Shown: positions 1 to 64,000 of the stretch, one piece after another
How positions within the stretch are numbered: the first letter of the stretch is position 1
How the letters are laid out: every line of letters starts with the position of its first letter
Assembly: GCA_944390885.1 (NCBI GenBank)
Contig: CALXRP010000008.1
Span: 5,019-69,018, forward strand
Direction of reading: 5' to 3'
DNA: 64,000 nucleotides
DNA from: an uncultured Alphaproteobacteria bacterium
GTDB lineage: Bacteria; Pseudomonadota; Alphaproteobacteria; RF32; CAG-239
The notes under the pieces: model-generated
What the model was told of the DNA's origin: nothing
What the model saw: the letters and a program-made list of their open reading frames with translations, nothing else
The model's database searches: none
Made by a program: the position numbers and the translations under genes

Positions 1-2
1 TA

Positions 3-767
3 AAAGCGGATGATGTAAAGCCGGAGGAAGGGCGTTTTCGTCTTTTCGGTCAGTCGTCTGCGGAAGGAAAAGGTTCTGCGCAGAACTTTGTGCAAAACCC
101 GAATATGCCCGCTCAGCAGTCAGCTGGCGCCCAACCGGTTCAAAATCCGGCGTTCAATGCTGTTACTGCGGCTTCTTCCGGCAATAATACGGATATAGCG
201 GCAGAAGTAACCAAAAATGCAACAACGGAAGTCAAAAGCGTTCAGATGGCTCAGGCCGCCGGCGGCAGCGAATTTGTCAATGCGGCCAAGGCCAGAACGG
301 CGGAACAATTGAAATCCCCGGTTAATGACACATATAAAGGAATGAGTCGCGAAACCGTAGAGCAGGTTAAGGTCAATATCACCAAATCGGCAGTTAAAGG
401 CGTTGATAAGATTGATATTTCATTAAAACCGGAAGAACTCGGGCATATTGAAATAAAAATGCACTTGGCCAAAAACGGCAAATTACAGGCCGAAATCATC
501 GCCAGCCGTCCGGAAACAATGGAGATGCTCCAAAAAGAGGCACAGAGTTTGCAAAGATCTTTTGAAGATGCCGGTTTCCAGACGGACGAAAACAGCCTGA
601 GCTTCAGCTGTCGGGAAGATAATGCCCAGTCCGGACAGCAGGAACGCAACTATGAAATGCGCCGCTTTATCGGAGAGGCTCTGGACGGCGATTTTAGTAA
701 CGACAATTTGTCCGGCTATGCAGAAAGCAGCTGGGACGGTCAATCCGGATTGAATATTCGGGTTTAG
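3..767 (+). CDS. fliK: Flagellar hook-length control protein FliK, C-terminal part. The ORF is open from the window start, so it is 5'-truncated by the window edge.
   Basis: The frame starting at position 3 is open from the window edge. The C-terminal region (DKIDISLKPEELGHIEIKMHLAKNGKLQAEI...) matches the FliK/Flg_hook C-terminal domain. It lies immediately upstream of flgD-flgE. Confidence 0.6.
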   Translation, partial: KADDVKPEEGRFRLFGQSSAEGKGSAQNFVQNPNMPAQQSAGAQPVQNPAFNAVTAASSGNNTDIAAEVTKNATTEVKSVQMAQAAGGSEFVNAAKARTAEQLKSPVNDTYKGMSRETVEQVKVNITKSAVKGVDKIDISLKPEELGHIEIKMHLAKNGKLQAEIIASRPETMEMLQKEAQSLQRSFEDAGFQTDENSLSFSCREDNAQSGQQERNYEMRRFIGEALDGDFSNDNLSGYAESSWDGQSGLNIRV

Positions 768-785
768 GTTAAAAGGAGAAAGAAA

Positions 786-1556
786 ATGACAACAGATATC
801 AGCTCGATTACAGGCTATGCAACAAGTAATGCGACGACAAATTCTGCAAGCCAGCAGCTCTCTGCTGATATGAACACTTTTTTGCAGCTTTTGACCACGC
901 AGTTACAATATCAGGATCCTCTTGATCCGATGGATACGGCAGAATTTACCAACCAGCTGGTTCAATATTCCAGTGTTGAACAAGCCATCCAGACCAATAG
1001 CAAATTAGACACGCTGCTGCAGTTAAATGTTTCCAACCTTGGAGCTCAGGCTGTATCGTATATCGGCAAAACCGTTCAGGTTTTGGGCGATGTTATGCCT
1101 TTGGAAAACGGCAAAGCTAAAGCAGCCTATACCTTGGACAAAGATGTTCAAAGTGTAACAATTACCGTTAAAGATATGAGCGGCAATGTCGTCTACTCCG
1201 AAACCGGAGAAACCAGCAGCGGAACACACGAATTTACTTGGGACGGCAAAGATTCTAACGGCAATCAGCTGCCGGACGGAGCTTATCAGATTGTTGTTGG
1301 CACGAAAGTTGCAAGTGGAGAAACAAGCGCTAATGTAACGACAACGGTCTTCGGACGTGTAACCGGTATTGCCAGCGATTCTTCAAATGTTTATGTCGGG
1401 CTTGGTGATGCTGTAACGGCCACTTTGGGCGACATTCTCACAATCCGGGAAGACGATTATTTTGACAAAGATACGTCAACGCCTGAAACGCCGGACGATG
1501 GAACGGGTGAGGGTACGGACGATGAGGAAGAACCGGTACAGTTGCCGAGCGAATAA
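786..1556 (+). CDS. flgD: Flagellar hook capping/assembly protein FlgD.
   Basis: The N-terminal FlgD motif is present (FLQLLTTQLQYQDPLDPMD...EFTNQLVQYSSVEQ). An RBS (aaggagaa) sits upstream and the gene lies between fliK and flgE. Confidence 0.8.
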   Translation: MTTDISSITGYATSNATTNSASQQLSADMNTFLQLLTTQLQYQDPLDPMDTAEFTNQLVQYSSVEQAIQTNSKLDTLLQLNVSNLGAQAVSYIGKTVQVLGDVMPLENGKAKAAYTLDKDVQSVTITVKDMSGNVVYSETGETSSGTHEFTWDGKDSNGNQLPDGAYQIVVGTKVASGETSANVTTTVFGRVTGIASDSSNVYVGLGDAVTATLGDILTIREDDYFDKDTSTPETPDDGTGEGTDDEEEPVQLPSE

Positions 1557-1587
1557 TTATTAAAAAAGATGCTTTAGGAGAAAAGAA

Positions 1588-3807
1588 ATGAGTTTATTTG
1601 GTGCATTACAGTCTGGTATTTCGGGATTAGCCGCCCAGTCTAACGCGATGGGTGCAATCTCTGACAATATCGTCAATGTAAACACGGTAGGGTACAAAAA
1701 TAACAATACCTCCTTTCAGACCCTCGTAACCAAGCAGACTTCAAGTTCATATTATTCCCCGGGCGGCGTACAGCCGGTTTCCAAACAAGGGATTAATGTT
1801 CAGGGGTTGTTGTCGTCTGTATCTTCTTCCACGGCTGTGGCCATCAGCGGCAATGGTTATTTTGTCGTCAATCAGGCTGCCAATCCGGGAGAAGGCGATT
1901 TGTGGGCTTATACCCGTGCCGGTGACTTTGATATCGATGAGTACGGCTATCTGGTAAATACCGGTGGTTTTTATGCTCAGGGATGGTCTTTGTTGCCGTG
2001 GGACGGCAACGCTCAGGCCAGCACGGTCGAAATCAACGGTATCACCTATATGAAAGCCTACTATGACAGCAACGGGGATACGGTATATATCAATGACAAC
2101 ATTATCGATTCCCGCAACCTGCGCCCGATTAACCTGGCCACAATCGGCGGTACGGCGACGGCTACCACACAAATCAGTTTTGGTGCCAATCTTCCGTCCG
2201 GCGATGAAATTTATGATTCAGTAACCGGAACCGGCGGCCATCATAAAATTTCCGCTCTGATTTATGACAGCTTGGGCAATGCCAGCAATATGAGCCTGAA
2301 CTATTACAAGACCAGTGCCAACGGCTGGAGTATGAGTACATCCGTTCCGAGTGGGGCTTCCAATGTTAGCTTGCACACGCAAATCCGCGGTCAGGATCAG
2401 GTATATGCTGCTGCCGGCCAGCTTGAGTTTACCTCCATTCCGGAGACTGGTTCGGTTATCAGTATTACCACCAACGGAACAACTTATAACTTCCAGTTCG
2501 GTAATGGCACAATTACAGATCCGACAATGCAGGGAACAAATGTTGGCGTTGATATTACTTCTGCCGTATCTGTTGCCGAATTTTCAGAGATTTTTGTTAA
2601 TGCATTGAAAAATACACTGCCGGAAGGAGACAGGTTTGCTGTTCAGACTAACGGTATCAGCATTACCCAGTCTTCTACCGGTGACGCTCTGCGTATTGAT
2701 GCCAGCCGGGCCTTGTCCTGCGTCCAAAGTTCTTCTAACCCGAACGAACTGACGGGCATTCCGACCGGTATCTTTACAATTGATAAAGTTTCAGAAATGC
2801 TGACCAATGGTGCGGTTATTAACTTTACCTCCACAACACCGGGCAATTATGTCGGCAAAACCATAGAGATTAATGACGTTACCTTTGAATTTGTCAATGG
2901 CGGCGCGGCGACGGGTGGCAATGTTGCTGTCGATATCAGAGGCCTGATAGATGGCGGAAATGTTTCTCCGAATGATGTTGTTAATAAACTTGTTTCAGAG
3001 ATTCAAGACGCAGACAACGGCATTATTGAGCCGGGACGTTTTGTCGCCAGTGGTTCTTCTTTGCAAATCCTGCCGACGTCGACCGGCCCTGATATTGAAC
3101 TGACGGCCAACCTTACCGGTATTGCCAACGGCAGAGTTCGTAATGATGGCGGCGTATGGGAAAATTTAGGCACGGGAGCGGTAACCATTGCCAATGAGTT
3201 TGTCGTTGACGAACAAGTCGAGCAAGGATCGATAGTTCCGGCCGTTCGTTTTGACTCGCAAGGTACCCCGAAACAATATTATGTTTCCGAAATGTCAATC
3301 GAATGGGCGAACGGCGCTTTGGATATGACCGGCGCTCAGAATGAAGGTGTAAGAATCACCTTGGATATGGGCAACCTGGGAACCAACGATGGTTTAACCA
3401 ACTTATCCGGAGACTTCACAACCAACTATATCAACCAGGACGGTGCCAAATTCGGAAGCTATTCCGGCGTCAGTATTGATGAATCCGGCGTTGTAACGGC
3501 TTTGTTTGATAACGGTGAAACCCGTCCGATTGCAATCCTGCCGCTGGCAACTTTTGCCAATCCGAACGGCATGGAGTCTCTGACCGGTAATGCCTGGATT
3601 GAAACGGATTATTCCGGACAGGCCTTGCTGAAGAGAGCCGGTAGCGACGGTGCCGGAGAGATTTCTTCCAATGCCTTGGAAAGCTCAACCGTCGACCTGG
3701 CAACCGAGTTTTCCAATATGATTGTAACCCAGCGGGCATATTCGGCCGCTACCAAAATCATTACGACAGCCGATGAAATGCTCGATGAATTAACCAGATT
3801 GACTTAG
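1588..3807 (+). CDS. flgE: Flagellar hook protein FlgE. It is a long form of 739 aa with a large internal insertion.
   Basis: The N-terminal flagellar basal-body rod/hook motif is present (MSLFGALQSGISGLAAQSNAMGAISDNIVNVNTVGYK). The conserved C-terminus is present (STVDLATEFSNMIVTQRAYSAATKIITTADEMLDEL). The central ~300 aa is an extra repeat-containing domain. Confidence 0.85.
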   Translation: MSLFGALQSGISGLAAQSNAMGAISDNIVNVNTVGYKNNNTSFQTLVTKQTSSSYYSPGGVQPVSKQGINVQGLLSSVSSSTAVAISGNGYFVVNQAANPGEGDLWAYTRAGDFDIDEYGYLVNTGGFYAQGWSLLPWDGNAQASTVEINGITYMKAYYDSNGDTVYINDNIIDSRNLRPINLATIGGTATATTQISFGANLPSGDEIYDSVTGTGGHHKISALIYDSLGNASNMSLNYYKTSANGWSMSTSVPSGASNVSLHTQIRGQDQVYAAAGQLEFTSIPETGSVISITTNGTTYNFQFGNGTITDPTMQGTNVGVDITSAVSVAEFSEIFVNALKNTLPEGDRFAVQTNGISITQSSTGDALRIDASRALSCVQSSSNPNELTGIPTGIFTIDKVSEMLTNGAVINFTSTTPGNYVGKTIEINDVTFEFVNGGAATGGNVAVDIRGLIDGGNVSPNDVVNKLVSEIQDADNGIIEPGRFVASGSSLQILPTSTGPDIELTANLTGIANGRVRNDGGVWENLGTGAVTIANEFVVDEQVEQGSIVPAVRFDSQGTPKQYYVSEMSIEWANGALDMTGAQNEGVRITLDMGNLGTNDGLTNLSGDFTTNYINQDGAKFGSYSGVSIDESGVVTALFDNGETRPIAILPLATFANPNGMESLTGNAWIETDYSGQALLKRAGSDGAGEISSNALESSTVDLATEFSNMIVTQRAYSAATKIITTADEMLDELTRLT

Positions 3808-3825
3808 TCTGATTAATCAAAATTT

Positions 3826-3862
3826 TCCCCTGAAGTCAGCCCCGTTTCCCCGCGGGGCTTTT
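3826..3862 (+). terminator. Rho-independent terminator after flgE.
   Basis: A GC-rich hairpin (agccccg tttcc ccgcggggct) is followed by a T-tract. Confidence 0.6.
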
Positions 3863-3945
3863 TTATTTGTCAGTTTTTCTTAAAGACGGAAAAAGAAACA
3901 CAAGGCGTTAAAAAACTTGCAATAAAAAAAATATCCTGTATTGTA

Positions 3946-4346
3946 AGACCCGGGCAATCGGATAGCTGCGCCGCGGAATGTAAGATCCGCCGGTGAGGAA
4001 AGTCCGGGCTTCACGGAGGCAGGGCACCAGATAACGTCTGGCTGGAGAAATCCAAGGGAAAGTGCCACAGAAAATTACCGCCCTCTATACGGGGGTAAGG
4101 TTGAAAAGGCGAGGTAAGAGCTCACCGCGGTTTTGGTAACAAAACCGGCCAGGAAAACCCTGCTCGATGTAAGACCAAGTTAGGACGGTTTTCTTTATGA
4201 AAACCAGCATGAAGCGCCTCCGCTTCTTCCAGAGGTAGGTCGCGATGAGCCGGACAGTGATGTTCGGCCGAGATGAATAGCTATCGTCATGATATTTCGG
4301 TAGCAGGAATATTAATGATACAGAACCCGGCTTACAGATTGCCCTA
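3946..4346 (+). ncRNA. rnpB: RNase P RNA (bacterial type A M1 RNA).
   Basis: Conserved RNase P motifs are present: GGAAAGTCCGGGCT, AGGGCA, the GGTAA.AGCTCACC region and ACAGAACCCGGCTTA near the 3' end. A P1 pairing (gggcaatc ... gattgccc) brackets the molecule. A sigma70-like promoter (TTGCAA-16-TATTGT) lies ~7 nt upstream and a T-tract follows. Confidence 0.85.
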
Positions 4347-4439
4347 TTTTCTTGTTTGACTTCTTGATATTTGATTTGCAAATTCCGACTCTTTAGTGTA
4401 AAACTAAAAACATTAAAAATAAGTGGGAAAATAAAACAA

Positions 4440-5291
4440 ATGCAGCAAACGCTCAAAAATTCTTTGCAAATTAACGGTATCGGCCTGCATTCCGGCCTGC
4501 CTGTTCAGCTGGCAATACACCCTGCGCCGGCAGACAGCGGTATTGTCTTTTGCCGGACGGACCTGCCGGAAAAGCCGTTGATTCCTGCCCGCTATGATTA
4601 CGTTGTCGATACCCGCAACTGCACTTGCCTGGGAGATAAAAAGGGCAATGTCGTTTCAACAATCGAGCATATTATGGCAGCTTTGTCCGTTGCCGGGATA
4701 GACAATGCCGTTATCGACGTTGACGGACCCGAAGTTCCGATTATGGACGGCAGCGGCAAAATTTTTTATGACGCTTTGTTTGCGGCTGAAAAAGAAAAAC
4801 AGGCTTCTCCCCGCAAATATGTCAAGGTGCTGAAAACGGTCAGCTTTACCGATGAAAAAGGCAATACGGCAGAACTGTCTCCGGCAGAAGAGGGACTGAG
4901 AGTTTGCTTTGAAATAGACTTCCCGTCCAAAATTGTTGGGCATCAGTGCTTTAACGATGCCATAACGCCGCAGATTTTTGCAGAAAAAATCGCACCCTGC
5001 CGGACGTTTACCGAAAAATCCGCCGTCGATTATCTGCAGTCTTTGGGGCTGATCAAAGGCGGAAGTTTGGATAATGCCGTTGTTTTAGACGGTGAGCAAA
5101 TCTTAAATCCGGGAGGCTTCCGGGTAGAAAACGAATGCGTCAATCACAAGGTTTTGGATGCTGTCGGCGATATGTTCAGCGCCGGGCATCAGATAATCGG
5201 TCAGCTGCATGCCAGCCGTACCGGACATTTTCATAACAATCAGCTTTTAAGAAAGCTGTTTTCCGACAGTTCCAACTATAAAATCATTTAA
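4440..5291 (+). CDS. lpxC: UDP-3-O-acyl-N-acetylglucosamine deacetylase LpxC.
   Basis: The N-terminus (MQQTLKNSLQINGIGLHSGLPVQLAIHPAPADSGIVFCRTDL) matches the LpxC family. The start was chosen at the ATG that aligns with LpxC N-termini; the ORF-track start is further upstream. Confidence 0.85.
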   Translation: MQQTLKNSLQINGIGLHSGLPVQLAIHPAPADSGIVFCRTDLPEKPLIPARYDYVVDTRNCTCLGDKKGNVVSTIEHIMAALSVAGIDNAVIDVDGPEVPIMDGSGKIFYDALFAAEKEKQASPRKYVKVLKTVSFTDEKGNTAELSPAEEGLRVCFEIDFPSKIVGHQCFNDAITPQIFAEKIAPCRTFTEKSAVDYLQSLGLIKGGSLDNAVVLDGEQILNPGGFRVENECVNHKVLDAVGDMFSAGHQIIGQLHASRTGHFHNNQLLRKLFSDSSNYKII

Positions 5292-5302
5292 GGAATGAAC
5301 CC

Positions 5303-6049
5303 ATGAAAAAACTTTTCGGACTTTTTGCAGTTTTATTTGGTTTGAGTTTGATAAGCGCTTGTGCAAGCACGCCCGAGGTCAACGAGAACGCTTCGGCAGA
5401 AGACCTTTATACACAGGCTCATCAGCTTTTGGAAAAAACATCTTATGCCAAAGCTGCGGAAACTTTTGAAAAAGTCGAACTGGAACACCCTTATTCCAAA
5501 TGGGCGACCAAGGCCAAACTGATGGGCGCTTATGCTTATTACAAAGACCAGAAATACGATGACGCCATCCTGAGCTTGGACCGCTTTATTAAATATCACC
5601 CGGGCAACCAAGATACGCCCTATGCTTATTATCTGAAAGCCCTGTGCTATTATGAGCAGATTGTAACGGTAGACAAAGACCAGAGTAACACTGCAAAAGC
5701 CAAAGAGGCGTTTGAACAGGTCATCAACCGTTTTCCTGACAGCGAATACGCCCAGGATGCCAAGCTGAAAATTGACCTGACCAATGACCACCTGGCCGGA
5801 AAAGAAATGGAAGTCGGACGTTACTACCTCAAGCAGAAAAACTATCTTTCGGCGCTGAACCGTTTTTCGGTTGTTGTAAATGAATATCAGACCACCAGCC
5901 ATATTGAAGAAGCTCTTTACCGCCAGGTAGAAATTTATACCATTCTCGGTTTGAATTCTGAGGCTCGCACGGCGGCCAAGGTTTTGGCCTACAACTATCC
6001 TGACGGCAAATGGACAAAGAAAGCCAAGGGGATTATCGGGAGCAAATAA
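5303..6049 (+). CDS. bamD: Outer membrane protein assembly factor BamD (TPR lipoprotein).
   Basis: A lipoprotein signal with lipobox (LISAC) is present, with TPR-like repeats. The lpxC-bamD-recN order is typical of alphaproteobacteria. Confidence 0.75.
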   Translation: MKKLFGLFAVLFGLSLISACASTPEVNENASAEDLYTQAHQLLEKTSYAKAAETFEKVELEHPYSKWATKAKLMGAYAYYKDQKYDDAILSLDRFIKYHPGNQDTPYAYYLKALCYYEQIVTVDKDQSNTAKAKEAFEQVINRFPDSEYAQDAKLKIDLTNDHLAGKEMEVGRYYLKQKNYLSALNRFSVVVNEYQTTSHIEEALYRQVEIYTILGLNSEARTAAKVLAYNYPDGKWTKKAKGIIGSK

Positions 6050-6054
6050 ACAAA

Positions 6055-7719
6055 ATGCTGCAATCGCTGTCTATCCGCAATGTTGTGCTTATTGACAAGC
6101 TGGATTTGGATTTCAAACCCGGTCTGAGCGTGCTGACCGGTGAAACCGGCGCCGGAAAGTCGATTCTGCTGGATTCCGTCGGACTGGTGCTCGGCAATCG
6201 GGCCGAAACCTCGCTCATCCGCCACGGCGAAGACAAACTGGCCGTTGCTGCATCTTTTTCTCTGCCCAAAGCAGAAAGCCCGCTGTGGTCGCTTTTTAAA
6301 GAAAACGAGCTGGAAGTTGAAGATGAGCTGATTATCAAACGCGTTTTGTCACGTGACGGCAAAGGCAAAATTTTTGTAAACGATCAGCCCGTCAGCGCCA
6401 AATTATTAAAAGAGATTGGCAAATATCTGGTAGAAATCCACGGACAATTTGATAATCAGGGACTGTTAAATCCGGCCAATCACCGCGATGTTCTGGACGC
6501 CTTCGGAGCATATCCGTTTTTGCTTGAGAATGCCAAAAACAAATTCATGGCTTACCGTTCGGCCAAAAAGGCGCGTCAGGAGGCGGAAGAAAATATTTTG
6601 CACGCCAAAGACGAGGAGGAAAATCTGCGCCATTGGATTGCGGAGCTTGAAAAAATAAATCCGGTTGCCGGTGAGGAAGACGAGCTTGGCAAACGCCGTC
6701 TGGAACTGATGAATGCCGAAAAAATTATTGAAAATCTGAATTATGCTTACGGAGCTTTAACCCAGGGCGCCGATGTTTTATCGGCTCTGCGTCAGGCACA
6801 ATCGGCCATTTATAAGGCCAATGATATGGTAGACGGCAAATATTCCGATATTATAGACGCCTTGGAACAGGCAATGATTGAGGCGGATGAAGCCGTTAAT
6901 CAGATTGAGAATGCTTCTTCCAATGTGGCGGTAGATACCAATGAACTGGAAGAAATTGAAAGTCGTTTGTTTGCTTTGCGCGGTCTGGCACGCAAACATC
7001 AGGTCGAAATAGATGCTTTGCCGCAGGTCTTGGTGGATTTTAAGCAAAAACTCAATAACATCGAATTTGGCGAAGAAGGACTGATTAAACTGCGTAAGGA
7101 AGAAGACGCCGCCAAGCTTGAATATGTCAAAGCGGCCAACGAACTGTCACAGGCCAGACAACAAGCTGCCGCCAAACTGGACGCTGCCGTTATGCAGGAA
7201 CTGCCGCCGCTGAAAATGGAAAAAGCCAAATTTGTTACTCAGTTCGGAAAGCTGGAAGAAGGAAGCTGGGGCGAAAACGGATTTGACACGGTTACATTTA
7301 CGGTTGCAACAAACCCGAACTCGCCGCAAGGGCCGATCAATAAAATTGCTTCCGGCGGAGAGCTGGCGCGTTTTATGCTGGCCTTAAAAGTTAACCTGGC
7401 TCAAAGCTCCAGCGTAGAAACAATGATTTTTGACGAGGTTGATGCCGGAGTAGGCGGTGCAACGGCACAAGCCGTGGGAGAAAGACTGGCGCGCCTGGCA
7501 CAGGGAGTTCAGGTTTTGGTGGTTACCCACTCGCCGCAAGTTGCTGCCAGAGGAAATAATCATTTCAAAGTCGAAAAAAATACTGTCGACAATATTACGA
7601 CAACCCGCGTCCGCGAATTGAGTAATGACGAAAAATGCGAAGAAATCGCCCGGATGCTGGCCGGCGAAACAGTCTCTGATGAAGCGCGAGCAGCAGCAAA
7701 AGTCCTGCTCAGTGCATAA
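6055..7719 (+). CDS. recN: DNA repair protein RecN.
   Basis: The N-terminus (MLQSLSIRNVVLIDKLDLDFKPGLSVLTGETGAGKSILLD) carries a Walker A motif. The protein is a coiled-coil SMC-like protein with a C-terminal signature region. Confidence 0.85.
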   Translation: MLQSLSIRNVVLIDKLDLDFKPGLSVLTGETGAGKSILLDSVGLVLGNRAETSLIRHGEDKLAVAASFSLPKAESPLWSLFKENELEVEDELIIKRVLSRDGKGKIFVNDQPVSAKLLKEIGKYLVEIHGQFDNQGLLNPANHRDVLDAFGAYPFLLENAKNKFMAYRSAKKARQEAEENILHAKDEEENLRHWIAELEKINPVAGEEDELGKRRLELMNAEKIIENLNYAYGALTQGADVLSALRQAQSAIYKANDMVDGKYSDIIDALEQAMIEADEAVNQIENASSNVAVDTNELEEIESRLFALRGLARKHQVEIDALPQVLVDFKQKLNNIEFGEEGLIKLRKEEDAAKLEYVKAANELSQARQQAAAKLDAAVMQELPPLKMEKAKFVTQFGKLEEGSWGENGFDTVTFTVATNPNSPQGPINKIASGGELARFMLALKVNLAQSSSVETMIFDEVDAGVGGATAQAVGERLARLAQGVQVLVVTHSPQVAARGNNHFKVEKNTVDNITTTRVRELSNDEKCEEIARMLAGETVSDEARAAAKVLLSA

Positions 7720-7908
7720 AATAAAAAATTAAATAGTTTTTCTCAATAAGGACTCATATTTCTTATCAAGAATAAAGTCTTCATATAAAAAATAATATAA
7801 TTTTTTCTGGCCTTAAAATCCATATGGAAAAGGCAAATATAATTTTCTTTCTATTTAACCGGTTTAATCAAATATATACAAAATATATTATATATTTTTC
7901 AATAAATA

Positions 7909-8004
7909 TTGACATTGTTTTTGTGGTGTGCTATTATTTTATATGAAAACACTCTCATGAGTATTTTCTCCGGCCTCGTTTTTCATCGGCTTAGAGGCCG
8001 GAGA
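7909..8004 (+). promoter_or_regulatory. Near-consensus sigma70 promoter followed by a stable hairpin. This may be a small-RNA candidate.
   Basis: The promoter is TTGACA (7909-7914), a 17 nt spacer and TATTAT (7932-7937). Inverted repeats tctccggcctc / gaggccggaga span 7967-8004. No convincing ORF follows before the repeat array. Confidence 0.3.
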
Positions 8005-8400
8005 TTCCCTACACGGCAGGAGGCCGGATCAGTTATCAATACTGAAACGCAGAGACCGCAATGCTGTGACGGGATTTGTGAATGGTAAGGTGCTTTGAAG
8101 TATTTGTCATTCTCGGCACATTATTTTTCTGTCATTCTCGGGCTTGACCCGAGAATCCAGATAAATAAATGGCCTTATTATTGACTTGGATTGCCGGGTG
8201 TAAATTCCCGCAAGCGGGCCCCTTTCGTCCCGTAGGGTTCGAACTTCGTACAAATCTAAGCTAAAGCTAAGGATTTGCACTTGTTCTCACCAACTATCGA
8301 CTTCAAGTCCGGCAATGACTAGAAAAAATAAAGTGCCCGGCAATGACAAAGAAAAAAGGACGACAATACAGAAAAGAATTTTTATTAACCATTCTGAGCA
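7960..8400. repeat. Mosaic array of short palindromic intergenic repeats, array 1. Units follow a GTCATTCTCGGG-loop-CCCGAGAATCC pattern, and GCCCGGCAATGAC half-units are also present.
   Basis: The palindrome gtcattctcgggcttgacccgagaatcc lies at 8131-8158 and a half copy at 8106-8119. gtccggcaatgac and gcccggcaatgac units lie at 8300-8345. The same units recur at 41.6-41.9 kb and 50.1-50.5 kb. Confidence 0.8.
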
Positions 8401-8516
8401 GCATGCTGCTCAAGAAAAAGAAAAGAGCAACGCGTAAGCTTTGGCACGATGATGACAATCGATCGGGGTTTTGTTGCCTCACCCGCTGAAACGTTTGCTT
8501 AGGAAGGAGACCGAAA

Positions 8517-9923
8517 ATGAATAACACTATGCTACACATGAAACTTAACTCTGCGGTGTCAACCTTTGCCGTTGCCGCTGCTTTCGCCGTCTTCCTCCCG
8601 CCTTCCAATGCTTCGGCAGGTGTTTGCTTTCTGCCCGACTGTCAGGATGATGAGGTTGTTCAGGGCGATATTAATATGGACATTAACGAAGATTCCAGAT
8701 TTTGTGAGGAGAAAGGCTATACCTATTATTCTTCCGGCGAATGTCCGCAATATCAGGCTAAAGTCGGTACTTGTTCCCGTGATGATCATTACCTGAAATG
8801 TGATGCCGTTACCTGGTGTAAGAACAACGGCTATAATACGCAAACCTGTTCTCTGCCGTCCTTCGTAGACGGACAATGTCCGAACGGCAAACCTTATTAC
8901 AAACAATGTAAAGAAGACCGGCCGAGAGCCTGCCGCGAACAAGGCTATGTCAATTCTTGTTCTTCCGGACGGCTTTATGCTACCTCAAACCGCTGTCCCT
9001 GGGATAATTCTTACGGTAAATGCTGCACCGCTTCTCCGTCGACAGGTTGTCCGACCGATTATAAGGTTACCTGTGATTCTTCCCGTGGATCATCCGGAAC
9101 GGATACCTGCGGATATACCTGTTATCGCTGCTGTGATGATACCTGCCCGTCCGGAACTTCTAAAAATTACACCGGATCATACTCAACAACAACCGAATGC
9201 GGTACCAGATGTAACAGATGTAAATCTTGTCCGTCCGGTTCCAGTACTTCTTATACCGGATCTTATGCCGGAACGACCGAATGTAACGGCGGACAAAGCT
9301 GTTATAAATGTAATGATACCTGTCGAACGGGAGAAAAATCGGTTTCTTGTTCCTCGACTTATAAAAAGGTAAAGGTATCAACAACCGAATGCGGAACAGG
9401 ATGTTATGAGTGTCAATATAATACAGATTGTAATGTTACATCAAAATCATGCACCTATGGTTGTGCCTATACTAACTCCTGCGGTAAATGTATATCCTGT
9501 AAGTCTCATAGCCATAGCTATTCCTGCCCCTCCGGCTATCAGTCATCTTCCTGCGGATCAGGTTATACAACATCGGGTACAGCATATAAAACATGTTCTT
9601 GTGGGGCAACTTCTGGGACTTGTTATAAGTGTACCAAAAATTCAAGTGGTGGTTCCGGCGGAGGATCTTGCTGGATTGAGCACTCTTACCCATTTTCATC
9701 TTGTGCATCATCCAAGCGGGCTTATAACTCCGTTGATAGCAGATTGGCATGTCATTCGCACTCCGGCGGATGGGGATTTGACTTCCAATATTATTGTGAA
9801 GATCCCAATAATTATCTTTGGGAAACCCGTTGGGATTCCACTTGGACATGCTATTTTGCAACAAAATCGGAATGTGAAGCTAATTATAATCATTTGGCTA
9901 GTGGATATATTACAAACTCATAA
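8517..9923 (+). CDS. Secreted cysteine-rich modular protein, paralog A (468 aa). It is a novel family with no confident functional assignment.
   Basis: A signal peptide is present (MKLNSAVSTFAVAAAFAVFLPPSNASA). About 80 Cys occur in repeated modules (…SGTSKNYTGSYSTTTECGTRCNRCKSC…). An RBS (ggaaggagacc) lies upstream and a strong terminator downstream. The protein is near-identical to the 40345-41613 product over its N-terminal ~200 aa. Confidence 0.7.
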   Translation: MNNTMLHMKLNSAVSTFAVAAAFAVFLPPSNASAGVCFLPDCQDDEVVQGDINMDINEDSRFCEEKGYTYYSSGECPQYQAKVGTCSRDDHYLKCDAVTWCKNNGYNTQTCSLPSFVDGQCPNGKPYYKQCKEDRPRACREQGYVNSCSSGRLYATSNRCPWDNSYGKCCTASPSTGCPTDYKVTCDSSRGSSGTDTCGYTCYRCCDDTCPSGTSKNYTGSYSTTTECGTRCNRCKSCPSGSSTSYTGSYAGTTECNGGQSCYKCNDTCRTGEKSVSCSSTYKKVKVSTTECGTGCYECQYNTDCNVTSKSCTYGCAYTNSCGKCISCKSHSHSYSCPSGYQSSSCGSGYTTSGTAYKTCSCGATSGTCYKCTKNSSGGSGGGSCWIEHSYPFSSCASSKRAYNSVDSRLACHSHSGGWGFDFQYYCEDPNNYLWETRWDSTWTCYFATKSECEANYNHLASGYITNS

Positions 9924-9933
9924 CAAATATAAA

Positions 9934-9962
9934 AAAGGCTCCCGAAAAGGAGCCTTTTTTAT
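9934..9962 (+). terminator. Rho-independent terminator after Cys-rich paralog A.
   Basis: The hairpin aaaaaaggctcccgaaaaggagcctttttt is followed by a T-run. Confidence 0.7.
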
Positions 9963-10317
9963 ATGCTTTTTTTATTCGTCAAATAAAATCCCGCCGGGCA
10001 AAAGGAATTTGTTTCATGTTTTGATAATATCTTTTGTTCTATTTTTATAATTAATTTTATTAATTAATATTGCGTATTAAAATCTGATTTCTCGGCCGGT
10101 TAAACTTATCCCCATTTTTTTGCACATAAAAAATTAAAAATTTTCATTCCTTTTCTATATATAGCCATCTTATCTAGAACACATACTATATATAGTATAC
10201 GCCATAAATTTTTCATAAAATACCATAATTTCCCATTGCATACCATATTTTCCCATGTTATATAATTACTTGTTAACGGTAACAAGGGGTATGGCATTGA
10301 GAAAAACTTTTCTCTTT

Positions 10318-10761
10318 ATGGATACGATTATCAACAAGGTCGACGCAAAAGGCCGCGTTTCCTTGCCCTCAGATTACCGCGCAATCGTTAAAGAATTATC
10401 AACCGAAATTGTCTGTTACCGCAGCCTCACATCCCCTTGTATAGAAGGCTGTCTGGAAGATTTGCTCGATAAGCTGGCAACAGACATGGAAAATTCGCTC
10501 GACTTTTTCTCTCAAACCCAGGATGATTTGACGAATCTGATTTTTGGTGATGCCAAGCGCTTTCCCTTTGATAGCACCGGACGCATTGTCTTGACCGAAA
10601 AATTGTTGAAACACGCACAGATTACCGATACTGCCGTCTTTGTCGGAAAAGGGCGCAAATTCCAAGTCTGGAACCCTGAAAATTGGGAAAAAGAAGAAGC
10701 GCGTATTCGTGCTGAAGTGCTGAAGAATCGGCCGTCTCTGGCGCCAAAGGAGAATGTGTAA
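10318..10761 (+). CDS. mraZ: Transcriptional regulator MraZ.
   Basis: The sequence MDTIINKVDAKGRVSLPSDYRAIV... is a typical MraZ N-terminus of tandem SpoVT/AbrB-like domains. The gene lies immediately upstream of rsmH. Confidence 0.75.
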   Translation: MDTIINKVDAKGRVSLPSDYRAIVKELSTEIVCYRSLTSPCIEGCLEDLLDKLATDMENSLDFFSQTQDDLTNLIFGDAKRFPFDSTGRIVLTEKLLKHAQITDTAVFVGKGRKFQVWNPENWEKEEARIRAEVLKNRPSLAPKENV

Positions 10762-11684
10762 TGATCCCCGGTGGTTATAAAAAACATTTTCCTGTAATGT
10801 TGAACGAGGTTTTGCAAAGCCTTGCGCCGCAAGACGGTAAAGTTTATGTCGATGCGACTTTTGGCAACGGCGGATATACCGAGGCTATTTTGAAAGCGGC
10901 GGATTGCAAAGTTATTGCTCTTGACCGTGACCCGAATGTTATCCCGCGCGCCGAAGAACTAAAATCTCTTTATGGTTCCCGTTTTGAGTTTCGTCCCGGA
11001 CAATTCGGCAATTTTGCTGAGCTCGTGTCCGAACAGATTGACGGGGCTGTTTTTGATATTGGTGTTTCCTCTATGCAGTTGGATGAAGCCGGCCGCGGAT
11101 TTTCTTTTTCCAAAGATGCTCCGTTGGATATGCGGATGTCTTGTTCCGGGACGAGCGCTGCTGATATTGTCAATAATACGGCAGAAAAAGACCTCGCGGA
11201 TCTGATTTTTAAGTATGGCGAAGAAAAAAAATCACGCCGGATTGCTGCCCGGATTGTTGAGGTACGTCAAAATAAACCCATTCAAACAACCAAAGAATTG
11301 GCCGAAATCATTTATTCGGTCATTCATAAAACTCCCAATGCCATTGACCCTGCAACCCGGACGTTTCAGGCGCTTCGGATTGCCGTCAACAATGAGTTGG
11401 AAGAACTTGAAAACGGCCTTGAAGGCGCGGCCCGCCGGCTCAATCCGGGCGGAAAGCTTGTGGTTGTGAGCTTTCATTCTTTGGAAGACCGCATTGTAAA
11501 GACCTTTTTCAAAAATAATGCCGGCCCCAGGCGCCATGTTTCGCGCTATCGGCCGCAGACAGAAACAATGGATAGCGATTCGTTGTTTGCCGAATGCTCA
11601 AAAGCGATTGTTCCGTCCCGGCAGGAAACCGAGATAAACAAACGTTCGCGTTCGGCCAAACTTCGTTTTGCCGTAAAAAGATAA
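10761..11684 (+). CDS. rsmH: 16S rRNA (cytosine1402-N4)-methyltransferase RsmH (MraW).
   Basis: The SAM-binding motif DATFGNGGYT and the full-length RsmH architecture are present. The gene sits in the mraZ-rsmH-ftsL-ftsI operon context. Confidence 0.85.
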   Translation: MIPGGYKKHFPVMLNEVLQSLAPQDGKVYVDATFGNGGYTEAILKAADCKVIALDRDPNVIPRAEELKSLYGSRFEFRPGQFGNFAELVSEQIDGAVFDIGVSSMQLDEAGRGFSFSKDAPLDMRMSCSGTSAADIVNNTAEKDLADLIFKYGEEKKSRRIAARIVEVRQNKPIQTTKELAEIIYSVIHKTPNAIDPATRTFQALRIAVNNELEELENGLEGAARRLNPGGKLVVVSFHSLEDRIVKTFFKNNAGPRRHVSRYRPQTETMDSDSLFAECSKAIVPSRQETEINKRSRSAKLRFAVKR

Positions 11685-11717
11685 TAAGAACGCATAACCC
11701 AGAAAGGAAAAAGCGAC

Positions 11718-12104
11718 ATGAATAGCACAAGATCTGCAACCTTTGCACTTTGGGTAACTCTTACCTTCCTGCTTGGTTCAGGCATATTGGTGATGAAGAA
11801 TCAGGTTCAGGATCTCGAAGACCAGCTGATCGGCATCAACAAAAATATTCAGGAGGATATCAAGACTATTCATATTCTCAAAGCAGAATGGAGCCATCTC
11901 AACTCTCCGAAACGCCTGCGTCAGCTTGCTGAAAAACATATTTCGTTAAATCCGGTTCGTGCTGAACAAATTATTAACTATTCTCAGGTACCATTCGATT
12001 ATGAGGGAGGAGAAGCCGACAAGCGGATGCTTGCCCAACGCAATATTTCGACTTACGCCGCCCGCAACAAAGAATTGAAAAAACTGGCAAAATTTGAACA
12101 GTAA
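11718..12104 (+). CDS. ftsL: Cell division protein FtsL-like (single-TM coiled-coil).
   Basis: It is a small protein with an N-terminal TM segment and a coiled coil. It lies in the conserved position between rsmH and ftsI. Confidence 0.6.
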   Translation: MNSTRSATFALWVTLTFLLGSGILVMKNQVQDLEDQLIGINKNIQEDIKTIHILKAEWSHLNSPKRLRQLAEKHISLNPVRAEQIINYSQVPFDYEGGEADKRMLAQRNISTYAARNKELKKLAKFEQ

Positions 12105-12124
12105 GCAGCGCAGAAGCAAAGGAT

Positions 12125-13876
12125 ATGTGGGGAAAATATTTATCCAGAGGCCGGCGGGGAAATTTCTACCTTCCGGGACAGGAAATCAAAATCAACAAGA
12201 GTATGGCCTTTAACATACTTTCTTGTGAGCAGGATTCTCTCTCGACCTGCAAAGCCCGTATGCTCTCGGCAATTGCTGTTTTTGCCTTTGTATATATTGT
12301 TATCGCAGTCCGCTTGTTTACCGTTTGCATCAGCGGAGAAGCCGAAAAAGCTTTTGCTGTAGAAGACAATCCTTATCTTCATGCCTACATGCCCAATCCG
12401 ATAAAACGTGCCGATATTTTGGATCGCAACGGAATTATTATTGCCACATCACTGCCGACGGTCAATTTGTTCGCCAATCCCAAAAAGATTTTAAATGCCA
12501 AAAGCGCAGCCGTCAAACTTAACCGGATTCTGCCGGAACTGCGCTACGAAGACATTCTGCAAAAACTGACCCGCAGAGGCAGTTTTGTTTACATCAAACG
12601 CAACCTGACACCGTCGCAGCAATATCAGATCAATGCTCTGGGGATTCCCGGTCTGGAATTTGAGAGCGGAGAAAAGCGTGTCTATCCGCACAAAGGACTG
12701 TTTGCCCATGTTCTGGGCAATACCAATATTGACAATCTCGGCATCTCCGGTGTGGAAAAAAAGTTAAACGCCCGGTTGACCGAATCGGATATTCCGCTGC
12801 AAATGACAATTGATGCCGGCATCCAGGATACGATTCGTGAGCATCTGAAAGCTGCCGTTGAAAAATATAACGCCCTGGGCGCAACCGCAATTTTAATGGA
12901 TGTCAACACCTCAGAAATCCTTTCCATGATTTCCCTTCCTGATTTTGATCCCAATGATACAAGCCGACTGAAACCGCAGCAAATGTTCAATATGGCAACC
13001 AAAGGCGTTTATGAACCGGGATCCGTGCTGAAAGTTTTTAATACGGCAATGTCTTTGGACAGCGGCAAGGTTAAAGTGTCAGATAAATTTGATGCCACTC
13101 AGCCGCTCAAGTTGCGTTATAACGTTATCAAAGACTATCGTGGAGAAAACCGCTGGCTTTCCGTTCCGGAAGTTTTGATCTATTCTTCCAATATCGGTTC
13201 GGCCAGAATGGCTTTTGCAGCCGGTGGTAAAGAAGAACAAATGGAGTTTATGAAGAAAATCGGCTTTCTGAAAGAGTTACCGATAGAAGTCCCCGAGCGA
13301 GGAAAACCACTGGTTCCGCGGCGCTGGGATGAAGGAACAATCGCCACGGTTGCGTTCGGCTATGGCCTGGCTGTAACGCCATTGCATGTAATTACCGGAT
13401 TTTCCGCTATGGTAAACGGCGGGATTTATCATGCGCCGACTTTGTTAAAACAAGACCATAAAGATCCCGGCAAACGCGTTATTTCTTATCAAACTTCCAA
13501 GTCAATGCGGGAGCTTTTGCGCCTGGTTGTTGTTGAAGGATCTGGCAAAAGGGCAAATGTCAAAGGCTATGAAGTTGCCGGAAAGACCGGAACGGCCAAT
13601 AAACTCTCGGAAAAAGGAAAATACGTCGACAAAAAAGTTCGGACGACGTTTGTTGCCGCTTTCCCGATCTCCAATCCCAAATATGCATTATTGGTGATGA
13701 TGGATGAGCCAAAAGCCACGCCGGAAAGTTGGGGATTTGTAACATCCGGCTGGAATACCGTGCCGACTGCCGGAAAAATCATTGAGGCCATTGCCCCGCA
13801 GCTTAATATTAAGGCCAATTATGACCTTGATGAACTGCGCAACACCCGAATTATTGAAGCCTCATATTCCAGATAG
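12125..13876 (+). CDS. ftsI: Peptidoglycan D,D-transpeptidase FtsI (PBP3).
   Basis: The PBP dimerisation domain and the transpeptidase motifs SxxK (…ATKGVYEPGSVLK), SSN (YSSNIGS) and KTG (AGKTGTA) are present. The start is uncertain; an ATG at 12203 is also possible. Confidence 0.85.
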   Translation: MWGKYLSRGRRGNFYLPGQEIKINKSMAFNILSCEQDSLSTCKARMLSAIAVFAFVYIVIAVRLFTVCISGEAEKAFAVEDNPYLHAYMPNPIKRADILDRNGIIIATSLPTVNLFANPKKILNAKSAAVKLNRILPELRYEDILQKLTRRGSFVYIKRNLTPSQQYQINALGIPGLEFESGEKRVYPHKGLFAHVLGNTNIDNLGISGVEKKLNARLTESDIPLQMTIDAGIQDTIREHLKAAVEKYNALGATAILMDVNTSEILSMISLPDFDPNDTSRLKPQQMFNMATKGVYEPGSVLKVFNTAMSLDSGKVKVSDKFDATQPLKLRYNVIKDYRGENRWLSVPEVLIYSSNIGSARMAFAAGGKEEQMEFMKKIGFLKELPIEVPERGKPLVPRRWDEGTIATVAFGYGLAVTPLHVITGFSAMVNGGIYHAPTLLKQDHKDPGKRVISYQTSKSMRELLRLVVVEGSGKRANVKGYEVAGKTGTANKLSEKGKYVDKKVRTTFVAAFPISNPKYALLVMMDEPKATPESWGFVTSGWNTVPTAGKIIEAIAPQLNIKANYDLDELRNTRIIEASYSR

Positions 13877-14037
13877 ATTCTTAGTTACTTTCTGTAAAAA
13901 TTTTTTTTGATTATAAATAAAGTGAAATAAAAAATTCCAAAATGTAACATTGACCATTTCCCGGCTCTGCAGTACAAGTGTTAGAGATTTATAAAGATTT
14001 TGGATATAAAGTATAATAAAAAAAGAAAGGGTAAAAA

Positions 14038-15051
14038 ATGACAAAGATTGCTGTTGCCGGAGCCCAGGACAGCCTGGGGCGCGAAGTTTTAAGTTTTTTG
14101 GAAGAAGACGGCATTTCGGCCGCTGATATTACGGCACTCGATTCTAAAGCACCGCTCGGGACAATGGTTTCCTATGGCGAAGATGATGAATTGGATGTTT
14201 TTAACCTTGATGATTACGATTTCAAAGGCATTGATATTGCCATATTCGCGACGCCTTCTGCCGTATCAAAACGTTTTATCCCAAAAGCCTTGAACCGCGG
14301 TGTAAAAGTCGTTGACTGCTCAGATGCATTTTTTTCCGAAGCCGATGTCCCTCTGGTTATTGCCGGGGTAAATGATGAAAAGATCATGGCAGCATCACGC
14401 GGCCTGGTTTCGATTCCTTCAGCGCCGGTAGCTCAAATGCTTTTGCCTTTGTCGGAAGTCCACAAAAATTATTCAATAAAACGGATTATCGCGTCTACTT
14501 ATTCGTCCACTTCCATTTATGGTAAAGACGCCATGGATGAACTTTTTAATCAGACCCGCAAAATTTTTATGAACGATACGCTTGCCGATGATCAAAAAGT
14601 TTTTCACAAACAAATTGCGTTCAATGTTATTCCTCAGGTAGAAGAATTTATCGGTGATGAAACGGCCTGTGAATGGGCAATAAATGCACAGACCAAAAAA
14701 ATCTGGGGCGGCGATATCAAAATCCATGCCAATTGCGCGGTTATTCCGGCTTTTATCGGCTCAGCACAATATGTAAACGTTGAATGCGCCTCGGAAGTCG
14801 ATGTTGATGAAGTCAGAAAACTGATGAAGGCAACCAAAGGCGTTGTTGTTTTTGACAAGAACGTTGATGGCGGCTATGTAACGATTAACGATGTTCAGGG
14901 CGAGAGCGAAATTTATGTCAGCCGTCTGCGCCAGGATGTTTCTGTTGATAACGGTTTTAGCTTTTGGTGTGTCGCCGACAATCTGCGCGCCGGCATTGCC
15001 AAAAACGCTTTTGAAGTTATGAAACTGATGCTGGCGGCCACAAAACATTAA
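14038..15051 (+). CDS. asd: Aspartate-semialdehyde dehydrogenase family protein with non-canonical cofactor and active-site motifs. It may be a catalytically altered homolog.
   Basis: The protein is collinear with the ASD fold, matching Gram-positive/alpha-type Asd at …PLVIAGVNDE… and …STY…G…. Three canonical motifs are degenerate here. GATGAVG is GAQDSLG, NPNCST is IPSAPV, and QAVSGAG is SSTSIYG. Confidence 0.6.
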   Translation: MTKIAVAGAQDSLGREVLSFLEEDGISAADITALDSKAPLGTMVSYGEDDELDVFNLDDYDFKGIDIAIFATPSAVSKRFIPKALNRGVKVVDCSDAFFSEADVPLVIAGVNDEKIMAASRGLVSIPSAPVAQMLLPLSEVHKNYSIKRIIASTYSSTSIYGKDAMDELFNQTRKIFMNDTLADDQKVFHKQIAFNVIPQVEEFIGDETACEWAINAQTKKIWGGDIKIHANCAVIPAFIGSAQYVNVECASEVDVDEVRKLMKATKGVVVFDKNVDGGYVTINDVQGESEIYVSRLRQDVSVDNGFSFWCVADNLRAGIAKNAFEVMKLMLAATKH

Positions 15052-15072
15052 CAAAGGAAAGGGCATTAAGGC

Positions 15073-17556
15073 ATGAAAAAGTTTTTGAGCATTTTTCTGT
15101 TATCTTTTTTGTTGGCCGCTCCGACCATGGCACAAGAGGAAAAGGCTGCAAAAATAGAAGTTGATGCTGTTACGCGCGTTGTTGAATCCATCACATCGCC
15201 GGAAGTCAACTATCGCGAGGTAAACAAATCTCTTTCTCAAACGGAAGAAGCACTCAAAAGCAATAAAATTACCGTCAGCGAAATTTCTGATACCGTCAAA
15301 TTCTTAAGCGAAACCAGAACGCAGTTGTCCGATAGCAAAAAACAGGTCGAGAAAGAATTAAACTTCGTCCAAAAACGGATTGATGCTCTCGGCGAAGCGC
15401 CGGAAGACGGTTCGGAACCACCGCTGATTGCCAATAAGAGAAAAGAGTTTAACGAAGAGGCTTCTTCTCTGAAAAGTAAAATTGCCGAAATTGATCTGAT
15501 GCTGACCAAAATTGATGAACTGGACAGCCTGATTGTAAATGTCCGTAATCAAAAATTGTTGGGCAACCTTTTGGAACGCCAGCTTCCGCTTGTTTATCCG
15601 GCGGTGTTTTTCAATGATGCCCGCCTGTTTGTGGAGTTTGGCATAGACGCCATCCGCTCGCCGATAGACTGGTTTCAGGAACTCAATAATGAAGGGCGCG
15701 ATTTTGTAAAATCCAATCTGCTGCCGGTTACGGTTATCTTTCTGCTATGCCTGTGGCTTGGTGTCTATCTGCGTTTTTTCATTATGCGTCATTTTGGCTA
15801 TGACAATACGCTGGAACATATCTCTTACGGGCGAAAAGTTGCTGCGGCCATAGCGGTAGCGGTCGGATATGGTGTTATCCCGGCATTTTTGATCGGAGGG
15901 CTGCTTCTTTGGATGATCAGCTCGCAGGTGATGACGCTGGGGTTCTTCGGCATCCTGATAAACAGCTTTTTATACTTTACGTTAATAATGATTTTATGCA
16001 AAGCCGTCGCCAGGGTAATTTTTGCTCCGTATAATGAACGTTGGCGCCTGATAAGTTATTCAACAGATAAGGCCATAAAGGTAACCCATGCCATATATGT
16101 CAGCATTTTGCTGATCGGGGTAACGGCCTGGCTGGAGCATGTTGCGGAAAAAGCCGGCTATTCCCTTGAATTAATCGGTTTTCTCACTTCTGTTTCAAAC
16201 GCGGCTAAAGCTTTTTCCATTGCCTGGATTATCAAACATCTGGTATGGGAGGACATTCCGGAAGAAACCGAAGAAGAAAGTAGCGCTGATGATGAAAGTG
16301 AAGATGAAACATTAAGCCGGTCACTAAAGATAACATTTTTGACATCAATATTTGCCTTTGGTGTATTTTCTCTTTCGGTATTCGGTTATCCCTATCTTTC
16401 AGCCTTCATTTTCAACAAATTTATAGCCTCCGTACTGATTGTGGGAGCAATTATTATTTTCCGCAAGGCCGTAAACGAAGCATTGCACCGAATGTTGTTA
16501 TGGCGTTTCTGGGTACATACCTTCCGGATGCGCCGCAAGATAATCCGCAAGATTAATTTTTGGTCCGGATTGATTCTTGATCCGATTTTTATCATTTTTG
16601 GCGGATTGGCATTGTTGAGCCTTTGGGGCGTTTCAACAGATATTCTGATCCAAACCACGATCAAAGTAATGACTGGTTTTAACGTCGGCGGAATAGAAAT
16701 ATCGCCGTTGGCAATTATTATCGGGCTGATAGTTTTCTTCTTCTCCATTGCTGCCGTTCGCTCCATGAAGAGCAGATTGTTAAATAATGTTCTGGGCAAA
16801 ATGGATATCGAAGACGGCTTAAAACATTCTTTGGCTTCCGGATTCGGATTTTTGGGCTTTACGATAGCCGCGCTTTTGTCTTTTGCCATAATGGGCGGAA
16901 ACTTAAGAAATTTTGCCTTGGTTGCCGGTGCTTTGTCAGTCGGTATCGGTTTGGGTTTGCAGAATGTGGTCAACAACTTTGTATCAGGGATTATTCTGCT
17001 GTTTGAGCGCCCGATAAAAGTCGGCGACTGGGTCATTATTAACGGCGAAGAAGGAAAAGTAAAACAGATTAATATCCGCTCGACGGAAGTTGAAACGTTC
17101 AAACGTTCCAGCGTGATTATTCCGAACGCATCGCTGCTTTCCGGAACGGTAACCAACCTGACCCACAGCAACAACTGGGCGCGTTATTCGGTAAATGTCG
17201 GCGTTGCCTATGGTTCGGATACTGACCAGGTAAAAACTATTTTAATGGAAACGGCGCAAAATCATAAAAAAGTGCTGAAAAAACCGGCTCCTTATGTTTT
17301 GTTTCAGGATTTCGGCGCCAGCAGCCTGGAGTTTGAACTGCGTTTTTATGTCAATGATATTTGGGAAGGATGGACGGTTCCGAGTGATTTGCGCTTTGAA
17401 ATAAACCGTCGTTTCCGAGAAGAAGGAATAGAAATACCGTTCAGCCAGCTGGTTGTTCACCAAGGTAGTGAGGTTTCCAAAGAAACAGACAGCCAGTTCT
17501 ATGCGGCAAACAAAAAGAAAGGAAAAGCAGATGCTGCTGAAAAATCTTCAAAATAA
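15073..17556 (+). CDS. Mechanosensitive ion channel family protein (MscK/KefA-like, MscS domain).
   Basis: An 827 aa protein with a signal peptide, a periplasmic coiled-coil N-terminus and multiple TM helices. The C-terminal MscS signature is present (…LFERPIKVGDWVIINGEEGKVKQINIRSTEVET…). Confidence 0.8.
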   Translation: MKKFLSIFLLSFLLAAPTMAQEEKAAKIEVDAVTRVVESITSPEVNYREVNKSLSQTEEALKSNKITVSEISDTVKFLSETRTQLSDSKKQVEKELNFVQKRIDALGEAPEDGSEPPLIANKRKEFNEEASSLKSKIAEIDLMLTKIDELDSLIVNVRNQKLLGNLLERQLPLVYPAVFFNDARLFVEFGIDAIRSPIDWFQELNNEGRDFVKSNLLPVTVIFLLCLWLGVYLRFFIMRHFGYDNTLEHISYGRKVAAAIAVAVGYGVIPAFLIGGLLLWMISSQVMTLGFFGILINSFLYFTLIMILCKAVARVIFAPYNERWRLISYSTDKAIKVTHAIYVSILLIGVTAWLEHVAEKAGYSLELIGFLTSVSNAAKAFSIAWIIKHLVWEDIPEETEEESSADDESEDETLSRSLKITFLTSIFAFGVFSLSVFGYPYLSAFIFNKFIASVLIVGAIIIFRKAVNEALHRMLLWRFWVHTFRMRRKIIRKINFWSGLILDPIFIIFGGLALLSLWGVSTDILIQTTIKVMTGFNVGGIEISPLAIIIGLIVFFFSIAAVRSMKSRLLNNVLGKMDIEDGLKHSLASGFGFLGFTIAALLSFAIMGGNLRNFALVAGALSVGIGLGLQNVVNNFVSGIILLFERPIKVGDWVIINGEEGKVKQINIRSTEVETFKRSSVIIPNASLLSGTVTNLTHSNNWARYSVNVGVAYGSDTDQVKTILMETAQNHKKVLKKPAPYVLFQDFGASSLEFELRFYVNDIWEGWTVPSDLRFEINRRFREEGIEIPFSQLVVHQGSEVSKETDSQFYAANKKKGKADAAEKSSK

Positions 17557-18901
17557 AAATATCCTGCTCTGGGGCTTGGGAACGGAAGGAACATCCGTGC
17601 TGGAATATTTGCAAAAACATAAGCTTGCCAGACAAATTTTTGTTTACGGAGACAAAGCCTTTGACCTTCCTGAAAAATATAAAAATATGAAAGTCTTTGT
17701 CGGAGATGAATTAAAAGATATTTTGCCTCAGACGGACATAATTATCAAATCTCCCGGCGTCAGCATGTATCGCGATGAGTTGGTGCGCGCCAAATCAGAC
17801 GGGATAGAAGTAACATCTTCTTCGGATATTTTTTTGGACGAAGTCCGCACAAACCAGCCGCAATGCAAAATTATCGGTGTCAGCGGTTCTAAAGGAAAAA
17901 GCACCAGCGTGTCGGCCATGTATCATATGATGAAAGCACAGGGGCTGAATGTCGGACTGGGCGGAAATATCGGCAAGCCGATGATTGAATTGATTGACGG
18001 AAAATATGATTATGCCGTTTGCGAATTTTCAAGTTATCAGGCCGCCGATTTGCATAATTCGCCGCATCTGGCCATGTTTACCAACTTGTACTATGTTCAT
18101 AGTGATTGGCATCACGGGCACGAGAACTACTGCCGGGACAAAATCCATCTGATTGCCAATCAGCGGGAAGAAGATTCGTTTTTTGTAAACGATCGTAATG
18201 AGCAGTTAAAGCAATATTGTGCGCCTTATACCGGCAAAAATAAAAAATTCTATAATCAGCCGCAAAATTTTCATGCCGAAGGACGGGAACTTTATTGGCA
18301 GGATAAACTGCTGCTCAATATTAATGAGCTCAAAATCAGCGGCAATCATAATCTTGATAATCTTGCCGGTGTTTTTTCAATCCTCAACGAGCTCGGCCTG
18401 GATATTTATGCTGCAGTTGAAGCGTTGAAAAGTTTTGAGCCGCTGGAACACCGCCTGCAAAAAGTAGCAAGGTACAATGGCGTGTTGTTTATTAATGACA
18501 GCATTTCGACGGCGCCGGAAGCGGCCATCGGCGGAATGAAAAGTTTTGACGAAGATTTGGTGCTGATTTCCGGAGGGCAGTATCTGGAACAAAATTATGA
18601 TGATTATGCCCGCTATGTGCAGGAAAATCCAAAAGTCAAAATGGTCTGCGCCTTATATCAAAGCGGCCCTTATCTGGCTGATGCCATAAGAAAATTCGTA
18701 ACGCGCAAAGACTTTATTTTGTTGCAGCCCAAAACCTTGGAAGAAGCCGTTTTGGAGGCCTATAAAACTTTAACGGCCGGCAAAGGGGGAATAGTGCTGT
18801 TTTCTCCGACAGCGCCAAGCTTCGGCGTTTATAAAAACTTTGTGGAGCGCGGCAGACATTTTATTGATACCGTAAACGGCCTGATTAATATTGCCAGGTA
18901 A
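17531..18901 (+). CDS. murD: UDP-N-acetylmuramoylalanine--D-glutamate ligase MurD. It stands alone, separated from the rest of the dcw cluster.
   Basis: The N-terminal Rossmann motif (ILLWGLGTEG) and the Mur ligase P-loop (GVSGSKGKSTS) are present. The start was chosen at ATG 17531 (MLLKNLQNK…), which overlaps the preceding gene. Confidence 0.7.
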   Translation: MLLKNLQNKNILLWGLGTEGTSVLEYLQKHKLARQIFVYGDKAFDLPEKYKNMKVFVGDELKDILPQTDIIIKSPGVSMYRDELVRAKSDGIEVTSSSDIFLDEVRTNQPQCKIIGVSGSKGKSTSVSAMYHMMKAQGLNVGLGGNIGKPMIELIDGKYDYAVCEFSSYQAADLHNSPHLAMFTNLYYVHSDWHHGHENYCRDKIHLIANQREEDSFFVNDRNEQLKQYCAPYTGKNKKFYNQPQNFHAEGRELYWQDKLLLNINELKISGNHNLDNLAGVFSILNELGLDIYAAVEALKSFEPLEHRLQKVARYNGVLFINDSISTAPEAAIGGMKSFDEDLVLISGGQYLEQNYDDYARYVQENPKVKMVCALYQSGPYLADAIRKFVTRKDFILLQPKTLEEAVLEAYKTLTAGKGGIVLFSPTAPSFGVYKNFVERGRHFIDTVNGLINIAR

Positions 18902-18907
18902 TTAAGT

Positions 18908-20863
18908 TTATGCCAGACGGTCTCTGATTCCATGCAGCAGTTTCAGGTCATGGTGAGCATCAGCAGGCGTGTTTTGGAATGCAAAATCAAGACTTGCAAT
19001 TAGGGAACTTTTAACGAGTTCAGCCAAATTTATCTCACGGCAGATCGGTGTTTCTTTTTCCCGGTCCAGAAATTCTGCAATATTTCTGAGCAAATCCAAA
19101 TATTGGCTGAAATCATCTTCAAAAAGTTCGTTCAGTCCTGTTTGTAAAAGCATTTTTTTTGACAATCCCCAAAGCTGGGCAATAGCTGCCGGAATATTAT
19201 AAAGCATATCTTGTGATAGTTTTTCTGGATCAAAAAAAGCCTTCAAATAAAGAATGCCGATGAGCGTCTTTTTGATTCTTTGCGTATATTGTCTGACAAT
19301 ATCGCGGTGTTTTTCTCCCAGAAAATAATTTCCCAAAACGTCTCTGTTCCAAATTTCGGACAATAACAGTTCCGTTTCATAGTTAGAAAATTTGTTAAAT
19401 TCTTTCACAATCCGTTCAATAAACAGATTAAGGTGCTTTGCGGCGTCTTCGGGATATAAAACAAAAATAACGCAGCTGTAACGGCTGAATACCGGCATAA
19501 TATTAAAAATATCCGAAAACAAGTCTTCTTCCGGTACTTTAAGGATTTTTTCTGCGGGGGCTAACAGCTTTTCAATATCTCTCTGCCGCATGTTATAAAG
19601 TTTTTCTGCTTTGATTTTGAAAATTCTTTGCTCAAAATCAGTCAGCTCATCTTGCTCTTCGGGATAAAGTTCATTTTTAAATTTGGTATAATCAAATTTA
19701 TCTCCCAGAATAAATTTTTCCAGCTCGGGAAAGTAAACAAGATTATGATAATTGTCATCAAAAGCAAGCATTTCGATAACATCTTCCGGTTTCAGTTCGT
19801 CAGGGGCATCGCGGTTAATCTGATAATAACGGCTGTTACTGATCAGTGCGTTTTTTCCGAGTTCATTTAAAAAACTGATTCTGATAATATAGCGAACCGC
19901 CATATAATAATTATCCGGCAGATGATGAAATTTCTTTACTTCCTTACAAAAACGTTTGACATTGCGTAAAACCCTCTTGCAAATTCTAAAGTTTTTTGCC
20001 AGCACCGGAGAATATTCCGGCATTTCTAACTGTGTATAAAAACGCAAAAAAACTTCGCGCGCTTTGGGATAATCACTAAGCTTTTCTTTAACCTCCCGAA
20101 CAAAATCATATCCTTCAATTTTCTTAAAATAATAATCAAAGACCTTTTCTTTATACAAAATATCGGGAGCTGTCGTTTCATCTGTTTTTTGTAAGGCATG
20201 ATAGTTGGCGATCACCAAAATTTTCATCTTCCGCTCTTTGCTCAATTTAGAAAAATAAGCCAAAGCCTCTTTTTTTACGTTATCGTCTGATAAACGTTCA
20301 AAGTCATCAAAACAAATAACAGAGCCGTCTTTAATCAACATATTGATCAAAAGGTCTTTGGGGCTCTGCCCGATGTATTTATAGAATATAAAATCAAAAA
20401 TCGTAAAAGCATGCCATGCTGCCCAGCCTAATACAAAAACAAGAAAGCCGAGAAAAATAAAGCAATAAAAGCTGTTAAAATTTTCCCAAGGCGTTAAATT
20501 AAAGAATTTTTCTTGATAAGGGAAAGAAAAATAAAAACTTGAGAGCAAAAATATCAAAAAGAGCAAAGCCCGCCCGACCGGATGGTTGTTTTGCCTGATA
20601 TAATCGGAAATCAGTGCTTCTTTTATCGCATCGGTATTTTTCAGACCAAACAGAGAAACATAATATTTTTTATCAGCGGTAAGAGCAGGGGCAATATGAT
20701 GAAGCCAGTCATAAGTTTTTCCAATTCCCCAAATCCCGTCATACAAAACGACAACGCCGTCGGAGGTATTGTTAAAAATATCGGAAATGTTATTGGTTGT
20801 TTGCATATCGGTCATTATCATTTCTCTTTTTTGCAAAAGCAGGAATAGCCCGATTGTCCTCAA
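18908..20863 (-). CDS. KAP family P-loop NTPase with a transmembrane insertion.
   Basis: The Walker A motif GIWGIGKT is typical of KAP NTPases (GxWGxGKT). Three or four hydrophobic helices are inserted into the NTPase domain. The protein is 651 aa. Confidence 0.6.
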   Translation of the reverse strand: MRTIGLFLLLQKREMIMTDMQTTNNISDIFNNTSDGVVVLYDGIWGIGKTYDWLHHIAPALTADKKYYVSLFGLKNTDAIKEALISDYIRQNNHPVGRALLFLIFLLSSFYFSFPYQEKFFNLTPWENFNSFYCFIFLGFLVFVLGWAAWHAFTIFDFIFYKYIGQSPKDLLINMLIKDGSVICFDDFERLSDDNVKKEALAYFSKLSKERKMKILVIANYHALQKTDETTAPDILYKEKVFDYYFKKIEGYDFVREVKEKLSDYPKAREVFLRFYTQLEMPEYSPVLAKNFRICKRVLRNVKRFCKEVKKFHHLPDNYYMAVRYIIRISFLNELGKNALISNSRYYQINRDAPDELKPEDVIEMLAFDDNYHNLVYFPELEKFILGDKFDYTKFKNELYPEEQDELTDFEQRIFKIKAEKLYNMRQRDIEKLLAPAEKILKVPEEDLFSDIFNIMPVFSRYSCVIFVLYPEDAAKHLNLFIERIVKEFNKFSNYETELLLSEIWNRDVLGNYFLGEKHRDIVRQYTQRIKKTLIGILYLKAFFDPEKLSQDMLYNIPAAIAQLWGLSKKMLLQTGLNELFEDDFSQYLDLLRNIAEFLDREKETPICREINLAELVKSSLIASLDFAFQNTPADAHHDLKLLHGIRDRLA

Positions 20864-20889
20864 AAGTCAACAGCGTAAATAATTAATTT

Positions 20890-21507
20890 TTATTCAAAAA
20901 GGCTTGCTAAAGCGGATAAATCATTGGAACATAAAATTGCGTGCTTCGATTCGATTTCTTCTTCCGTCCGGTCATAAATTTTTAGGGCAAGAATTTTTGC
21001 AATGATCTCCGGTGAAAAACGATATTTTATGATCTTTGCCGGATTCCCGCCGACAATAGCGTAGGGCGGCACGTCTTTGGTAACAATGCTTCCCGCAGCA
21101 ATAACGGCGCCTTCGCCGAGCCGGACGCCGGGCATGATCATCGAACGCATGCCGATCCATACCGCATCTTCAATAACAGTATCGCCTTTTTTCCAGTAAG
21201 CGTCAACAATCTTGTCCATGAAAGGATAATTGGAAAACCAGTCATTGCGATGCGTATTATTGCCGCCCATCAAAATAATGCTTTCCGCGCCGATGCAGAC
21301 ATAATTGCCGATATAAAGCTTGTCAATTTCCCATTGCGGCTCCCAGTGTTTGAGGCTGTACGCGTCTCCGTACAAATACCGCACGACATATTCCTCAAAA
21401 TCCCCGCTCCAGGCATTGCTGTAATAACTTTTTGTGCCTTTGATGATGATATTGGGATTTTTAACCGTCTGATGAAGATATTGAACTTTTGACCAGTGCT
21501 TTTCCAT
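20890..21507 (-). CDS. catB: Xenobiotic acetyltransferase of the XAT hexapeptide family, CatB-type chloramphenicol or Vat-type streptogramin A acetyltransferase-like.
   Basis: Three sequence stretches match the CatB/Vat family. The first is NPNIIIKGTKSYYS…RYL…DKLYIGNYVCIGAESII. The second is GNNTHRNDWFSNYPF. The third is GDTVIEDAVWIGMRSMIMPGVRLGEGAVIAAGSIVTKDVPPYAIVGGNPAKIIKYRF. These correspond to CatB7/VatA stretches NPNI…SYYSG…ARYL…DKLVIG.FCSIG and HR.EW.STFPF. The 205 aa size fits. Confidence 0.65.
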   Translation of the reverse strand: MEKHWSKVQYLHQTVKNPNIIIKGTKSYYSNAWSGDFEEYVVRYLYGDAYSLKHWEPQWEIDKLYIGNYVCIGAESIILMGGNNTHRNDWFSNYPFMDKIVDAYWKKGDTVIEDAVWIGMRSMIMPGVRLGEGAVIAAGSIVTKDVPPYAIVGGNPAKIIKYRFSPEIIAKILALKIYDRTEEEIESKHAILCSNDLSALASLFE

Positions 21508-21538
21508 TTGAGAATTCTGTAAATAAAAATAGTGCCGA

Positions 21539-21624
21539 TTTAATGGCCGGAGTTTTTAAACACCGCAAATAAAAATGGTGCCGATTGCGTGACTCGAACA
21601 CGCGACCCACGCATTACGAATGCG
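21539..21624 (-). repeat. Direct repeat duplicating the 3' half of tRNA-Thr plus ~35 bp of its downstream flank. It looks like an att-site scar.
   Basis: The ~85 bp at 21539-21624 are identical to 21797-21881. The identical stretch covers the last 49 nt of the tRNA, including CCA, and then diverges. Confidence 0.75.
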
Positions 21625-21832
21625 CTGAGGATAAAAAAGTTGACTTAACGTCAATTTTTTTTACCGCAAGAAGCTTTTTTGTTAATCAGCCGGAGCCGGG
21701 TAGGCAACGGCGGATGTTACAAGAAAGCTGACCGCAGCGAGTTAATGTTTAAAACATTTACGAGCCAGAGCTAGCAACGCAAAAACTTCGGCAATTTTAA
21801 TGGCCGGAGTTTTTAAACACCGCAAATAAAAA

Positions 21833-21908
<76 letters not shown>

Positions 21909-22026
21909 AACGGCATTAATTTATATTTTTAAAATAAAAAAAGCAATATTAATTTTTATAATATTGAAAAAAAGCGTCTGAATATTATCTAAAAAGCAGA
22001 AAAATAACAGCATAGGGGAGAGAAGC

Positions 22027-22440
22027 ATGGGAAAACAGGTTCTGCTGATGGTGCTGAGTACGATTTTTTTGTTCAGCTGCGCCACATCGGCAAATTACGG
22101 AAAAAAGCTGCAAAGCTGGGTTGGCAAGCCGGCGAGCGAGCTGGAGGCTCAATGGGGACGTCCGGCGCATACCAAAGTTTTTGCCAACGGTGATAAGATA
22201 ATCACTTACATTAAGGCCAATGATGTATATGTACCGAGTGAATATATTATCTTTAATGAAGGCTATGTTCCTGGAGATGACATAACCATCCAGCCTTATC
22301 CGGGCGTATCTTCAAACTTTATGAATACGGAAGAACTGGTCGGATATGAGACCGAATACACCTGCCAGACGTCATTTGTGGTTCAAAACGGTATCATCAC
22401 TGGCTGGCGTTGGAGCGGAAACAATTGTGTTGCCTACTAA
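22027..22440 (+). CDS. Lipoprotein of unknown function.
   Basis: A signal peptide with lipobox (LFSC) is present. An RBS (aggggagagaagc) lies upstream and a terminator follows. Confidence 0.5.
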   Translation: MGKQVLLMVLSTIFLFSCATSANYGKKLQSWVGKPASELEAQWGRPAHTKVFANGDKIITYIKANDVYVPSEYIIFNEGYVPGDDITIQPYPGVSSNFMNTEELVGYETEYTCQTSFVVQNGIITGWRWSGNNCVAY

Positions 22441-22468
22441 GCGCTTGTAAAATATGGAACAAAAATTA

Positions 22469-22498
22469 AACCGGATAAACCCGGTTTAATTTTTTTTG
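22469..22498 (+). terminator. Rho-independent terminator.
   Basis: The hairpin aaaccggataaacccggttt is followed by aatttttttt. Confidence 0.65.
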
Positions 22499-22592
22499 GC
22501 GCTGGAGAATTTTTATTTTCAGACGTAACTTTTTTTTAACTTAAATATGATGTGCTGATAAATAAAGAATAATAAAAAAGACGGAAAGAAAA

Positions 22593-22919
22593 ATGGGGAT
22601 ATTTTCAGAACTTCAGAACCGGTTAAAAAATTCCGGATTGCTTCTGGTATGCATATTGCTGTTTATTTATTTTAGCTATCACGCGGTCAACGGCGAACGC
22701 GGATTCTTACGCTATATGTATTTAAAACAAGAAATTTCGGAAGCGCAGCGAATGGCTGAAAATTACCACAATCAAAAAATCCGTCTGGAAGATAAGGTTC
22801 GCCTGCTGTCTTCATCAAGCCTTGATCTGGATATGTTGGAAGAACGGGCACGCATTGTTCTGAATATGGCCGGACCAGATGAATTTATCATTCTCGATGA
22901 GCCAGAAACAGCTAAATAA
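22593..22919 (+). CDS. ftsB: Cell division protein FtsB (septum formation initiator).
   Basis: A 108 aa single-TM protein with the coiled-coil motif ERGFLRYMYLKQEISEAQRMAENYHNQKIRLEDKVRLL…, typical of FtsB/DivIC. Confidence 0.7.
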   Translation: MGIFSELQNRLKNSGLLLVCILLFIYFSYHAVNGERGFLRYMYLKQEISEAQRMAENYHNQKIRLEDKVRLLSSSSLDLDMLEERARIVLNMAGPDEFIILDEPETAK

Positions 22920-23078
22920 AAGATAAAAATCCACAAAAAGTTAAAAGATATTTTTAGAAAAATCAGAAAGTTATTTGTGCAAAAATGATAAAAGCATAAA
23001 AAAGCTGTATTTTTTGATTTTTTTCTGCTATAAACAGCTAACACGTTTGCAAAAACTGTTAAAATTTAAAGGTTTATT

Positions 23079-24302
23079 ATGAAATTTAAGATTTTCGGCA
23101 GAAAAAAAAGAGATACTTATACAAATTACAAAGAAAAAAGGCGTTTTTTTGCTGCCAAAGAATTCATTTTTCGCACACAAGGCCGGGCACAGGTGATCAC
23201 CATCAGTACCCGTACCCAGGTTGTGGCCTTATGCCTGATTCTCGGAGTAGGGATATGGAGTTTTTATTCTTATCATCTATATAATAAAACGGATAATATT
23301 CTGTATAATAAAGATGCCGAGCTTGTAAAAACCCGTGATGCATATTTGGATCTGATGACCAATTTTGTCATTTTGCATGATAAAATTGAAGAAGTCTTGT
23401 CAGATCCTAAAATGGCTGATGCACAGAAGAAAAGCGATATTGAAAATTATAAACGCCGCGCCGCCGTTTTAGAAGAAAAAATCAAACAGATTCAGAATGA
23501 AAATAATTGGATAGATGAGAATGTCGTTTCTGAAAAAGTAACGATTAACGAGGCGCTTCTTCAACGAGATATTGCAATTTCCGAGCGTGATGAACTCAAG
23601 AAAAAAGTTGCCGCCCTGGAAAATGCCATAGAAGATATCCGAGGTGCAGAAACCGAAGTATTGGAACAGGTTAAAAAAATTGCAACCAAAGAAGTTGACA
23701 AGATCAAAAAAGCTTTTAGCAGCATTAACGTGCCGTTAAAGCAAAAAGGCCTTTATTTCAATGCGTTGGCTAATAGAAAAGAAGGCAAGGGCGGTTTATA
23801 TGTTCCGGATAAATCCAAGATCAAAGATAAATCAATCAGTCAGCAGGTTAATGCAATTTATGATACCGTACAAGATTTGGAATATTATCGCGAAGTCGTA
23901 AAATCCGTACCGATCGGAAAACCCGTATGGAGCTATTGGCTGACCTCGCCGTTTGGGTCCCGTCCGGATCCTTTCCAAAACAAACGCGCCGTGCATAAGG
24001 GTGTGGATCTGGCCAGCCGTACCGGCAACAAGATCAGTGTCAAAGCCAAAGGTAAAGTAACTTATGCCGGGTGGATGAACGGTTACGGTTATATGGTCGA
24101 AGTCAACCACGGAAACGGTTTCAAAACAAAATATGCCCATATGAACAAAATTTATGTTAAAAAAGGGGATGAGGTAAAGCATAATACTGTTTTGGGCGAG
24201 GTCGGCAGTACAGGCCGCTCGACCGGGCCGCATTTGCATTATGAAGTTTTGTATAACGGTGTGCCGGTAGATCCGATGCCGTTTATCAGAGCTAAAATAT
24301 AA
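23079..24302 (+). CDS. M23 family metallopeptidase (LytM domain) with an N-terminal membrane anchor and coiled coil (EnvC/DipM-like).
   Basis: The C-terminal M23 motifs are HKGVDLASRTGNKISVKAKGKVTYAG…GPHLHYEV. The central region is a coiled coil. Confidence 0.8.
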   Translation: MKFKIFGRKKRDTYTNYKEKRRFFAAKEFIFRTQGRAQVITISTRTQVVALCLILGVGIWSFYSYHLYNKTDNILYNKDAELVKTRDAYLDLMTNFVILHDKIEEVLSDPKMADAQKKSDIENYKRRAAVLEEKIKQIQNENNWIDENVVSEKVTINEALLQRDIAISERDELKKKVAALENAIEDIRGAETEVLEQVKKIATKEVDKIKKAFSSINVPLKQKGLYFNALANRKEGKGGLYVPDKSKIKDKSISQQVNAIYDTVQDLEYYREVVKSVPIGKPVWSYWLTSPFGSRPDPFQNKRAVHKGVDLASRTGNKISVKAKGKVTYAGWMNGYGYMVEVNHGNGFKTKYAHMNKIYVKKGDEVKHNTVLGEVGSTGRSTGPHLHYEVLYNGVPVDPMPFIRAKI

Positions 24303-24312
24303 GGACAGTCAC

Positions 24313-24837
24313 ATGAAAAAAATTAAAAAGCTTTTATATCTGAAATTAGCCCGTAAAATGAATAAAAACGGCGGGAGTTCTTCCGTGCCGACCATTATCA
24401 GCGAAGACAGCAAAATCATCGGAAATCTGATCTCTTCCGGCATTGTGCATATAGACGGCCGTATTGAAGGCGATGTTTGTTGTGATGAGTTGGTTGTCGG
24501 AATTAAAGGAAGCATTAAAGGCCTTGTCCAGACAGAAAAACTTGATCTTTACGGAACATTGCAGGGCAAAGCCAGTGTCGACAGTCTGTTTATTGCCAAA
24601 AGTGCAAAAATGATTGGTGATGCCACACACAACTCCATTGCAATTGAACCGGGAGCCTATATTGATGGCAGTTGTATCCGGGCAGATCGACAGCAGCCGT
24701 CGTCCAGACAAGTCCAGCAGGTAAATAAGGCTGCTCTGTCTGCCGATTCTCGCCCGGTCGAAATTGCTAATTCGTCAAAGACTGTGGTCTTAAGTGTCGG
24801 CTCGTCAAACACCCCAAAAAAACGTGTTTCTAAATAG
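24313..24837 (+). CDS. Bactofilin (CcmA-like polymer-forming cytoskeletal protein).
   Basis: A beta-helical bactofilin repeat region is present (GNLISSGIVHIDGRIEGDVCCDELVVGIKGSIKGLVQTEKLDLYGTLQG). Confidence 0.7.
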   Translation: MKKIKKLLYLKLARKMNKNGGSSSVPTIISEDSKIIGNLISSGIVHIDGRIEGDVCCDELVVGIKGSIKGLVQTEKLDLYGTLQGKASVDSLFIAKSAKMIGDATHNSIAIEPGAYIDGSCIRADRQQPSSRQVQQVNKAALSADSRPVEIANSSKTVVLSVGSSNTPKKRVSK

Positions 24838-25023
24838 ATATCCCCCAGTAAACTGGGGGTGCTAATCGGCTACAAACCTTACGGTTTGACCACGCTCGTT
24901 GGCGTGGAACGGTGTCTAACGACACCTTTACATTCAGCCCCCGATAAATCGGGGGTTTTCTGTAAGGAATGTAATAAAAAAACCCGCCGTATGGCGGGTT
25001 TTAGAAAAAAAGTATGATTATTA

Positions 25024-25491
25024 TTAATAATAAGAATTATATGGAACAACGCGTGCCTGTTTGCCATATAAAACCAGACATTTCTGTCCCGGATGCAACA
25101 AGACATCCGTTCCTTGCGTAATGGTTACCAATCCGCCGTTTTCCAACTGAATGGTATATTCATAACCTGTTTGGCGGGTAACACCCTCCTGCACGGCATC
25201 TCCGACAATACCGCCCAAAACGGCTCCTCCGACACCGCCCATGACCCGTACGGCATCACTTCCGCCAATCATCGAACCGGCCGCACCGCCGGCAATTGCA
25301 CCGGAAAGTTTGCCGATCTGTCCGTCACCGTCAGAAACAGTAACCTGGCGAACGGCAACAATCGTTCCTTTCGCCGCCCGGTTAACCTGGCCGACGCTGG
25401 AGGTGTTATAATGGTTGGCGCCGATATTTTCGGCACAGGCCCCAAGCAGCAGAGTCAGAGGCAAAGCAAGAGCAATAACAAATTTTTTCAT
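25024..25491 (-). CDS. Outer membrane lipoprotein SlyB/PCP-like (glycine-zipper).
   Basis: A lipobox (LLGAC) is followed by a glycine-zipper region (GAIAGGAAGSMIGG…GGVGGAVLGGIVG). Confidence 0.7.
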   Translation of the reverse strand: MKKFVIALALPLTLLLGACAENIGANHYNTSSVGQVNRAAKGTIVAVRQVTVSDGDGQIGKLSGAIAGGAAGSMIGGSDAVRVMGGVGGAVLGGIVGDAVQEGVTRQTGYEYTIQLENGGLVTITQGTDVLLHPGQKCLVLYGKQARVVPYNSYY

Positions 25492-25628
25492 AACGATTCT
25501 CCGTAAAATAAACCTGATTAAAATTTAATCTGTATATGCGGCTTTGTCAATGCTGGACAATTAAACTTTCTTGTTGTATATTCCCAAACGGTATTATTGA
25601 ACATAACAAAAAATATTGAGGAATAACA

Positions 25629-27017
25629 ATGTTACAAAGAACAAAAATAAAAGCTTTGCTGGCTGCCGATGCGCCGCTGGCTGAAGTTTTGGTCAAAGGC
25701 TGGGTCAGAACCCGCCGCGATGCCAAAGATTTTTCTTTTATTGAGCTGAATGACGGCTCCTGCCTTAAAAATATTCAAGTTATCGCCAATAATAACCTCA
25801 ATAATTACGAAGACGTTAAAAAATTATCGACAGGCTCGTCCGTTGCCGTAATCGGTGAATTGGTGGAATCAAAAGGCGGAAACCAAAAATTTGAAATCGT
25901 TGCCAAAGATATTTTGATTTATGATATTGCCGATGATGATTATCCGCTGCAGAAGAAAAAACATACGGACGAATACCTGCGGACAATAGCCCATCTGCGG
26001 CCGCGTACCAACAAATACGGTGCCGCTTTCCGGATTCGTTCGGAACTGGCTTTTGCCATTCACAAATTTTTCCATGACCGCGGGTTTCGCTATGTCCATA
26101 CACCGCTGATTACCGGTTCGGATTGTGAAGGTGCCGGCGAAATGTTCCGGGTAACGACCTTGGATATGGAAAATCTGCCCAAGCTTCCGGACGGCAAAGT
26201 CGACTATTCCAAAGACTTTTTTGGCAAAGAAGCACACCTGACCGTTTCCGGTCAGCTCAACGGCGAAATGTATGCCATGGGGTTAGGCGATATTTATACC
26301 TTTGGCCCGACATTCCGTGCCGAAAATTCCAACACGGCGCGTCATGCTGCCGAATTCTGGATGATTGAACCGGAAATGGCTTTTGCCGATATTTATGACA
26401 ATATGAATGTGGCGGAAGATATGGTGCGTTATTGCGTTAAACATGTCATGGAACATTGTCCGGACGATATCGAGTTGTTTGAAAAGTTCGTTGACCCGAC
26501 GTTAAAAGACACGCTGGACAATATCATCAATAATGACTTTGCCCGCATTACTTATACCGAAGCCATTGAGATTATGAAGAAATCCGGGCACGATTTTGAA
26601 TATAAGCCGGAATACGGAATTGACATGCAGACCGAGCACGAACGCTTCTTGGCCGAGCAGTATTTCAAAAAGCCGGTAATTGTCCGCGACTATCCGAAAG
26701 AAATTAAGGCCTTTTATATGCGGCTGAATGACGACGGCAAAACCGTTGCGGCCATGGATGTTCTGGTTCCGCGGATCGGCGAGATGATCGGCGGTTCGCA
26801 GCGTGAAGAGCGGTATGATGTTCTGGTGCAAAAGATCAAAGAATGCGGAATGAAGGAAGAAGACTATGCCTGGTATCTGGATTCCCGCAAATACGGTTCC
26901 GTTCCGCATTCGGGCTTTGGACTGGGATTTGAACGGATGATGATGTTGGTAACGGGTATCAGCAATATCCGCGATGTCATTCCTTTCCCGAGAACGCCGA
27001 ATTCAATCAATTTCTAG
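25629..27017 (+). CDS. asnS: Asparagine--tRNA ligase.
   Basis: The N-terminal OB anticodon-binding domain is present ([23 protein letters not shown]). Class II aaRS motifs are present (…[21 protein letters not shown]…, [17 protein letters not shown]). Confidence 0.85.
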
Positions 27018-27026
27018 GAGGGATAA

Positions 27027-27518
27027 ATGCAAAAATTTCTGTGGCTGCTTTCGGTTTTTGTTGTTCTGAGCACGCCTGTCCGGGCTGAAGAAAATTTCGG
27101 AACACTTCCGGCAGCAGCTGCAGAAATGCAGCCTGTCCTTCCATCCTGCAGCGATGAAAATTTGAAAGAGCAGGTCAAAGAAAAGGTTATGGATTATTTT
27201 GAAAAAAATCCGCGTTTAAGCATTGTTGAACGACGCCGTCAGCAGCTTTTACTGCGCAATCTCAAAAATTTTTCAGAAATCCCTGTTGCCGAATTCGATA
27301 AAAAAGAAAATTTCACCGTCGCGGATAAAATATTAATGACTAAAGTCAATGACGGTCTGGAAGACAAAGATTTAAGACTCTGCCGCAGTGATGTCAGAGG
27401 CAGGGTACAGCCGGTTTATCTGTTTTTGCATCCTGAAAATTACCAAATCATTGTTGATATCTTAAATTTTCGTCCCGGCCAATCGGCAAATTCTGATTTT
27501 TTTATAATTTATGAGTAA
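27027..27518 (+). CDS. Secreted hypothetical protein.
   Basis: A signal peptide is present (LLSVFVVLSTPVRA). No recognisable domain was found. Confidence 0.4.
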   Translation: MQKFLWLLSVFVVLSTPVRAEENFGTLPAAAAEMQPVLPSCSDENLKEQVKEKVMDYFEKNPRLSIVERRRQQLLLRNLKNFSEIPVAEFDKKENFTVADKILMTKVNDGLEDKDLRLCRSDVRGRVQPVYLFLHPENYQIIVDILNFRPGQSANSDFFIIYE

Positions 27519-27646
27519 AAAACAGATTCGCCCTCTTGCATTTTTATCAAAATAGTGTACTATTCTTTTCCCGGTGGATATTGAAATTTAGATAAGTTGC
27601 ACCTAAATTAGTATTCGCAAAATATTATGAAAAGAGGTTGAGGTTT

Positions 27647-28552
27647 ATGGTTGCTTCATCAGAATTGGTTTTAAGAAGTTCAAACAATTTACCTGCGGTC
27701 GTTGACGGCAACAGCTTATTTTCGTATTTGGAAAAAATCAAAAAATTCCCGATATTGACAGATAAAGAAGAATTGGAGCTTGTCGCTGCTTTTCAGCAAA
27801 AAGGTGATTTGTCGGCTGCCCAACAGCTGGTAACGTCGCATTTGCGTTTGGCCGCAAAGGTTGCTCTTTCTTACCGTCGCTATGGCTTGCCGATGAGCGA
27901 TATTATCTCGGAAGCAAATATAGGTTTAATGCAGGCTGTCAAAAAATTTGACCTTGATAAAAAAGTCCGCCTGGCGACTTATGCCGTTTGGTGGATTCGT
28001 GCCTCCATTAACGATTATATTCTGCGTTCTTGGTCTTTGGTCAAAATCGGAACCAAAGCTGCTCAGAAAAAATTGTTTTATAACTTAAACCGCCTGAAAG
28101 CCCGCCTGGGTATATATGACAATCGCGAGCTGGCTCCGGAAGCTGTTAAAAAAATTGCCAAGGAACTGGTCGTTGATGAAAGCGACGTTGTTGAGATGAA
28201 TCGCCGCATGGGTGGTGACAAGTCTTTGAACGTTGCAGTTTCGGATGAAGACGATAATGAAAAAATAGACCTCTTGGTCGATTCTCGTCAAAATATTGAA
28301 GAGCGTCTTTCTCGTCGTCAGGAACAAAATCTGCGGAACAAAATCCTCCGCAGCAGTTTGGCTCAGCTTAGTGACCGTGAGCGTGATGTTATCCGCGCGC
28401 GGATGCTGACGGAAAATCCTCTGACGTTGGAAGAACTGGGAAATAAAATGGGTGTCAGCCGGGAACGCATTCGCCAGATTGAAAAGAAAGCATTTGAAAA
28501 ACTGTCTTCTCTGGTGCGTGCAGAAATGGCCGTTCAAAAAGACGCCGCCTGA
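27647..28552 (+). CDS. rpoH: RNA polymerase sigma-32 factor RpoH.
   Basis: The RpoH box (AQKKLFYNLNRLKA) is present, with sigma70 regions 2 and 4. The start was chosen at an ATG preceded by aaagaggttgagg. Confidence 0.8.
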   Translation: MVASSELVLRSSNNLPAVVDGNSLFSYLEKIKKFPILTDKEELELVAAFQQKGDLSAAQQLVTSHLRLAAKVALSYRRYGLPMSDIISEANIGLMQAVKKFDLDKKVRLATYAVWWIRASINDYILRSWSLVKIGTKAAQKKLFYNLNRLKARLGIYDNRELAPEAVKKIAKELVVDESDVVEMNRRMGGDKSLNVAVSDEDDNEKIDLLVDSRQNIEERLSRRQEQNLRNKILRSSLAQLSDRERDVIRARMLTENPLTLEELGNKMGVSRERIRQIEKKAFEKLSSLVRAEMAVQKDAA

Positions 28553-28572
28553 TTTGTTAATTTAATAACCCT

Positions 28573-28788
28573 TTGGTGAATAAGATGGCTGAATTAAAAA
28601 ATGCCGACAAGGGGCTTTGTCGCCCTCAATTGGATCGCTGCTATGATGATAAAGACTCTTCAGTATTCTGCTGGAAGGCTTTTGAAGAACGGATGTCTGC
28701 ACGTTTGTCTGCCGTTCGGGCACAAAAGCTCAAAACCGGTATGGAAGATACGGCGACAGCAGTGAATTTGAAACAAAAAATAATCTGA
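28573..28788 (+). CDS. Small hypothetical protein (71 aa).
   Basis: The ORF lies between rpoH and prmC on the same strand. No domain was recognised. Confidence 0.25.
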   Translation: MVNKMAELKNADKGLCRPQLDRCYDDKDSSVFCWKAFEERMSARLSAVRAQKLKTGMEDTATAVNLKQKII

Positions 28789-28802
28789 TTCGGCAGACAT
28801 TA

Positions 28803-29660
28803 ATGTCTCATTCCGTGAGTGAAATGTATGATGAAGCGGTTTTCTGCCTCTCAAAAGCGCAGATTCCTTCTCCGCGGCTGGAAGCACGTCTGATGCTTTT
28901 GGAAGCATTGGGACTTTCGGCAGATGAAACCGTGCCATTTTCTGCTTCTACCGGCGAACGGCAGAAAGTTTTTTTTGACACAATGCTGGCCAAACGCCTC
29001 CGTCACTTTCCGCTCTGCAAGATATTGGGCCGGAAAGGCTTTTATAAATATGATTTTATTGTAAATGAACAAGTTTTATCGCCGCGTCCGGATACTGAAA
29101 TATTGGTTGAAGCAGCCGTTGAATTTTCTCAAAAATACGGATTGCGGCAAATGGTAGATTTCGGTACCGGTTCCGGATGTATTTTGCTTTCCGTGCTCGG
29201 GGATATTTCCCAAATGGAAGGAACCGGGGTTGATATTTCGGCCGAGGCTTTGGATATTGCGGCTCGTAATGCAGAAAATTTGGGGCTGTCTTCTCGTGCC
29301 GAATGGATTAAGGCCGGGTGGTTTGACAAGGATATTGTGGCTCGTCTGGAACAAAAATATGACCTTATGGTTTCCAATCCGCCATATATTCCGAGCGGGG
29401 ATATTGCGGCATTGGAAGAAGAAGTGCGGGAGCATGATCCTATTCTGGCGCTGGATGGAGGAAAAGACGGCCTGCGGGATTATCGTCGGCTGGCGGAAAT
29501 AGCCCCTTTAATTTTGCGTCCCGGAGCATATATTATGTTAGAGGCCGGTATCGGACAGGCCGATGCCATTGCTTCTGTTTTCATGCACCAAGGTTTTGCT
29601 TTGGAGCAGATCAGGCAGGATCTGAACGGAATCCCGAGATGCGTGATTTTGCATAATTGA
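28803..29660 (+). CDS. prmC: Release factor glutamine methyltransferase PrmC (HemK).
   Basis: The SAM methyltransferase motif (DFGTGSGCILL) and NPPYIP substrate-binding motif are present. Confidence 0.8.
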   Translation: MSHSVSEMYDEAVFCLSKAQIPSPRLEARLMLLEALGLSADETVPFSASTGERQKVFFDTMLAKRLRHFPLCKILGRKGFYKYDFIVNEQVLSPRPDTEILVEAAVEFSQKYGLRQMVDFGTGSGCILLSVLGDISQMEGTGVDISAEALDIAARNAENLGLSSRAEWIKAGWFDKDIVARLEQKYDLMVSNPPYIPSGDIAALEEEVREHDPILALDGGKDGLRDYRRLAEIAPLILRPGAYIMLEAGIGQADAIASVFMHQGFALEQIRQDLNGIPRCVILHN

Positions 29661-29821
29661 GAAAAAATATTTGCAATTAAAAAAAATATCTGTATTATCC
29701 ATTTTGTTGGTGCTTATATTTATTTGTTTTGCGCCTTATTTTTCTCAAGAAAAATGACAGTAAATATCAAGATTTGTCTGGATAATTCATAAAAGAAGAA
29801 TTTTCTGATAATTAACTTTGT

Positions 29822-30436
29822 GTGGAAAATATATATATGAAAAAAAATAACAGTAAGTATCGTAATAATAACAATCAGATTTACTCTCTTAATTATAAAT
29901 TTGACAGTTGCAGTATTGCCGGCAAAATAAACGGCACGGCTCTGGACCTGATAAAAAAATACAATGAGCTGGCCAAAGAGGCGCATAGCAACAATGACTA
30001 TGTCAGCGCCGAAATCTTCCGTCAATATGCTGAGCATTATCGTAAGATCGTCACCGAAATCAACGAGAAAAGAAGCCAAAACAATCTTCGTTCGCGCATG
30101 GAAAATCAGGCAGATTCTGCGGAAGAAACCCAGGAGTTTGATGCCATTAGCAATGCCATTGAAAACGATGAAGATGCACATGTCGAGTTGTTTGATTCTT
30201 CGGAAGAAGTTGTCAATCCTGCTGATGATATAGAAATTGGCGGAAATGTGGTTGATATGTTTTCTGCCCTTCCATCTGCCGAAAGTAAAAATGCGGAAGA
30301 AACGATAGCACCGGCTTCAAAAGCTTTTACGGTAATTGAGATCAGCCCGGAAAATGCAAAGACAGAAGTCATTGAAGCCGTTTCTGAGAGCGCCCCGCGC
30401 CGCAAATACACCCGCAAAAAAGATTTAGCCGTCTGA
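29822..30436 (+). CDS. DUF4167 domain protein, an alphaproteobacteria-specific family.
   Basis: The N-terminus has an N-rich tract followed by FDSCSIAGKINGTALDLIKKYNELAKEAHSNNDYVSAEIFRQYAEHYRKIV. This matches the DUF4167 consensus (FDSNGPDVKIRG.AQQI.EKY.QLARDA...GD.V.AENYLQHAEHY.RI). The C-terminus is acidic and low-complexity. Confidence 0.6.
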   Translation: MENIYMKKNNSKYRNNNNQIYSLNYKFDSCSIAGKINGTALDLIKKYNELAKEAHSNNDYVSAEIFRQYAEHYRKIVTEINEKRSQNNLRSRMENQADSAEETQEFDAISNAIENDEDAHVELFDSSEEVVNPADDIEIGGNVVDMFSALPSAESKNAEETIAPASKAFTVIEISPENAKTEVIEAVSESAPRRKYTRKKDLAV

Positions 30437-30458
30437 AGTCCTGAAAAGGAGAACATAT

Positions 30459-31607
30459 TTGTCTTTTGCCGTTGCCGCCTTTATAGTTGGTTTTTCTTGC
30501 GCCATAATCACATCCAAAATATTGTTGGGGTATAACAGTTTTAGTGTATGGCTGAAAATCCCGCTGGCAGCGCTTATTTTTGCCGCTTGGTTTACACCGG
30601 TGATTTTGGGCTTTATCCGTCGCCACCGGTTGATTGGCAATATGGAAATTTATGCCGGACTGAACAATTTTATGTATTATCTTTTCGGCCTGGCTTTTAT
30701 AATTTTTTGCCTGCTGATGACGCGGGATATTGTCTGGTTTGCCGTCCACGGGATTGCAAAACTCGCAGGACATGCACCGGAATATCTCGACCCCAAGAAC
30801 CCCCGTTCTCTGGGAATAAGCAATGTTGTTGTTCTGATTATTTCTCTGCTGATTTCTTTTTACGGCGTATATCAGGCTGTCAAAGTGCCGGAAGTCAGGG
30901 AGCTTAATATCTCCAGTTCCAAAATATTAAAACCGGCCAAAATCGTTTTTTTAAGCGACCTGCATATCAATCGGACAAGCTCAAAGAAGCGTTTGCAAAA
31001 AATTGTCGACAGAGTAAATGGCTTAAAGCCGGATATTGTTGTTTTTGTCGGGGATATAATAGATGACCGGCTGATAAACATACATTCCAGATTAAATATC
31101 TTAAAAGAGATTAAAGCGCCGGAAGGGATCTATTCCGTCTTGGGCAATCATGAGCTGTGGGCAGGCATTCCGGCTTGGTTCATGAAGTTTGGCAAACTCG
31201 GTTTTCATCCTTTGATTAATAAAGGAAAGCGTTTTGACGATTACGGAATTTATATCGCCGGCGTTCCGGATGCCTGGATTGCAATGTTCAGCCAGATATT
31301 TAAATATAATTTCAAAAATACCTTGCATGGGTCGCAGGAAAATGATTATAAGATTCTGCTTTCCCACAGCCCGAAAATAAACCTGCAGGGCAATAAATTT
31401 GATTTGCAGTTATCCGGCCATACGCACGGCGGGCAGATTTTCCCTTTTCACATTTTGGCAAAGCATAACAACAAATATTTAGCCGGCCATTATAAAGACG
31501 GCGATATGGATATTTACGTTTCGCGCGGAGCCGGATATTGGGGGCCGGCAATGCGGATATTGGCGCCGTCCGAAATTACGCTGATTAATTTAACGCCTGA
31601 AAAATAA
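30459..31607 (+). CDS. Membrane-anchored metallophosphoesterase (calcineurin-like phosphoesterase).
   Basis: Four N-terminal TM helices are followed by metallophosphatase motifs (LSDLHIN, GDIIDD, GNHE, GHTHGGQ). Confidence 0.7.
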   Translation: MSFAVAAFIVGFSCAIITSKILLGYNSFSVWLKIPLAALIFAAWFTPVILGFIRRHRLIGNMEIYAGLNNFMYYLFGLAFIIFCLLMTRDIVWFAVHGIAKLAGHAPEYLDPKNPRSLGISNVVVLIISLLISFYGVYQAVKVPEVRELNISSSKILKPAKIVFLSDLHINRTSSKKRLQKIVDRVNGLKPDIVVFVGDIIDDRLINIHSRLNILKEIKAPEGIYSVLGNHELWAGIPAWFMKFGKLGFHPLINKGKRFDDYGIYIAGVPDAWIAMFSQIFKYNFKNTLHGSQENDYKILLSHSPKINLQGNKFDLQLSGHTHGGQIFPFHILAKHNNKYLAGHYKDGDMDIYVSRGAGYWGPAMRILAPSEITLINLTPEK

Positions 31608-31680
31608 TCTGAAAAACTTGATTTCTTACCACTGCCTTTCCTATATAAATATTAAGCGATATAAAGGAAGGTGTTAAATT

Positions 31681-34284
31681 ATGGATTATGAAAAATTAAC
31701 CAACAAATCAAAAGAGGTCATCCAGGATGTAATCAATCTGGCTGCGCAGCACCGCCACCAGTACATCACGCCGGAACATCTTTTGCAGGTGCTGATAGAC
31801 TTAAAAGACGGCACAATTCTGGATCTGCTTGTCAAATCGGGCGGCAGCCTGATTCAGATTCGCCAAAAACTGGAAGAGGCTTTAAGAAAGCTGCCGGAAG
31901 TCAGCGGACAGGGAACACAGAGCCTGATGTCTCAGGAGTTTACCCGCGTTATGCTGGAGGCCGAAAAGCTGGCGGACAAGGCAAATGATAAGTTTGTAAC
32001 AATTGAGCGGATTTTGCAGGCTTTGGCCATGAGCAAAGGAACCGAGGCAGAAAAAATTCTGCACGAAAGCGGCGTTGACGCGGTCAAGCTGAACAATGCA
32101 ATTAACGAATACCGCAAAGGGCGTCTGGCCGATTCTGAAAGCGCCGAAGACAACTTCGAGGCTCTGAAAAAATATGCCGTTGATATTACGGCGCGCGCCA
32201 AAGAAGGAAAACTTGATCCTGTTATCGGCCGCGAACACGAGATTCGCCGGACAATTCAGGTTTTGTCGCGCCGGACAAAGAATAATCCGGTGCTGATTGG
32301 TGAACCGGGCGTCGGCAAGACCGCTATTGTTGAAGGCCTGGCCATTCGTATTGTTAATAATGACGTACCGGAAAGCCTCAAAAACAAAAAACTTTTGGCG
32401 CTGGATATGGGAGCGTTGATTGCCGGAGCAAAATTCCGCGGTGAGTTTGAAGAGCGGTTGAAAGCGGTTCTGAAAGACGTTGAAGCCTCAGACGGCAACA
32501 TCATCTTGTTTATTGACGAGATGCACACGATTGTCGGTGCCGGCGCCAGCGAAGGCTCAATGGATGCTTCCAATCTCTTAAAGCCGGCTCTGGCACGCGG
32601 TGAGCTTCATTGTCTCGGCGCTACGACATTGAACGAATATAAAAAATATATAGAAAAAGATGCTGCGCTTGCCCGTCGTTTCCAACCTGTATTTATCGGC
32701 GAGCCGACGGTTGAAGAAACCATTTCCATTCTGCGTGGTATAAAAGAAAAATTTGAACTTCATCACGGCGTCCGGATTTCCGATTCTGCTTTGCTGGCCG
32801 CGGCAACTTTGTCCAACCGCTATATTACCGACCGTTTTCTGCCGGATAAAGCGATTGACCTGATGGATGAGGCCGCCAGCTCATTAAGAATGACGATAGA
32901 TTCCAAACCGGAAGAACTCGATGAACTAGACCGCAAAATTTTGCAGCTCAAAATCGAGCGCGAGGCTTTGAAGAAAGAAGACGATGAAAAATCCAAACAG
33001 CGCTTGGAATTGATTGGTTACGAGATTTCCGGCCTTGAATCCAAAGCCAAAACTTTGGAAGAAAAATGGAAAGCCGAAAAGCAGGTGCTGGCAGATCTGA
33101 CCGGTTTGAAAGACAAGTTGGATAAGGCCAAAATCGAGGTTGAGATTGCCAAACGCAACGGCCAGTATGAAAAAGCCGGTGAGTTGCAATACGGCCTGAT
33201 TCCGGAATTGGAAAACAAAATCAAAGCAGCGGAAGAAGTCTCCCAGCAAAAGAAGAGCGGTTTCAGCGAAGTCGTTACCGATGAGAATATTGCCGCCGTC
33301 GTTTCCAAATGGACGGGCATTCCGGTTGATAAAATGCTGGAGGGCGAAAAAGAAAAACTGCTGCATATGGAAGAATTTTTGGGCAAACGCGTTGTCGGGC
33401 AAAAAGAGGCCATTGCCGCCGTCGCCAATGCCGTCCGCCGTTCTCGTGCCGGTATCAGCGATTCCCGCCAGCCGATAGGATCGTTCTTGTTCTTAGGGCC
33501 GACCGGTGTTGGTAAAACCGAACTGAGCAAAGCTCTGGCGGAATTTCTGTTCAATGATGAAACAGCCATGATCCGGATTGATATGTCCGAATATATGGAA
33601 AAACATGCCGTTGCCCGTCTGATTGGCTCGCCTCCGGGATATGTCGGCTATGAAGAAGGCGGTGTATTAACCGAGGCTGTCCGCCGTCGTCCGTATCAGG
33701 TCATCTTGTTTGATGAGGTTGAAAAAGCCCACCCGGATATTTTCAACGTCTTGCTGCAAGTGCTTGATGACGGCCGTCTGACAGATGGCAAAGGCCGCAC
33801 GGTAGATTTTAAGAATACCATTATCATTATGACTTCCAACTTAGGCTCGGAGATATTGTCCAATGCCACGGGAGCCGATGATCCGCGCAAAATTAAGGCG
33901 CAGGTAATGGATATTGTTAAGGCGTCTTTCCGTCCGGAGTTTATCAACCGTATTGACGAGATAACAATCTTTCATCGTCTGGATAAAAACAATATCAAAG
34001 ATATTGCCGAAATTCAGATTAAGAACATTGAAAAACGGCTGGCGGAAAAGAACATCAAACTGCATGTCAACGATGCCGCCTTTGTTTGGATTGTCAATAA
34101 CGGATATGATCCGGTCTATGGCGCCCGCCCGCTCAAACGTCTTTTGAAAAACCAGATTGAAAACAAACTGGCCGTAAAGATTTTGAACGGCGAAATCGGA
34201 GAAAACGATACGGCAAATATTATTGTCGTAAACGGAGAATTGGACATTGTCAGAGATAAAAAAGCCAATGCAAAAGCTGTATGA
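31681..34284 (+). CDS. clpB: ATP-dependent chaperone ClpB.
   Basis: Two AAA+ modules carry Walker A motifs ([15 protein letters not shown]; [15 protein letters not shown]). The long middle coiled-coil is present. The protein is 867 aa. Confidence 0.9.
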
Positions 34285-34693
34285 ACAGGCAATGCGGGCG
34301 GCGACGGAAGAAGACGTTTCAACGCCGCCCGATTCTCTGGTACTGTATAGCATAAGCTACCAGCCGACGGAAGAAAACAAAGACAAAGCTTTTGCTTATC
34401 TGCAAAAAAATCCGCAGGCGATGATGATTGACCAAACGCCCTGCGGCCGAAAATTGATTGCGCTGGGAATGTTGGAAGATTCCCTGCCAAAAGAACAGAT
34501 AACGGAAGTCTGGCGCGTGGCAAGCCGCCGTTTGATTGCCTCGGCTGAGGGAAACATAACGGCTTTTGTAGACAACGCCGACAAACGCAGCGTCTTTCGG
34601 GGAGAAGAGCTTCCCGGATTGTTAAAAAATCCTAAAGTCAAAACCATAAACGGTATGGATAAATTTGCTTTTGCCACCCGGTTTAAGGACTAA
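34247..34693 (+). CDS. Hypothetical protein. The start is uncertain and overlaps the clpB 3' end.
   Basis: A 140-148 aa ORF follows clpB. No domain was recognised. Confidence 0.35.
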
Positions 34694-34866
34694 GTTTTTA
34701 TCCTCGTGTGCTTCTGCCAACGACAAACAAAAAATAAAACTCCCGAATGAAATAACACCGGGAGTTTTCTGTTTTTATGTCTTATGATATAATTAATCCT
34801 GATCTGTATAACAATAAAAAAAATCCCCATTCAATTGAATGGGGATCTGTATCTTCCAAAGACAAA

Positions 34867-35352
34867 TTATTCTTTGGTAAAAGCCTTAGCCTGTTTTTTA
34901 GCTTCGTCTTCCGTTCTGGCAACATTAACCAGAATAGTCTGAGAAACTTCCGGATGCAGGTTGAGTTTAACTTCATAAACGCCCAGATCTTTAATGGAAT
35001 TTTCCAAGAAAACCTGACGACGTTCAACTTCAAAACCGGCATTTTTAATTGCGGAGGCAATGTCACGGATAGTAACAGAACCATACAATTGTCCGGTTTC
35101 GGCAGCCTGACGGATCAGGGTAGCACTGAAGCCTTTCAAAGATTCGGCAATTTCGGAAGCCTTATCAAACAAAGCTTTGTTATGAGCTTCGAGCTGAGCT
35201 TTCTGCTTTTCAAAATAAGCAACATTTGCTTCGGTAGCGCGCAAAGCTTTTTTAGTCGGGAGCAGGTAGTTGCGGGCATAGCCGTTTTTAACCGTAACCT
35301 GATCACCCATTCTGCCCAGTTTATCAACATGTTCAAGAAGAATAACTTTCAT
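34867..35352 (-). CDS. rplI: 50S ribosomal protein L9.
   Basis: The N-terminus MKVILLEHVDKLGRMGDQVTVKNGYARNYLLP matches L9. Confidence 0.9.
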   Translation of the reverse strand: MKVILLEHVDKLGRMGDQVTVKNGYARNYLLPTKKALRATEANVAYFEKQKAQLEAHNKALFDKASEIAESLKGFSATLIRQAAETGQLYGSVTIRDIASAIKNAGFEVERRQVFLENSIKDLGVYEVKLNLHPEVSQTILVNVARTEDEAKKQAKAFTKE

Positions 35353-35366
35353 ATCTGTTCTCCTCC

Positions 35367-35594
35367 TTAATCTGCAACAAACGGAAGCAGGGCCAAATAA
35401 CGCGCACGTTTAATGGCGCGGGCCAGTTCTCTTTGCTTTTTGGCCGAAACAGCAGTAATGCGGCTCGGAATGATTTTGCCTTTCTCGGAAATATATCTGG
35501 AAAGCAGTTTAACATCTTTATAATCGATCTTCAAACCGTCTTCACCGGAGAAAGGACAAGCTTTTTTTCTTCTGAAGAATACTTGTTTAGCCAT
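35367..35594 (-). CDS. rpsR: 30S ribosomal protein S18.
   Basis: The sequence [41 protein letters not shown] matches S18. Confidence 0.9.
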
Positions 35595-35940
35595 TAGTTT
35601 GCCTCCTGTTCTTCGCTGGTTTCAGAAGAAGAATTGGCAGCATCTTCACTGCTCAGTTCATCAACTTTAACCGTCATATAACGGATAACGTCTTCGTTGA
35701 ATCTCATCAGTCTCTCATATTCCGCAATAGCGGCAGCCGGAGCTGAAATATTCAGGACAACATAGTGGCCTTTACGATTCTTTTTAATACGGTAAGCAAG
35801 GTTTTTCAAACCCCAGTTATCAACTCTGACAACTTCTCCGCCGTTCTTTTTGATGGTTTCGCTCAGATCGGAAACCAAAGAGCTGACTTGAGAAGCGCCG
35901 AGATCCTGACGTGCAATCAGCACGCTTTCATAAAATGACA
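35594..35940 (-). CDS. rpsF: 30S ribosomal protein S6.
   Basis: The N-terminus [26 protein letters not shown]… matches S6. The start was chosen at the internal ATG that aligns with S6 N-termini. The TAA stop overlaps the rpsR ATG. Confidence 0.85.
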
Positions 35941-36225
35941 TATATAAAATCTCCTTATGGATTCTCAACAAATGCCCCGGTTGCGGGGCGGGTTCTTGTA
36001 TAGCCGAAAGCCAAAACCTCCAGCAAGGGACAAGCGCACTATATATCAAATCTTTCAATTTGCAAGCATTTTCTTTGTATAAAACCGATATTTTTCCTTA
36101 AGATATGTCAAAAGACAAGAGCCTTTTTTGCTCAGTCTTATCCACAAGCCGGAGAAAAAGACTTGTATTTATATAATATTAATATTTTTGTTCTAGCCTA
36201 AACTCATAAAAACAACGGGTGGAAT

Positions 36226-36588
36226 ATGTCGGAAAAAATAAGATTTTTGTTAGGGCTGGTAGGAATTTGTGCGGCAAGCGCCTGCACCAATCTGGACGGT
36301 TTGTGCCCGCATTGCTATCCGCCGAAGAACCGCTATGTCTACCTGCGTGATAAAACCTATGCCAATGACGAACCCGTCATCCCTCTTCAAAATCTGATGA
36401 GCCGCACGGTTGTTTATTGCCACTCCACAGAAACAAACAGCGCCGAAACCTGTGCCGAAGTTTTTGAAAGCAATGGATATGTGCGTGTTCGGGATATCCC
36501 TTACAAAACGGCGGATTATGATTTCTTAAAAAACGATACTTACCCGACCCGCCGTTGGCGTAATGACGAGCTGACCCCGAGATGGTAG
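36226..36588 (+). CDS. Small Cys-containing lipoprotein of unknown function.
   Basis: A lipobox (ICAASAC) is present in a 120 aa ORF. Confidence 0.45.
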   Translation: MSEKIRFLLGLVGICAASACTNLDGLCPHCYPPKNRYVYLRDKTYANDEPVIPLQNLMSRTVVYCHSTETNSAETCAEVFESNGYVRVRDIPYKTADYDFLKNDTYPTRRWRNDELTPRW

Positions 36589-36598
36589 GAGAAAAGCC

Positions 36599-38122
36599 AT
36601 GCTCGCCAGAATAAACACCATCACATTCAACGGGCTGGAAATTCTTGATGTCGATTTGCAAATTCAGGTCACCTCAGGTCTTCCGGCCTTTAATATTGTC
36701 GGCCTGCCGGACAAGGCCATTGCCGAAAGCCGGGAACGCGTTCGAGCAGCGTTGCAGTCAATCGGACTGGCATTGCCGGCCAAACATATCACCATCAATT
36801 TATCTCCGGCCGATTTATATAAGGAAGGTTCTCATTTTGATTTGCCGGTAGCATTAGGCCTGATGGCCGTGATGGGCGTTATCCCGAATGAAATGCTGCT
36901 GGGCTACATTGCTCTGGGTGAGCTCGGATTGGACGGATCAATAATCCCGGTCAACGGCGTTCTGCCGGTGGCAATCAAAGCCGCAAGACAGGGAAAGGGG
37001 CTGATTTGCCCGCAGGCGCAGGGTAGTGAGGCCGCTTGGTCTGGGTTAAAAGAAATTGTGGCGGCGGACAATTTGCTGAGCCTGATAAACCATTTTAAGG
37101 GAACGCAGCTGCTGCCGTATCCCCGCCGCCGGACTGCCGAAGCCGGGTACTCCGGTTTAGATATGTCCGAAGTCAAAGGACAGGAAAGCGCTAAAAGAGC
37201 TTTTGAAATTGCGGCTGCCGGCGGACATAATCTGCTGATGGTCGGGCCTCCGGGCTCCGGAAAATCAATGCTTGCCGCCCGGATGCCGACGATTTTGCCG
37301 CCGCTGAGCCCGGAAGAAGCGCTTGAAACCAGCATGATTCATTCCGTCGCCGGTATTTTGAAAGACGGAAAAATTTGTTTTGAGCGCCCATACCGCGATC
37401 CCCACCACACATCCTCAACGCCGGCTTTGGTCGGCGGCGGACGCAAAGGCCAACCCGGAGAAATTTCTCTGGCGCATAACGGCGTTTTATTTCTTGATGA
37501 ACTGCCCGAATTCAGCCGCCCGACGCTCGAGGCGCTTCGCCAGCCGTTGGAAAACGGCACGGTCAGCATTTCCCGCGTTCATGCCCATACGACTTTCCCT
37601 GCGCGTTTCCAATTGATTGCCGCCATGAACCCCTGCCGCTGCGGATATTTAGGATCAAAAGGGCAGGAATGCGCAAGAGCTCCTTTGTGTGCGGCAGAAT
37701 ATCAGGCCAAACTTTCCGGCCCGTTGCTGGACCGGATTGATATGTATATCGAGGTTCCTGCCGTCAGCCCGTGGGATCTGGCAAATGTTAAAAAAGGCGA
37801 AAGCTCAGAAACGATTCGGTCCCGAGTCGTTGCCGCCCGAACGCTGCAAAAACAACGTTTTATCAAATTCGGGCATCCGGAATTGCATACAAATGCCGAA
37901 TTGAATGGTGAAATTTTAGAAAAAATAGCCGGACTTGACGATGAAGCAAAGTCGCTGCTGATAAGCTTTTCAGAGAAAAACAAGCTTTCAGCGCGCTCTT
38001 ATCATCGAATAATTCGTCTATCAAGAACAATTGCAGACTTGCAAAATAAAATAAATGTGAGTAGAATACACGTCGCAGAAGCATTGTCTTATCGCCGCAT
38101 TCTGCCAAATAAACGCATTTAG
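36599..38122 (+). CDS. comM: Mg-chelatase-like AAA+ ATPase YifB/ComM.
   Basis: The N-terminal Lon-like domain (…ESRERVRAALQS…) is followed by an AAA+ domain with Walker A (GPPGSGKSM) and a C-terminal Mg-chelatase ChlI-like region. Confidence 0.85.
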   Translation: MLARINTITFNGLEILDVDLQIQVTSGLPAFNIVGLPDKAIAESRERVRAALQSIGLALPAKHITINLSPADLYKEGSHFDLPVALGLMAVMGVIPNEMLLGYIALGELGLDGSIIPVNGVLPVAIKAARQGKGLICPQAQGSEAAWSGLKEIVAADNLLSLINHFKGTQLLPYPRRRTAEAGYSGLDMSEVKGQESAKRAFEIAAAGGHNLLMVGPPGSGKSMLAARMPTILPPLSPEEALETSMIHSVAGILKDGKICFERPYRDPHHTSSTPALVGGGRKGQPGEISLAHNGVLFLDELPEFSRPTLEALRQPLENGTVSISRVHAHTTFPARFQLIAAMNPCRCGYLGSKGQECARAPLCAAEYQAKLSGPLLDRIDMYIEVPAVSPWDLANVKKGESSETIRSRVVAARTLQKQRFIKFGHPELHTNAELNGEILEKIAGLDDEAKSLLISFSEKNKLSARSYHRIIRLSRTIADLQNKINVSRIHVAEALSYRRILPNKRI

Positions 38123-38134
38123 GAGACCAAAATA

Positions 38135-40294
38135 ATGAATTTTAAAAAGTCCTTAAGTATTTTCTTTGCCGCAGGAATACTGGGATCTTGCGCTTGGGAA
38201 AGCCCCGAGCTGATTCCCTGCGCCTGCAACAATCTGGCAGAAAGCGACCTTGGTTGGTTTACCTGCCTTTGCGGGTCTGACGGCCAGGTAAAAGAAAAGA
38301 GAAAAGTTGCCAAAAAGCAGGAAGTCCGCAGACAGGAACCCCGCAAACAGGTTAAACAAGTCAAAAAGACGGTAGTTCGCAAACAAGAACAAGTTTATCG
38401 TCCCGAGAGAGTTGTTGTTGAACGCACCCGCCGGGTTGCTCCTGCACCGCTGCCGTATTGCGATGAAGAGCCCGTTGTTCGCAAAAAATATACCCAAAGG
38501 ACTTTTGTTGCCGCAGATGTTGAAGAACCCCAATTGACTCGGGATGATCTGGCCTCCTTAAAACTCGAGTATGTTGATTTTCGTCTTGAAAACGGCGGCA
38601 GACAATATGATACCAAATTGGGCGATTATCGTTTCCGCATTTTCGGCTGCCGCAGAGAAAGCCGGAACGTGTTCCTGAATCAGGGGCGCGCCATGGAAAA
38701 AGATATGCGCTTCTTTGATATCTTTTTTGAAAATATGAATGAACTGTATCCGGTTGTTGTCGATCGTAACAGCCCGTTGTACGAGGTTTCTGACCGTATC
38801 CGCGTGCCGGAATATCTGTTGACGGCCGAAATTGTCGACTATCATATGAATATTTGTGATGAATTTGACTGGAACAATACTCAAAAGAAAAATACCCGCA
38901 CCGGAAGTTCGGAAATCACTATCGTATGGCGGTTAATGGATTTGTGCAAAACCCATGTATATTGGAAAGGAATGACCAACGGTTATGCCGAGGTAATGAG
39001 CGGTGAGCCGAATGGTGAAACCCTGTTGGTAGAGCGCGCATTCAGCGATGCCTTAAAACAGCTGCCGTATGTTTCCGGATTTGAGGAACAGATGACCAAA
39101 CGCGTCAGCCCCGAAGACCTGATGGCTCAACAGCGCTGCTGGGATACTTTGGAACAACGTGCCGAAACTTTCCAATGCGAATACAAAAAAGAAATCAGCC
39201 GTGCTGCAGACGAGCCGGTATATTATGAAAGCCCCTGCATTGAAGAAAGAAGCAGCTCCCGTTCAACAAATTATGTAATTGAGGATATCATTGAAGAAGA
39301 CGGCGGTGCTTTTGCCGAAGGGCGTTCTTTCCGTGAAGAAATCAAAGAGCGCGGCGGATCAGATTCTGACGGCAGCGTTTTCCGCAGCCAGATTATTGAA
39401 GACGGCGGTTCGTTTTCTTCCGGTGAAAGTTTCAAACCGGTCAAACCGAGAGAAAACCATGCTTTTGTTGAAGATTACTGGGTAGACGTTCCTCTTGACA
39501 AAGAAGTCAGTCAGGAAGTCATTGAAAATCGTGAGATTGTCGAAGATGCATTGATGAAAGATAAAAACAGCCTCTGCATTATGGCTCAGCGTCCATATAA
39601 TAAATTGACGCCGGAAACACTGTATCGCGTCCGTGCTTCAATTGTTGAGGTTAGCAATCCTTCCGGCAAAAAAGGTTCCGGACTTCTGATCTCCGACCAG
39701 TTCATCTTAACGTCGGCAGATCTGCTAAACAAAAATAACAACCGTTTTGACATCAAGACCATTAACGGCAAAGAAATGGCAGCATCTGCTTTTCGTGTAA
39801 ACCCAAACAAAAATGTAGCTTTGCTGTTGTTGGACAACAAAACGCAGTATAAACCGCTGCCGTTGACTTTGGATTTGCCGGAAGTTAACAAAGATGTATT
39901 AATGACCTTGGGCATGAAAGACCTGGCAGAAAGCGAAGGCTATCTGGATAGCAACGCCCGTGTTATCGGCTATCGTTACTCTCCGGAAAGAGGTGCCGAG
40001 ATTATGGTCAGCACCCGCGTTCAAAACCAAACCTTGGGCGGTGCTCTGCTGGATAAAAATGCCAACATCGTTGGTATGGCACATGCCGGCAAGAGAATGT
40101 CCGACGGACCGGATTTGTTTATCCCGATTGAAACGGCGATGAAGGCTTTGGATCTGACATTCTGTAACAAGCCGTTCACCAACGAAGCGCCTTGGGAAGA
40201 AGAAGTCAAACCGGCAACTCCGGTAGCAACAGCCATCGATACGGATAAGACGGATAAAGCCCCTGTCCCGATGGATGCCAAAGAGGCGAAGTAA
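38135..40294 (+). CDS. Large lipoprotein with a basic repeat region, an acidic repeat region, and a C-terminal trypsin-like (S1/DegP-like) domain whose catalytic triad appears substituted.
   Basis: A lipobox (ILGSC) is present. The basic region is K/R/Q-rich (KEKRKVAKKQEVRRQEPRKQVKQVKK…). The acidic region carries repeats of IIE(E)DGG.F..G.SF. The C-terminal region (…GSGLLISDQFILTSADLL…NVALLLLDN…QTLGGALLDKNANIVGMAHAG) aligns to the trypsin-fold motifs TAAHC, D and GDSGG. In this alignment His appears replaced by Asp and Ser by Leu. Confidence 0.5.
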   Translation: MNFKKSLSIFFAAGILGSCAWESPELIPCACNNLAESDLGWFTCLCGSDGQVKEKRKVAKKQEVRRQEPRKQVKQVKKTVVRKQEQVYRPERVVVERTRRVAPAPLPYCDEEPVVRKKYTQRTFVAADVEEPQLTRDDLASLKLEYVDFRLENGGRQYDTKLGDYRFRIFGCRRESRNVFLNQGRAMEKDMRFFDIFFENMNELYPVVVDRNSPLYEVSDRIRVPEYLLTAEIVDYHMNICDEFDWNNTQKKNTRTGSSEITIVWRLMDLCKTHVYWKGMTNGYAEVMSGEPNGETLLVERAFSDALKQLPYVSGFEEQMTKRVSPEDLMAQQRCWDTLEQRAETFQCEYKKEISRAADEPVYYESPCIEERSSSRSTNYVIEDIIEEDGGAFAEGRSFREEIKERGGSDSDGSVFRSQIIEDGGSFSSGESFKPVKPRENHAFVEDYWVDVPLDKEVSQEVIENREIVEDALMKDKNSLCIMAQRPYNKLTPETLYRVRASIVEVSNPSGKKGSGLLISDQFILTSADLLNKNNNRFDIKTINGKEMAASAFRVNPNKNVALLLLDNKTQYKPLPLTLDLPEVNKDVLMTLGMKDLAESEGYLDSNARVIGYRYSPERGAEIMVSTRVQNQTLGGALLDKNANIVGMAHAGKRMSDGPDLFIPIETAMKALDLTFCNKPFTNEAPWEEEVKPATPVATAIDTDKTDKAPVPMDAKEAK

Positions 40295-40299
40295 TTATA

Positions 40300-40340
40300 A
40301 AATAAAAACCCCGGAAGCGTAAAACTTCCGGGTTTTTCTT
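40300..40340. terminator. Bidirectional rho-independent terminator between convergent genes.
   Basis: The hairpin aaaccccggaagcgtaaaacttccgggttttt lies between the two convergent ORFs. Confidence 0.65.
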
Positions 40341-40344
40341 TTCC

Positions 40345-41613
40345 TTATTTGCACAGGTCTGCAGCAACAGCTTCGGCTTCAGCTTTTCCTGAATCACAAG
40401 AGTCATTCTTATAATTGGCCCAACATTCTTCCGGAGTGGAATAGCCGTTAACTCGGGTATGATAATATTTAACAAATTGTCCATTTTTATAAAGACTATG
40501 AGAACAAGTTGCAGCCACTGTCTGTGGAAATTTTAGATACCAGTGATAAGTTTCGTTCCTGTTATCTTGACAATTGGAGGCATAGCTTTGATGTGTTACA
40601 GAGTAGGTACATGGAGGTTCAGCCGGCTTAGATTTACAAGAAGTACATTTACCACAGGAGTTGGTAGAAGCACAACCATAATCGCAGGATTTTGAAGACA
40701 CAGAACAATCGGAATTATACTCGCAAGAATAGCAAGCCGTCCCGCATTCGGTTGTCGATACGCGGGTTTTTACATAATTGGAAGAGCAAGATACGGATTT
40801 CTGACCTGAGCGGCAGGTATCGGAACAAGCATAGCAGCTTCCGCACTCTGAAGATCCAACATAAGATCCGGTATAAGACCGGCTGCCGGAAGTACAGTCT
40901 TTACATCTGTTACATCTGGTACCGCATTCGGTAGTAGAAGCATAAGATCCGTGATAGTTTTTAGAAGTACCGGACGGACAGGTGTCATCACAGCAGCGGT
41001 AACAAGTATATCCGCAGGTATCTACACCGGACGAACCGCGGGACGGATCACAGGTGACTTTGTAACTGGACGGACAACCTGTCGACGGCGAAGCAGTACA
41101 ACATTTACCATAAGAATTATCCCACGGACAACGGTTTGTCGATTTATACAACCGTCCCGGAGAACAGGAGTTGACATATCCTTGTTCGCGGCAGGCTCTC
41201 GGCCGGTCTTCTTTACAACCCTTGTAATAAGGTTTGCCGTTCGGACATTGGTCGTTAACAAAGGACGGCAGAGAACAGGTCTGCGTATTATAGCCGTTAT
41301 TCTTACACCAGGTAACGGCATCACATTTCAGGTAATGATCATCACGGGAACAAGTACCGACTTTAGCCTGATATTGCGGACATTCGCCGGAAGAATAATA
41401 GGTATAGCCTTTCTCCTCGCAATACTCGGTATCGGAGTTGATGTTCATATTAATATCGCCCTGAACAATCTCATCATCCTGACAGTCCGGCAGAAAACAA
41501 ATGCCAGCTGAAGCATTGGAAGGCGGGAGAAAGACCGCAAAAGCAGCGGCAACAGCAAGAACCGACACCGCAGAGTTAAGTTTCATGTGTAGCATAGTGT
41601 TATAATTTTTCAT
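40345..41613 (-). CDS. Secreted cysteine-rich modular protein, paralog B (≈415-422 aa).
   Basis: The signal peptide and first ~200 aa match paralog A at >90% DNA identity. The same Cys-rich modules are present, with a divergent central and C-terminal part. Confidence 0.7.
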   Translation of the reverse strand: MKNYNTMLHMKLNSAVSVLAVAAAFAVFLPPSNASAGICFLPDCQDDEIVQGDINMNINSDTEYCEEKGYTYYSSGECPQYQAKVGTCSRDDHYLKCDAVTWCKNNGYNTQTCSLPSFVNDQCPNGKPYYKGCKEDRPRACREQGYVNSCSPGRLYKSTNRCPWDNSYGKCCTASPSTGCPSSYKVTCDPSRGSSGVDTCGYTCYRCCDDTCPSGTSKNYHGSYASTTECGTRCNRCKDCTSGSRSYTGSYVGSSECGSCYACSDTCRSGQKSVSCSSNYVKTRVSTTECGTACYSCEYNSDCSVSSKSCDYGCASTNSCGKCTSCKSKPAEPPCTYSVTHQSYASNCQDNRNETYHWYLKFPQTVAATCSHSLYKNGQFVKYYHTRVNGYSTPEECWANYKNDSCDSGKAEAEAVAADLCK

Positions 41614-41639
41614 CGGCTTCCTCCCTTATAAAAATTCTT

Positions 41640-41900
41640 TTCTTCTTTTGTCGTCCTTTTTTTTCTTTGTCATTGCCGGGCGCTTTATTTTTTTAGTCAT
41701 TGCCGGGCTCTTTTTTTCTTTCGTCATCCCCGGGCTTCGACCCGGGGATCCATATTTCAAAGCACCTTGTCATTCACAAACCCCGTCATAGCATCGCGAT
41801 CTCTTAGGCACAGTGCCAACAACCGATCGCTCAGGCCGGTGCCTGTGGATTCTCGGGTCAAGCCCGAGAATGACAAATTGAGTAACAAACCTCATAAGAA
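41640..41900. repeat. Mosaic palindromic repeat array 2. It lies upstream of paralog B and is partly homologous to array 1 in inverted orientation.
   Basis: The array contains gtcattgccgggc+T-tract units (x2) and gtcatccccgggcttcgacccggggatcc (41726-41756). It also contains ggattctcgggtcaagcccgagaatgac (41846-41874) and a spacer ctcaggccggtgcctgtgg that is shared with array 3. Confidence 0.8.
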
Positions 41901-42038
41901 CGACAATAAAGATACTATAACACAAGAAAACACAAAAGTCAATATATTATGAAAAATAGGACGGGGATTTTGGCTAAAGAAAACAAAAAATACCGGCAAA
42001 TAAAAGTTGCCGGTATTCGTTAAAGTAAAAAAGAATTT

Positions 42039-42524
42039 TTATTTAAAATTTTTCATAATATTACGTTTATCACGAGCCCAGTCACGGTCTTTTGCGGTTT
42101 CTCGTTTATCATAAAGTTTTTTGCCGACGCCAAGCCCAATTTCCAATTTTGCACGTCCTTTTTCATTAAAAAACAGGCGGATGGCCACCAAAGTCGAACC
42201 CTTACGAGCAAGTTCGTTGGTAATTGTGATAATTTCTTTTTTGGTTAGCAGCAGTTTACGGTCGCGTTTTTCGGCATGGCTGGAATAACCCTTGCTTTCA
42301 TATTCGGCAATATACATGTTTGACATAAAGATTTCGCCGTTACGTTCAATGCCGTAAGCATCATTAATATTGGCATGTCCGAGCCGCAAAGATTTAACTT
42401 CCGTTCCGGTCAGCTCAAGTCCGGCAACAAATTTTTCATTAATTTGATAATCAAAATTCGCCCGGCGGTTTTGTGCAACCAACCCGGTTGAAATAAAATC
42501 TTTGCGTTTGACGTTTTTAGCCAT
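42039..42524 (-). CDS. smpB: SsrA-binding protein SmpB.
   Basis: The sequence …RANFDYQINEKFVAGLELTGTEVKSLR…LLLTKKEI… has the typical SmpB fold and C-terminal tail. Confidence 0.85.
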   Translation of the reverse strand: MAKNVKRKDFISTGLVAQNRRANFDYQINEKFVAGLELTGTEVKSLRLGHANINDAYGIERNGEIFMSNMYIAEYESKGYSSHAEKRDRKLLLTKKEIITITNELARKGSTLVAIRLFFNEKGRAKLEIGLGVGKKLYDKRETAKDRDWARDKRNIMKNFK

Positions 42525-42532
42525 TGTTTAAG

Positions 42533-42718
42533 TTACTCGGTTTTATTTTCAAAAGCGTTTTCCAGCTCTTCAATCTCCTGCTCGTCCAGCTCCACCGCCG
42601 GCACGGTATAATCTTCGGCAAACCAACGGCCGAGGTCTATATCGGCGCAGCGTTTGGAGCAAAAAGGACGATACTTTGTATCTGTTAATTCCTTATGGCA
42701 AATCGGACATTTGCTCAT
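42533..42718 (-). CDS. yacG: DNA gyrase inhibitor YacG (zinc-ribbon).
   Basis: A 61 aa protein with the motif CPICHKEL…YRPFCSKRCADIDLGRWFAE. Confidence 0.75.
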   Translation of the reverse strand: MSKCPICHKELTDTKYRPFCSKRCADIDLGRWFAEDYTVPAVELDEQEIEELENAFENKTE

Positions 42719-43881
42719 TTATTGACCCTTCCCGTTCCCTGACAGTGTTCACATTCTTCGGTCAGAATATCGCTCAGGCTCGGCCGGCGGCGAACACGGA
42801 CAATTTCCACGTTTCCGGCGCGGCTCAATCCGAGAACGGAAGATTTGGTCGGATCTTTGCGCAGTTCCTGTTCCAAAATTTCGAGCACCGGTTTCATAAA
42901 GCGGTAGTCAGAAGAGCCGGCAAAATCAATGATAATTTTTCCGGAAAGGTTGCGCAAACGGATTTGTCTGGCAATTTCCACAGCCGCTTCGCTGTTCAGG
43001 CGGGAAATGTTTCCGTTGCCGCGATCATCACCGCTGTCTACGTCAATCGCCGTGCAGGCGCGTGTTTCTTCAATAACAACACGACCGCCGTCCGGAAGAT
43101 AAATCACCTTGTTGAGCGCCTCATAAATCTCATCTTCCAAACCGGTTTCTTCAAACGGCTCGGACTGATACTCGATTTCATAAGCATCGCCGTATTTTTC
43201 CTTCAATTCTTCTTCAAGATTATGATTGTCCACAATAATCCTTTTTAAGGTTTTGGCATGGCGGCTGATAGCGTCATACAACGGCGAACCTTTGGCATAA
43301 AGCAGAGCCGGGGCACTGACGGCGCGGGCTTTTTTCATAATCCCTTCAAATGTGCTGCGCAAGGCTGCCATTTCTTCGGCAATGGTTTCAAAAGGCACAT
43401 CAACGGAAGACGTCCGAAGAATCCAGCCTTCCTGCCCGGTTGTATTTTCAATAACCTTACGACGATATTCTTCAAGTTTTTCTTTGTCTTCAATGCGGGA
43501 AGACGCACCGACATCCATACGGTACGGACAGTATACGATATTTTCGCCCACCAGCTGAATAGACCGGACAAGTTTGGCGCCTTTTTCGGCACGGCGTTCT
43601 TGGCTGACCTGCACCATCAGGCTTTGCCCTTCCTGAATATTGCTTTCCGACATACCGTGTTCTTCGGCCATCAGAAAAGCATCTTTTCCGTCTTTAATAT
43701 CTACAAAAAAACCGGTCTTTTCATGAGCCAGTTCCAGTTTATGGGTAATTTTGCCGAGATAAATACTGCCTTCCGAAGCTTTTGCCTCATCAACATACTC
43801 GACTTCTTCCAAAATGCCCTCATTCAGCATTGCCAGCCGGATCAGGCTGTTCTTTTTTTCATAAACTAATGTATCTGTCAT
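42715..43881 (-). CDS. rng: Ribonuclease G (RNase E/G family, short form).
   Basis: An S1 domain is followed by the RNase E/G catalytic core (…TAIDVDSG…) and a C-terminal zinc-link-like CxxC. The protein is 388 aa. The gene is adjacent to maf, as in the mre-maf-rng arrangement. Confidence 0.75.
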   Translation of the reverse strand: MTDTLVYEKKNSLIRLAMLNEGILEEVEYVDEAKASEGSIYLGKITHKLELAHEKTGFFVDIKDGKDAFLMAEEHGMSESNIQEGQSLMVQVSQERRAEKGAKLVRSIQLVGENIVYCPYRMDVGASSRIEDKEKLEEYRRKVIENTTGQEGWILRTSSVDVPFETIAEEMAALRSTFEGIMKKARAVSAPALLYAKGSPLYDAISRHAKTLKRIIVDNHNLEEELKEKYGDAYEIEYQSEPFEETGLEDEIYEALNKVIYLPDGGRVVIEETRACTAIDVDSGDDRGNGNISRLNSEAAVEIARQIRLRNLSGKIIIDFAGSSDYRFMKPVLEILEQELRKDPTKSSVLGLSRAGNVEIVRVRRRPSLSDILTEECEHCQGTGRVNK

Positions 43882-44447
43882 TTTACGCCTGCACTGTTTA
43901 ACATATTTTTAGTTTCAAATAAAGGTAATCCGATAACGCCGGAATAGGAACCGATAATTTTTTTGACATAAGCGCCGAGAACACCCTCAATCCGATATCC
44001 GGCACAACCGTCCCATTCACGTCCGGCCACATAACTCTTCAGCTCTTCTTCCGAAAGCCGTTTCATCACAATTCTGGTATCCACGCAGCGAACACTGGCT
44101 TTGCCTGTTCTGTCAATAACGCAAACACCGCTTAAGACATGGTGCGCTTTTCCCGAAAGCATGCGCATGACTTTTTCTTGCTCTGCTTCCGAATGCGCTT
44201 TTTGAATGATTTTTGCGCCGCAGACAATAATCGTATCAGAAGCCAACACCACTTCGCCGGGATGTTTTTCCGCCACATGCCGGGCTTTTTCCAGAGCCAT
44301 GCGTTTTACATAAGCCGAAGGCTTCTCAAAACGTTGCGGTGTTTCGTCAATATCCGCGGCTTCGGTCAGCTTGGGAGAAAACTCAATCTGTTCCAAAAGA
44401 GCACGGCGCTGTTTGGAAGATGAAGCGAGGATAAAGTCTTTGGCCAT
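43878..44447 (-). CDS. maf: Maf-like nucleoside triphosphate pyrophosphatase (septum formation protein Maf).
   Basis: The sequence ILASSSKQRRALLEQI…VLASDTIIVCGAKI… is a Maf family signature. Confidence 0.8.
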   Translation of the reverse strand: MAKDFILASSSKQRRALLEQIEFSPKLTEAADIDETPQRFEKPSAYVKRMALEKARHVAEKHPGEVVLASDTIIVCGAKIIQKAHSEAEQEKVMRMLSGKAHHVLSGVCVIDRTGKASVRCVDTRIVMKRLSEEELKSYVAGREWDGCAGYRIEGVLGAYVKKIIGSYSGVIGLPLFETKNMLNSAGVK

Positions 44448-44455
44448 TTTTCTGC

Positions 44456-44902
44456 CTATGCCTTTACGACGGCGATGGAATCATCGTCATAAGTTTTTTC
44501 CATACGCTCATGACGCTCCTGAGCTTCAATGGAAAGCGTTGCAATCGGGCGGGCTTCCAAGCGGGCAAGTCCGATGGGCTCTCCGGTATCTTCGCAGTAG
44601 CCGTATTCTCCGTCTTCAATCCGTTGCAAAGCCTCGTCTATTTTGGAAATCAGCTTGCGAGCGCGGTCACGCGTGCGGAGTTCAAGAGCTTTGTCTGTTT
44701 CAAGAGAAGCGCGATCATTCTGATCCGGCTGGTTTAACCCTCCCTGAATAACCATTTCATCCAGTGTATCTTTGGACTGAGCCAGCAGAGATTTTTTCCA
44801 GTTAATCAGTTTCTGGCGGAAATATTCCAACTGAAGCTCGTTCATATATTCTTCAGATTCAGAAGGCTTATAATCCGGCGGAAGAATTACAGCAGTTTCC
44901 AT
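44456..44902 (-). CDS. dksA: RNA polymerase-binding transcription factor DksA. This variant lacks three of the four zinc-finger cysteines.
   Basis: The protein has a coiled-coil followed by …IEDGEYGYCEDTGEPIGLARLEARPIATLSIEAQ…. Canonical DksA reads …YGYCESCGVEIG.RRLEARPTADLCIDC…. The start is an ATG with GGAGA upstream. Confidence 0.7.
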   Translation of the reverse strand: METAVILPPDYKPSESEEYMNELQLEYFRQKLINWKKSLLAQSKDTLDEMVIQGGLNQPDQNDRASLETDKALELRTRDRARKLISKIDEALQRIEDGEYGYCEDTGEPIGLARLEARPIATLSIEAQERHERMEKTYDDDSIAVVKA

Positions 44903-45004
44903 CTTTGTTTCTCCTAAATAAATTAAAAAAACATATAGCAAGCAAGTTACAAATTTCAATTATGAACTTCAAGCAAAAAAATGCTTTATCACAACAATTT
45001 TAAC

Positions 45005-45424
45005 TCACCGCATCAATTTTGCCAGTTCCACCTCAACTCGCAGCTCAATCTCGCTCAAAATTTCCTGCAAAGCGGCATCTTGAGAAGCCGGCCGGTTTTC
45101 TTTGACCATGCGCGAGATTTCGATCAGTCTGTCTTTGGAAATATGCCCGTCCAACAGTCCGTCGCGGATTTCTTCAAGCTTTTCCAAAAGGGTTGAAGCC
45201 CGGCGGCAAAGTTTTTTGCGGATTTGTTTTTCTTCTTCGCCGTCTGCGGCCTGTGCGGCAAAAATAGCATCTGTCACGGAAATTGCGTTGCTTCCGGTAA
45301 TCCCCGGAGCCGAAGTTTTCAGGTTGTCTTTCAAATAGGCGGAAAAACTATCCCCTCCGCCGGCTTTCCTTGTTTTGGCGGTGCTGACCTCTTTTGTTTT
45401 GTTAATGTTGTTTACGTTTATCAA
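45005..45424 (-). CDS. Hypothetical protein (139 aa). It may be a small flagellar or secretion regulatory protein, but this is unassigned.
   Basis: No secure domain was found. The C-terminus is a helix-rich region. Confidence 0.3.
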   Translation of the reverse strand: MINVNNINKTKEVSTAKTRKAGGGDSFSAYLKDNLKTSAPGITGSNAISVTDAIFAAQAADGEEEKQIRKKLCRRASTLLEKLEEIRDGLLDGHISKDRLIEISRMVKENRPASQDAALQEILSEIELRVEVELAKLMR

Positions 45425-45442
45425 AAAAACAGCTCCTTAAAA

Positions 45443-46033
45443 CTATTGAAATTCCCAGATGATAAGGTTTTTCTCATCTTTATCGTTGCAGGCTTTCTGA
45501 GCCATCGGAATTGTCATCGGCAGAGAGTTCTGCCCGGGTTTAACACTGTTTCCGATGGTGTTGACCGGCCAGGTATAAGGTTTATTTTTATCATTAATAA
45601 TAACCTTTACCAGGGTAGATGTGTCATCCACGCGCCAGTTGATGGTTGCAGCTTCTACGCAAACGGTATTGGGCAGATTTGTAAACTGCATTTCAAAAGA
45701 TTTGTTTTTGCCGTAAGTGTCTGCCGGAGACAAATAAACCTGTCCGCCGAAAGAATTGATAAGGACGTTTCCGGCAACCATTGTCGACGGGGCGATTTTC
45801 TCGTCAATAAGCAACTTTGCGGAAAGATCGGAATAGTCGCCGATCGCGGAAAAACGATCATTAACCGTCTTGCGCAAATCTCTGATCTGGTTTAAAACTT
45901 CATTGTATTTATATTTTCCGAATATATTGGAAACAGTTTTGGTCATGCCGGTAATAACCATAATCAAAATTGATATGGTGGCAACTACCTCTATCATCGT
46001 ATAACCCAGCTGGTCAGATTTTCGCATGATCAA
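45443..46033 (-). CDS. Type IV pilin-like protein (prepilin-type N-terminal cleavage/methylation domain).
   Basis: The N-terminus …RKSDQLGYTMIEVVATISILIMVI has the G|(F/Y)T(L/M)IE motif with the hydrophobic helix. A C-terminal Cys pair (C…C) is typical of the pilin disulfide loop. Confidence 0.6.
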   Translation of the reverse strand: MIMRKSDQLGYTMIEVVATISILIMVITGMTKTVSNIFGKYKYNEVLNQIRDLRKTVNDRFSAIGDYSDLSAKLLIDEKIAPSTMVAGNVLINSFGGQVYLSPADTYGKNKSFEMQFTNLPNTVCVEAATINWRVDDTSTLVKVIINDKNKPYTWPVNTIGNSVKPGQNSLPMTIPMAQKACNDKDEKNLIIWEFQ

Positions 46034-46180
46034 ATGTCCTTAACATCTTAAATTAAGCAATTTTAACATTATTTTATATCTGAAACAACATTTTTATGGC
46101 TGAATGTAGAAAAAGTGCTTTATTTTTATAAAACTTTTGATATATTAACGAAGTGTTAACTTTTTTACGAGGGATTAAAA

Positions 46181-46744
46181 ATGAAAAATACTGTTGCGGC
46201 TTTGATGGCTGCGGTTTCTCTGACTGCATTTGCATCTCAGGCTCAGGCTGAACAGGTTTACAATCCGTACATTGGTATCAACTATAACTATTCTGATGCC
46301 AATGCCAAAGGGTTGCGGCCTTATTACAATTCCGGTTCCGTTAATCTGGGTACCAGTTACAACCGTTATTTCGGTACGGAGCTTTTCTATCAGTTTTCTG
46401 ACCAGTACGGCAAATCCGGCGCGTCTGAAAAATTCTCCAACGGCTTTCAGGCTTATGGTCTGGATTTGATGGGTTATCTGCCGCTGGGCTGTTATGACGT
46501 TTGGTCTTTGATCGGAACTGTCGGTATTGGTGAATACAAATTCAGAAACAAATATATTGCTGCCGGCGAAGGCAAGCATAAATATCGTGACAGCGGCTAC
46601 GGCTATCGTGCCGGTCTCGGTATTCAATACAACATCGACTCCAACTGGAGCATCCGCACTTTGGCCCGCTATGTCGGTTTTGACAAAGTTGACGGTTATG
46701 ACCATATGATGGAATATTCCGCAGGTATCAAATATAATTTCTAA
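46181..46744 (+). CDS. Small outer-membrane beta-barrel protein (OmpA-like/Omp25-family).
   Basis: A signal peptide is present (AFASQAQA). The protein has alternating amphipathic beta-strands rich in Y/G and a C-terminal aromatic residue (…AGIKYNF). Confidence 0.6.
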   Translation: MKNTVAALMAAVSLTAFASQAQAEQVYNPYIGINYNYSDANAKGLRPYYNSGSVNLGTSYNRYFGTELFYQFSDQYGKSGASEKFSNGFQAYGLDLMGYLPLGCYDVWSLIGTVGIGEYKFRNKYIAAGEGKHKYRDSGYGYRAGLGIQYNIDSNWSIRTLARYVGFDKVDGYDHMMEYSAGIKYNF

Positions 46745-46858
46745 GTCCGGCGGATTACAAAAAAAGGAAAAATTCTGCGGATTTTTCCTTTTTTTGTTTT
46801 AAGTCTGTGAGAAAAGACTTATATTGATAGCGGCTCAAATGTCAGAAAAGGAAGAAAG

Positions 46859-47404
46859 ATGAAAAAATTTTTGGTCTTGTTTGTCTGTGCGGCGCTGTTG
46901 GGCGCTTGCTCCGAAAAAAAAGAAAATCAGGTTTCTGAAACAGAAGAAGCAAAAGTAAATGTTCCGCAGTTTGATTATGAAAATGTCGTTTTTTCTTATG
47001 ACAAAGATATGCTGCCGGAAAAATGCGACAAGGACAGTGGAATTTTTTGTGCGGTTGAAAACACGGTCAAATGTGCGATCAATCCGCAAATGGCTGATTG
47101 CGACGCAGCCAAAATGCCAAAATTTGTCTTTATGGAAGACGAAAACATCATCCGCCCGACTCATTTTGACTTCAAAATCACCAAGATAAAACCGATTGAT
47201 GCCGATTCGGCAGAAATTTATACAATCAGCAACTGTAACGGTGCCTGGTTCGGTTTGTGCCGGGGAGACATAATTTTTGTCGTCCGGCTGAAAAACGGCG
47301 AATGGGGCGTAAAAGATCTGTATTCGATTGAGAAAGAAAATATCCCGGATCTCCCCGTTCCGGAAACGGCGGAAAGTTCTGAAGAACAGTCTGCCACCGA
47401 ATAG
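46859..47404 (+). CDS. Lipoprotein of unknown function.
   Basis: A lipobox (LLGAC) is present. A hairpin terminator lies downstream. Confidence 0.45.
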   Translation: MKKFLVLFVCAALLGACSEKKENQVSETEEAKVNVPQFDYENVVFSYDKDMLPEKCDKDSGIFCAVENTVKCAINPQMADCDAAKMPKFVFMEDENIIRPTHFDFKITKIKPIDADSAEIYTISNCNGAWFGLCRGDIIFVVRLKNGEWGVKDLYSIEKENIPDLPVPETAESSEEQSATE

Positions 47405-47413
47405 AAAGAACAA

Positions 47414-47476
47414 AAAACACCTGCAAAATGAACTGTCTCCCGAAAGTTGGACAATTCAAAACGGCAGGTGTTTTTT
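47414..47476. terminator. Bidirectional terminator hairpin.
   Basis: aaaacacctgc … gcaggtgtttttttt. Confidence 0.6.
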
Positions 47477-47492
47477 TTGTTAATTATCGGAA

Positions 47493-47855
47493 TTAATCAC
47501 TGACGCTTTCGTCGACCTCATAAACACCGTCGCCTTCTCCGTCTGTAATACCGGAGATTGTCTCATCAACGGTAACCGTGCCGGCATCGGCGTTTGCCGT
47601 ATTGTCTGCTGTGGCCGGAGTGTCATTATTATTTTTGTTTTGCGGGGTGCCACTGGCAGGCGTCTGCGCGGAAGGATCCTGATTTCCGTTTTGGACGGGC
47701 ACGGCAACGGCTTCATATCCTTCTTCCATAATTAACACATTGGCGGAATCCGGGTTCCCGACGGCAGTCCCGCTGTTTTGGGCATTGGCGTTTTTAGAGT
47801 CGCAGCCGGACAAAGCCAAAACTGCTGCGGCCAGAATACTGATTTCTTTTAACAT
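47493..47855 (-). CDS. Acidic low-complexity lipoprotein.
   Basis: A lipobox (LALSGC) is present. The composition is rich in N, T, A and D. Confidence 0.4.
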   Translation of the reverse strand: MLKEISILAAAVLALSGCDSKNANAQNSGTAVGNPDSANVLIMEEGYEAVAVPVQNGNQDPSAQTPASGTPQNKNNNDTPATADNTANADAGTVTVDETISGITDGEGDGVYEVDESVSD

Positions 47856-47991
47856 TTTCTTTGACCTCTCGAGTTGTTAAACCTATCAATCCTGATATAT
47901 TCGTGCAGCGCTTTCTTTCAAGGGAGATAAAACCTATTGACGAAAGACGTTTCTCTGGCTAATATTCACTTTCGGATTTAGTTTAGGCAGA

Positions 47992-48687
47992 ATGTGGAGA
48001 AGTCGCGTGATATTTATAAAAAAAGCCATTATTTGGGATTTGGATAACACTTTGTACCGGATAACGCCGGAATTCGCCGATATCTTGGACAGCGTAATGG
48101 CACAGGCTCTGATTGAAGATTTGGGTGTAAAGCTTGATTTTGAGGCGGCAAAAGCCAAAGTCAAGGAATCTTACAGAATTTATCGCGACGGCGGAGAAAT
48201 TTTTTATCGCGAATACAATGTTGATCCTAAAGCATTGTTTGATGCTTATCACAAACGCAAGCCGGTTGAATATATCAGACCTTTTGACGGCTTGGCAGAA
48301 AAACTGACCAAACTGCCGGTCGAACAATATATTCTGACCACCAGCTCGCATGAAGTGGCGGAAAAAATCCTGAAGCGGATTGATTTGTACGATTTGTTCA
48401 AAGGCAAATTCTATTCGGTTGAAGACTTTGATTTGTTGAAAAAGAACGAAGATACCCAGGTTTATCAGCAGCTTTGCGACAAAATCGGCCTTGCTCCGAA
48501 AGACTGCATTTTTGTTGATGACAGCTATTCCAATCTTGAGTTCCCCAAACAGTTAGGCATGACAACGGTTCGGATTTTTTACAACCAGAATTCCGCCCGC
48601 GATAAAGAATATATCGATATGGCCTATAAGGGGGTTGATAATTTTGTAAATGCCTTTATGCAGCAGAATCTGCTTGATCCGGAATAG
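47992..48687 (+). CDS. HAD superfamily hydrolase (pyrimidine 5'-nucleotidase-like).
   Basis: HAD motif I (WDLDNTLY) and the C-terminal FVDDS motif are present. Confidence 0.65.
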   Translation: MWRSRVIFIKKAIIWDLDNTLYRITPEFADILDSVMAQALIEDLGVKLDFEAAKAKVKESYRIYRDGGEIFYREYNVDPKALFDAYHKRKPVEYIRPFDGLAEKLTKLPVEQYILTTSSHEVAEKILKRIDLYDLFKGKFYSVEDFDLLKKNEDTQVYQQLCDKIGLAPKDCIFVDDSYSNLEFPKQLGMTTVRIFYNQNSARDKEYIDMAYKGVDNFVNAFMQQNLLDPE

Positions 48688-48688
48688 A

Positions 48689-49363
48689 TTAGCGGCACAA
48701 AAGCGTTTCCAACCGATAATTTCCCGGATTATCAAGTTTTGAATGTTCGATTTTTAATTCGTTCTTAAAAATTTCAATCATCGGAGAAATTGCCTCAATA
48801 TATTCCTGCGTCAACTGCTGAGTAGCTTTGTTGACTTCTTCCTGCGTCAGTTTGCTCACATAACGCGGCTTGATTTGAGAAGATATCTTTACAATTTCAT
48901 TAAAGAAATAAGGACGAAAATATTCTAACGCGGTTTTGTTAATTTGCTGGTGTGTCTGTTCATGCCGCATAACAACATCATATTCGCAGGTATTTTTCTT
49001 TAATCTGTTTGCAAGATAAATTACCGGATTATGATACCCGATAAACAATTTTATTTTTGCCGGCACAATGCAGGCTTCGGTCAAAGAAAGCAGAGCACCG
49101 CGAGTGCCGACGGAAACCTCCCATTGGATGTCGGCAATTGCCAGTCCGGAGGCAAACATTCCGCTTTCCAACAGATTGTGTTTTTTGGCCAAGGTTGTGA
49201 CCTGTTCATGATCTTTGGAAAAATCATAATTAAGTTTGCCGTAAGATGAATAATATTCAATTTCGGGCTCAAAAGGCATTTCGGCACAACGATTTTCTTC
49301 AGCCCCTGAGTTTCCGGGAAGGCTGAAAATCAAAATTGTTAATATAAAAAAAAGTTTTTTCAT
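48689..49363 (-). CDS. Secreted putative zinc metallopeptidase (HExxH motif, DUF922-like).
   Basis: A signal peptide and a HEQTH motif are present. The ~220 aa size is typical of DUF922 predicted peptidases. Confidence 0.45.
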   Translation of the reverse strand: MKKLFFILTILIFSLPGNSGAEENRCAEMPFEPEIEYYSSYGKLNYDFSKDHEQVTTLAKKHNLLESGMFASGLAIADIQWEVSVGTRGALLSLTEACIVPAKIKLFIGYHNPVIYLANRLKKNTCEYDVVMRHEQTHQQINKTALEYFRPYFFNEIVKISSQIKPRYVSKLTQEEVNKATQQLTQEYIEAISPMIEIFKNELKIEHSKLDNPGNYRLETLLCR

Positions 49364-49418
49364 ATAAAATACTCTACAGAAAATATGTTAAATTATGGTT
49401 GAAATCTGAGGAAAGAAA

Positions 49419-50102
49419 ATGAAAAAATCTGTTCTGGCGATAATGCTTCCGGTTGCCATGGGAATAGGAACGTCAATTGTGCTCGGACGAGAAGTTTTGG
49501 TTCGTAAGCGGACGGTTCCGGGCTTTTTTATGCCGGAAAATGCCATAGAACAGCCCAAAACGGTTTATCCGACGCCTCAATATTACAGTGGTCGGGCAGA
49601 AACCGTTAAAGCCATATCCAGTGATGATCCTGACCGAAAAGTTTTAACAACGCAGCAGCTGATTGAAATTTCAGCCAGACAAAAAGATGCTGGTCAGAAA
49701 GAAAGCGGCGGAAAAGTTCACCGCTTTACCAAAATTCTTCCCGGCTCAATTATTATGGGAGAAGAGGTCATCGAAGAATATATTGAGGGAGAAGAACCGC
49801 GCACCCGCAAAAGAATTAAGGCTGCAAAACAGCCGCAGCCGAAAACATCCGAGGAACAAGAAGAACTGGTTATCAAAGACAACAATCCGAATATTCCGGA
49901 ATACCAGAAAAAATACCAAGAATATTTGAGTGCACTGGAGTATGTGGCGCGTGGCAAAAAAATACCGCATGATCAGGTTCTGGAAGATGATTTGTCAGAG
50001 ATGAACTCCAATGCAAGAGAACTGATCCAAAAACGCAAAAGCGAAGATGAGAGCTTTAATGACAGCCGTCCGCAAACGGAAGAAATATTAAAGCAGGAAT
50101 AA
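49419..50102 (+). CDS. Secreted, charged hypothetical protein.
   Basis: A signal peptide is present. The C-terminal part is rich in K/E. Confidence 0.4.
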   Translation: MKKSVLAIMLPVAMGIGTSIVLGREVLVRKRTVPGFFMPENAIEQPKTVYPTPQYYSGRAETVKAISSDDPDRKVLTTQQLIEISARQKDAGQKESGGKVHRFTKILPGSIIMGEEVIEEYIEGEEPRTRKRIKAAKQPQPKTSEEQEELVIKDNNPNIPEYQKKYQEYLSALEYVARGKKIPHDQVLEDDLSEMNSNARELIQKRKSEDESFNDSRPQTEEILKQE

Positions 50103-50109
50103 AGCTGTC

Positions 50110-50470
50110 TGCCGTACCTGTCATCCCCGGGCTTTTTTTCTAGTCATCCCCGGGCCGTGTTTTTTTATTGTCATTGCCGGGCTATGTTTTTTTATCGTCA
50201 TCCCCGGGCACCGACCCGGGGATCCAGATCAAACAAATTTCCTCTTAGTCATTGCCGGACTTGATCCGGCAATCCATTCTTCAAAGCACAATCTTAACCG
50301 TAGAAAACAATGGAGCAACGCGATCCTCAGGGCACAATTCTGACAACTGACCGCTCAGGCCGTTGCCTGTGGATTCTCGGGTCAAGCCCGAGAATGACAA
50401 AAACTTCAAAGCACAAAGCCATTCATAACCCCCGCCGGGTGCGCAGCCGACGTTCGGCCGCCTGCCGTGC
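50110..50470. repeat. Mosaic palindromic repeat array 3.
   Basis: The array contains gtcatccccgggc(T)n, gtcattgccgggc(T)n and catccccgggcaccgacccggggatcc. It also contains gtcattgccggacttgatccggcaatcc, ctcaggccgttgcctgtgg and ggattctcgggtcaagcccgagaatgac. Confidence 0.8.
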
Positions 50471-50473
50471 AGG

Positions 50474-51901
50474 TTATTTATGAAGAGAAATAGGCAGATA
50501 AATTGTAAAAGTCGTTCCGTTCAGAGTAGTAGAAGAAACGGTAAGATTACCGCGGTGCCGGATAACAATCTGTTTAACGATGGAAAGGCCGAGCCCGGTT
50601 CCGCGAATGTTCTTATCCTTATGTTCCTGCATGCGATAAAAGCGTTCCGTCAGTCGCATAAGATCTTCCGGCCCGATTTTAGGTCCTTTGTTGTTGATGG
50701 AAATAGCCAAAGCCTCGCCTTCTGCCACTTTGTAGCTCTTAGACGGCGGAATGGCATTGGCTTTTTCAATATCTATGGTAATTTTGCTGTCGCTGGCGCC
50801 ATATTTGATAGCATTATCCGTCAGGTTTTGAATAACCTGTTTGATTTGGGCGCGGTCTCCGGTAATTTCGGGAATGTTGCGCCCGAATTTAATTTTGATG
50901 TTCATATTGCGTTTTTCAGCTCTTTGCGACAGCGCCTGTGCGGCTTCTTCTGCCACATCAATCACATTGACATCTTCTTCCGGCAGACTGTCCTGCTTCA
51001 TCTCGATTTTGGAAAGCGAAAGCAGGTTTTCAATCAGCGACGACATATATTCTGCTTGCTCCTGCATAATTTTCAAAAATGATTCACGGGCTTTTTCGTC
51101 ATCTTTGGCTGAGGTCTGCAGGGTTTCAATAAAACCGGAAATGATTGCCAGCGGCGTACGCAGTTCATGGCTGGCATTGGCCACAAAGTCAGATTGCATT
51201 TTCTCGATTTTCATGGCTTTGGTCATGTCATAAATGGAAATAACGGCCACGGCGCGTCCTTTGGAAAGCCATGGCAGCTGTTTGATATGGGCATAGAGTT
51301 TGCGGCTTGCCGGTTTTTCCACATAAAAAATCAGGTTTTCCGATTTGCTTTCTTTCTTCAAAACTTTTGAAACGGCATTAATAAAATTGTTGGAAGCAAA
51401 TAAGGCATCAACATTTTTATCAGTAATGTCCTCTCCGAAAAACGAGCGGGCGGAAAGATTGGCACCCAGGATATTTCCGGCACGGTCAATCATCACAATC
51501 GGGTCGGGCAAACTGTCCAGAACGGCAGTATCGGAAATTGTCTGTGCCTCCAGCATATCGGTTTTATGCGCCCAAAAACTGTGCATGGCGTTCAGGCTGC
51601 TGACAATATCTTTGGCGTCTTTTTCCGAGAGTTTAAGGGCTTTCTCGTCAAACTCGCCGCCGTTTGACAGATTGGAAATATATTTTCTGATCTGCTGCAT
51701 TTCAAAAGTAATCGGAAACAGCATAACAATATTAAAAATAACCACCGCTGCCAGAGAAAGAACGGCCAAAAGCGGGGAAATCAGCTCAAACAGCACCAAA
51801 AGCATAAAGACCAGAGCGGCCGGAGCGGAAAGAAACATAATCCGGGCAGCAAATTTTGTGTCTTTTTCAATTGAGAAGATATTTCTGACAAAGTTAAACA
51901 T
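50474..51901 (-). CDS. phoR: Sensor histidine kinase, PhoR-like (2 TM, PAS, HisKA, HATPase_c). No adjacent response regulator is present.
   Basis: The H-box (FVANASHELRTPLAIISGFIETL), N-box (NLTDNAIKY) and G-boxes (GTGLGLSIV) are present. Confidence 0.6.
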   Translation of the reverse strand: MFNFVRNIFSIEKDTKFAARIMFLSAPAALVFMLLVLFELISPLLAVLSLAAVVIFNIVMLFPITFEMQQIRKYISNLSNGGEFDEKALKLSEKDAKDIVSSLNAMHSFWAHKTDMLEAQTISDTAVLDSLPDPIVMIDRAGNILGANLSARSFFGEDITDKNVDALFASNNFINAVSKVLKKESKSENLIFYVEKPASRKLYAHIKQLPWLSKGRAVAVISIYDMTKAMKIEKMQSDFVANASHELRTPLAIISGFIETLQTSAKDDEKARESFLKIMQEQAEYMSSLIENLLSLSKIEMKQDSLPEEDVNVIDVAEEAAQALSQRAEKRNMNIKIKFGRNIPEITGDRAQIKQVIQNLTDNAIKYGASDSKITIDIEKANAIPPSKSYKVAEGEALAISINNKGPKIGPEDLMRLTERFYRMQEHKDKNIRGTGLGLSIVKQIVIRHRGNLTVSSTTLNGTTFTIYLPISLHK

Positions 51902-52003
51902 CCGTTTCTTTGCACCTCTTCGGCAAAAATCAATTAAAGTTCTGGACTAGATTTGCAAATATTGTATAGTACAATAAGTTTAAATAAATTTAATTTGCGG
52001 ATT

Positions 52004-54682
52004 ATGAAAGAGAAAAAAGAACCGACAATGACGCCGATGATGGCGCAGTATCAGGAGATAAAATCCCAACATCAGGATTATCTTCTTTTTTATCGTATGG
52101 GCGATTTTTACGAACTGTTTTTTGACGATGCCGTTAAGGCGTCCAAGGCCCTGGATATTACCCTGACCAAGCGCGGCAAGTTTGAGGATAATGACGTTCC
52201 GATGTGCGGCGTGCCGTTTCATGCGTATGAAAGCTATCTGTCAAAACTGATCAAACAGGGGTATAAGGTTGCCATCTGCGAGCAGACGGAAGATCCGAAA
52301 GCCGCCAAAGCCCGCGGCGCCAAATCGGTGGTGCGCCGGGAAGTCATCCGCCTGGTAACGCCCGGAACGCTGACAGAAGACAATTTGTTGGACTCCAAAC
52401 GCAACAACTTTTTGCTCAGCATTGCCAAACAGGCCGGCTGCCTGGGACTCTCATGGTTGGATATTTCGACCGGGCAGTTTTTTACTCAGGAATTGGGGCT
52501 GAAAGACAAGAGCGAAGAAAACCTGTTGTCAAACGTTTTGTCGCGGTTAAACCCGGTTGAAATCCTGGTGTCGGACAGTTATTTGCAAAATCCCGAGATT
52601 TTTGCGCTGTTGAATGAGTATAAGGAAAAGCTGACGGTTCTGCCGCAGGCACGCTTTAACAGTGAAAACGCCAAACTCCGGCTCGAAAAAGTCTTTCGTG
52701 TCGATACACTGGACGCTTTCGGAAGTTTCAGCCGGTGCGAAACTGCTGCTGCCGGCGTTTTGCTTGATTATCTGGAAAATACGCAGAAAGGCCAGATGCC
52801 GGTGATTGAAAAACCGGTCAAAATTTGTGAGAGCAACGTTGTAGAGATAGACGGCGCCACCCGCCGCAGTCTGGAATTGCTTGATACGATCGGCGGCGAT
52901 AAAAGTACGTCGCTGCTGGCGGTGATTGATCGTACGGTAACGGGCATTGGCGGTCGGTTGCTGGCTTCGCGTCTGGCTGCTCCGCTGGTCGATATTGCCG
53001 AAATCAACAACCGGCTGGATGTGGTGTCTTTCTTTATCGATTATCCGCAAATCCGACAAGATTTACGCACCTTGCTGCATTCCTGCCCGGATATCGAAAG
53101 GTCTGTTTCCCGTCTGAGTCTGGGACGCGGCGGCCCGCGTGATTTGGACAATATCCGTATCGCACTGGAAAATATCCCGGCGCTGCGCAATCTGCTTTAT
53201 GCTTACCGCAAAGACCAAAGCAACGCGGAACTGCACCCGATGCCTCCGGCTTTGGAAAAAATTGTCGGCGGATTGGGCAACCATAACAGCCTGGTTGATG
53301 ATTTGAAACGGGCTTTGGATGAAGCCCTGCCTTTGCTGGCACGTGACGGCGGTTTTATCCGTCCCGGATATTGTCCGGCCTTGGATGAAATCCGCACCTT
53401 AAAAGATGACAGCCATAAGGTTCTGTTGGAGCTGCAAGGCAAATATGCGGAAAAAACGGGCATTGCCCAGATAAAAATCAAATATAACAATGTGATTGGC
53501 TATTTTATTGAAGTCCCGACGAAATTTGCAACCGAAATGCTGGAGAACCCGGATTTTATCCATCGTCAGTCGGTTTTGAATGCGGCTCGTTTTACAACGG
53601 TGGAACTGACCGAACTCGAGAACAAAATCCGCGGTGCGGCCGAAAAAGCCGTTGCTATGGAAATTGAACTGTATAACAAAATGGTTCATGACGTAATCGT
53701 TTATTCCGAAATGATTTTGAAAACCGCCCGCGCTATGGCCGAGCTTGATGTCGGAGCGGCGGTGGCCGACCTTGCCGTTGAGAAAAACTATTGCCGCCCG
53801 CAGATTGATGAAAGCCTGGAGTTTGACGTTGTCGGCGGCCGCCACCCGGTGGTGGAATATTCCATTTCCAAAGAGCGGAGCGGAACTTTTGTCGGCAATG
53901 ATTGCCGTTTGACCGAGAACAACCGCCTGTGGCTGATAACCGGTCCGAATATGGCCGGTAAATCAACATTCCTGCGCCAAAATGCGATTATTGCCATCAT
54001 GGCGCAAATGGGAGCTTATGTTCCTGCCGATTCGGCGCATATCGGCGTGGTCGATAAAATCTTCTCCCGCGTCGGAGCATCGGACGATTTGGCACGCGGC
54101 CGCTCAACCTTTATGGTCGAGATGGTCGAAACCGCCGGAATTTTAAACCAGGCGACGGAACGCTCGTTTGTAATTTTGGATGAAATCGGGCGCGGCACGG
54201 CAACCTTTGACGGCTTGTCGATTGCCTGGGCCGTGGTAGAAAATTTGCACGAAGTCAACAAATGCCGGGCTTTGTTTGCCACCCACTATCACGAGCTGAC
54301 CGCGCTGGTGGGCAAATTGCCGAGAATGAGCCTGCATTGTATGAAAATCAAAGAGTTTAATGAAGACGTCATCTTTCTGCATGAGGTTATTGACGGAGCG
54401 GCCGACCGTTCTTATGGCATTCATGTTGCCAAACTGGCCGGCCTGCCGAAAACCGTGGTAAAAAGGGCGGAGCAGGTGCTTGCCTCTTTGGAAGACAGCG
54501 GAAAAAGCCGGAATATCTCTCAGATGGTGGATGATCTGCCCTTGTTCTCGGCCGTTCGTGAAACCACGCCTGAACCGGCAGCGGAATCCCCGGCGCTTAA
54601 GGCCTTAAAAGACCTCAATCCCGATGACCTTACCCCGCGCGAAGCTCTGGAAAAACTTTATGATTTGAAGAATCTGCTTTAA
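52004..54682 (+). CDS. mutS: DNA mismatch repair protein MutS.
   Basis: The N-terminal mismatch-binding domain (TPMMAQYQEIKSQHQDYLLFYRMGDFYELFFDDA) and the Walker A motif (GPNMAGKST) are present. Confidence 0.9.
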   Translation: MKEKKEPTMTPMMAQYQEIKSQHQDYLLFYRMGDFYELFFDDAVKASKALDITLTKRGKFEDNDVPMCGVPFHAYESYLSKLIKQGYKVAICEQTEDPKAAKARGAKSVVRREVIRLVTPGTLTEDNLLDSKRNNFLLSIAKQAGCLGLSWLDISTGQFFTQELGLKDKSEENLLSNVLSRLNPVEILVSDSYLQNPEIFALLNEYKEKLTVLPQARFNSENAKLRLEKVFRVDTLDAFGSFSRCETAAAGVLLDYLENTQKGQMPVIEKPVKICESNVVEIDGATRRSLELLDTIGGDKSTSLLAVIDRTVTGIGGRLLASRLAAPLVDIAEINNRLDVVSFFIDYPQIRQDLRTLLHSCPDIERSVSRLSLGRGGPRDLDNIRIALENIPALRNLLYAYRKDQSNAELHPMPPALEKIVGGLGNHNSLVDDLKRALDEALPLLARDGGFIRPGYCPALDEIRTLKDDSHKVLLELQGKYAEKTGIAQIKIKYNNVIGYFIEVPTKFATEMLENPDFIHRQSVLNAARFTTVELTELENKIRGAAEKAVAMEIELYNKMVHDVIVYSEMILKTARAMAELDVGAAVADLAVEKNYCRPQIDESLEFDVVGGRHPVVEYSISKERSGTFVGNDCRLTENNRLWLITGPNMAGKSTFLRQNAIIAIMAQMGAYVPADSAHIGVVDKIFSRVGASDDLARGRSTFMVEMVETAGILNQATERSFVILDEIGRGTATFDGLSIAWAVVENLHEVNKCRALFATHYHELTALVGKLPRMSLHCMKIKEFNEDVIFLHEVIDGAADRSYGIHVAKLAGLPKTVVKRAEQVLASLEDSGKSRNISQMVDDLPLFSAVRETTPEPAAESPALKALKDLNPDDLTPREALEKLYDLKNLL

Positions 54683-54906
54683 CAACCGCATATTGATCCG
54701 GGCTGATAATGATAAATATAATGAGGATTTTTTTGTGTTTTATCGTGCTAAAATTGTTGAAAAACAATACGATAATAAACGGTATAATAATACCATAAAA
54801 TAAAATATTGAAAATATTGTGTTTTTTGTTGTTGACATTAAAAAAATATCCTGTATATTCCATTTGAATTTTAATCCTAAACTTTTTAACAAAGAAGTGA
54901 GTTACA

Positions 54907-55374
54907 ATGAACACATATGCAACCAAACCGTCTGACATTGAAAGAAAATGGTATGTCGTTGATGCTCAGGGCGTTGTACTGGGAAGACTTTCTGCCGAAA
55001 TCGCCAAGATTTTGCGCGGCAAACACAAACCTTCCTTTGTTCCGAACCTTGACTGCGGCGACTATGTTGTCGTTATCAATGCAGACAAAGTAAAATTGAC
55101 CGGCAAAAAGCTGACTCATAAGAAATATTTCAAACATACCGGCTACATCGGCGGTATCAAAGAAACCACCCCGGCAAAAATTCTGGCCGGCCGTTTCCCG
55201 GAAAGAGTTATCGAGAAAGCTGTTGAGCGTATGATTTCCCGCAATCCGCTGGGCCGCCGTCAGATGACAAAATTAAAAGTTTATGCCGGCAGCGAACATC
55301 CGCATACTGCCCAGAACCCGATTGTTTTGGACATTGCCGCCAAGAACCCGAAGAATAAAAGGAGCGCATTATAA
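54907..55374 (+). CDS. rplM: 50S ribosomal protein L13.
   Basis: The sequence …[31 protein letters not shown]… matches L13. Confidence 0.9.
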
Positions 55375-55847
55375 TGGCTGAAAAAATTGAATCTTTGCAA
55401 GATATTAAAAGCGCATCTAAAACCGAAGAAGTTAAGGTTCGCAAAGCAAACCGCGACAAGCAGGGCCGTTCTTATGCCACCGGCAAAAGAAAAGACGCCG
55501 TTGCACGCGTTTGGGTAAAGCCGGGTAAAGGCGTTATCACCATCAATGAAAAATCCATTGATGACTATTTTGCCCGTCCGGTATTGAAAATGATCATCAA
55601 TCAGCCGTTTGTCGTTGCCAACCGCGAAAACGAATTTGATGTTGTTTGCACGGTAAAAGGCGGCGGATTGTCCGGTCAGGCCGGTGCAATCAAGCACGGT
55701 ATTGCCAAAGCTTTGAACGAATATGAACCGGAATTGCGTTCTGTTCTGAAAAAAGCCGGCTTCCTGACACGTGATGACCGTGTTGTAGAACGTAAGAAAT
55801 ATGGTAAGGCCAAAGCCCGCCGTTCTTATCAGTTCAGCAAACGCTAG
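55374..55847 (+). CDS. rpsI: 30S ribosomal protein S9.
   Basis: The C-terminus …[15 protein letters not shown] matches S9. Confidence 0.9.
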
Positions 55848-55860
55848 AGTTTATTTCTGC

Positions 55861-55897
55861 AAAAAAAAAGAGCTTGGTTTTCCAAGCTCTTTTTCTT
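55861..55897 (+). terminator. Rho-independent terminator after rpsI.
   Basis: aaaaaaaaagagcttggttttccaagctctttttctttttt. Confidence 0.7.
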
Positions 55898-55976
55898 TTT
55901 TAAACATGATTTATCATATTTTAAATAAGCTTCATTATTATAAACCAAAATAGAATAGAATTTTAGGAATTGTTTG

Positions 55977-56120
55977 ATGACTGGCAGGCAGGGTGAGATT
56001 ATTATTTATCAGACTAATGATGGTAAGAATAAGATTGATGTGAAATTGGAAGGGGAAACCGTCTGGCTGACCCAAGCCCAGTTGGTTGAATTTTATCTGT
56101 CAAGCAATAAGGAGAAGTAA
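55977..56120 (+). pseudogene. Truncated N-terminal fragment (47 aa) of a RhuM-family protein (virulence/Fic-associated DNA-binding protein).
   Basis: The fragment reads MTGRQGEIIIYQTNDGKNKIDVKLEGETVWLTQAQLVEFYLSSNKEK. This matches the highly conserved RhuM N-terminal motif (…IYQT.DG..KIDV…ETVWL.Q.QMAELF…). The ORF stops after 47 codons, whereas full-length RhuM is ~330 aa. Confidence 0.6.
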
Positions 56121-56795
56121 ATGGGGTTTGCAGTCGCTCTGCTGGTCATAATTGTAATGATAAACATTTATAATTATCTGGTATTCCTGTTATATAAACA
56201 TGTCAGAGTGCCGCAAGAAGCATTGATGACTGCCCTTAACCTCAATCATTGGTTTATTCGTAAAAAGGATATTGACGATATTATCCGTCGCGGTGCTGAT
56301 CCTAATTATAAAAATGGTTTGCCTTTATGTCTGGCATTAAAAAATCACGCCGGCTTACGCATAATTAATGCACTGATTGATAATGGTGCCGATATAAATA
56401 TTATCTGTCCGGATAATAACGGAATACCTTTGTTTTATGCAACAGTATACGGCCATGTTAAGGCATTTAAACTACTTATGGATCTGGGCGCTGATACTTC
56501 TTATAAAATCAAAGACGGCTCAAATTTGTTGCTTTGTGCCATTGCTGCCAACCAATATAAAATTGCGCGAATGCTGATTAATGAATATAAATTCGATATC
56601 AATTCCCGAAACAATGACGGAACCACTGTTTTAATGGCGGCATGTATGTGTTGTCGTTTGAATTATGTTTTTTTAAAAGAACTTATGTTGCTCCCTGTAG
56701 ATTTTGAGGTGACTGATAATGCAGGAAAGACATATTTGTTTTATTTTTATACCAATAAATATTTAAGATTTTACCGGTTTCTTAAATTGATTTGA
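56121..56795 (+). CDS. Ankyrin-repeat protein with an N-terminal TM helix.
   Basis: Three or four ANK repeats are present (…GADPNYKNGLPLCLALKNHAGLRIINALIDNGADINI…GIPLFYATVYGHVKAFKLLMDLGADTS…SNLLLCAIAANQYKIARMLI…). Confidence 0.65.
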   Translation: MGFAVALLVIIVMINIYNYLVFLLYKHVRVPQEALMTALNLNHWFIRKKDIDDIIRRGADPNYKNGLPLCLALKNHAGLRIINALIDNGADINIICPDNNGIPLFYATVYGHVKAFKLLMDLGADTSYKIKDGSNLLLCAIAANQYKIARMLINEYKFDINSRNNDGTTVLMAACMCCRLNYVFLKELMLLPVDFEVTDNAGKTYLFYFYTNKYLRFYRFLKLI

Positions 56796-56877
56796 GCATA
56801 GCTTCAAAATACGTCGTTTTTTCCTTTGCATTCCGTACTGCCGGCATTATAATTTACTCCAAAAAAGGAAGAATAAA

Positions 56878-57351
56878 ATGTCTATAGAAAAAGTCAGAAC
56901 ATATTTGCAAAAATTCGGTCTGGAAAAACGCATCCGGGAGTTCCCGGTTTCAAGCGCCACGGTCGAGCTGGCCGCCAAAGCTCTGGGCTGCGAAGCCTGC
57001 CGCATTGCCAAAACCCTGTCCTTTGCCTGCAATGGCAACACGCTGCTGCTGGTTGTGGCCGGCGATTGCAAAATAGACAATGCCAAATATAAACAAACGT
57101 TTCACGCCAAAGCCAAAATGCTATCTCCGGAAGAGGCGCTGGCTTTAACCGGCCATGCTGTCGGCGGCGTCTGTCCTTTTGCCGTTCCTGAAAATGTAAA
57201 AATTTACCTCGACGTTTCTCTCCGGCGGTTTAACACGGTTTTTCCGGCCTGCGGCAGCTCTAACAGCGCCATTGAACTAACGCCCGAAGAGTTGGAAAAT
57301 TGCATCGAAAATTCCGTCTGGGTCGACGTTTGCAAAATCGTCGGTCAATAA
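56878..57351 (+). CDS. ybaK: YbaK/ProX-type aminoacyl-tRNA editing deacylase.
   Basis: The YbaK/ProRS editing domain motif is present (…GHAVGGVCPFAVP…). Confidence 0.7.
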   Translation: MSIEKVRTYLQKFGLEKRIREFPVSSATVELAAKALGCEACRIAKTLSFACNGNTLLLVVAGDCKIDNAKYKQTFHAKAKMLSPEEALALTGHAVGGVCPFAVPENVKIYLDVSLRRFNTVFPACGSSNSAIELTPEELENCIENSVWVDVCKIVGQ

Positions 57352-57428
57352 ATTTCTGATTACGGTTGCAATTTGCTCCGGCCAGATTATACTTTTAAGC
57401 GTTAAATAACCAAAGGAGTTTTTTTAGC

Positions 57429-57779
57429 ATGAAAAGTTTAAGTTTACTTGCAGCGCTGGTTTCGGTTTTTGGAATGGCCGCAGCCGCGCAGGCCGGATTC
57501 GTCGGGCCGTCTAATTCAGAGAAAGCAACCGTTGCCCAGGCCAAAGAAATGGCTGATGATACTTATGTTGTATTGCAGGGGACGATTGAAAGCAGCCTCG
57601 GCGATGAAAAATACCTGTTTAAAGACGCAACCGGCACCATCCGGGTCGAAATTGACGACGAGGATTGGCAGGGGCTGACGGTAACGCCGAAAGACAAGGT
57701 TGAAATCAAAGGTGAAGTTGATACTCACCTGATGAAACCGGCCGATATTGATGTAGACAGCATCACATTGGTTAAATAA
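57429..57779 (+). CDS. ygiW: YgiW/YdeI-family BOF (bacterial OB-fold) periplasmic protein.
   Basis: A signal peptide is followed by TVAQAKEMADDTYVVLQGTIESSLGDEKYLFKDATGTIRVEIDDEDW…, typical of BOF proteins. The protein is 116 aa. Confidence 0.6.
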   Translation: MKSLSLLAALVSVFGMAAAAQAGFVGPSNSEKATVAQAKEMADDTYVVLQGTIESSLGDEKYLFKDATGTIRVEIDDEDWQGLTVTPKDKVEIKGEVDTHLMKPADIDVDSITLVK

Positions 57780-57815
57780 CAAAAAAGGAGAGGTTTTTTG
57801 CCTCTCCTTTCTTTT
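57780..57815. terminator. Bidirectional terminator.
   Basis: aaaaaaggagaggttttttgcctctcctttc. Confidence 0.6.
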
Positions 57816-57831
57816 TCTTCCTTCCTTTTTC

Positions 57832-58497
57832 CTATCCGGCCTTTTGGGTCAGATAATCCGGAATAATCAGATTGGCATCTGTTGACGCCAAAATTTCCTC
57901 CAAAGAAAAATTCGGATTAATTTCTTTCAACACCAACCCCTGCGGCGTAACGTCAATCACGCAGCGCTCCGTAACAATCATATCCACCTCGTGCTGCGCC
58001 GTCAAAGGAATGGAGCATTTTTTAACGATTCTCGGACGCCCTTTGCTGGTATGTTCCATGGCAATAATCACCTTTTTTGCCCCGACGACCAAATCCATTG
58101 CGCCGCCCATTCCGGGAACAAGCACGCCGGGGATCATCCAGTTGGCCAGATTCCCTTCTTCGTCAACTTGCAAAGCGCCGAGAACGGTCGCATCCACATG
58201 CCCGCCGCGAATAATGGTAAAAGCCATCGACGTGTCAAAAAAAACAGCCCCCGGACGGGTTGTAACGGCCAGTCCGCCGGCATTAATAACTTTCGGATTC
58301 TCCGGCGCGCTCAAATCACGGTGTCCGACGCCGGTCATTCCGTTTTCCGACTGAAAAATCACATGAATATTGTGCGGAATATAATTAGCAACTTCGGTCG
58401 GCAAACCAATACCAAGGGTAATAACATCTCCCTCTTTAACCTCTTTTGCCACACGCCGTGCAATAATCTCGCGGCATTGTTCTTTTGAAAGTTCCAT
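57832..58497 (-). CDS. scoB: 3-oxoacid CoA-transferase subunit B.
   Basis: The sequence …SENGMTGVG…GGAMDLVVGAKKVIIAMEH… is typical of CoA transferase family I beta subunits. The start was chosen at MELSKEQ. Confidence 0.8.
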   Translation of the reverse strand: MELSKEQCREIIARRVAKEVKEGDVITLGIGLPTEVANYIPHNIHVIFQSENGMTGVGHRDLSAPENPKVINAGGLAVTTRPGAVFFDTSMAFTIIRGGHVDATVLGALQVDEEGNLANWMIPGVLVPGMGGAMDLVVGAKKVIIAMEHTSKGRPRIVKKCSIPLTAQHEVDMIVTERCVIDVTPQGLVLKEINPNFSLEEILASTDANLIIPDYLTQKAG

Positions 58498-58504
58498 CTT
58501 GACC

Positions 58505-59146
58505 TCACACAGCAATATAATCAATAAACAATCCCGGAATGGTAACTTCTGCCGGGTTCAGCGGCTCGTCGCAAATCTCGTCCGCTTCCAGAATGACAGT
58601 TTCGGCAGCCGTAGCCATCACAGGGTTAAAGTTACGCGTCGTTCCGTCCAGAAAAGCGTTGCCGAATTTGTCGGCTTTGGTGGCATAAACAATCGCCACA
58701 TCAGCTTTCAGCGGTTTTTCCAGCAAATATTTTTTGCCGTCGATTTCAATCGTTTCTTTGCCTTCTTCCACCACCGTACCAATACCGGTCGGGGTCAAAA
58801 AGCCCCCCAGACCTGCGCCTGCGGAACGGATTCTCTCAACCAGCGTTCCCATCGGAACAAGCTGCACTTCCAACTCTCCGGCATGCATCTGACGTCCGGT
58901 TTCCGGGTTTGTGCCGATATGGGCGGCAATCACTTTCTTAACCAGCTTGTTCACAATCAGCTTGCCGCGGTCATAATCCGGATAAGACGTATCATTAGCA
59001 ATCAGCGTCAGGTTGCCGGTTTTGTTATTAATAAGCTCGTCAATAATTTTAACAGGCGTGCCGCAGCGCAAAAAACCGCCGATCATCACCGACGAATTGC
59101 TTTTAATCAGCTTTGCGGCCTCAGAAACAGAGATTATTTTTTTCAC
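58505..59146 (-). CDS. scoA: 3-oxoacid CoA-transferase subunit A.
   Basis: The alpha-subunit motifs are present (…SVMIGGFLRCGTPVKIIDEL…). Confidence 0.8.
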   Translation of the reverse strand: MKKIISVSEAAKLIKSNSSVMIGGFLRCGTPVKIIDELINNKTGNLTLIANDTSYPDYDRGKLIVNKLVKKVIAAHIGTNPETGRQMHAGELEVQLVPMGTLVERIRSAGAGLGGFLTPTGIGTVVEEGKETIEIDGKKYLLEKPLKADVAIVYATKADKFGNAFLDGTTRNFNPVMATAAETVILEADEICDEPLNPAEVTIPGLFIDYIAV

Positions 59147-59248
59147 GAAATTCTCAAATTTTATTAATCACAACAAACGGAATATACATCAGATTTTTGA
59201 AAAAGTCATCAATTTAAATCTTACTCTGCAGAAAATCGGCTCAGATTC

Positions 59249-59329
59249 GGATAAATAATTATCCTAAAGAAAATATTATATCCAATATGTTGGATAATAA
59301 AATTCCGGAAAAAGGATAATATATTATCC
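59249..59329. promoter_or_regulatory. Three palindromic operator-like sites upstream of the XRE regulator gene.
   Basis: The three sites are GGATAAATAATTATCC (59249-59264), TATCCAATATGTTGGATA (59279-59296) and GGATAATATATTATCC (59314-59329). All are perfect palindromes sharing GGATA/TATCC half-sites. Confidence 0.5.
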
Positions 59330-59348
59330 CGAAAAGGAAAATCAGATA

Positions 59349-59765
59349 ATGTCATCACCCAAAAAAAGCCTGTTCAATATCGGCTATAAAATCAAAGCAT
59401 TTCGCGAGGCCAACAACCTGACTCAGGAGCAATTGGCCGATTTGATGAACTGCAATTTCAAAACGGTCGGCAACCTGGAAAATGACCGCACGGTGCCGGA
59501 TTTGAAGCAGATAATCAATCTGTGCGATGTGCTGAATATCAGTATGGACGAGCTCTTTGCCGACGTCTTGCACAAGACGGACGGATTCGTTGAGCCGTCG
59601 GAAAATGATGAGAGTTATCCGTTCTTTGTCAACCGCCGGGTTGCGGACGTTCCGCTCAGCAAGTTGAAAAAGGTCGAGACCCTGAGTCTGAAGCTGCGCA
59701 AATTAAATGAAAAAGAATTAAACATTGTCGACGCCTTAATCGGTTCGCTTATGCAAAATCGTTAA
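59349..59765 (+). CDS. XRE-family helix-turn-helix transcriptional regulator.
   Basis: The N-terminal HTH_XRE domain is present (IKAFREANNLTQEQLADLMNCNFKTVGNLENDRTVPDLKQIINLCDVLNISMDELF). Confidence 0.7.
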   Translation: MSSPKKSLFNIGYKIKAFREANNLTQEQLADLMNCNFKTVGNLENDRTVPDLKQIINLCDVLNISMDELFADVLHKTDGFVEPSENDESYPFFVNRRVADVPLSKLKKVETLSLKLRKLNEKELNIVDALIGSLMQNR

Positions 59766-60017
59766 TATTTTAACTGTTTCGTAATAAATTATCCTCAATT
59801 TTCAAAAAATTTTTGAGACAAAAAAAGCCAATAAAACCGCCACTCCCGGCATAGTGAATCATAACATGTTATGTATATTTTATTGCCATAAATTTTTTTA
59901 AACAGATAATGTGTTGCCATTTAAAAAATTTCAATTATAATTGCGCTTATCTCGATAGTTGTATTAGAGATACGTAGTTTTTTCATATAGAAAACTTTCA
60001 TTTAAGAGGAATTTAAT

Positions 60018-62903
60018 ATGAGTTTTAAAAATAAATTAGGCAGAACAGTATCTTACACGGTCTTGCTGGCCGGAGTTCTGACTGCCGGCAACGCTTTGGG
60101 TGCAGAGTATACTTCTGATACGCTCAAAGGTGATGTCACGCTTGAAGGAACGGAAAATACTTTTACCGGAGATTTGAATATTAACAATCCGGAATCAACC
60201 GTCAGCCTGAAAGGTGATGGTTCCTTAACTTTTGGCGAAGGAAACATCACAATTTCCGGCGTTGATGAATACGGCGACAGCACCCAGCGTAACAGCATCA
60301 ATGCAGCAGGAACCTGGGAAGCTGATTTAATTTTTGATGAAAATTTCGGATCAGCAAAATTAACAGACGGTGCTTCTATTGAGGCCGATAATATTACAAT
60401 TAAAGGCGGAAATTTTGAATTGAGCGGTTCAAATGAGGCATTAAGCAATGTCCCCGAAGGAAAAGATTGGGTGTATGGCACGCTTTTGGGGCCGACCGGC
60501 ACGTTAACTGTAGAAGGCGGAACGGTCAGTGTTTCTGATAAGGCTCAGATTAATGCTGAAAAAATTAATATGACCGGAGGCACTATTAACTTAAATGGTG
60601 GAAAAGCACTGTTGCGTACATTCGGTGAGGGTGAAAATATTGAGGTCGGTGGCGGAGAGAAGACTGCCGTTATCAATGTTACGGGCGATAACTATATTTC
60701 TACCAAAGGTGAATTTAACCTCAATAAAAATTCTGAATTAAATTTGAATAATGCCATTCTGGATTTGGTTGAGAATATGCCGCAAGATGCTGACGGTGCT
60801 GAATTAACAGCTCAAACCGTAACCAACCTCGCCGGTATCATCAATGTCAATACTTCTACACTCAATGGTAATATTGAAATGAATGGTACTCAGGCTATAA
60901 GTGGTGCTTTAACAGGCTTGGGTGATGCTACTGAAGAAGAAAAAAATGCCGCAATGATCGAAGCTGCACCAAAAGCAAACTTCACTGGTAATAATATCAT
61001 TAATGGCGAAGTAACAAATACAGCTGGCATAATTAATATCAATAATGGTAGCTTAGTTGTAAATAGTGAAAATGCAATAAAGAATGAAGCAACAGGTATA
61101 ATTTCTGTTGCTGATGGTGCCTCTTTAACGGCAGAAAAAGGAATTACCAATGGCGGTTATCTTGATGTGGCAGGAAAAATTAATGCTGCTGTAACCAATA
61201 ACGGTCAGGTCAGCGTTAAAGGTTCTAACGCTTATATTGAAAAATTGACCGGCGGCGATTTGGAAATCAGCGCCAATACGTCTTCTTCCGAACTCTTTGG
61301 GAAGGAATCCAGCGTTAATGAAGCTTACATCTCAGCCGGTAACGAATTTACCCTTGATAACGAAAAATTCTCTGCCACAAATTATGTAACCTACGGCAAA
61401 CTGGCTCTTTCGGACCATGATGTTACTGGTGTTACCAAAACCAAAGTCGGCAACGGCGGTACTTTGGATCTGGGCAGCAATACACTGAAGAGCACAACGA
61501 CCACTATGTGGAATGGTTCAACCCTGTCTTTCAATGTTGACCAGACAGCCGATGGTGAAAGAACACAAGAAGGTGGTAAACTTGATGGTGATTTGGCTGT
61601 CATTTTGAAAGATGGCGAAAGCGCAACAATTAACCCGACGATTGCTTTGGGTGTAGAAGATGGTACATATACATATGCCAACAGCTTTGCTACAAAAGAA
61701 GGTGATGATGCTGGCGTAGCTGATCCTCAACTCAATATCAGCCAAAACAATATGCTTTATAATGTTGACTTCTCTGAAGACGGCAACAACATCTTGGATA
61801 TTGAAAAGAAAGGTGCTGATGAAGTTGCTCAAGGAGTTGCATCTGCCGGTGGTGATGCAAACCATGCCGGTCTGATTAATGCCTGGGTCGGCGGCAATGC
61901 AAATGCTTCTGCTTTGTCCGGCGAAGCCCGTGCAATGGCTGAACACCTGAACACACTGGCTCAGACCAATCCGAAAGCAGCTGTTGATGCAGCCAAAGCT
62001 TTGGCTCCGGAAGTCAATCCGGTTGTTGACAGCCACGTTACCGAAAACGCCCGCCAGATTTTCAATGTTGCCGGTTCTCGTTTAGACAGCGCAACCCGCG
62101 GCATGGCTTCCGGTGATAGCATGTTTAAGAAAGCCGGTATGTGGATCCAAGGTTTGCTCAACAAAACGGAATATGACAAACATGATGGATTTGATGTTGA
62201 CTCCGAAGGTATCGCAGCCGGTATTGACGGATACGTTACAGACAATGTTAAAGTCGGTGTTGGTTATGCTTATACGGAATCTGACATTGACTCTATCGGT
62301 CGCAAAACGGATGCCGATACAAACACCGGGTTCATCTATGGTGAATACAATGCGCCTTCTTACTATGTAAACGGTGTTGCTTCTTACAGCAAGGGCGATT
62401 ACAAAGAGAAGAAGAACGTTGCCGGAAAATTGGCTCGTGCCAGCTACGATGTTGATGCAATTGCCATGCAGGCGATTGCCGGTTACAAGATGGGCAATTT
62501 TGCTCCGGAAGCCGGATTGCGTTACATCAATGCTCAGCAGGATGCTTATACTGATACGGCCGGTCAGCATGTCGGCTCTAACAGCTCAGATACGTTAACG
62601 GCTATCTTGGGCGGTAGATATGCAACCAATATCCAGGCCGGCGAATACACGCTGCGTCCGGAAGTCAAATTGGCCGCTACTTATGACCTGATGAGAGACA
62701 AAAACTCAACAGCCGTAACGCTGGCTAACGGGGCAGGATACCTGGTTCGCGGCGAGAACTTAGACAGATTCGGTATTGAAGCCGGTGTCGGTCTGAGCAT
62801 GGCTGTAAGCGATAACGTTAAAGTTGGTCTGAACTATGAAGGCCGCTTTAAGGAAGACTATACCGATCATACCGGTATCTTAGAAGCACGTTATAACTTC
62901 TAA
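60018..62903 (+). CDS. Autotransporter (type Va) outer membrane protein with a repetitive beta-helical passenger domain.
   Basis: A signal peptide is present. The passenger is rich in G/N/T repeats (…TGGTINLNGG…). The C-terminal ~280 aa is a beta-barrel translocator ending in an aromatic residue (…ILEARYNF). Confidence 0.75.
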   Translation: MSFKNKLGRTVSYTVLLAGVLTAGNALGAEYTSDTLKGDVTLEGTENTFTGDLNINNPESTVSLKGDGSLTFGEGNITISGVDEYGDSTQRNSINAAGTWEADLIFDENFGSAKLTDGASIEADNITIKGGNFELSGSNEALSNVPEGKDWVYGTLLGPTGTLTVEGGTVSVSDKAQINAEKINMTGGTINLNGGKALLRTFGEGENIEVGGGEKTAVINVTGDNYISTKGEFNLNKNSELNLNNAILDLVENMPQDADGAELTAQTVTNLAGIINVNTSTLNGNIEMNGTQAISGALTGLGDATEEEKNAAMIEAAPKANFTGNNIINGEVTNTAGIININNGSLVVNSENAIKNEATGIISVADGASLTAEKGITNGGYLDVAGKINAAVTNNGQVSVKGSNAYIEKLTGGDLEISANTSSSELFGKESSVNEAYISAGNEFTLDNEKFSATNYVTYGKLALSDHDVTGVTKTKVGNGGTLDLGSNTLKSTTTTMWNGSTLSFNVDQTADGERTQEGGKLDGDLAVILKDGESATINPTIALGVEDGTYTYANSFATKEGDDAGVADPQLNISQNNMLYNVDFSEDGNNILDIEKKGADEVAQGVASAGGDANHAGLINAWVGGNANASALSGEARAMAEHLNTLAQTNPKAAVDAAKALAPEVNPVVDSHVTENARQIFNVAGSRLDSATRGMASGDSMFKKAGMWIQGLLNKTEYDKHDGFDVDSEGIAAGIDGYVTDNVKVGVGYAYTESDIDSIGRKTDADTNTGFIYGEYNAPSYYVNGVASYSKGDYKEKKNVAGKLARASYDVDAIAMQAIAGYKMGNFAPEAGLRYINAQQDAYTDTAGQHVGSNSSDTLTAILGGRYATNIQAGEYTLRPEVKLAATYDLMRDKNSTAVTLANGAGYLVRGENLDRFGIEAGVGLSMAVSDNVKVGLNYEGRFKEDYTDHTGILEARYNF

Positions 62904-63040
62904 GCACTATTATTATATTGCTCCAATTACGGCAAGATCCCGGTTCAGCAGTCCTCGGGGTCTTGCTTTTTTATCTGTTAATATCGTTGCCAAAAACAAA
63001 ATCCTGTTATAAATTAAAACCAAGGAAAATTTTTTAAGCA

Positions 63041-64000
63041 AGAAAAACATATGCAGTATCAGGAATATGATTTAAATCACGCTTTGGGGATTCGGCTTGC
63101 CGATGAGATTCGGTTAAACGGCAGAACATTGCCGAAAGGACACGAGCTGACGGCCGCCGATATTGAAGATTTGAAGTTCATCGGCATCCGGCGGATTTTC
63201 GGCGCACGGATGGATAAAAATGATTTGGCTTTTCAAACGGCGCTGGGGATTGTGGCGGCCAAACTTTGCGGCGAAAATACCGAATATTGCATAAACGATG
63301 ACGGTTCCGCCAAAATCATCGCCGCCGTTGATGGCATTTTTGAATGTTCCGACGACCGCGTGGCAAAATTTAACCGCGTGGCGGAATATTTTATTTTGAA
63401 CACGATAAAAGTTTATCACCCCGTTCGCAAAGGGGAGGTGGTTGCGCAATTATACACCAATTATCCGGTTCTGGGGCAAAAGCAGGTGGACGAGGTTGTC
63501 TACCGTCTTTCCGGAAACGTCGATATGCTGAGGGTTTCGGCCATCCGCAGTCGCAAGGTCGGTTTGCTTTATACCAAACTTTATCAAAATAAAACGGAGG
63601 AAAAACATTTCACCAAGGTGGTCAAACGGCTGATTAAGGAGTTTGGCGGCCAGGGGCTGGAGTTTGTGCGGGAATATTCGGCGCGCCACGAGGTGGAAGA
63701 AATCGCCGATGCGCTGGAATTGTCTTTTCGGGATGATAACGAGATTCTTTTTATTGTTCCGGCGCAAAAGACCGTCTGTGCTGAAGATGTGATCCCGTCG
63801 GCGCTGCGCAGTATTGCCGATGAGATTGTCAGCCACGAGGTTCCGAACGTCGGCGCATCAGATTTGATTATTGCCCATAAGCGCGGAAAAAAAATCATCA
63901 GCCTGCCGTATAATTATGACGAGGCGGACGGTACGCTGATTCACCGCTATATCTTGCAGGCCGTTATCAGTGAAAAATTGCTGAGTTTCGATTTCTCTCA
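63041..64000 (+). CDS. Hypothetical protein, 3'-truncated by the window edge. It is not in the supplied ORF track because no stop codon falls inside the window.
   Basis: The frame beginning at ATG 63041 is open to the window end. The sequence reads MQYQEYDLNHALGIRLADEIRLNGRTLPKGHELTAADIEDLKFIGIRR…. The minus-strand ORFs listed here are spurious shadows. Confidence 0.5.

Follow-up and report, generated by a model that had tools for sequence, protein, structure and literature searches.

The three intergenic arrays (A, B and C) in the window, which is the whole stretch of 64,000 nucleotides analysed here, are very probably clusters of CGTC-3-type REPs interleaved with a 95-nt module (RS1), a 104-nt element (RS2), a small hairpin module and short T-rich fillers. 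The hairpin family has already been described across Alphaproteobacteria; the arrays reported here change fast, lie beside genes for secreted or surface proteins, and are organised like the NIME mosaics of Neisseria or the BIME mosaics of enterobacteria. Two features go beyond the published description of CGTC repeats, namely, polar tandem 5' half units and the precise insertion of RS2 in hairpin loops.

In each full unit, a 9-bp stem starting with AT and closed by a loop of 5-6 nt lies between an unpaired C/T-GTC tag and a CCA tail. The sequence-only reading had proposed a repeat family with a palindromic consensus, and a scan of the window with the pattern GTCATYSYCGGR-N4-8-YCCGRSRATCC found six matches (8131+, 41723+, 41847-, 50197+, 50248+ and 50371-), as compared with none across 100 shuffles; the unit sequences it had quoted were present in the three loci where it had placed them. 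The 12-nt left arm had 14 exact matches in the window, every one inside the three loci, and 20 matches when 1 mismatch was permitted, against 3.2 expected. Six full hairpins and approximately nine half units are confined to the three intergenic loci, where chance would be expected to yield none. All six hairpins fold with a 9-bp stem whose first pairs are AU, at predicted energies of -13.4 to -18.2 kcal/mol, in keeping with the palindrome with a 5- to 6-nt loop that had been described from the letters: the loop has 5 nt (CTTGA) in four hairpins and 6 nt in the two that belong to the ATCCCCGGG subtype. The stem consensus in the window is AT(T/C)(C/G)(T/C)CGG(G/A)-N5-6-complement, the tag is CGTC in two hairpins, TGTC in three and AGTC in one, and the CCA tail is present in 6/6. 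The GC content is 57-77% in the hairpins and 10-27% in the short spacers. Head-to-head pairs with the tags outside are formed by 8131(+)/8188-8319(-), 41723(+)/41847(-) and 50248(+)/50371(-). Chimeric hairpins, with arms from different subtypes, accounted for 3 of the 41 hairpins found in distinct contexts.

The features of the three loci are listed below with their window coordinates and strand.

Locus A, upstream of Cys-rich ORF 8517-9923
7909 to 7937, +: promoter-like TTGACA-17-TATTAT with TG, 11/12 consensus matches; the array and the Cys-rich gene 8517-9923 lie downstream of it
8009 to 8103, +: RS1 module, 95 nt (nhmmer match), sense with the downstream gene
8106 to 8130, +: degenerate 5' half unit GTCATTCTCGGC with T-rich filler, directly upstream of a full hairpin
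8130 to 8159, +: full CGTC-3-type hairpin, T-GTC, ATTCTCGGG, CTTGA, CCCGAGAAT, CCA; fold -13.4 kcal/mol, z -3.8
8188 to 8319, -: inverted partner hairpin with arms GGATTGCCGGG and TCCGGCAATGAC, split by an insert
8200 to 8303, +: RS2, 104-nt non-coding element in the hairpin loop, between T and CAAG; no Rfam match
8320 to 8347, -: half unit GTCATTGCCGGG and T-rich filler; in REP orientation, the split hairpin lies downstream of them

Locus B, upstream of Cys-rich paralog 40345-41613
41669 to 41722, +: 5' half unit GTCATTGCCGGGC twice in tandem with a period of 27, each copy followed by a 14-nt T-rich filler
41722 to 41752, +: full hairpin, C-GTC, ATCCCCGGG, CTTCGA, CCCGGGGAT, CCA, 6-nt loop; -18.2 kcal/mol
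41752 to 41846, -: RS1 module, in sense with the Cys-rich gene 40345-41613(-) and flanked by the two inverted hairpins
41846 to 41875, -: full hairpin, identical to the hairpin at 8131
41914 to 41942, -: promoter-like TTGACT-17-TATAGT with TG; the smpB terminator (42018-41988) lies on one side of it and the array on the other

Locus C, beside kinase 50474-51901
50120 to 50196, +: three tandem 5' half units with T-rich fillers; the number varies between strains
50196 to 50226, +: full hairpin, 6-nt loop CACCGA
50247 to 50276, +: full hairpin, A-GTC, ATTGCCGGA, CTTGA, TCCGGCAAT, CCA
50276 to 50370, -: RS1 module
50370 to 50399, -: full hairpin, same sequence as those at 8131 and 41847
50401 to 50472, -: truncated RS1 abutting the kinase stop codon, with the 5' hairpin CCTGC-ACG-GCAGG

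Array A sits upstream of ORF 8517-9923(+) and array B upstream of paralog 40345-41613(-), so that the claim that these two adjoin Cys-rich genes was correct. The third array had been placed beside an orphan kinase; it does adjoin the PAS/HisKA kinase 50474-51901(-), but on its downstream side, and it is not upstream of the kinase because it abuts the kinase 3' end, between convergent genes. At locus A, the split hairpin (8188-8319) and the hairpin at 8131-8158 make up a head-to-head dimer with a 29-nt spacer, the intact (unsplit) form of which is found in L004 and L351 of the lineage. At locus C, an autotransporter gene is present in some strains and absent in others, and its junction is the 5' hairpin (CCTGC-ACG-GCAGG) of the truncated RS1.

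The spacer ctcaggccg(g/t)tgcctgtgg of the sequence-only reading proved to be the start of the 95-nt RS1 module, which occurs in all three loci and lies between inverted hairpins at loci B and C; an alignment of the copies showed that RS1 is itself mosaic. RS2, of which five versions are known, lies at locus A between the two arms of one hairpin; an RS2 insertion site is empty in L313 and filled in L318. Two scans of viral contigs and a blastn search against plasmids gave no match to RS2. The 13-nt half unit runs from the tag through the left arm to the first loop base, and is followed by a filler of 10-16 nt; the fillers are T-rich, of low complexity, and resemble one another. In 15 cases half units preceded a full hairpin and in none did they follow one, on both DNA strands of one replichore, as scored on matches ascertained by full hairpins. 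Tandem 5' half units precede 15 of 43 full hairpins in the lineage, as compared with 1 of 253 in other taxa. A metagenome scan, the design of which is biased against chains beginning with a full hairpin, found at least 126 tandem half-unit chains; among the matches listed, 80 of 126 lacked a full hairpin, some of them resembling coding repeats. A half-unit polarity this strict is not predicted by simple symmetric slippage, and argues for recognition of the hairpin by its tag side.

The arrays vary from strain to strain. The array at locus B spans 323-696 bp among seven strains and that at locus C 249-647 bp among eight, and the mosaics at both loci differ in every strain, identical strains excepted, whereas the flanks (3.2-3.5 kb) are 96.6-100% identical with indels of at most 2 nt. 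Arrays were also found to be present in one and absent in another contig at the same paralog locus (L224 versus L352; L228/L229 versus L227). Exact junction homology of at least 6 nt was found at 12 of 87 gaps in a global alignment; four of these lay at the RS1 end and eight in arms of REPs or in the CCCGGG core, and the mosaics, not being collinear, make the remaining gaps unreliable. The comparison of strains shows that the arrays hold fixed chromosomal positions while their modules are gained, lost, duplicated and reshuffled far faster than the flanks change.

Over 726 nt, the Cys-rich paralogs beside arrays A and B share 87% identity. These two arrays are in part one shared duplication, because the paralogs also have upstream blocks in common. 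Array C and the further arrays in related contigs, which lie beside a tRNA synthetase gene (L224 266-755, L352 973-1207) and at L350 2032-2197, are independent copies. A homologous promoter and leader were common to 6/6 Cys-rich paralog loci examined; promoter blocks homologous to that of locus A also precede the arrays of other Cys-rich paralogs, and the promoter-like block of locus B is conserved in L001-L006, L224, L227-L229, L350 and L351. In the Cys-rich leader of L352, the same promoter lies approximately 45 nt from the ATG, with no array. Judging from the sequence, arrays A and B lie between the conserved promoter-like block and the predicted ribosome-binding site of genes for Cys-rich secreted proteins, a family of 490 variable homologs, and the arrays would be transcribed from a putative start site at the promoter-like block.

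A scan of a genome collection gave at least 133 further matches to the hairpin in at least 118 loci, and the hosts among the matches listed are almost all Rhizobiales, Caulobacterales or Rhodospirillales; the window pattern also matches contigs of Rhodopseudomonas, Agrobacterium and Bradyrhizobium. Among the 133 matches listed, the four stem positions that the pattern does not fix were all Watson-Crick in 124 (chance 1 in 16), the loop was 5 nt long in 129 with a pattern that permits 4-8, and the base before GTC was C in 68% and T in 29% (C or T, 97%). The base after ATCC was A in 94% of the matches listed from other genomes, and an inverted partner lay within 160 nt in 44% of the matches listed, at a median spacer of 32 nt. 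Covariation was counted over 92 distinct sequences: 98.6% of cells were paired, and four pairs covaried; 123 cells were changed on both sides of the stem, as compared with 52 +/- 4.6 in shuffles, and 0 of 500 shuffles reached 123. These results show that the hairpin is a class-wide repeat of Alphaproteobacteria, the palindrome of which is kept through compensatory changes and which typically occurs in head-to-head pairs; it is pan-alphaproteobacterial and not a feature of the source genome alone. The hairpin is also present in 98 viral or prophage contigs, and the window contains no prophage. Many copies in other Alphaproteobacteria closely follow stop codons.

Di Nocera 2013 (BMC Genomics 14:522; PMC3733652) described a CGTC-tagged REP superfamily that joins the dRS3 elements of Neisseria (CGTC-1) and alphaproteobacterial hairpins, among them CGTC-3, which was found in Rhodopseudomonas, Agrobacterium, Sinorhizobium and others. 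CGTC-3 has a CGTC tag (TGTC/CCTC tolerated), a 9-bp stem with A-T/T-A first, a 5-nt loop and a CCA tail; it occurs mostly in head-to-head dimers with the tags outside, grouped elements being rare and head-to-tail arrangements negligible, and no transposase gene was flanked by CGTC repeats in any species (PMC3733652). Supplement file 4 of the same paper gives the R. palustris CGTC-3 as VIAGLDPAIH...DARVKPAHD, which back-translates to GTCATCGCCGGGCTTGACCCGGCGATCCA and its inverted partner, the same motif as the window hairpin. The window units are like CGTC-3 in tag, stem, CTTGA loop, CCA tail, head-to-head dimers, intergenic position, alphaproteobacterial host and the lack of a linked transposase; they differ in that the lineage copies lie essentially all in mosaic clusters with other repeats, in the 6-nt loop of the ATCCCCGGG subtype, and in the tandem 5' half units with T-rich fillers. 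The exact 28-mer of the hairpin was found in no paper in the literature, and no work on the mobilisation of CGTC REPs later than 2013 was found there.

The dRS3 and NIME arrays of Neisseria are the subject of Parkhill 2000 and Bentley 2007 (PMC1797815). According to Bentley 2007, dRS3 is a 20-bp inverted repeat ATTCCCNNNNNNNNGGGAAT, ATTCCC-N8-GGGAAT, and a phage transposase targets it in Neisseria; NIME arrays had not been seen outside Neisseria and are thought to raise recombination beside surface-antigen genes. The close parallel to these elements that the sequence-only reading had drawn held in that the hairpins belong to the same CGTC superfamily, inverted hairpin arms flank the RS modules (50-150 bp in Neisseria), the number and length of units in syntenic arrays change from strain to strain, the arrays adjoin genes for variable surface or secreted proteins, other small elements are inserted opportunistically, and the hairpins are GC-rich and the short spacers GC-poor. 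The parallel does not extend to membership, however: dRS3 has a shorter stem, a 4-nt loop and another sequence, and the RS families and bacterial class differ, so the 9-bp stem and 5-6-nt loop of the window hairpins rule them out as dRS3/NIME members. No filamentous phage or transposase targeting the hairpin was found in the window or the lineage loci. The REP, BIME and REPIN elements of E. coli and Pseudomonas carry a GTAG tag and are linked to a single-copy RAYT gene. The window arrays share with them short intergenic palindromes, often in inverted pairs, and clustered, strain-variable mosaics; unlike REPINs with their RAYT, they have a CGTC/TGTC tag and no Y1 transposase among the approximately 50 window ORFs. 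Br-REP2 of Bradyrhizobium, a GATTCCGGG...CCCCGGAATGA palindrome in 3' UTRs (Hahn 2016, PMC5082802), has an alphaproteobacterial host and the same layout of tag and arm as the window hairpin, but its loop is longer, its stem sequence differs, and no mosaic arrays were described for it. A CRISPR array requires 24-48-nt identical repeats with unique spacers and was rejected for 13-nt half units with similar 10-16-nt fillers; the geometry of repeats and spacers likewise ruled out iterons.

The arrays could be regarded as segmental duplicates of one upstream region copied with the Cys-rich gene, with no interspersed family, given the identity and common upstream blocks of the A and B paralogs (87% over 726 nt) and the homologous promoter and leader in all six paralog loci examined. 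However, locus C is not tied to a Cys-rich gene, other arrays lie beside the tRNA synthetase gene (L224, L352) and at L350 2032-2197, the hairpin is present in at least 118 other genomes, and near-identical strains carry differing arrays; we consider such an origin extremely unlikely. The copies beyond the three loci, and a locus C unrelated to a Cys-rich gene, thus uphold the repeat family, as opposed to mere segmental duplicates, that the sequence-only reading had put forward. Part of the strong association with the Cys-rich paralogs could stem from an ancestral leader that was duplicated, and not from independent targeting. A different origin would be that of REPIN/MITE-like miniature transposons moved by a hairpin-specific enzyme, either RAYT-like (Y1 HUH) or IS110-type. 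Head-to-head dimers whose tags face outwards, identical sites that have an array in one case and none in another, and the strict 5' polarity of half units on both strands are consistent with mobility of this kind, as are the loop-specific insertion of RS2, which suggests that some enzyme recognises the loop, and the phage transposase that targets dRS3 in Neisseria (PMC1797815). It is nevertheless doubtful: transposase families were absent from the approximately 50 window ORFs and from the called genes of the lineage loci examined, CGTC-flanked transposase genes were found in no species (PMC3733652), the GTAG tag is absent, and strain differences are mostly rearrangements inside existing arrays, not insertions at new sites. 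That the polar half units and the RS2 loop insertions are the footprints of an enzyme that reads the hairpin from its tag side and nicks the loop is a tentative idea, and we think it unlikely to be right.

Two further explanations concern RNA. If the arrays, RS1 especially, were a dedicated cis-regulatory RNA leader of the Cys-rich family (a riboswitch or protein-binding leader), one could account for the sense orientation of RS1 in nearly every Cys-rich paralog leader, including the minimal leader of L227, and for arrays placed between the promoter-like block and the ribosome-binding site. Against this, RNAalifold predicted no consensus structure for 17 copies of RS1, which is mosaic; the L352 leader has neither RS1 nor an array; RS1 also lies outside Cys-rich leaders, twice downstream of the kinase and in L224 266-755; and wobble pairs in the hairpin show no strand bias (10 G-T cells versus 9 A-C cells). 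The comparison with Rfam proposed by the sequence-only reading produced no model for the hairpins, RS1 or RS2: the whole window at gathering thresholds gave only RNase P RNA and tRNA-Thr, and relaxed scans of locus A and L224/L318 gave nothing akin to the three. A dedicated leader is therefore highly improbable. Alternatively, the hairpins may serve mainly as transcription terminators or 3' mRNA stabilisers, as has been reported of E. coli REPs (PMC5082802 reviews the functions of REPs); their stability (-13.4 to -18.2 kcal/mol), the position of locus C between convergent genes, and the many alphaproteobacterial copies close behind stop codons would fit such a role. Folding, which had been suggested as a check on this point, gave stable hairpins, yet terminator scans found none at the REP hairpins, which do not look like intrinsic terminators because no full hairpin has a T-run behind it. 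Loci A and B occupy 5' regions, smpB is served by a canonical terminator of its own, located upstream of array B, and half-unit stretches (a 77-nt run at locus C) fold no better than shuffles (z -0.13), and we regard termination or 3' stabilisation as quite unlikely to be the main function.

Taking the arrays, as we prefer, to be clusters of CGTC-3-type REPs with their interleaved modules, they would be non-coding and largely selfish or neutral DNA that grows and shrinks when repeated arms and their shared CCCGGG core recombine, or when replication slips or switches template between them. The regions next to the arrays would thereby become hot spots of structural variation. For loci A and B, the outcome would be strain-specific 5' leaders of Cys-rich genes, ranging from approximately 40 to more than 500 nt; since these leaders contain stable hairpins (-13 to -18 kcal/mol), an effect on mRNA stability or on translation is probable. 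The array at locus C may permit the gain or loss of the autotransporter gene.

An organisation and strain dynamics of the NIME type, which have been described as Neisseria-specific, are thus found here in an uncultured alphaproteobacterium, with arrays that rest on a sister family of dRS3 within one hairpin superfamily. In practice, such arrays break short-read assemblies and yield spurious small ORFs. The genes beside them encode secreted Cys-rich proteins of a large and hypervariable family and, in some strains but not in others, an autotransporter; this suggests that hairpin-bounded mosaic arrays are a more general route by which host-associated bacteria vary their surface and secreted proteins. 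The polar half units and the loop-targeting RS2 offer handles on how CGTC REPs spread without a known transposase. If an enzyme acting from the tag side were indeed responsible, this lineage would show how CGTC REPs propagate, and would provide a mechanism for the growth of NIME-type arrays outside Neisseria.

The window is ordinary core chromosome, with flagellar, cell-division, clpB, mutS and FliX genes and a G+C content of about 44%; FliX is indicative of an alphaproteobacterium. Six matches to the pattern GTCATYSYCGGR-N4-8-YCCGRSRATCC were found in it, at 8131 (+), 41723 (+), 41847 (−), 50197 (+), 50248 (+) and 50371 (−), and none of 100 shuffles of the sequence contained a match. The 12-nt left arm alone had 14 exact matches, every one of which lay within the three intergenic arrays below, and 20 sites were detected when up to one mismatch was allowed, against 3.2 expected.

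7720-8516: locus A, between a RecN/SMC-like gene and a Cys-rich ORF at 8517-9923 (+)
41614-42038: locus B, between smpB and a paralogous Cys-rich ORF at 40345-41613 (−)
50103-50473: locus C, between a 227-aa ORF (+) and a PAS/HisKA kinase gene (−), whose 3' ends both face it

The three loci were mutually linked by a repeat finder (links D2, D3, I3 and I5-I11). The repeat sequences are as the sequence-only reading gave them, and our gene calls agree with its placement of two arrays beside Cys-rich paralogs and of the third beside a sensor kinase. Two other features of the window were recorded. An ordinary bacterial class A RNase P RNA gene (268 bits) lies at 3950-4350 (+), between a flagellar hook gene and lpxC. 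An 89-nt direct repeat of 99% identity (21539-21627 and 21796-21884, copies 257 bp apart) takes in the 3'-terminal 52 nt of the minus-strand tRNA-Thr(CGT) gene (21833-21908) and 37 nt of downstream flank; it represents either a small tandem duplication or a scar left by an element that integrated at the tRNA.

Look-ups with exact proteins retrieved the corresponding loci of other metagenome strains, together with further paralog loci, and comparison of these resolved the arrays into the following modules.

Modules of the arrays in this lineage
H: full hairpin, four stem subtypes
RS1: ~95 nt, from CTGCACGGCAGG or CAGGCAxCGGCCTG to GTGCTTTGAAGTAT, typically between two inverted hairpins
Short dimer: two hairpins head to head, 29 nt apart (spacer agataaataaa...attgactt)
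S: module with a small hairpin (tcacacccttagggtga), flanked by duplicated arms
Half unit: tag and left arm plus the first base of the loop (GTCATYSYCGGGC), then 10-16 nt of T-rich filler; period ~27 nt

The full unit reads (C/T/A)GTC, AT-NNN-CGG-R, a loop of 5-6 nt, the complement and CCA, and folds into a 9-bp stem (−13.4 to −18.2 kcal/mol); the hairpins are not terminator-like. This hairpin is an already described, class-wide repetitive extragenic palindrome (REP) of the CGTC-tagged kind. Such REPs carry a CGTC or TGTC tag, an AT-initial stem of 8-9 bp, a loop of 4-5 nt and a CCA tail, form head-to-head dimers and occur mainly in Alphaproteobacteria; a dedicated transposase was not found for them (Di Nocera 2013, PMC3733652). 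According to the supplement of that study, intragenic CGTC-3 copies of R. palustris read VIAGLDPAIH...DARVKPAHD, and this peptide back-translates to the window hairpin motif and its inverted partner. The layout is also similar to that of Br-REP2 of Bradyrhizobium (PMC5082802).

When one genome per species was scanned, the hairpin was found at 119 loci or more (at least 118 without L097, a contig from a relative of the window's lineage), and among the matches listed almost all were from Alphaproteobacteria, of several orders, with GTCATTGCCGGGCTTGACCCGGCAATCC as the commonest sequence. Although the scan pattern did not require stem complementarity and permitted loops of 4-8 nt, the matches behave as a conserved hairpin. 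Among those listed, the four free stem positions were all Watson-Crick paired in 124 of 133 (chance, 1 in 16), the loop was 5 nt in 129 of 133, C or T preceded GTC in 97%, A followed ATCC in 94%, and an inverted partner lay within 160 nt in 44% (median spacer 32 nt). In the 92 distinct hairpin sequences among the matches listed, 98.6% of cells were paired, and double-sided stem changes amounted to 123 cells versus 52 ± 4.6 in shuffles, a value reached by 0 of 500 shuffles. G-T and A-C mismatches were equally frequent (10 versus 9) and so give no preference to either strand as the transcribed one; selection may act on the palindrome at the DNA level. Perfect CGTC-3 hairpins, often of the ATTGTCGGG subtype, were also seen on contigs binned to phyla remote from Alphaproteobacteria, namely Patescibacteria/Paceibacteria MAGs (L013, L054, L080), Dehalococcoidia (L023), Chloroflexia (L112, L115), Nitrospirae (L042) and a Treponema MAG (L018); these could reflect a wider true distribution, horizontal transfer or misbinning.

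Two properties of the arrays go beyond the published account. One is the polarity of the half units, an arrangement that the 2013 family description (PMC3733652) does not mention. At loci of the window's lineage, on either DNA strand, a left half unit lay directly upstream of 15 of 43 full hairpins and downstream of none, and in other taxa, ascertained via full hairpins, a directly upstream half unit was found at 1 of 253. A metagenome scan detected, among the matches listed, tandem half units ahead of a single full hairpin in many further lineages, most of them G+C-rich and each with its own filler (L239, 22-190; L291, 7456-7570; also L286, L326, L250, L234, L299 and L330; period 23-27 nt). 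Where a listed chain contained a full hairpin, the hairpin came last in 46 of 46, in a scan whose design was biased against the reverse order, so that this count is no independent evidence of polarity.

The other is RS2, a non-coding element of ~84-183 nt inserted precisely in CGTC-3 hairpin loops (T^...^CAAG), in different hairpins and loci (window 8200-8303 (+); L006, 3937-4040; L097, 6468-6640; L224, 390-561; L318, 9052-9133). The window copy lies exactly within a hairpin loop, at GGAT-arm-T^[GTAAATT...CGACTT]^CAAG-arm-ATGAC. In another lineage the site is filled in L318 and L322, and the orthologous hairpin of L313 is intact, that is, an empty site. An internal hairpin of RS2 shows a compensatory change (CCCGC/GCGGG versus CCCAAC/GTTGGG), and no matches to RS2 were found in Rfam, viral contigs or plasmids. 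RS2 is probably a small mobile element with REP loops as its target. No enzyme for the arrays was found in the window or the flanks fetched; half-unit polarity and RS2 targeting leave room for one.

Comparison of strains showed that the arrays are mosaics and hot spots of structural change. Locus B varied from 323 to 696 bp (the window and six other contigs) and locus C from 249 to 647 bp (eight contigs), and all mosaics at the two loci differed save between identical strains; the flanks in the same contigs (3.2-3.5 kb) were 96.6-100% identical, with indels of at most 2 nt. At one locus, the leader of L224 is 639 bp long and contains an array, and the orthologous intergenic region of L352 is 180 bp long and contains none; at another site, only RS1 is present in L227, and arrays are found in L228 and L229. 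Of 41 hairpins from distinct contexts, three were chimeric, with arms of two subtypes joined at the loop, which is the expected product of recombination inside the shared CCGGG-loop-CCCGG core. Recombination or slippage between repeated arms would lengthen and shorten the arrays. G+C alternates along the arrays (hairpins and half units, 57-77%; short fillers and spacers, 10-27%; RS1 and RS2, 47-52%) in a manner resembling the G+C wave reported for Neisseria NIME arrays (PMC1797815). The analogy to dRS3 and NIME elements drawn in the sequence-only reading stands as regards the NIME-like organisation, and the window elements are members of neither; dRS3 is CGTC-1, and clusters of CGTC elements are rare outside Neisseria and Wolbachia (Di Nocera 2013, PMC3733652).

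Genes encoding secreted or surface proteins adjoin the mosaics. The Cys-rich proteins carry a signal peptide and lack Pfam domains; their 490 homologs are variable, and those with a named source all come from uncultured Alphaproteobacteria MAGs, with several paralogs per MAG. The two window paralogs, 8517-9923 (+) and 40345-41613 (−), are 87% identical over the first 726 nt and divergent in their C-terminal parts. REP/RS arrays were present, in at least some strains, at all six paralog loci examined, always between two blocks conserved in all Cys-rich paralogs, an upstream block (ttagccaaaatcc...TTGACx-17-TATAGT) and a ribosome-binding-site block (gaatttttataagggaggaagccgATG) (window 41914-41960 and 7800-7937; L224, 9440-9490; L227, 9790-9860; L350, 9700-9770; L351, 9670-9725; L352, 9900-9960). 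The upstream block matches a sigma-70 promoter at 10-11 of 12 positions and contains an extended −10 TG, and in L352 it lies ~45 nt from the ATG. Given this placement and spacing, the arrays most likely form part of the Cys-rich genes' 5' leaders, which would range from ~40 to over 500 nt. RS1 is sense to the neighbouring gene at loci A, B and C, which lie on different DNA strands, and cumulative GC skew rises uniformly through the region; the orientation of RS1 thus follows transcription or co-duplication, not replication.

Arrays not adjoining Cys-rich genes were found at locus C, at L224 266-755 and its orthologue L352 973-1207, and at L350 2032-2197; in the related MAG contig L097, an array lies downstream of a small Cys-rich ORF. 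In seven contigs orthologous to locus C, an autotransporter gene (PF03797, 888-1045 aa) separates the kinase stop codon from the array (among them L364, 6458-9124; L366, 4413-7550; L367; L369), so that the array is the upstream region of that gene, which the window strain lacks. The junction sits in the RS1 5' hairpin CCTGC-NNN-GCAGG. We suggest that the arrays alter the 5' leaders of Cys-rich genes and that, at locus C, they may permit the gain and loss of a gene.

Follow-up and report, generated by a model that had tools for sequence, protein, structure and literature searches.

Cysteine-rich genes of an uncultured gut alphaproteobacterium point to a large multigene family of putative extracellular binding proteins with exchangeable tips

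Two cysteine-rich genes, here called A and B, appear from their sequences to be members of a large, lineage-restricted and undescribed multigene family of uncultured gut Alphaproteobacteria. They are the only family copies within the window, the whole 64-kb stretch of DNA analysed (Table 1), and both are real, intact and under purifying selection. The explanation we lean towards, with modest confidence, is that the family represents recombining extracellular binding proteins of an adhesin-like kind, composed of a conserved base, a disulfide-rich stalk and an exchangeable tip. This explanation builds on the export signal, the even cysteine parity, the common architecture, the mosaicism, the purifying selection, the autonomy of the genes and the lectin-like tips of relatives; from these we infer a surface or extracellular location, a binding function and the part played by the base.

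A preliminary description of this DNA had presented A and B as two diverging paralogs. Paralogs they are, with 84% amino acid identity across the first ~330 residues and C-termini that cannot be aligned, but the description understates the case, as the family to which they belong runs to hundreds. Both open reading frames were found at the coordinates it had given. The 15–20% cysteine it had attributed to the proteins is too high: cysteine makes up 52 of 468 residues in A (11.1%) and 46 of 422 in B (10.9%), and only the central stalk of A (aa 178-372, counted from Cys positions) reaches ~16%. Each protein contains eight CxxC motifs. The near-identity of the 5' nucleotide sequences had likewise been overstated, as A and B share 87% of the first 600 nt (81–87% as an overall figure); identity is 92% over nt 106-300, which include a perfectly identical run of 119 nt, and 67% by nt 751-990. 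The synonymous divergence climbs along the gene, from a dS of only 0.35 in the N-terminal domain to 1.32 in the stalk, where dN/dS is 0.12; dN/dS values between A and B span 0.12–0.19.

Table 1. Positions of genes A and B and their predicted elements in the window (nucleotide 1 is the first of the 64-kb stretch)
Feature	Position	Strand	Description
A promoter-like site	7909..7937	+	TTGACA, 17-nt spacer, TATTAT, extended -10 TG; 11/12 consensus positions
A mosaic 5' leader	7938..8516	+	alignment with B leader and ~50 family loci
A leader conserved block b	8052-8103	+	
A leader REP-like palindrome	8131-8158	+	
A leader MITE-like insert	~8187-8347	+	
A leader block c	8383-8500	+	
A putative RBS	8501-8509	+	AGGAAGGAG
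ORF A	8517-9923	+	468 aa, intact
A signal peptide	8517..8618	+	aa 1-34, MNNTMLHMK-LNSAVSTFAVAAAFAVFL-PPSNASA; sequence reading, predicted SPase I cut after A-S-A
A invariant mature N-terminus	8619..8642	+	aa 35-42, G-V-C-F-L-P-D-C; family alignments
A N-terminal domain	8685..9047	+	aa 57-177; three C-x3-G-Y modules, each a helix and beta-hairpin with 4 Cys
A stalk	9048..9668	+	aa 178-384; six disulfide-rich beta-hairpin modules m0-m5, then Gly/Ser linker
A clear tandem module pair m1-m2	9144-9320	+	repeat alignment
A tip cassette	9669..9923	+	aa 385-468 and stop codon; related only to P0089 tip in the sample
Bidirectional intrinsic terminator after A	9927..9964	.	stem of 16-17 pairs, T runs on both strands
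Bidirectional terminator between B and convergent protease-like gene	40310..40332	.	
ORF B	40345-41613	-	422 aa, intact
B tip cassette	40345..40629	-	aa 329-422; Pro-rich linker KPAEPP, then tip, and stop codon
B stalk	40630..41076	-	aa 180-328; hairpin modules aligned to A aa 178-330, two small indels
B N-terminal domain	41077..41439	-	aa 59-179; ~93% aa identity to A, best family match 98%
B signal peptide	41506..41613	-	aa 1-36, predicted cut before G-I-C-F-L-P-D-C; sequence, alignment to A, family cut-site pattern
B 5' leader	41614..41913	-	block b, REP-like repeats, putative RBS GGGAGGAAG
B promoter-like site	41914..41942	-	TTGACT, 17-nt spacer, TATAGT, extended -10 TG; 10/12 consensus positions; aligns with A promoter

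The family comprises 490 clusters at 90% identity, with cysteine contents of 8–15%. The best 80 of 131 confirmed genomic loci lie in only six gut MAGs at 7–21 loci per MAG, copy numbers being taken from fragmented assemblies in which family genes often lie at contig ends, and only 181 of 1.84 billion representatives reach E ≤ 1e-3, consistent with a restriction to one lineage. No database record matched the exact sequence of protein A. Pfam and NCBIfam returned no match for A or B at E ≤ 10, and no Pfam match was obtained for 92 aligned family members at E ≤ 0.01. Profiles of the Giardia VSP family (PF03302), EGF, furin-like, FGFR Cys-rich and Myxococcus Cys-rich repeat domains do not match A or B, and no Pfam match to Sel1 occurs in A, B or the 92 members. 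PADLOC was negative for both proteins, and PHROGs yielded only a weak, chance-level match of B (E 0.0088) to a family of unknown function. An origin from mobile elements was rejected after tblastn of phage and plasmid collections gave no match. We found no relevant literature on cysteine-rich proteins of gut RF32-type Alphaproteobacteria.

Both proteins start with a signal peptide, as had already been read from the sequence. The positively charged n-region, hydrophobic h-region and small residues at -3/-1 are those of Sec export and signal peptidase I cleavage, and the -3/-1 positions follow A-x-[A/G/S/C] family-wide. In the proposed model the protein would be exported by Sec and then cut by signal peptidase I directly before the invariant G-[VI]-C-F-L-P-D-C. 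The cysteine parity is even only with a cut before G35, and once the signal peptide is removed the cysteine count is even in 148 of 154 family proteins, so all cysteines of the mature family proteins are probably disulfide-paired; the mature protein would be fully oxidised, with each cysteine in an intramolecular disulfide. Residues G35, C37, F38, L39, P40, D41 and C42 show no variation among 92 sequences, L39, P40 and D41 show none in a diverse 58-sequence alignment either, and the motif is kept in distant relatives. A bacterial lipoprotein was considered and rejected: there is no lipobox of the form [LVI][ASTVI][GAS]C, as the positions before C37 hold A/G/S/C, G/A and V/I, with V or I at -1; C37 is replaced by T, H, Y or W in distant relatives; and the even parity is obtained with C37 counted, which argues that C37 is itself disulfide-paired. 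Reading the CxxC modules as metal clusters or zinc ribbons is disfavoured by the parity and by cysteine counts that are not multiples of four. The proteins contain no detected membrane anchor, lipobox, beta-barrel or known sorting signal, and Pfam found no type V autotransporter beta-barrel in the C-terminal 85–95 aa, which are Cys-rich cassettes. The bacterium is a diderm encoding LpxC and BamD, and the family proteins might stay periplasmic or be released.

Behind the signal peptide come an N-terminal domain and a stalk of beta-hairpin modules, which a short linker joins to a tip of ~85–95 aa. AlphaFold models the base confidently (AF2 pLDDT 92–98 over A aa 57-177), and the cysteines of this domain vary little or not at all in the family alignments, as do G67, W100, Y106 and Y128. 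Block-mean pLDDT of the A stalk is 71–94 over aa 181-330, ~55–68 over aa 331-380 and below 50 from residue 376; in a first model it is ~82–94 up to residue ~370. The similarity between A and B stops at aa 330 of A. The repeat module noted earlier, S-G-x-S-x-x-Y-T-G-S-Y-x-x-T-T-E-C-G-x-x-C-x-x-C, is real: alignment of m1 (aa 210-237) with m2 (aa 238-268) gives z = 11.3 against shuffles, and m3 and m5 are degenerate relatives with z of ~4. Neither base nor stalk has a detectable relative in the PDB. The tip of A is modelled with a pLDDT of ~30. The mature protein would thus resemble an elongated 'lollipop', with a three-unit base, a rigid stalk of stapled hairpins and a small C-terminal tip on a flexible linker rich in Gly/Ser or Pro. 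The base probably tethers the protein to the cell envelope or acts as a recognition signal for crossing the outer membrane, and the tip is probably the ligand-binding part.

The layout of a conserved base and a diversifying, presumably exposed part, as initially proposed, holds throughout the family; the mode of diversification does not. The C-termini had been described as diverging gradually by indels and substitutions. Iterative HMM searches joined the tips of A and B neither to each other nor to any other tip type, which makes them different, unrelated cassettes; the idea that all tips represent one fast-evolving homologous domain was rejected on the same grounds. The relatives of the B tip are confined to the tips of P0090, P0072, P0119 and P0079. 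The tip of P0089 is 93% identical to that of A, yet is mounted on a different stalk type. A search of a large protein database with an 89-aa A tip returned no candidate, which, given the P0089 tip, reflects the sensitivity of the tool and not true absence. At least 45–69 tip types occur among 164 proteins, and the same type of tip can recur on different stalk types. Tip lengths in the family range over ~60–200 aa, and the tips are Cys-rich. Locus L026 is an ortholog of the gene B locus, with flanking genes 89–91% identical, and carries a different tip. The best relatives also differ between segments of A and of B. Diversification thus appears, from these sequence comparisons, to proceed by cassette replacement and mosaic recombination. 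Recombination among paralogs would homogenise the 5' parts and swap stalk segments and tips, so that each genome may hold a set of different binding specificities and antigenic faces suited to life in the gut.

The promoter block of A is also conserved ahead of gene B and, in six MAGs, ahead of family genes. The leaders of A and B contain a short A-tract of unequal length. Rfam gave no match to the 5' leaders either at the gathering threshold or at E ≤ 1, RNAalifold found no supported conserved structure in blocks b and c, and a structured regulatory RNA in the leaders is rejected for now. The terminators begin 4 nt past the stop codon of A and 13 nt past that of B, and beyond them come mraZ on the A side and the convergent protease-like gene on the B side. 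Family loci sit among unrelated housekeeping genes, and the flanks of ~45 complete loci in six MAGs contain no conserved partner gene for immunity, transport or a chaperone. Each gene thus appears to be a self-contained transcription unit. Invertible elements, silent 5'-truncated cassettes and inverted-repeat-flanked promoters were not noticed at the loci examined, without a dedicated search; the extra family matches at these loci are second full copies or contig-end fragments.

The suggestion that the proteins are adhesins draws on their relatives. Lcl_C domains (PF07603, formerly DUF1566) follow the same N-terminal base in the distant relatives P0153, P0154, P0155 and P0167, with scores of 54.7, 84.6, 49.0 and 43.9 bits against a Pfam gathering threshold of 34.9 bits, and the tips of three close family members show sub-threshold matches of 14–19 bits; a Pfam search of 38 isolated tips gave nothing significant for A or B. 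Legionella Lcl is a stalked adhesin associated with the cell surface and secreted by the type II system, and this domain forms its glycosaminoglycan-binding head (PMC11162425). Neither A nor B contains Lcl_C even at E ≤ 10, whether searched as whole proteins or as isolated tips. Their own tips match nothing and could not be modelled, so a binding function of A and B is suggested by analogy with these relatives.

The paralogs, with 11–15% cysteine and CxxC motifs and present in many copies per genome, also recall the coats of Giardia VSPs and ciliate surface antigens. The proteins could form a protease-resistant Cys-rich layer under programmed antigenic variation, with one or a few paralogs expressed at a time and the conserved mosaic leaders mediating the choice. 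The strikingly conserved promoter, RBS and start region, the exchangeable leader blocks and the tip replacement at L026 would fit such a system; the near-consensus promoter and terminator at every copy examined, the lack of any invertible element or silent cassette noticed at those loci (again without a dedicated search), the leader RNA structure that was not found and the lack of sequence relationship to VSPs (Pfam, E ≤ 10) fit it poorly, and we regard it as unlikely. A bolder and rather doubtful version would make the family a bacterial equivalent of the variant surface proteins of protozoa, forming a coat or fibril layer that is armoured by disulfides and resists proteases. It would be anchored through a new N-terminal sorting and anchoring module formed by G-[VI]-C-F-L-P-D-C and the three-unit base; gene conversion among at least 20 paralogs would continually reshuffle its exposed tips, and the mosaic leaders would coordinate its expression. 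If true, diderm gut bacteria would possess a new system of surface display and of antigenic or ligand variation, with folds that have no solved relative.

A conserved N-terminus with cassette-like variable C-termini shuffled between paralogs is also what would be seen in secreted toxins or antimicrobial effectors resembling polymorphic toxins or bacteriocins, the N-terminal part serving export or receptor binding and the cassette being the toxic moiety. Some tips weakly match defensin, myticin or scorpion-toxin models (E 0.004–0.05), matches of a kind that composition can produce. No toxin domain reaches significance; A, B and the loci in the six MAGs have no immunity-type gene behind them, terminators lying past the stop codons and the neighbours being housekeeping genes; the defence and phage profile searches were negative save for the weak PHROGs match of B; and the one tip domain that does reach significance in the wider family is lectin-like. 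This option, also raised in the preliminary description, finds no support here and seems rather improbable. The high cysteine content with a Sec signal, the diderm envelope with its periplasm and the lack of a recognisable outer-membrane translocation or anchoring signal might instead indicate periplasmic or envelope-structural proteins, such as a scaffold like chlamydial OmcA/OmcB or a thiol or metal buffer, in which the tip has no ligand role. We consider this quite improbable: the even parity points to closed intramolecular pairs and not to free thiols available for cross-links or metal, the 46 cysteines of B are not a multiple of four, and the extreme diversity of the tips and the lectin-like tips in relatives are hard to square with a scaffold. 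That the genes are decaying pseudo-paralogs, as the preliminary description had allowed, or gene-caller artefacts in a repeat-rich region, is almost certainly wrong. Frameshifts or truncations do affect a few relatives in the database (P0081, P0084, P0103), but A and B are intact, their dN/dS is low, conservation extends to cysteine positions and parity, a promoter, RBS and terminator accompany each gene, and hundreds of relatives are intact.

Uncultured Alphaproteobacteria are recurrent in the mammalian gut, and to our knowledge almost nothing is known of how they interact with their surroundings. The many loci per small genome, the purifying selection on base and stalk and the re-assorted tips make the family a strong candidate for their main interface with host, diet and other microbes. 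The family supplies two confidently modelled domains, the helix-plus-hairpin base and the disulfide-stapled hairpin stalk. Its invariant N-terminal motif could mark an undescribed sorting or anchoring route, and the family may serve as a natural scaffold displaying unrelated small putative binding domains. Should the tips bind glycans or host proteins, the family could be of use in strain tracking, in colonisation studies and as a gut-stable display scaffold.

Several known systems share part of this organisation. Giardia VSPs and ciliate Cys-rich surface antigens combine ~11–12% cysteine and many CxxC motifs with a large paralog repertoire in a gut-dwelling organism, and VSPs keep one terminal part conserved while the remainder varies. 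Pfam shows no sequence relationship to them at E ≤ 10, and the present proteins are bacterial, appear Sec-exported and lack a C-terminal membrane anchor, their conserved part is N-terminal where that of VSPs is C-terminal, and each gene has a consensus promoter of its own. The sap homologs of Campylobacter fetus share a 5' non-coding region and an N-terminal envelope-binding part, and their C-terminal parts are shuffled by recombination; they are, however, Cys-poor and type I-secreted, with clustered genes served by one invertible promoter, whereas the genes described here are dispersed among housekeeping genes, each with its own promoter, and encode disulfide-rich proteins with Sec signals. 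The Hcp proteins of Helicobacter, of the Sel1-like repeat family, are lineage-restricted, secreted paralogs with disulfide-bridged repeats in a gut-associated proteobacterium, but consist of alpha-helical Sel1 repeats, are far fewer and have no swappable tip. Polymorphic toxins of the CDI, Rhs and MAFB types likewise join a conserved N-terminal part to recombining C-terminal cassettes; here no adjacent immunity gene, toxin fold or dedicated secretion partner was found, and the tips are small and Cys-rich. Legionella Lcl is a stalked 'lollipop': this diderm protein is extracellular, has a Sec signal and ends in a globular binding head at the C-terminus (PMC11162425), a shape that in the present family is a model. 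The Lcl stalk is a collagen triple helix and not a chain of disulfide-stapled beta-hairpins, its C-terminal domain has no disulfides (PMC11162425) where this family is rich in cysteine, Lcl_C is absent from A and B, and Lcl is a single gene as opposed to 7–21 or more family genes per genome. The two systems meet in the distant family members P0153, P0154, P0155 and P0167, which carry Lcl_C after the same base as A and B.

Genes A and B, which encode Cys-rich exported paralogs, lie where the preliminary description placed them and are the sole two copies of their family in the 64-kb window (tblastn). The two proteins share 84% identity (BLASTP) over residues 3-330 of A and 5-328 of B, past which no alignment was found. 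The near-identity previously proposed at the nucleotide level was overstated, as identity is 87% over the first 600 nt, 67% by nt 751-990 and 92% over nt 106-300, the last including a single perfectly identical run of 119 nt shared with the matching part of B (67-92% elsewhere). This run suggests a recent gene-conversion tract. Synonymous divergence (dS) is 0.35 for the N-terminal domain and 1.32 for the stalk, a rise that, together with the run, points to gene conversion that holds the 5' parts of the two genes alike. Given a dN/dS of 0.12-0.19 over residues 1-330, both genes are under purifying selection; the notion of decaying pseudogenes is effectively refuted. A has 52 Cys in 468 residues (11.1%) and B has 46 in 422 (10.9%), short of the 15-20% given in the preliminary description, and only the central part reaches ~16%. 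The repeated module of that description is real: the stalk modules m1 (CPSGTSKNYTGSYSTTTECGTRCNRCKS) and m2 (CPSGSSTSYTGSYAGTTECNGGQSCYKCNDT) match with z = 11.3 against shuffles, and m3 and m5 are degenerate relatives (z ~4). A second, weaker module type, C-x3-G-Y...C...C...C, is present in three copies in the N-terminal part (z 2.3-4.2).

A opens with a typical Sec signal peptide (MNNTMLHMK/LNSAVSTFAVAAAFAVFL/PPSNASA), and an invariant G-[VI]-C-F-L-P-D-C comes directly after it. Across the family, residues -3 to -1 before that Gly read A-x-A/G/S/C, which fits a predicted signal peptidase I cut. After this cut, the Cys count is even in 148 of 154 complete family members, and in A-Y-C variants, which have an extra Cys at -1, parity becomes even again only once the protein is cleaved. 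Such parity is as expected if every Cys were engaged in an intramolecular disulfide. Three other fates of the Cys residues are disfavoured: lipidation of C37, where the sequence departs from the lipobox, distant relatives replace C37 and parity also argues against; free thiols for cross-linking, again contrary to parity; and four-Cys metal sites, at odds with parity and with the 46 Cys of B, not a multiple of four. In distant relatives (P0131, P0134, P0147, P0181, P0190, P0222 and others), a further conserved stretch separates the signal peptide from the motif, (H-T-H-T)-x-T-P-x-E-L-K-P-x-S...K-x-A-[AS]-V-C-F-L-G-x-G-D-C-G, and may be a propeptide or sorting element. In some of these relatives, T, H, Y or W takes the place of the first motif Cys.

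Each of the two genes is a self-contained unit with its own promoter-like site, leader, strong Shine-Dalgarno sequence and terminator. Both have ordinary housekeeping neighbours: A has a recN-like gene upstream and mraZ/rsmH/ftsI downstream, and B is flanked on one side by a convergent trypsin-like protease gene and a Mg-chelatase-like ATPase gene and on the other by smpB. No immunity-, chaperone- or transporter-like partner is linked to A or B. Genes for LpxC, BamD and a flagellar hook protein elsewhere in the window mark the host as a motile diderm. The protease-like protein beside B begins like a lipoprotein and carries a trypsin-like peptidase domain towards its C-terminus (aa 514-648). 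No Pfam family matches its first ~500 aa, and it is conserved beside the family gene of locus L026 in a water-deer MAG (89% identity). A bacterial class A RNase P RNA and a tRNA-Thr(CGT) are ordinary features of the window.

Coordinates of features in the window
Feature	Position	Strand	Remark
Gene A	8517-9923	+	468 aa
Gene B	40345-41613	-	422 aa
Promoter-like site, extended -10, gene A	7909-7937	+	11/12 match
Promoter-like site, extended -10, gene B	41942-41914	-	10/12 match
5' region, gene A	7909-8516		leader ~590 nt
5' region, gene B	41614-41942	-	leader ~330 nt
Bidirectional intrinsic terminator, gene A	9927-9964		
Bidirectional intrinsic terminator, gene B	40310-40332		
Run identical in A and B	8706-8824		CDS nt 190-308 of A
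REP-like motif sites	8131-8142, 8308-8347, 41669-41707, 41863-41874, 50170-50398		
Insert in leader of A	~8187-8347		~135-160 nt
Protease-like protein	38135-40294	+	719 aa
Class A RNase P RNA	3950-4350	+	267.7 bits
tRNA-Thr(CGT)	21833-21908	-	

A sequence search at E<=1e-3 gathered 490 clusters (90% identity), none of them named beyond 'hypothetical protein', the labelled ones originating from 'Alphaproteobacteria bacterium' MAGs. A scan of one genome per species across 185,579 species yielded 131 loci confirmed by tblastn. The best 80 of these are confined to six MAGs of uncultured gut Alphaproteobacteria (human, Hadza human, mouse, water-deer rectum and two others), with 7-21 of the 80 in each MAG and many at contig ends. 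When 1.84 billion representatives were searched exhaustively with a profile, just 181 proteins reached E<=1e-3; the family is thus taxonomically narrow yet greatly expanded inside its lineage. In the MAGs, the genes occur as dispersed singletons and now and then as tandem pairs amid unrelated housekeeping genes, frequently at syntenic positions, and no conserved neighbour was found across the loci. Tandem genes are seen in human and mouse gut MAGs at L041 (4001 and 5395) and L045 (4001 and 5576).

The impression that the module belongs to no recognised domain was borne out by Pfam and NCBIfam, which gave no match to A or B even at E<=10, and by single-sequence and profile searches of PDB sequences, which returned nothing. 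Pfam likewise matched none of 92 relatives at E<=0.01, PADLOC reported neither protein, and phage and plasmid collections yielded nothing; PHROGs gave none for A and, for B, one weak chance-level match (E 0.0088, unknown-function family). A first AlphaFold2 model, built on a 92-sequence alignment, was confident for residues 135-375 only. A second, built on a more diverse alignment of 58 sequences including distant relatives, has pLDDT of 92-98 at residues ~57-210, mostly 71-92 to ~335, ~55-68 from there to ~380 and ~30 in the tip. AlphaFold2 predicts a base of three helix plus beta-hairpin units (H58-65/E81-85/E92-96, H97-103/E115-120/E128-133 and H135-141 onward) and a stalk in which each Cys-rich module forms one beta-hairpin of a chain.

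Residues ~1-212 are common to all members and are followed by at least three kinds of middle region: type I, the module array of A and B, and two further types with the cores ...NPGGCGGSTRNGC... and ...SDPTGCSSS.KNGCGNKTCY.... A short Gly/Ser- or Pro-rich linker then leads to the C-terminal tip, of which 164 proteins display 45-69 sequence types, depending on the threshold. One tip type can occur on different middle types: the tip of A is found at 93% identity on P0089, a relative with a type II middle. A word-indexed protein search gave no candidate for this 89-aa tip despite that relative, and empty searches of this kind with short Cys-rich queries should not be taken as absence. The closest relatives of A and of B change from segment to segment. 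The positional ortholog of B, L026, is flanked by protease-like and ATPase genes with 89% and 91% protein identity to the neighbours of B; similarity of the family gene itself is lost at about residue 290, and its tip is different. The C-termini had been described as diverged by indels and substitutions. Because iterative HMM searches started from either tip each gather their own small group only, the C-termini are distinct cassettes swapped by recombination rather than one sequence that has drifted.

The tips of A and B have no Pfam match. Four distant relatives, P0153 (1334 aa), P0154 (1843 aa), P0155 (974 aa) and P0167 (750 aa), share the base, which in them is preceded by a signal peptide and A-I-C-F-L-P-D-C and followed by several Lcl_C domains (PF07603, formerly DUF1566) scoring 54.7, 84.6, 49.0 and 43.9 bits, respectively, against a Pfam cut-off of 34.9. 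Sub-threshold Lcl_C matches (E 0.0024-0.05) also come from the tips of three close relatives, each with a stretch of the W-x-[IL]-P-x-x-x-E-[LA] type, characteristic of the domain. The Lcl of Legionella pneumophila is a type II-secreted, surface-associated 'lollipop' adhesin whose C-terminal, DUF1566-containing head folds like a C-type lectin and binds sulphated glycosaminoglycans (PMC11162425). At least part of the family thus bears a lectin-like binding head beyond the base and stalk. A binding, adhesin-like role of the family draws its main support from these relatives; for A and B, such a role is suggested by architecture.

Promoter, RBS and start context are near-invariant over ~50 family loci. 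Between promoter and RBS, the 5' regions of A, of B and of loci L002-L079 (upstream of ~4001) are mosaics in which alternative blocks are exchanged: block b (~55 nt), block c (~110-130 nt) or neither. The leaders yielded neither an Rfam family nor a conserved secondary structure. A REP-like palindromic motif, GTCATT[GC][CT]CGG[GA], has 9 copies against a chance expectation of 0.03, and is confined to the two leaders and a convergent intergenic region at ~50.1-50.5 kb. The leader of A contains a MITE-like insert missing from that of B, bounded by inverted ATTGCCGG/CCGGCAAT repeats and holding a T-loop-like GGTTCGAA; ARAGORN called no tRNA within it. Public gene calls for P0035 and P0053 start within the conserved leader, and their N-terminal extensions (e.g. 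...KQFLLTILSTMLLGKRKEQRESL...) are a database annotation artefact.

We consider it moderately probable that these proteins are exported, oxidised rods presenting exchangeable ligand-binding tips. Sec export and signal peptidase I cleavage follow from the sequence, and oxidative folding, indirectly indicated by Cys parity, would produce a rigid, protease-resistant rod. The base and C-F-L-P-D-C would retain the protein at the outer membrane or pass it through, although the proteins contain no known sorting signal. On its flexible linker, the small variable tip would be presented to a ligand, as the Lcl_C relatives suggest. Gene conversion and recombination among paralogs would keep the bases alike and re-assort stalk segments and tips into a per-genome repertoire; the mosaic pattern is observed, and its selective reason we infer.

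An antigenic-variation coat resembling that of VSPs would share the Cys content, the number of paralogs and the conserved 5' regions, but every copy has its own consensus promoter and no switching device was noticed at the loci examined, which makes such a coat unlikely. The cassette architecture would also suit a secreted toxin or bacteriocin, quite an unlikely identity for proteins that come without immunity genes or toxin domains. Also unlikely is a periplasmic or structural role, which would explain the absence of an outer-membrane signal but fits neither the diversity of tips nor the parity.

In function, the stalked adhesin Lcl comes closest to this family; in concept, Giardia VSPs, Campylobacter fetus sap homologs and Helicobacter Hcp proteins do. 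Neither A nor B is assigned to Lcl, VSP, sap or Hcp by any membership test. The proteins are of a known kind, modular extracellular proteins in which a conserved base is joined to a variable end that recombines; their domains, disulfide-hairpin stalk and invariant N-terminal motif appear undescribed, as does the extent to which the family has expanded in this lineage.

Follow-up and report, generated by a model that had tools for sequence, protein, structure and literature searches.

Two cysteine-rich genes, A and B, lie in opposite orientation around 32 kb of core genes in a 64,000-nt stretch of DNA (the window) from an uncultured alphaproteobacterium. They are probably independent, complete members of a dispersed and recombining family of secreted, disulfide-rich proteins, whose similarity would reflect purifying selection and patch conversion, with their inversion incidental. 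The outcome is a new recombining variable-protein family and no invertible switch. An earlier, sequence-only reading had proposed that an inverted duplication makes the core segment potentially invertible; as first stated, this fails, and such a segment would be a curiosity at best. The underlying result is an undescribed, lineage-restricted family of secreted Cys-rich proteins in uncultured gut Alphaproteobacteria, which provides a handle on surface variation in a poorly known commensal lineage.

Genes A and B share a common anatomy (Table 1). A full family unit consists of a sigma-70-like promoter, a leader of 300–600 nt with hairpin repeats, a coding sequence and a terminator, and every unit examined has its own promoter-like site, ribosome-binding site (RBS) and start codon. 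The promoter-like sites of A and B match at 11/12 and 10/12, respectively. The leader of A includes a module (8027–8116), a hairpin (8131–8158), an inserted element of ~110 nt (8194–8307), and half-sites at 8308 and 8336; the leader of B differs from it in length and type. Downstream of A there is a terminator and then mraZ, and downstream of B a terminator and then a convergent protease gene. A polymorphic toxin with a variable C-terminus was considered and rejected, as no immunity gene follows A or B and the C-termini have no domain match. Slipped-strand phase variation was also rejected: the frameshifted B allele of L086 carries a 38-nt deletion and no homopolymer change.

Table 1. Features of units A and B and of related sequence in the window (strand given as + or -;. 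where neither applies)
Feature	Position	Strand	Description
Sigma-70-like promoter, unit A	7909..7937	+	TTGACA-17-TATTAT, TG extension; equivalent conserved block upstream of other family units
Long leader, unit A	7938..8516	+	Palindromic hairpin elements, half-sites, inserted element, RBS
Left arm of inverted repeat	8513..9238	.	726 nt, 87%; weaker extension 9375-9506
Gene A	8517..9923	+	468 aa: signal peptide, Cys-rich N-domain of ~215 aa, CxxC-type repeat modules to ~aa 330, locus-specific C-terminus
Invariant 29-nt block ATGCTACACATGAAACTTAACTCTGCGGT, start of coding sequence A	8529..8557	+	Crossover point of the L108/L091 exchange
Tract in A with all 42 differences from public contig ERZ28615593 scaffold_198	8936..9245	+	Contig otherwise identical
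Bidirectional terminator hairpin 3′ of A	9927..9964	.	Directly after recN in strains without A
Bidirectional terminator between trypsin-like protease gene and B	40310..40332	.	
Gene B	40345..41613	-	422 aa; architecture as A, C-terminus different and locus-specific
Right arm of inverted repeat	40886..41611	.	Weaker extension 40630-40761
Tract in B with all 41 differences from ERZ28615593 scaffold_198	41095..41566	-	Contig otherwise identical
Invariant 29-nt block of B	41567..41595	-	Identical to block in A
Leader, unit B	41614..41913	-	Hairpin elements; half-sites 41669, 41696, 41723, 41863
Sigma-70-like promoter, unit B	41914..41942	-	TTGACT-17-TATAGT, TG extension
Orphan leader-like palindromic array without a family gene	50109..50440	-	Same elements as A/B leaders

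Homologues of A and B number 490 and, wherever a source is named, it is always a metagenome-assembled genome (MAG) of Alphaproteobacteria. A census of six related species genomes recovered 122 copies, or ~20 per genome, many of them at contig ends; the family accounts for the fragmentation of MAGs of this clade at these genes. At 50% identity, it comprises only 178 clusters among 1.84 billion representatives; the samples that carry it are human, mouse, and ruminant-type. A and B are members of an orphan family restricted to a clade of uncultured gut Alphaproteobacteria. Scans of both proteins against Pfam and NCBIfam remained without a match at thresholds relaxed to E = 1 and E = 0.1, and the sole match in a profile search of the PDB was a chance 27-aa peptide (E = 0.45). 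AlphaFold2, run with a family alignment of 27 sequences, returned a mean pLDDT of 52 (below 50 in the N-domain), with values of 72–85 only at residues ~205–335, which form β-hairpin repeat modules. Foldseek found nothing for this model in the PDB under E = 2.8, so that no fold is assignable. Exact-sequence look-ups of A, the long MraZ ORF, and P0005 found none on record, and a literature search for the Cys-rich family found no description. Lcl_C domains, as in Lcl-type extracellular adhesins, occur in longer and distantly related proteins whose match to the family profile starts close to the N-terminus, whereas A and B carry neither Lcl_C nor any other known domain. These relatives are consistent with an extracellular scaffold bearing a variable head, and a surface or adhesin-like role for the family proteins appears plausible.

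An inverted repeat of the Cys-rich gene is present where it had been reported, with A on the forward strand and B on the reverse. Its 726-nt arms are 87% complementary, and a second, weaker pair of arms (77%) takes the similarity to ~1 kb. The claim of more than 90% identity over ~600 bp does not apply to nucleotides, given this figure of 87% over 726 nt, and holds roughly for the first 215 aa of the proteins (90.6%). Across 328 aa the proteins are 84% identical, and the C-termini beyond are unrelated. Nucleotide identity per 60-nt window ranges from 78% to 100%, and the longest exact run common to A and B is 119 nt. Synonymous divergence (dS) between A and B reaches 0.44 for the N-domain and 0.68 when 330 codons are compared, with dN of 0.065–0.10. 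On this measure A and B are old copies, and to call them a duplication is misleading, given that dS and that they are two of ~20 copies per genome. If one gene and its upstream region had recently undergone segmental inverted duplication, with no further exchange, this would fit the highly similar 5′ kilobase and the upstream motifs quoted for both genes, which do occur in both leaders. This explanation is nevertheless extremely improbable, since it is at odds with the high dS, the unrelated C-termini, leaders that are unlike in length and type, the ~20 further copies per genome with equal anatomy, the filled B locus in other species, and the mosaic identity profiles of A and B.

Gene conversion had also been suggested as a driver of variation, and conversion among family copies is well supported by the divergence patterns of the family, whose many paralogues are built of conserved and variable blocks. 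The general idea that these paralogues recombine is right. Between strains, B alleles have a dS of 0.36–0.76, compared with 0.026–0.058 for the adjacent gene, and this excess extends to the single-copy, locus-specific C-terminus. The B alleles are mosaic, and identity per 60-nt window varies from 70% to 100% although the flanks are 97–99% identical. Paralogues of one genome are more alike than genes that occupy the same position in different species: positional orthologues of B share 61–75% identity, as against 90.6% between A and B and 96.6% between two CALXUP paralogues. The nearest relative lies in the same genome for 35 of 64 copies, and concerted evolution is evident in six genomes, each assembled independently. 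The ten-fold excess of synonymous divergence, the mosaics, and the concerted evolution form a population-genetic signature of antigenic or ligand variation, and the family might be under diversifying selection by host immunity or phage.

Family genes also mark synteny breakpoints, where they appear to be sites of occasional flank swaps. RecN-Cys-RimB and RsfS-Cys-MraZ (L091/L108) are reciprocal products found in one MAG, and their crossover falls within the 29-nt block. Further swaps are RecN-Cys-MurJ (L105) and SmpB-Cys-FlgI (L087); at the FlgI locus, TyrS-side flanks stand against LepA-side flanks, and L116 is also among the 5′/3′ flank swaps. The proximity of RecN to Cys-MurJ was independently found in another species. 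The product of an exchange between A and B (A×B) is itself absent from the available contigs. The 29-nt block has a 17-nt core that is ~100% invariant in 78 copies picked by the motif itself, synonymous positions included. One exchange (L108/L091) maps to this block, and other breakpoints fall in different parts of the unit.

The comparison data are all metagenome assemblies, probably short-read, and the apparent recombination (mosaics, flank swaps, and clustered differences) could be largely an assembly artefact of a repeated family. Many contigs terminate within family genes, A and B share the exact 119-nt run, and chimeric paths through repeats could account for a part of the mosaic patches and of the flank swaps. 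The window and scaffold_198 differ inside A and B alone, with 0 differences in 2 × 20.4 kb outside the two clusters, a pattern that recent conversion or an assembler artefact would explain equally well. A clean reciprocal swap of patches between A and B was rejected for this pair of sequences, as the site patterns demand at least one third donor sequence. As a general explanation, artefact is unlikely. Mosaic alleles switch at intervals of ~60 nt where long exact overlaps are lacking, and the excess dS is shared by a C-terminus that is single-copy and locus-specific. Concerted evolution recurs in six genomes that were assembled separately, and RecN lies near Cys-MurJ in a second species. The L108/L091 products are reciprocal inside one MAG, and their crossover block spans just ~30–45 nt, which is probably below the expected final k-mers of the (unrecorded) assemblers. 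Caution is still warranted, as MAG consensus sequences of family genes may be chimeric.

Between A and B lie the genes that had been described: mraZ, rsmH, a PBP gene, murD, clpB, the genes for S6/S18/L9, comM, and a trypsin-like protease gene. An active invertible segment would require recombination between A and B to flip these 32 kb reversibly, swapping 5′ ends or promoters and varying expression. The substrate exists: the arms are long and similar enough for RecA, and the 5′ ends of both genes point outward, such that a crossover would again give intact genes. In addition, family genes are breakpoints in other exchanges. Orientation was surveyed in ~20 distinct informative conspecific contigs, each covering one or other junction. 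The predicted inversion junctions (RecN-Cys-Trypsin_2 and SmpB-Cys-MraZ) occur in none of them, although consensus assemblies are blind to rare subpopulations. Besides the window, 11 distinct contigs carry the SmpB-Cys-Trypsin_2 junction, five contigs have the RecN-(Cys)-MraZ arrangement, and scaffold_198 and scaffold_637 span A to B whole in the orientation of the window. In the available data, the proposal that the segment is potentially invertible finds no support. Furthermore, the SmpB-Cys-Trypsin_2 junction is kept in other species, where the B locus is occupied, and strains L093 and L106 lack gene A. Since A and B are each equipped with a promoter-like site and a terminator, flipping would switch nothing and leaves no ON/OFF logic. 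Among those ORFs of the window that were scanned against Pfam or carry an annotation on matching contigs, none belongs to a recombinase family. MutS is encoded, and would hamper recombination between arms that are 13% diverged. The segment holds ~29 genes, mainly co-oriented with positive GC skew, most of which would presumably change strand. An active switch is very unlikely on this evidence, and it is probably incidental that A and B face opposite ways on either side of the core segment. Short-read assemblies would be compatible with A×B inversions that are rare and unfixed. A metagenome scan with RsmH returned other species only; in the two with long flanks (L126 and L127), BamD and RecN lie upstream of mraZ on the opposite strand, with no match to a family gene.

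The favoured explanation, that A and B are dispersed members of a recombining family, can be set out as a set of processes. The N-domain would be conserved under purifying selection (dN/dS about 0.15), and repeated short-patch gene conversion would act among the ~20 paralogues of each genome. The similarity of A and B would arise because of these two processes together. Patch conversion would homogenise 5′ regions within genomes and generate mosaic alleles between strains, while the C-terminus would remain specific to its locus. General homologous recombination between family units, perhaps of the RecA type, would now and then exchange flanks, with crossovers wherever identity is long enough, whether in the leader, the invariant 5′ block, or the gene body. 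If an A×B inversion occurred, it would have no regulatory effect. A more far-reaching idea, possible but rather unlikely, is that of a surface-variation system in a gut commensal alphaproteobacterium of humans and animals, in which ~20 fully expressed, scattered genes for disulfide-rich secreted proteins diversify continuously by patch conversion within the genome, with occasional chromosome rearrangement via the 5′ block, possibly a dedicated recombination site, with no silent cassettes. Were this true, the architecture would be unlike that of classical pathogen systems.

Variable surface families that evolve by gene conversion include Neisseria pilE/pilS, Borrelia vlsE, Anaplasma msp2/p44, Treponema tprK, and Helicobacter bab/sab. 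The Cys-rich family resembles them in its many paralogues, its conserved and variable segments, its mosaic alleles, its within-genome homogenisation, and a synonymous divergence far above that of its flanks. In contrast to such families, it does not pair one expression site with silent cassettes that lack promoters: each of the copies examined is complete, and copies are dispersed among core genes. Moreover, it is the conserved N-domain that is mosaic and converted, while the C-terminus is linked to the locus, and the evidence comes from comparison between strains rather than from switching within a clone.

Surface variation can also arise through site-specific inversion, as in Mycoplasma vsa/vsp/vpma, the Hin/Gin invertases, and the invertible promoters and shufflons of Bacteroides. 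The short invariant 5′ sequence in the motif-selected family copies, the one reciprocal exchange exactly there, and the inversion of some family copies relative to others are reminiscent of these systems. Unlike them, however, the 64 kb has no recombinase gene among its annotated ORFs, the two orientations are not seen together, the arms are of gene length instead of 10–30 bp, and other breakpoints fall in the leader or the gene body or take in the entire unit. Large chromosomal inversions arise by homologous recombination between inverted rrn operons or IS copies. The substrate geometry here is the same, and flank exchanges at other family copies resemble such products, but the A×B product is unobserved, and rrn and IS copies differ hardly at all, in contrast to the 13% divergence of the A/B arms.

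The window contains 13 palindromic elements and half-sites (GTCATyssCGGr), as against 0.1 expected; all of them lie either in the upstream sequence of A or B or in a third, geneless array at 50.1–50.4 kb. The upstream motifs quoted for A and B are no private duplication and form part of these clusters. The elements are ~25-fold enriched in leaders of the Cys-rich family specifically. Variants of the palindrome preserve stem complementarity (CCCCGGG/CCCGGGG, TCTCGGG/CCCGAGA, and TGCCGGG/CCCGGCA), and the A and B leaders have no match in Rfam at the gathering threshold or at E ≤ 1. As short palindromes with complementary stems, clustered with half-sites, the arrays are similar to REP/BIME- or MITE-like repeats, but those spread over intergenic regions, whereas these are concentrated in family leaders. 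The orphan array is itself a variable site, beyond which other strains have an autotransporter or a 461-aa gene.

The two inverted cysteine-rich genes of the window, A and B, belong to an undescribed family of secreted proteins whose copies recombine rapidly, and are not the duplication-made switch proposed by the sequence-only reading. The inverted pair itself is present and lies far above chance in a whole-window repeat search, which also returned additional short matches between the two upstream regions; both upstream motifs quoted in that reading occur 5' of A and of B. The nucleotide identity of the pair, first put above 90%, is 87%. The encoded proteins are 84% identical over their first 328 residues and unrelated thereafter. 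A and B are old copies (dS 0.44 for the N-domain, 0.68 across 330 codons; dN/dS ~0.15), and they are the only two in the window.

Searches with A and B against Pfam and NCBIfam gave no match, and a family-profile search found no solved relative. A search of 5.8 billion proteins returned 490 homologues; those with a named source are all hypothetical proteins of uncultured Alphaproteobacteria MAGs. An exhaustive search with the family profile recovered only 178 clusters (50% identity) among 1.84 billion representatives, and the family is therefore narrow. When a single genome was scanned for each species, 122 copies, many of them at contig ends, were confined to six genomes; genomes with copies include human, mouse, and water-deer gut MAGs. 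In the family alignment, a signal peptide is followed by an N-terminal domain (~215 aa) in which many cysteines are invariant; cysteine-rich repeat modules (CPSGTSKNYTGSY..TECG..C..C type) then extend to about residue 330, and the C-termini are hypervariable. The AlphaFold2 model is poor (pLDDT 52), with confidence limited to the repeat region, and no structural match to it was found. Four distant members of 750–1843 aa (P0154, P0156, P0159, and P0164), in which the family-profile match starts near the N-terminus, carry Pfam Lcl_C, the C-terminal domain of the Legionella collagen-like adhesin. Its presence in these longer relatives hints at an extracellular, adhesin-like role, and we infer a surface or adhesin function for the family.

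Alignment of the regions upstream of several family loci yielded a shared layout, in which a conserved, sigma-70-like promoter (TTGACT-17-TATAGT) precedes a 300–600 nt leader built from hairpin elements and half-sites, with a ribosome-binding site after it. The family unit (promoter, leader, gene, and its own terminator) is larger than first described. Against an expectation of 0.1, the window contains 13 occurrences of the half-site motif, every one of them in one of three clusters: 5' of A, 5' of B, or within an orphan array at 50.1–50.4 kb. Across six other species, the motif is ~25-fold enriched in the 600 nt that precede family genes. The leaders match no Rfam family. A 29-nt block at CDS nucleotides ~13–41 is identical between A and B, and its 17-nt core is essentially invariant, three synonymous positions included, in 78 copies that were selected by motif and so carry some ascertainment bias.

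Features of the window
Feature	Coordinates	Strand	Remarks
Inverted-repeat arms	8513-9238 / 40886-41611		726 nt, 87% complementary; whole-window repeat search
Second collinear inverted pair	9375-9506 / 40630-40761		77%; whole-window repeat search
Sigma-70-like promoter of A	7909-7937	+	motif
Gene A ORF	8517-9923	+	468 aa
Bidirectional terminator of A	9927-9964		
Sigma-70-like promoter of B	41942-41914	-	motif
Gene B ORF	40345-41613	-	422 aa
Bidirectional terminator of B	40310-40332		
Bacterial RNase P RNA class A	3950-4350		268 bits; flagellar hook genes on one side, lpxC on the other
651-aa protein	18908-20863	-	no Pfam or NCBIfam match; candidate host-interaction gene
Ankyrin-repeat protein	56121-56795		candidate host-interaction gene
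Autotransporter, 961 aa	60018-62903		candidate host-interaction gene

The orphan array (50109-50440) consists of the same palindromic elements, is 81–85% identical to the array upstream of B, and lacks a family gene. In two strains (L083 and L084), homology to the window extends no further than this leader-like array, ending at or within it; beyond lies an autotransporter or a 461-aa gene in place of the histidine kinase. Upstream of A, a ~110-nt element (8194-8307) interrupts the loop of one hairpin element. At 93–96% identity, copies recur both in other species (loci L002, L004, L008, and L079) and upstream of B in strain L082. With no Rfam match and no unusual fold energy, it resembles a small mobile element.

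A crossover of A with B would produce two new junctions, RecN→Cys→Trypsin_2 (reversed) and SmpB→Cys→MraZ, where Cys is a family gene. Neither junction occurs among the contigs surveyed, which were chosen for carrying the exact window SmpB, MraZ, RsmH, BamD, or 120-aa protein beside comM. On the B side, SmpB-Cys-Trypsin_2-ComM is found in the window and 11 distinct contigs, and SmpB-Cys-FlgI in contig L087; in other species, L067 has SmpB-Cys-Trypsin_2 in full, and L023 and L075 show part of it where their contigs end. On the A side, RecN-Cys-MraZ is found in the window, scaffold_198, L107, and L110. The whole A-to-B segment is spanned by scaffold_198 (112 kb) and scaffold_637 (52 kb), both in the window's orientation, the only one seen among these metagenome assemblies. 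The proposal of an invertible 32-kb segment, to be sought in both orientations in related genomes, is thus not upheld. Among those window ORFs that were Pfam-scanned or have an annotation on matching contigs, none belongs to a recombinase family. The gene for MutS occupies 51953-54682. Segment genes are predominantly in + orientation, with positive GC skew across most of the window, so inversion would presumably turn these genes around relative to replication. Rare A×B inversions inside a population, if they occur, would need long reads to be seen.

Exchange of flanks takes other forms. Further A-side joins are RecN-Cys-MurJ (L105), RecN-Cys-RimB (L108), and RsfS-Cys-MraZ (L091). The last two are reciprocal products found together in one MAG, GCA_964316325.1, and similarity switches exactly within the invariant 29-nt block. 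Some joins could possibly reflect chimeric assembly, as all comparison sequences are metagenome assemblies and many contigs break within family genes. However, the block shared at the reciprocal crossover spans only ~30–45 nt, judged too short to mislead typical assemblers (those used are unrecorded), and RecN near Cys-MurJ recurs in another species. Other breakpoints fall in the leader (L116 versus L115) or after the signal peptide (L087), and in L110 the whole unit is replaced by that of a quite different 567-aa member within the same RecN/MraZ boundaries. Breakpoints so scattered suggest general homologous recombination, not a single specific site. Two conspecific strains (L093 and L106) have RecN-MraZ without any family gene: the A unit is absent between recN and mraZ (L093 9152-9805), and an unannotated minus-strand ORF of 154–156 aa lies within the same boundaries (window 7724/10102). 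The window retains no more of this ORF than a remnant of the 3' end, at ~9965-10020. In both strains, the terminator that follows A stands directly behind recN. In a water-deer MAG, a second, distant family member (L023 7645-8268; 44% identical in the N-domain) lies just past the S6/S18/L9 block, where synteny with the window stops, and so marks a further synteny break.

Gene conversion among copies, a secondary suggestion of the sequence-only reading, is supported by excess divergence of B alleles, mosaic alleles, and concerted evolution. Among strains with flanks 97–99% identical, B alleles differ at dS 0.36–0.76, against 0.026–0.058 for the adjacent protease gene. Family alleles are mosaic: compared over successive stretches of 60 nt, they vary between ~70% and 100% identity, and B alleles frequently lie nearer to A-locus alleles than to one another. 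Over the N-domain, B shares only 61–75% identity with the genes that occupy its position in other species and 90.6% with A, and the B-position gene of CALXUP, another genome, matches a second CALXUP paralogue at 96.6%. The nearest relative lies in the same genome for 35 of 64 copies, a pattern of concerted evolution. C-termini track the 3' flank and so stay with the locus. Between the window and scaffold_198, 42 mismatches all fall at 8936-9245 (in A), 41 at 41095-41566 (in B), and none in the other ~40 kb; the variant patches resemble the other paralogue or other alleles. These differences and some mosaics could also be chimeric, given the exact 119-nt run common to A and B, but the mosaic is fine-grained and without long exact overlaps, the excess dS reaches the single-copy C-terminus, and concerted evolution extends across independently assembled genomes. 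Conversion is presumably of the RecA type. Gene-conversion surface-variation families are the nearest known analogues, although the A/B family has no silent cassettes and every examined copy looks expressible. The L086 B allele has a 38-nt deletion at ~9390-9400 that shifts the frame, away from homopolymers; it represents a pseudogene or else an error of assembly.

Elsewhere in the window, an 89-nt direct repeat (99%; 21539-21627 and 21796-21884, spacing 257 nt) duplicates the 3' part of tRNA-Thr(CGT) (21833-21908, minus strand). The partial copy, which adjoins the intact gene, may be an old integration scar.

Follow-up and report, generated by a model that had tools for sequence, protein, structure and literature searches.

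A conserved lipoprotein with a predicted catalytically dead HtrA-type domain in gut and rumen Alphaproteobacteria

A gene in the window (the whole 64-kb stretch of DNA analysed here) encodes a lipoprotein whose C-terminal domain is predicted to have the fold of HtrA-type serine proteases and has lost all three of their catalytic residues (Table 1). We are highly confident that the protein is a conserved pseudoprotease and that it arose from active lipoprotein proteases. Its family (hereafter the dead family) comprises at least 519 protein clusters and occurs in 252 GTDB species-level genomes, nearly all of them metagenome-assembled genomes (MAGs) of gut or rumen Alphaproteobacteria. The gene is apparently present in every sampled member of this uncultured gut clade, and its present label, 'trypsin-like peptidase', is misleading. 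Given the strong conservation of the dead domain, the protein probably binds proteins without cutting them. HtrA/S1C-type pseudoproteases of bacteria are barely documented, and our literature searches returned nothing specific on an HtrA-like pseudoprotease lipoprotein or on the gut clade. The family also forms one half of a clean natural experiment: the active branch belongs to free-living Rhodospirillales and the dead one to Alphaproteobacteria of gut and rumen. In the dead branch, substitutions removed all three catalytic residues and were afterwards held in place by extreme purifying selection, and the protein acquired a CxC motif, a repeat region and its C-terminal tail. Comparison of the two branches should show the non-catalytic function of the HtrA fold.

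Domain architecture

The reading frame is preceded by a Shine–Dalgarno-like TAGGAGA, and the yifB stop codon lies 12 nt upstream of the gene. The encoded N-terminus (MNFKKSLSIFFAAGILGSC) bears a signal peptide and lipobox (...AAGILGS-C19), of which Ser18 and Cys19 are invariant in an alignment of 27 homologs (A1), in agreement with the 719-aa lipoprotein described in the initial annotation. One homolog (P0067) carries the JGI label 'lipoprotein', and the active relatives of the family likewise have an N-terminal signal peptide with a Cys at its end. By the E. coli rule, Ala or Ser rather than Asp at residue +2 suggests the outer membrane as the probable location. Downstream of the lipobox, a cysteine motif (SPE..PCxC...CxC) is found only in the dead family and is absent from active relatives. 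The basic linker that follows (44% K/R/Q, net charge +13) contains a 15-bp tandem repeat at 38318–38351 and differs in length among homologs. Three acidic repeats (IIEEDGGAFAEGRSF at residue 385, IKERGGSDSDGSVF at 403 and IIEDGGSFSSGESF at 420) represent the short form of a variable region that has up to several hundred extra residues in homologs, the longer of which show Bflower_2 and DUF3659 matches there. Both the basic tract and the acidic triple repeat had been noticed in the initial annotation. The protein ends in a tail of low pLDDT in which A700, D702, K708, P710 and K719 are invariant in the family alignment; this conserved tail is specific to the dead family and missing in active relatives.

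Table 1 Coordinates of the lipoprotein gene, its encoded features and its neighbours in the window
Feature	Residues	Coordinates	Strand	Remarks
Small lipoprotein gene, 120 aa		36226..36588	+	C-terminus TYPTRRWR..E.TPRW invariant
yifB/comM-type Mg-chelatase-like AAA+ gene		36599..38122	+	Pfam Mg_chelatase, ChlI; immediately 5′ of the lipoprotein gene
Whole gene	1–719	38135..40294	+	719-aa lipoprotein, ATG start; ORF
Signal peptide and lipobox (ILGS-C19)	1–19	38135..38191	+	Read from the sequence
SPE..PCxC...CxC motif (C29, C31, C44, C46)	23–46	38201..38272	+	Invariant columns in the family alignment
Basic K/R/Q-rich linker	50–110	38282..38464	+	Predicted disordered, pLDDT <35
N-domain, alpha/beta	~135–345	38537..39169	+	Common to the active sister family
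Near-invariant 40-residue loop in the N-domain	151–190	38585..38704	+	KLGxYRFRIFGCRR...LNQGRAMxKD
Three acidic Gly-rich repeats	385–435	39287..39439	+	Repeat positions in the sequence
Dead HtrA/S1C-like domain (predicted)	480–678	39572..40168	+	Between invariant C481 and C677
Asp529 at the catalytic His position	529	39719..39721	+	Alignments; invariant in A1
Asn560 at the catalytic Asp position	560	39812..39814	+	Alignments; invariant in A1
Leu634 at the catalytic Ser position	634	40034..40036	+	L, I or V in the family; GG of GNSGG kept
His650, dead-family signature	650	40082..40084	+	Aligns with Thr of HtrA 'GINTAG', beside the former active site
C-terminal tail	679–719	40169..40291	+	End motif A-I-D..K.DKAP..M..KE.K-COOH
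Bidirectional intrinsic hairpin terminator		40310..40332		Common to the 719-aa lipoprotein gene and the convergent Cys-rich gene
Cys-rich ORF (paralog B), 422 aa		40345..41613	−	Convergent with the 719-aa lipoprotein gene

Most invariant columns of the family alignment fall within the N-domain. Its model, based on an alignment of 24 N-domain subsequences, has a core pLDDT of 85–94 and forms a beta-alpha-beta-beta-beta-alpha sandwich. Searched against the PDB with Foldseek, the model matched CsgG, LptE, PelC, HpaA and Cj1090c with E values of 6e-5 to 1e-3 and a TM of only 0.3–0.5; the matches to the CsgG/LptE/PelC-type lipoproteins had a probability of ~1.0 and an identity of only 6–13%. By Foldseek, and at the level of the fold only, the modelled N-domain tentatively resembles the outer-membrane-lipoprotein fold of CsgG, LptE and PelC. 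Proteins of the CsgG, LptE, PelC and HpaA types are likewise Gram-negative envelope lipoproteins with an alpha/beta fold, whereas nothing in the N-domain points to a pore, a ring or an LPS plug, and it has its own invariant 40-residue loop. This loop has a pLDDT below 50 in both AlphaFold models, the N-domain-only model included, and its residues G163, C172 and G184 are kept in active relatives as well. For the 24 N-domain sequences, no Pfam match at E up to 10 was found, the CsgG, LptE and PelC families included, and an exhaustive phmmer search recovered only 98 representatives in 1.84e9 proteins; the N-domain is an unannotated sequence family without Pfam coverage. The pairs C172–C241 and C481–C677 are candidate disulfides. 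Neither the N-domain nor the conserved gene block upstream featured in the initial annotation.

Loss of the catalytic triad

The C-terminal domain had been proposed to be DegP/S1-like. Pfam Trypsin_2 covers its residues 514–648 (E=1.7e-9; score 39 bits, above the gathering cutoff of 27.6; full profile, 1–144). In Foldseek searches against the PDB, the full-length model matched MucD, DegP, DegQ, DegS, HtrA1/2 and the S1C domain of RsgI9 (E ~3e-9, probability 1.0); the best 50 matches were nearly all HtrA-type S1C proteases (E 3e-9 to 6e-8), with a target-normalised TM of up to 0.72. The models were only moderately confident (pLDDT 54 at full length, 70–85 in the domains), and this structural check, suggested in the initial annotation, confirmed a predicted HtrA/S1C-type chymotrypsin fold. 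The domain has in common with HtrA, DegP, DegQ, DegS and MucD (MEROPS S1C, Trypsin_2) a double beta-barrel, and the framework motifs GSG..., ...LT..., ...VA.L..., ...GG.L.D..G..VG and ...FIPI align with this group. Unlike these proteases, the dead family has D, N and L for His-Asp-Ser, is anchored as a lipoprotein, and carries an unrelated N-terminal alpha/beta domain, a repeat region and the C-terminal tail; it also lacks a PDZ domain (Pfam search, E up to 1), with only 41 residues following the protease domain.

A phmmer search against the PDB returned Mycobacterium tuberculosis HtrA1 (7w4r; E=9e-5). In this alignment, fILTsADll stands against yIVTNAHVI, nkNvAll against ktDlAvl and nqtLGGaLlD against hGNSGGPLID, so that the His, Asp and Ser positions are occupied by Asp529, Asn560 and Leu634, respectively. 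The initial annotation had correctly equated the first and last of these (His with Asp, Ser with Leu), and the remaining triad residue proved to be replaced too. The family alignment and an alignment with active relatives likewise showed the replacement of all three triad residues, and the protein is a pseudoprotease predicted to be catalytically dead.

The loss of the triad is fixed. None of the 154 dead-family members examined has H-D-S and 135 have D-N-[L/I/V]; chance is excluded as the source of the substitutions because they are fixed alike across a large family. The dN/dS of the dead domain (0.008–0.018) is the lowest in the protein, the repeat region (0.07–0.17) and the C-terminal tail are among the least constrained regions, and values are well below 1 throughout; the L006 ortholog, in which an in-frame stop or frameshift in the MAG gave absurd values, was left out. 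Purifying selection on the domain is very strong, and the gene is not decaying. The census and the selection data both strengthen the earlier pseudoprotease call.

Further changes surround the former active site. Ser527 is present in 146 of the 154 dead-family members (Asn in active relatives) and His650 in 142 (Tyr or Val in active relatives, with His in 3 active members), the Asn position of GNSGG is T, S or A, and Q or V stands in for the Gly of the oxyanion loop. On the basis of the HtrA alignment and textbook numbering, we take Ser527, Asp529, Asn560 and His650 to be chymotrypsin positions 55, 57, 102 and 214. The initial annotation had considered that His and Ser might be conserved elsewhere; near-invariant Ser527 and His650 do exist, but serine-protease chemistry is not rescued by them because the nucleophile position is aliphatic.

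An active sister family in Rhodospirillales

The distant tier of the N-domain phmmer search (E 5e-18 to 1e-3) contains proteins of the same order (lipoprotein, N-domain, Trypsin_2) with TNxH, RDVA and GNSGG intact. This sister family comprises at least 243 clusters from free-living soil and marine Rhodospirillales, including an 'S1C family serine protease' of Shumkonia mesophila (P0296), and H-D-S is kept in 139/146 members. Both domains of another member (P0160) match one ORF only within the window, that of the dead-HtrA lipoprotein. These unnamed lipoprotein proteases have in common with the dead family the lipobox, a homologous N-domain (21–32% identity, with G163, C172, C241 and W265 in both) and the S1C domain; in some of them hslVU lies directly downstream, as in many dead-family loci. 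They differ in their intact triad, their length (~440 aa) and their free-living hosts, have no N-terminal CxC...CxC motif, repeat region or conserved C-terminal tail, and were not beside yifB in the six contexts examined. As judged from these alignments, the dead family is a pseudoenzyme branch and the sister of active lipoprotein S1C proteases. The direction from active to dead is inferred by parsimony, the N-domain being without an outgroup for rooting. Other branches (P0183/P0216, P0185 and P0195) lost the triad independently, which makes a protease-independent role of the scaffold plausible.

Genomic context

The gene closes a conserved block that runs, 5′ to 3′, from the small lipoprotein gene through yifB to the dead-HtrA lipoprotein gene. 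Among 80 related loci, yifB is kept directly upstream in 79, and the small lipoprotein gene, which lies 2–16 nt upstream of yifB and whose product has no Pfam, NCBIfam or PDB-profile match, is found in 73. On the 3′ side, other loci have hslVU or pilin-like genes, with ~30 dead-family loci sitting immediately upstream of hslVU. These adjacencies to yifB and hslVU most simply reflect conserved gene order. A functional tie of the pseudoprotease gene to either was rejected, both being cytoplasmic ATPase systems.

Possible functions

We consider it somewhat probable that the protein is a non-catalytic envelope lipoprotein that was derived from active proteases and serves in binding, as a holdase or as a scaffold. 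Two folded modules, the N-domain and the dead HtrA domain, would be joined by disordered or repeat linkers and tethered in the periplasm, probably at the outer membrane. The substrate cleft, whose backbone-forming GG loop is preserved, would be retained and may take up polypeptide in an extended or unfolded state and leave it uncut; the protein would then serve as a holdase, as a trap for substrates or as a scaffold, like protease-dead DegP, and the N-domain may supply localisation or oligomerisation. DegP without its catalytic Ser keeps its chaperone function, and in vertebrates PA-clan pseudoproteases (haptoglobin, azurocidin, HGF and protein Z) have a chymotrypsin fold in which the triad is substituted, and selection maintains them as binding modules—the same concept, in an unrelated lineage, architecture and cellular context. 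The S1C domain of RsgI9, described below, is a bacterial precedent for an S1C-like fold that serves in binding. A holdase or scaffold mechanism specifically is more tentative. The near-invariance of Ser527, Asp529, Asn560 and His650 counts against it, as it points to a site rebuilt for a specific purpose rather than to a general cleft for peptides.

The protein could instead face the host, as a surface adhesin or binding lipoprotein in which the dead fold and the Gly/Asp-rich repeats bind host or dietary glycan or mucin, and we regard this as unlikely. The near-restriction of the family to gut and rumen MAGs speaks for it, as do the highly variable length and comparatively weak constraint of the repeat region and the presence of Helicobacter pylori HpaA and a neuraminyllactose-binding hemagglutinin homolog in the fold group of the N-domain; lipoproteins of the HpaA type act as adhesins. 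There is also a structural precedent, in that the S1C protease-like fold serves as a binding or sensing module in Clostridium thermocellum RsgI9 (PDB 7sjy), the third-ranked structural match; this domain is reported to bind cellulose (PMC12203970). RsgI9, however, is related to the dead family at the level of fold only and not of sequence, and its S1C domain belongs to the ectodomain of a Gram-positive anti-sigma factor and is fused to an NTF2 domain; a cellulose ligand is not implied here. Against an adhesin, we found no evidence of surface export, and the low dN/dS everywhere gives no sign of diversifying selection. Nor is the N-domain a host-adaptation module, because the free-living soil and marine sister family carries it too.

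Somewhat less likely again is a regulatory pseudoenzyme whose partner, in mixed oligomers or by docking, would be an active protease of the HtrA/DegP type or a different enzyme of the envelope, and which would adjust the activity of that partner or bring it to the membrane. Pseudoenzymes often regulate active paralogs, the protease domain mediates the oligomerisation of HtrA domains, and lipoprotein partners of HtrA are reportedly known, for example in mycobacteria; the constraint on this protein is, moreover, strongest on the dead domain. However, the window contains no active S1C paralog, and none is conserved across the 80 related loci.

Two readings turn on the four polar residues themselves. 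We think it improbable that a rebuilt Asp(57)–Asn(102)–His(214)–Ser(55) centre, for a ligand, a metal or catalysis, would combine with the N-domain and its unplaced loop in an undescribed outer-membrane-associated ring or cage specific to gut Alphaproteobacteria. More doubtful still is that the protein remains an enzyme, in which these residues would form a centre for catalysis or metal binding that has moved or is unconventional. All four are nearly invariant and peculiar to the dead family, and their presumed positions (55, 57, 102 and 214 by textbook numbering) would cluster at the active site. Yet most members have Leu, Ile or Val where the nucleophile would be, both the GNSGG Asn and the oxyanion-loop Gly are substituted, chymotrypsin position 55 is normally buried, and we know of no hydrolase with such an arrangement.

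Very improbable, finally, is the pairing proposed in the initial annotation, in which the lipoprotein would serve Cys-rich paralog B next to it in a dedicated role, be it as binding partner, chaperone or immunity protein: the two genes are indeed adjacent and convergent with a common hairpin terminator, as had been described, and a Cys-rich gene adjoins in the closest relatives too (L001–L003), but a shared terminator is expected of any convergent gene pair, and a Cys-rich homolog lies within 6 kb in just 5 of the 80 related loci, all of them among the ten closest relatives. The idea that homologs always neighbour Cys-rich genes fails on the same count, and synteny largely refutes the pairing; the Cys-rich gene is not supported as a dedicated partner. 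In a homology-free screen, large Cys-rich ORFs appeared only in close relatives, where they are multicopy and vary in position, and the pseudoprotease family long predates this adjacency and reaches far beyond it. The window itself holds a second Cys-rich copy, 30 kb from paralog B (8517–9923).

Protease domain and loss of the catalytic triad

At the sequence level, the pseudoprotease is an exported lipoprotein that combines a dead, intensely conserved HtrA fold with a conserved N-terminal domain (N-domain) of the envelope-lipoprotein type and that descends from active proteases. Its gene starts 12 nt past the yifB stop codon, behind the Shine–Dalgarno sequence TAGGAGA, and the N terminus (MNFKKSLSIFFAAGILGS-C19) comprises a signal peptide and a lipobox in which Ser18 and Cys19 are invariant among homologs. 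The Pfam family Trypsin_2 covers residues 514–648 (39 bits versus a curated cutoff of 27.6; E = 1.7e-9). In the phmmer alignment with M. tuberculosis HtrA1, a PDB match of the protein, Asp529 stands at the catalytic His position (ILTSADLL versus IVTNAHVI) and Leu634 at that of Ser (QTLGGALLD versus HGNSGGPLID), the two replacements that the initial annotation had proposed; the third triad residue, Asp, is also replaced (Asn560; NKNVALL versus KTDLAVL).

The full-length AlphaFold model (27 sequences) contained two folded regions (approximately residues 135–345 and 450–680; pLDDT 70–85) with disordered linkers between them. Foldseek searches of the PDB with this model returned MucD, DegP, DegQ, DegS, HtrA1, HtrA2, Rv0983, Rv3671c and the RsgI9 S1C-like domain (E of 3e-9 to 6e-8, probability 1.0, TM up to 0.72 versus protease-only chains), so that the structural check suggested earlier recovered a chymotrypsin/HtrA-type fold. 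The basic K/R/Q tract and acidic IIEDGG-type triple repeat described previously were likewise located, at residues 50–110 (44% K/R/Q, net charge +13) and starting at residues 385, 403 and 420, respectively. The basic linker holds a 15-bp tandem repeat (CAGGAACCCCGCAAA, 2.3 copies) that encodes QEPRK units; its length differs widely among homologs, consistent with repeat slippage.

Features of the pseudoprotease locus and the Cys-rich genes in the window
Feature	Position	Strand	Remark
Cys-rich paralog, second copy	8517–9923	+
Small lipoprotein gene	36226–36588	+	120 aa, upstream of yifB
Pseudoprotease gene	38135–40294	+	719-aa ORF
Tandem repeat in basic linker	38318–38351		15-bp unit
Near-invariant N-domain segment	38585–38704		40 residues, 151–190
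Bidirectional terminator	40310–40332
Cys-rich paralog B	40345–41613	-	422-aa ORF

Fixation of the loss and selection

The dead family comprises at least 519 clusters in the protein database and 252 species-level genomes. Judging from the titles of 80 retained loci, the genomes are nearly all those of uncultured Alphaproteobacteria from gut or rumen (human, mouse, rabbit, horse, deer, sheep and yak), with two loci binned under other names. Across 27 aligned sequences, the most distant at ~39% identity, Asp529 and Asn560 are invariant and Leu634 is conserved to at least 90%. Among all retrieved members of at least 380 aa, 0 of 154 proteins had the H-D-S triad and 135 had D-N-[L/I/V]. Pairwise dN/dS by region versus four close orthologs was 0.008–0.018 for the dead protease domain, 0.02–0.045 for the N-domain, 0.07–0.17 for the repeat region and 0.11–0.23 for the C-terminal tail, placing the strongest constraint within the protein on the dead protease domain. 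One ortholog (locus L006, 6001–8151), left out of this comparison, carries an in-frame stop or frameshift past the N-terminal linker; the copy is either misassembled or disrupted.

These patterns of substitution indicate that the gene is a functional pseudoenzyme and not a decaying gene, and we regard a conserved pseudoprotease as very probable. Pseudoproteases are already known as a kind, and bacterial S1C-type examples are rare; the family provides a clean, well-supported case of a pseudoenzyme, and its active sister group is informative. Its database label is 'trypsin-like peptidase', and literature searches returned nothing on either the dead family or the active sister family.

Descent from active lipoprotein proteases

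An exhaustive phmmer search of 1.84 billion representatives with the N-domain returned only 98 proteins, approximately 40 of them members of the dead family. The remainder formed a distant tier (21–32% identity, ~430–460 aa) that shares with the pseudoprotease the order of lipoprotein signal, N-domain and Trypsin_2, matches protease profiles strongly (E about 1e-28 to 1e-32) and retains H-D-S in 139 of 146 members; P0160, for example, has LIMTNFHVV, KRDVAII and GGNSGGALLD. At least 243 clusters from Rhodospirillales, the cultured Shumkonia mesophila among them, make up this active family, whose sole annotation is 'S1C family serine protease'. In two of six active members examined (loci L081 and L086), the protease gene lies between a divergent hisB and hslV–hslU, the others occupying different genomic positions; hslV–hslU also directly follows the dead gene in ~30 related loci (L012–L044 and others), an arrangement in favour of positional orthology for some of the family. 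The most parsimonious reading makes the gut family a derived, catalytically dead branch of the active family. Independent loss of the triad is seen in a few active-tier members (A-G-P in P0183 and P0216, G-G-A in P0185, T-G-R in P0195); this scaffold has thus become a pseudoenzyme on more than one occasion, which suggests that it has a protease-independent role. Another distant N-domain relative, P0165 (304 aa), has a CorC_HlyC transporter-associated domain where the protease domain would be, and may be either an alternative architecture or the product of a chimeric gene call.

N-domain

The N-domain (residues ~135–345), missed in the initial annotation, is the most conserved part of the protein (KLGNYRFRIFGCRR...LTAEIxDYxMNxCDExDW...GETLLVERAF). 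Modelled separately (pLDDT 71.6, core 85–94), it forms a beta-alpha-beta-beta-beta-alpha sandwich, which Foldseek matched to the envelope lipoproteins CsgG, LptE, PelC, Cj1090c, CC_3750, CT253 and HpaA with E of 6e-5 to 1e-3 and a probability of ~1.0, yet TM of only 0.3–0.5 and identity of 6–13%. Given these low values and the lack of any Pfam match for the domain, we treat the likeness of the model to CsgG, LptE and PelC as fold-level resemblance, not family membership. The near-invariant segment is unplaced in both AlphaFold models (pLDDT <50) and is partly kept in active relatives (G163, C172 and G184); it could form a loop for interaction or insertion.

Possible function of the dead branch

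The pseudoprotease would be anchored in the periplasm, probably at the outer membrane given that residue +2 is Ala or Ser. Its retained cleft, with the GG backbone loop preserved, could bind a polypeptide or other ligand without cleavage, and the protein may act as a holdase, trap or scaffold. Protease-dead DegP has chaperone activity. By a second analogy, the S1C-like domain of RsgI9 binds ligand (PMC12203970). On these parallels, the holdase or scaffold mechanism specifically is proposed tentatively.

Peculiar to the dead branch are an invariant CxC...CxC after the lipid anchor (C29, C31, C44 and C46), the variable-length basic linker, a pair of invariant cysteines, Cys481 and Cys677, on either side of the protease domain, a conserved tail at the C terminus (final motif ...AID..K.DKAP..M..KE.K) and a variable Gly/Asp-rich repeat region, hundreds of residues longer in some homologs, which then match Bflower_2 or DUF3659. 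That the protein is a host-facing adhesin seems unlikely, and that it regulates an active protease somewhat more so. Ser527 and His650 are near-invariant in the dead branch, with Asn and Tyr/Val in active relatives; with Asp529 and Asn560, they occupy what we take to be chymotrypsin positions 55 and 214, and 57 and 102, respectively (HtrA alignment and textbook numbering). Because all four cluster at what was the active site, it looks rebuilt rather than simply lost. Judged from its residues, ordinary serine-protease chemistry is excluded, since an aliphatic residue occupies the nucleophile position and other residues stand in for the oxyanion-loop Gly/Asn; a relocated catalytic or metal site is improbable.

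Genomic neighbourhood

Over 80 related loci, the conserved upstream order is the small lipoprotein gene (73/80), then yifB (79/80), then the pseudoprotease gene, with rpsF and rplI beyond this block. Gaps of 2–16 nt make co-transcription of the three genes probable. Since YifB is an AAA+ protein of the cytoplasm, we take its adjacency to reflect preserved gene order, which does not prove a function. An invariant C terminus (GYVRLRDIPYKTA.YDFLK.DTYPTRRWR..E.TPRW-COOH) and two invariant Cys mark the small lipoprotein, which gave no match in Pfam, NCBIfam or PDB-profile searches and is a candidate partner of the pseudoprotease.

Downstream genes vary (hslVU–hemW-like at ~30 loci, pilin-like paralogs at 15, and others). 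The 15 loci (L062 and 14 more) carry two tandem, ~200-aa type IV pilin-like paralogs (N-terminal MIEMLGVLAIIGVLSVGG) after the dead gene. The window has no hslV–hslU link; the Cys-rich gene, smpB and an RNase E/G-like gene come after the pseudoprotease gene. The convergence with Cys-rich paralog B and the common terminator reported earlier were borne out, but the functional pairing drawn from them was not: just 5 of 80 loci have a homolog of paralog B inside 6 kb, each of the five belonging to the ten closest relatives, and a homology-free screen found large Cys-rich ORFs only in close relatives, in several copies and positions. With a second copy in the window apart from the pseudoprotease gene, partnership with the Cys-rich protein is extremely doubtful. 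The two Cys-rich paralogs (~11% Cys) are secreted proteins that share 83% identity across the N-terminal 331 residues and have no Pfam match. They look like a lineage-specific multicopy family, and further copies occur at differing positions in close relatives (L001, 1782–2534; L003, 837–2366; L007, 615–1574).
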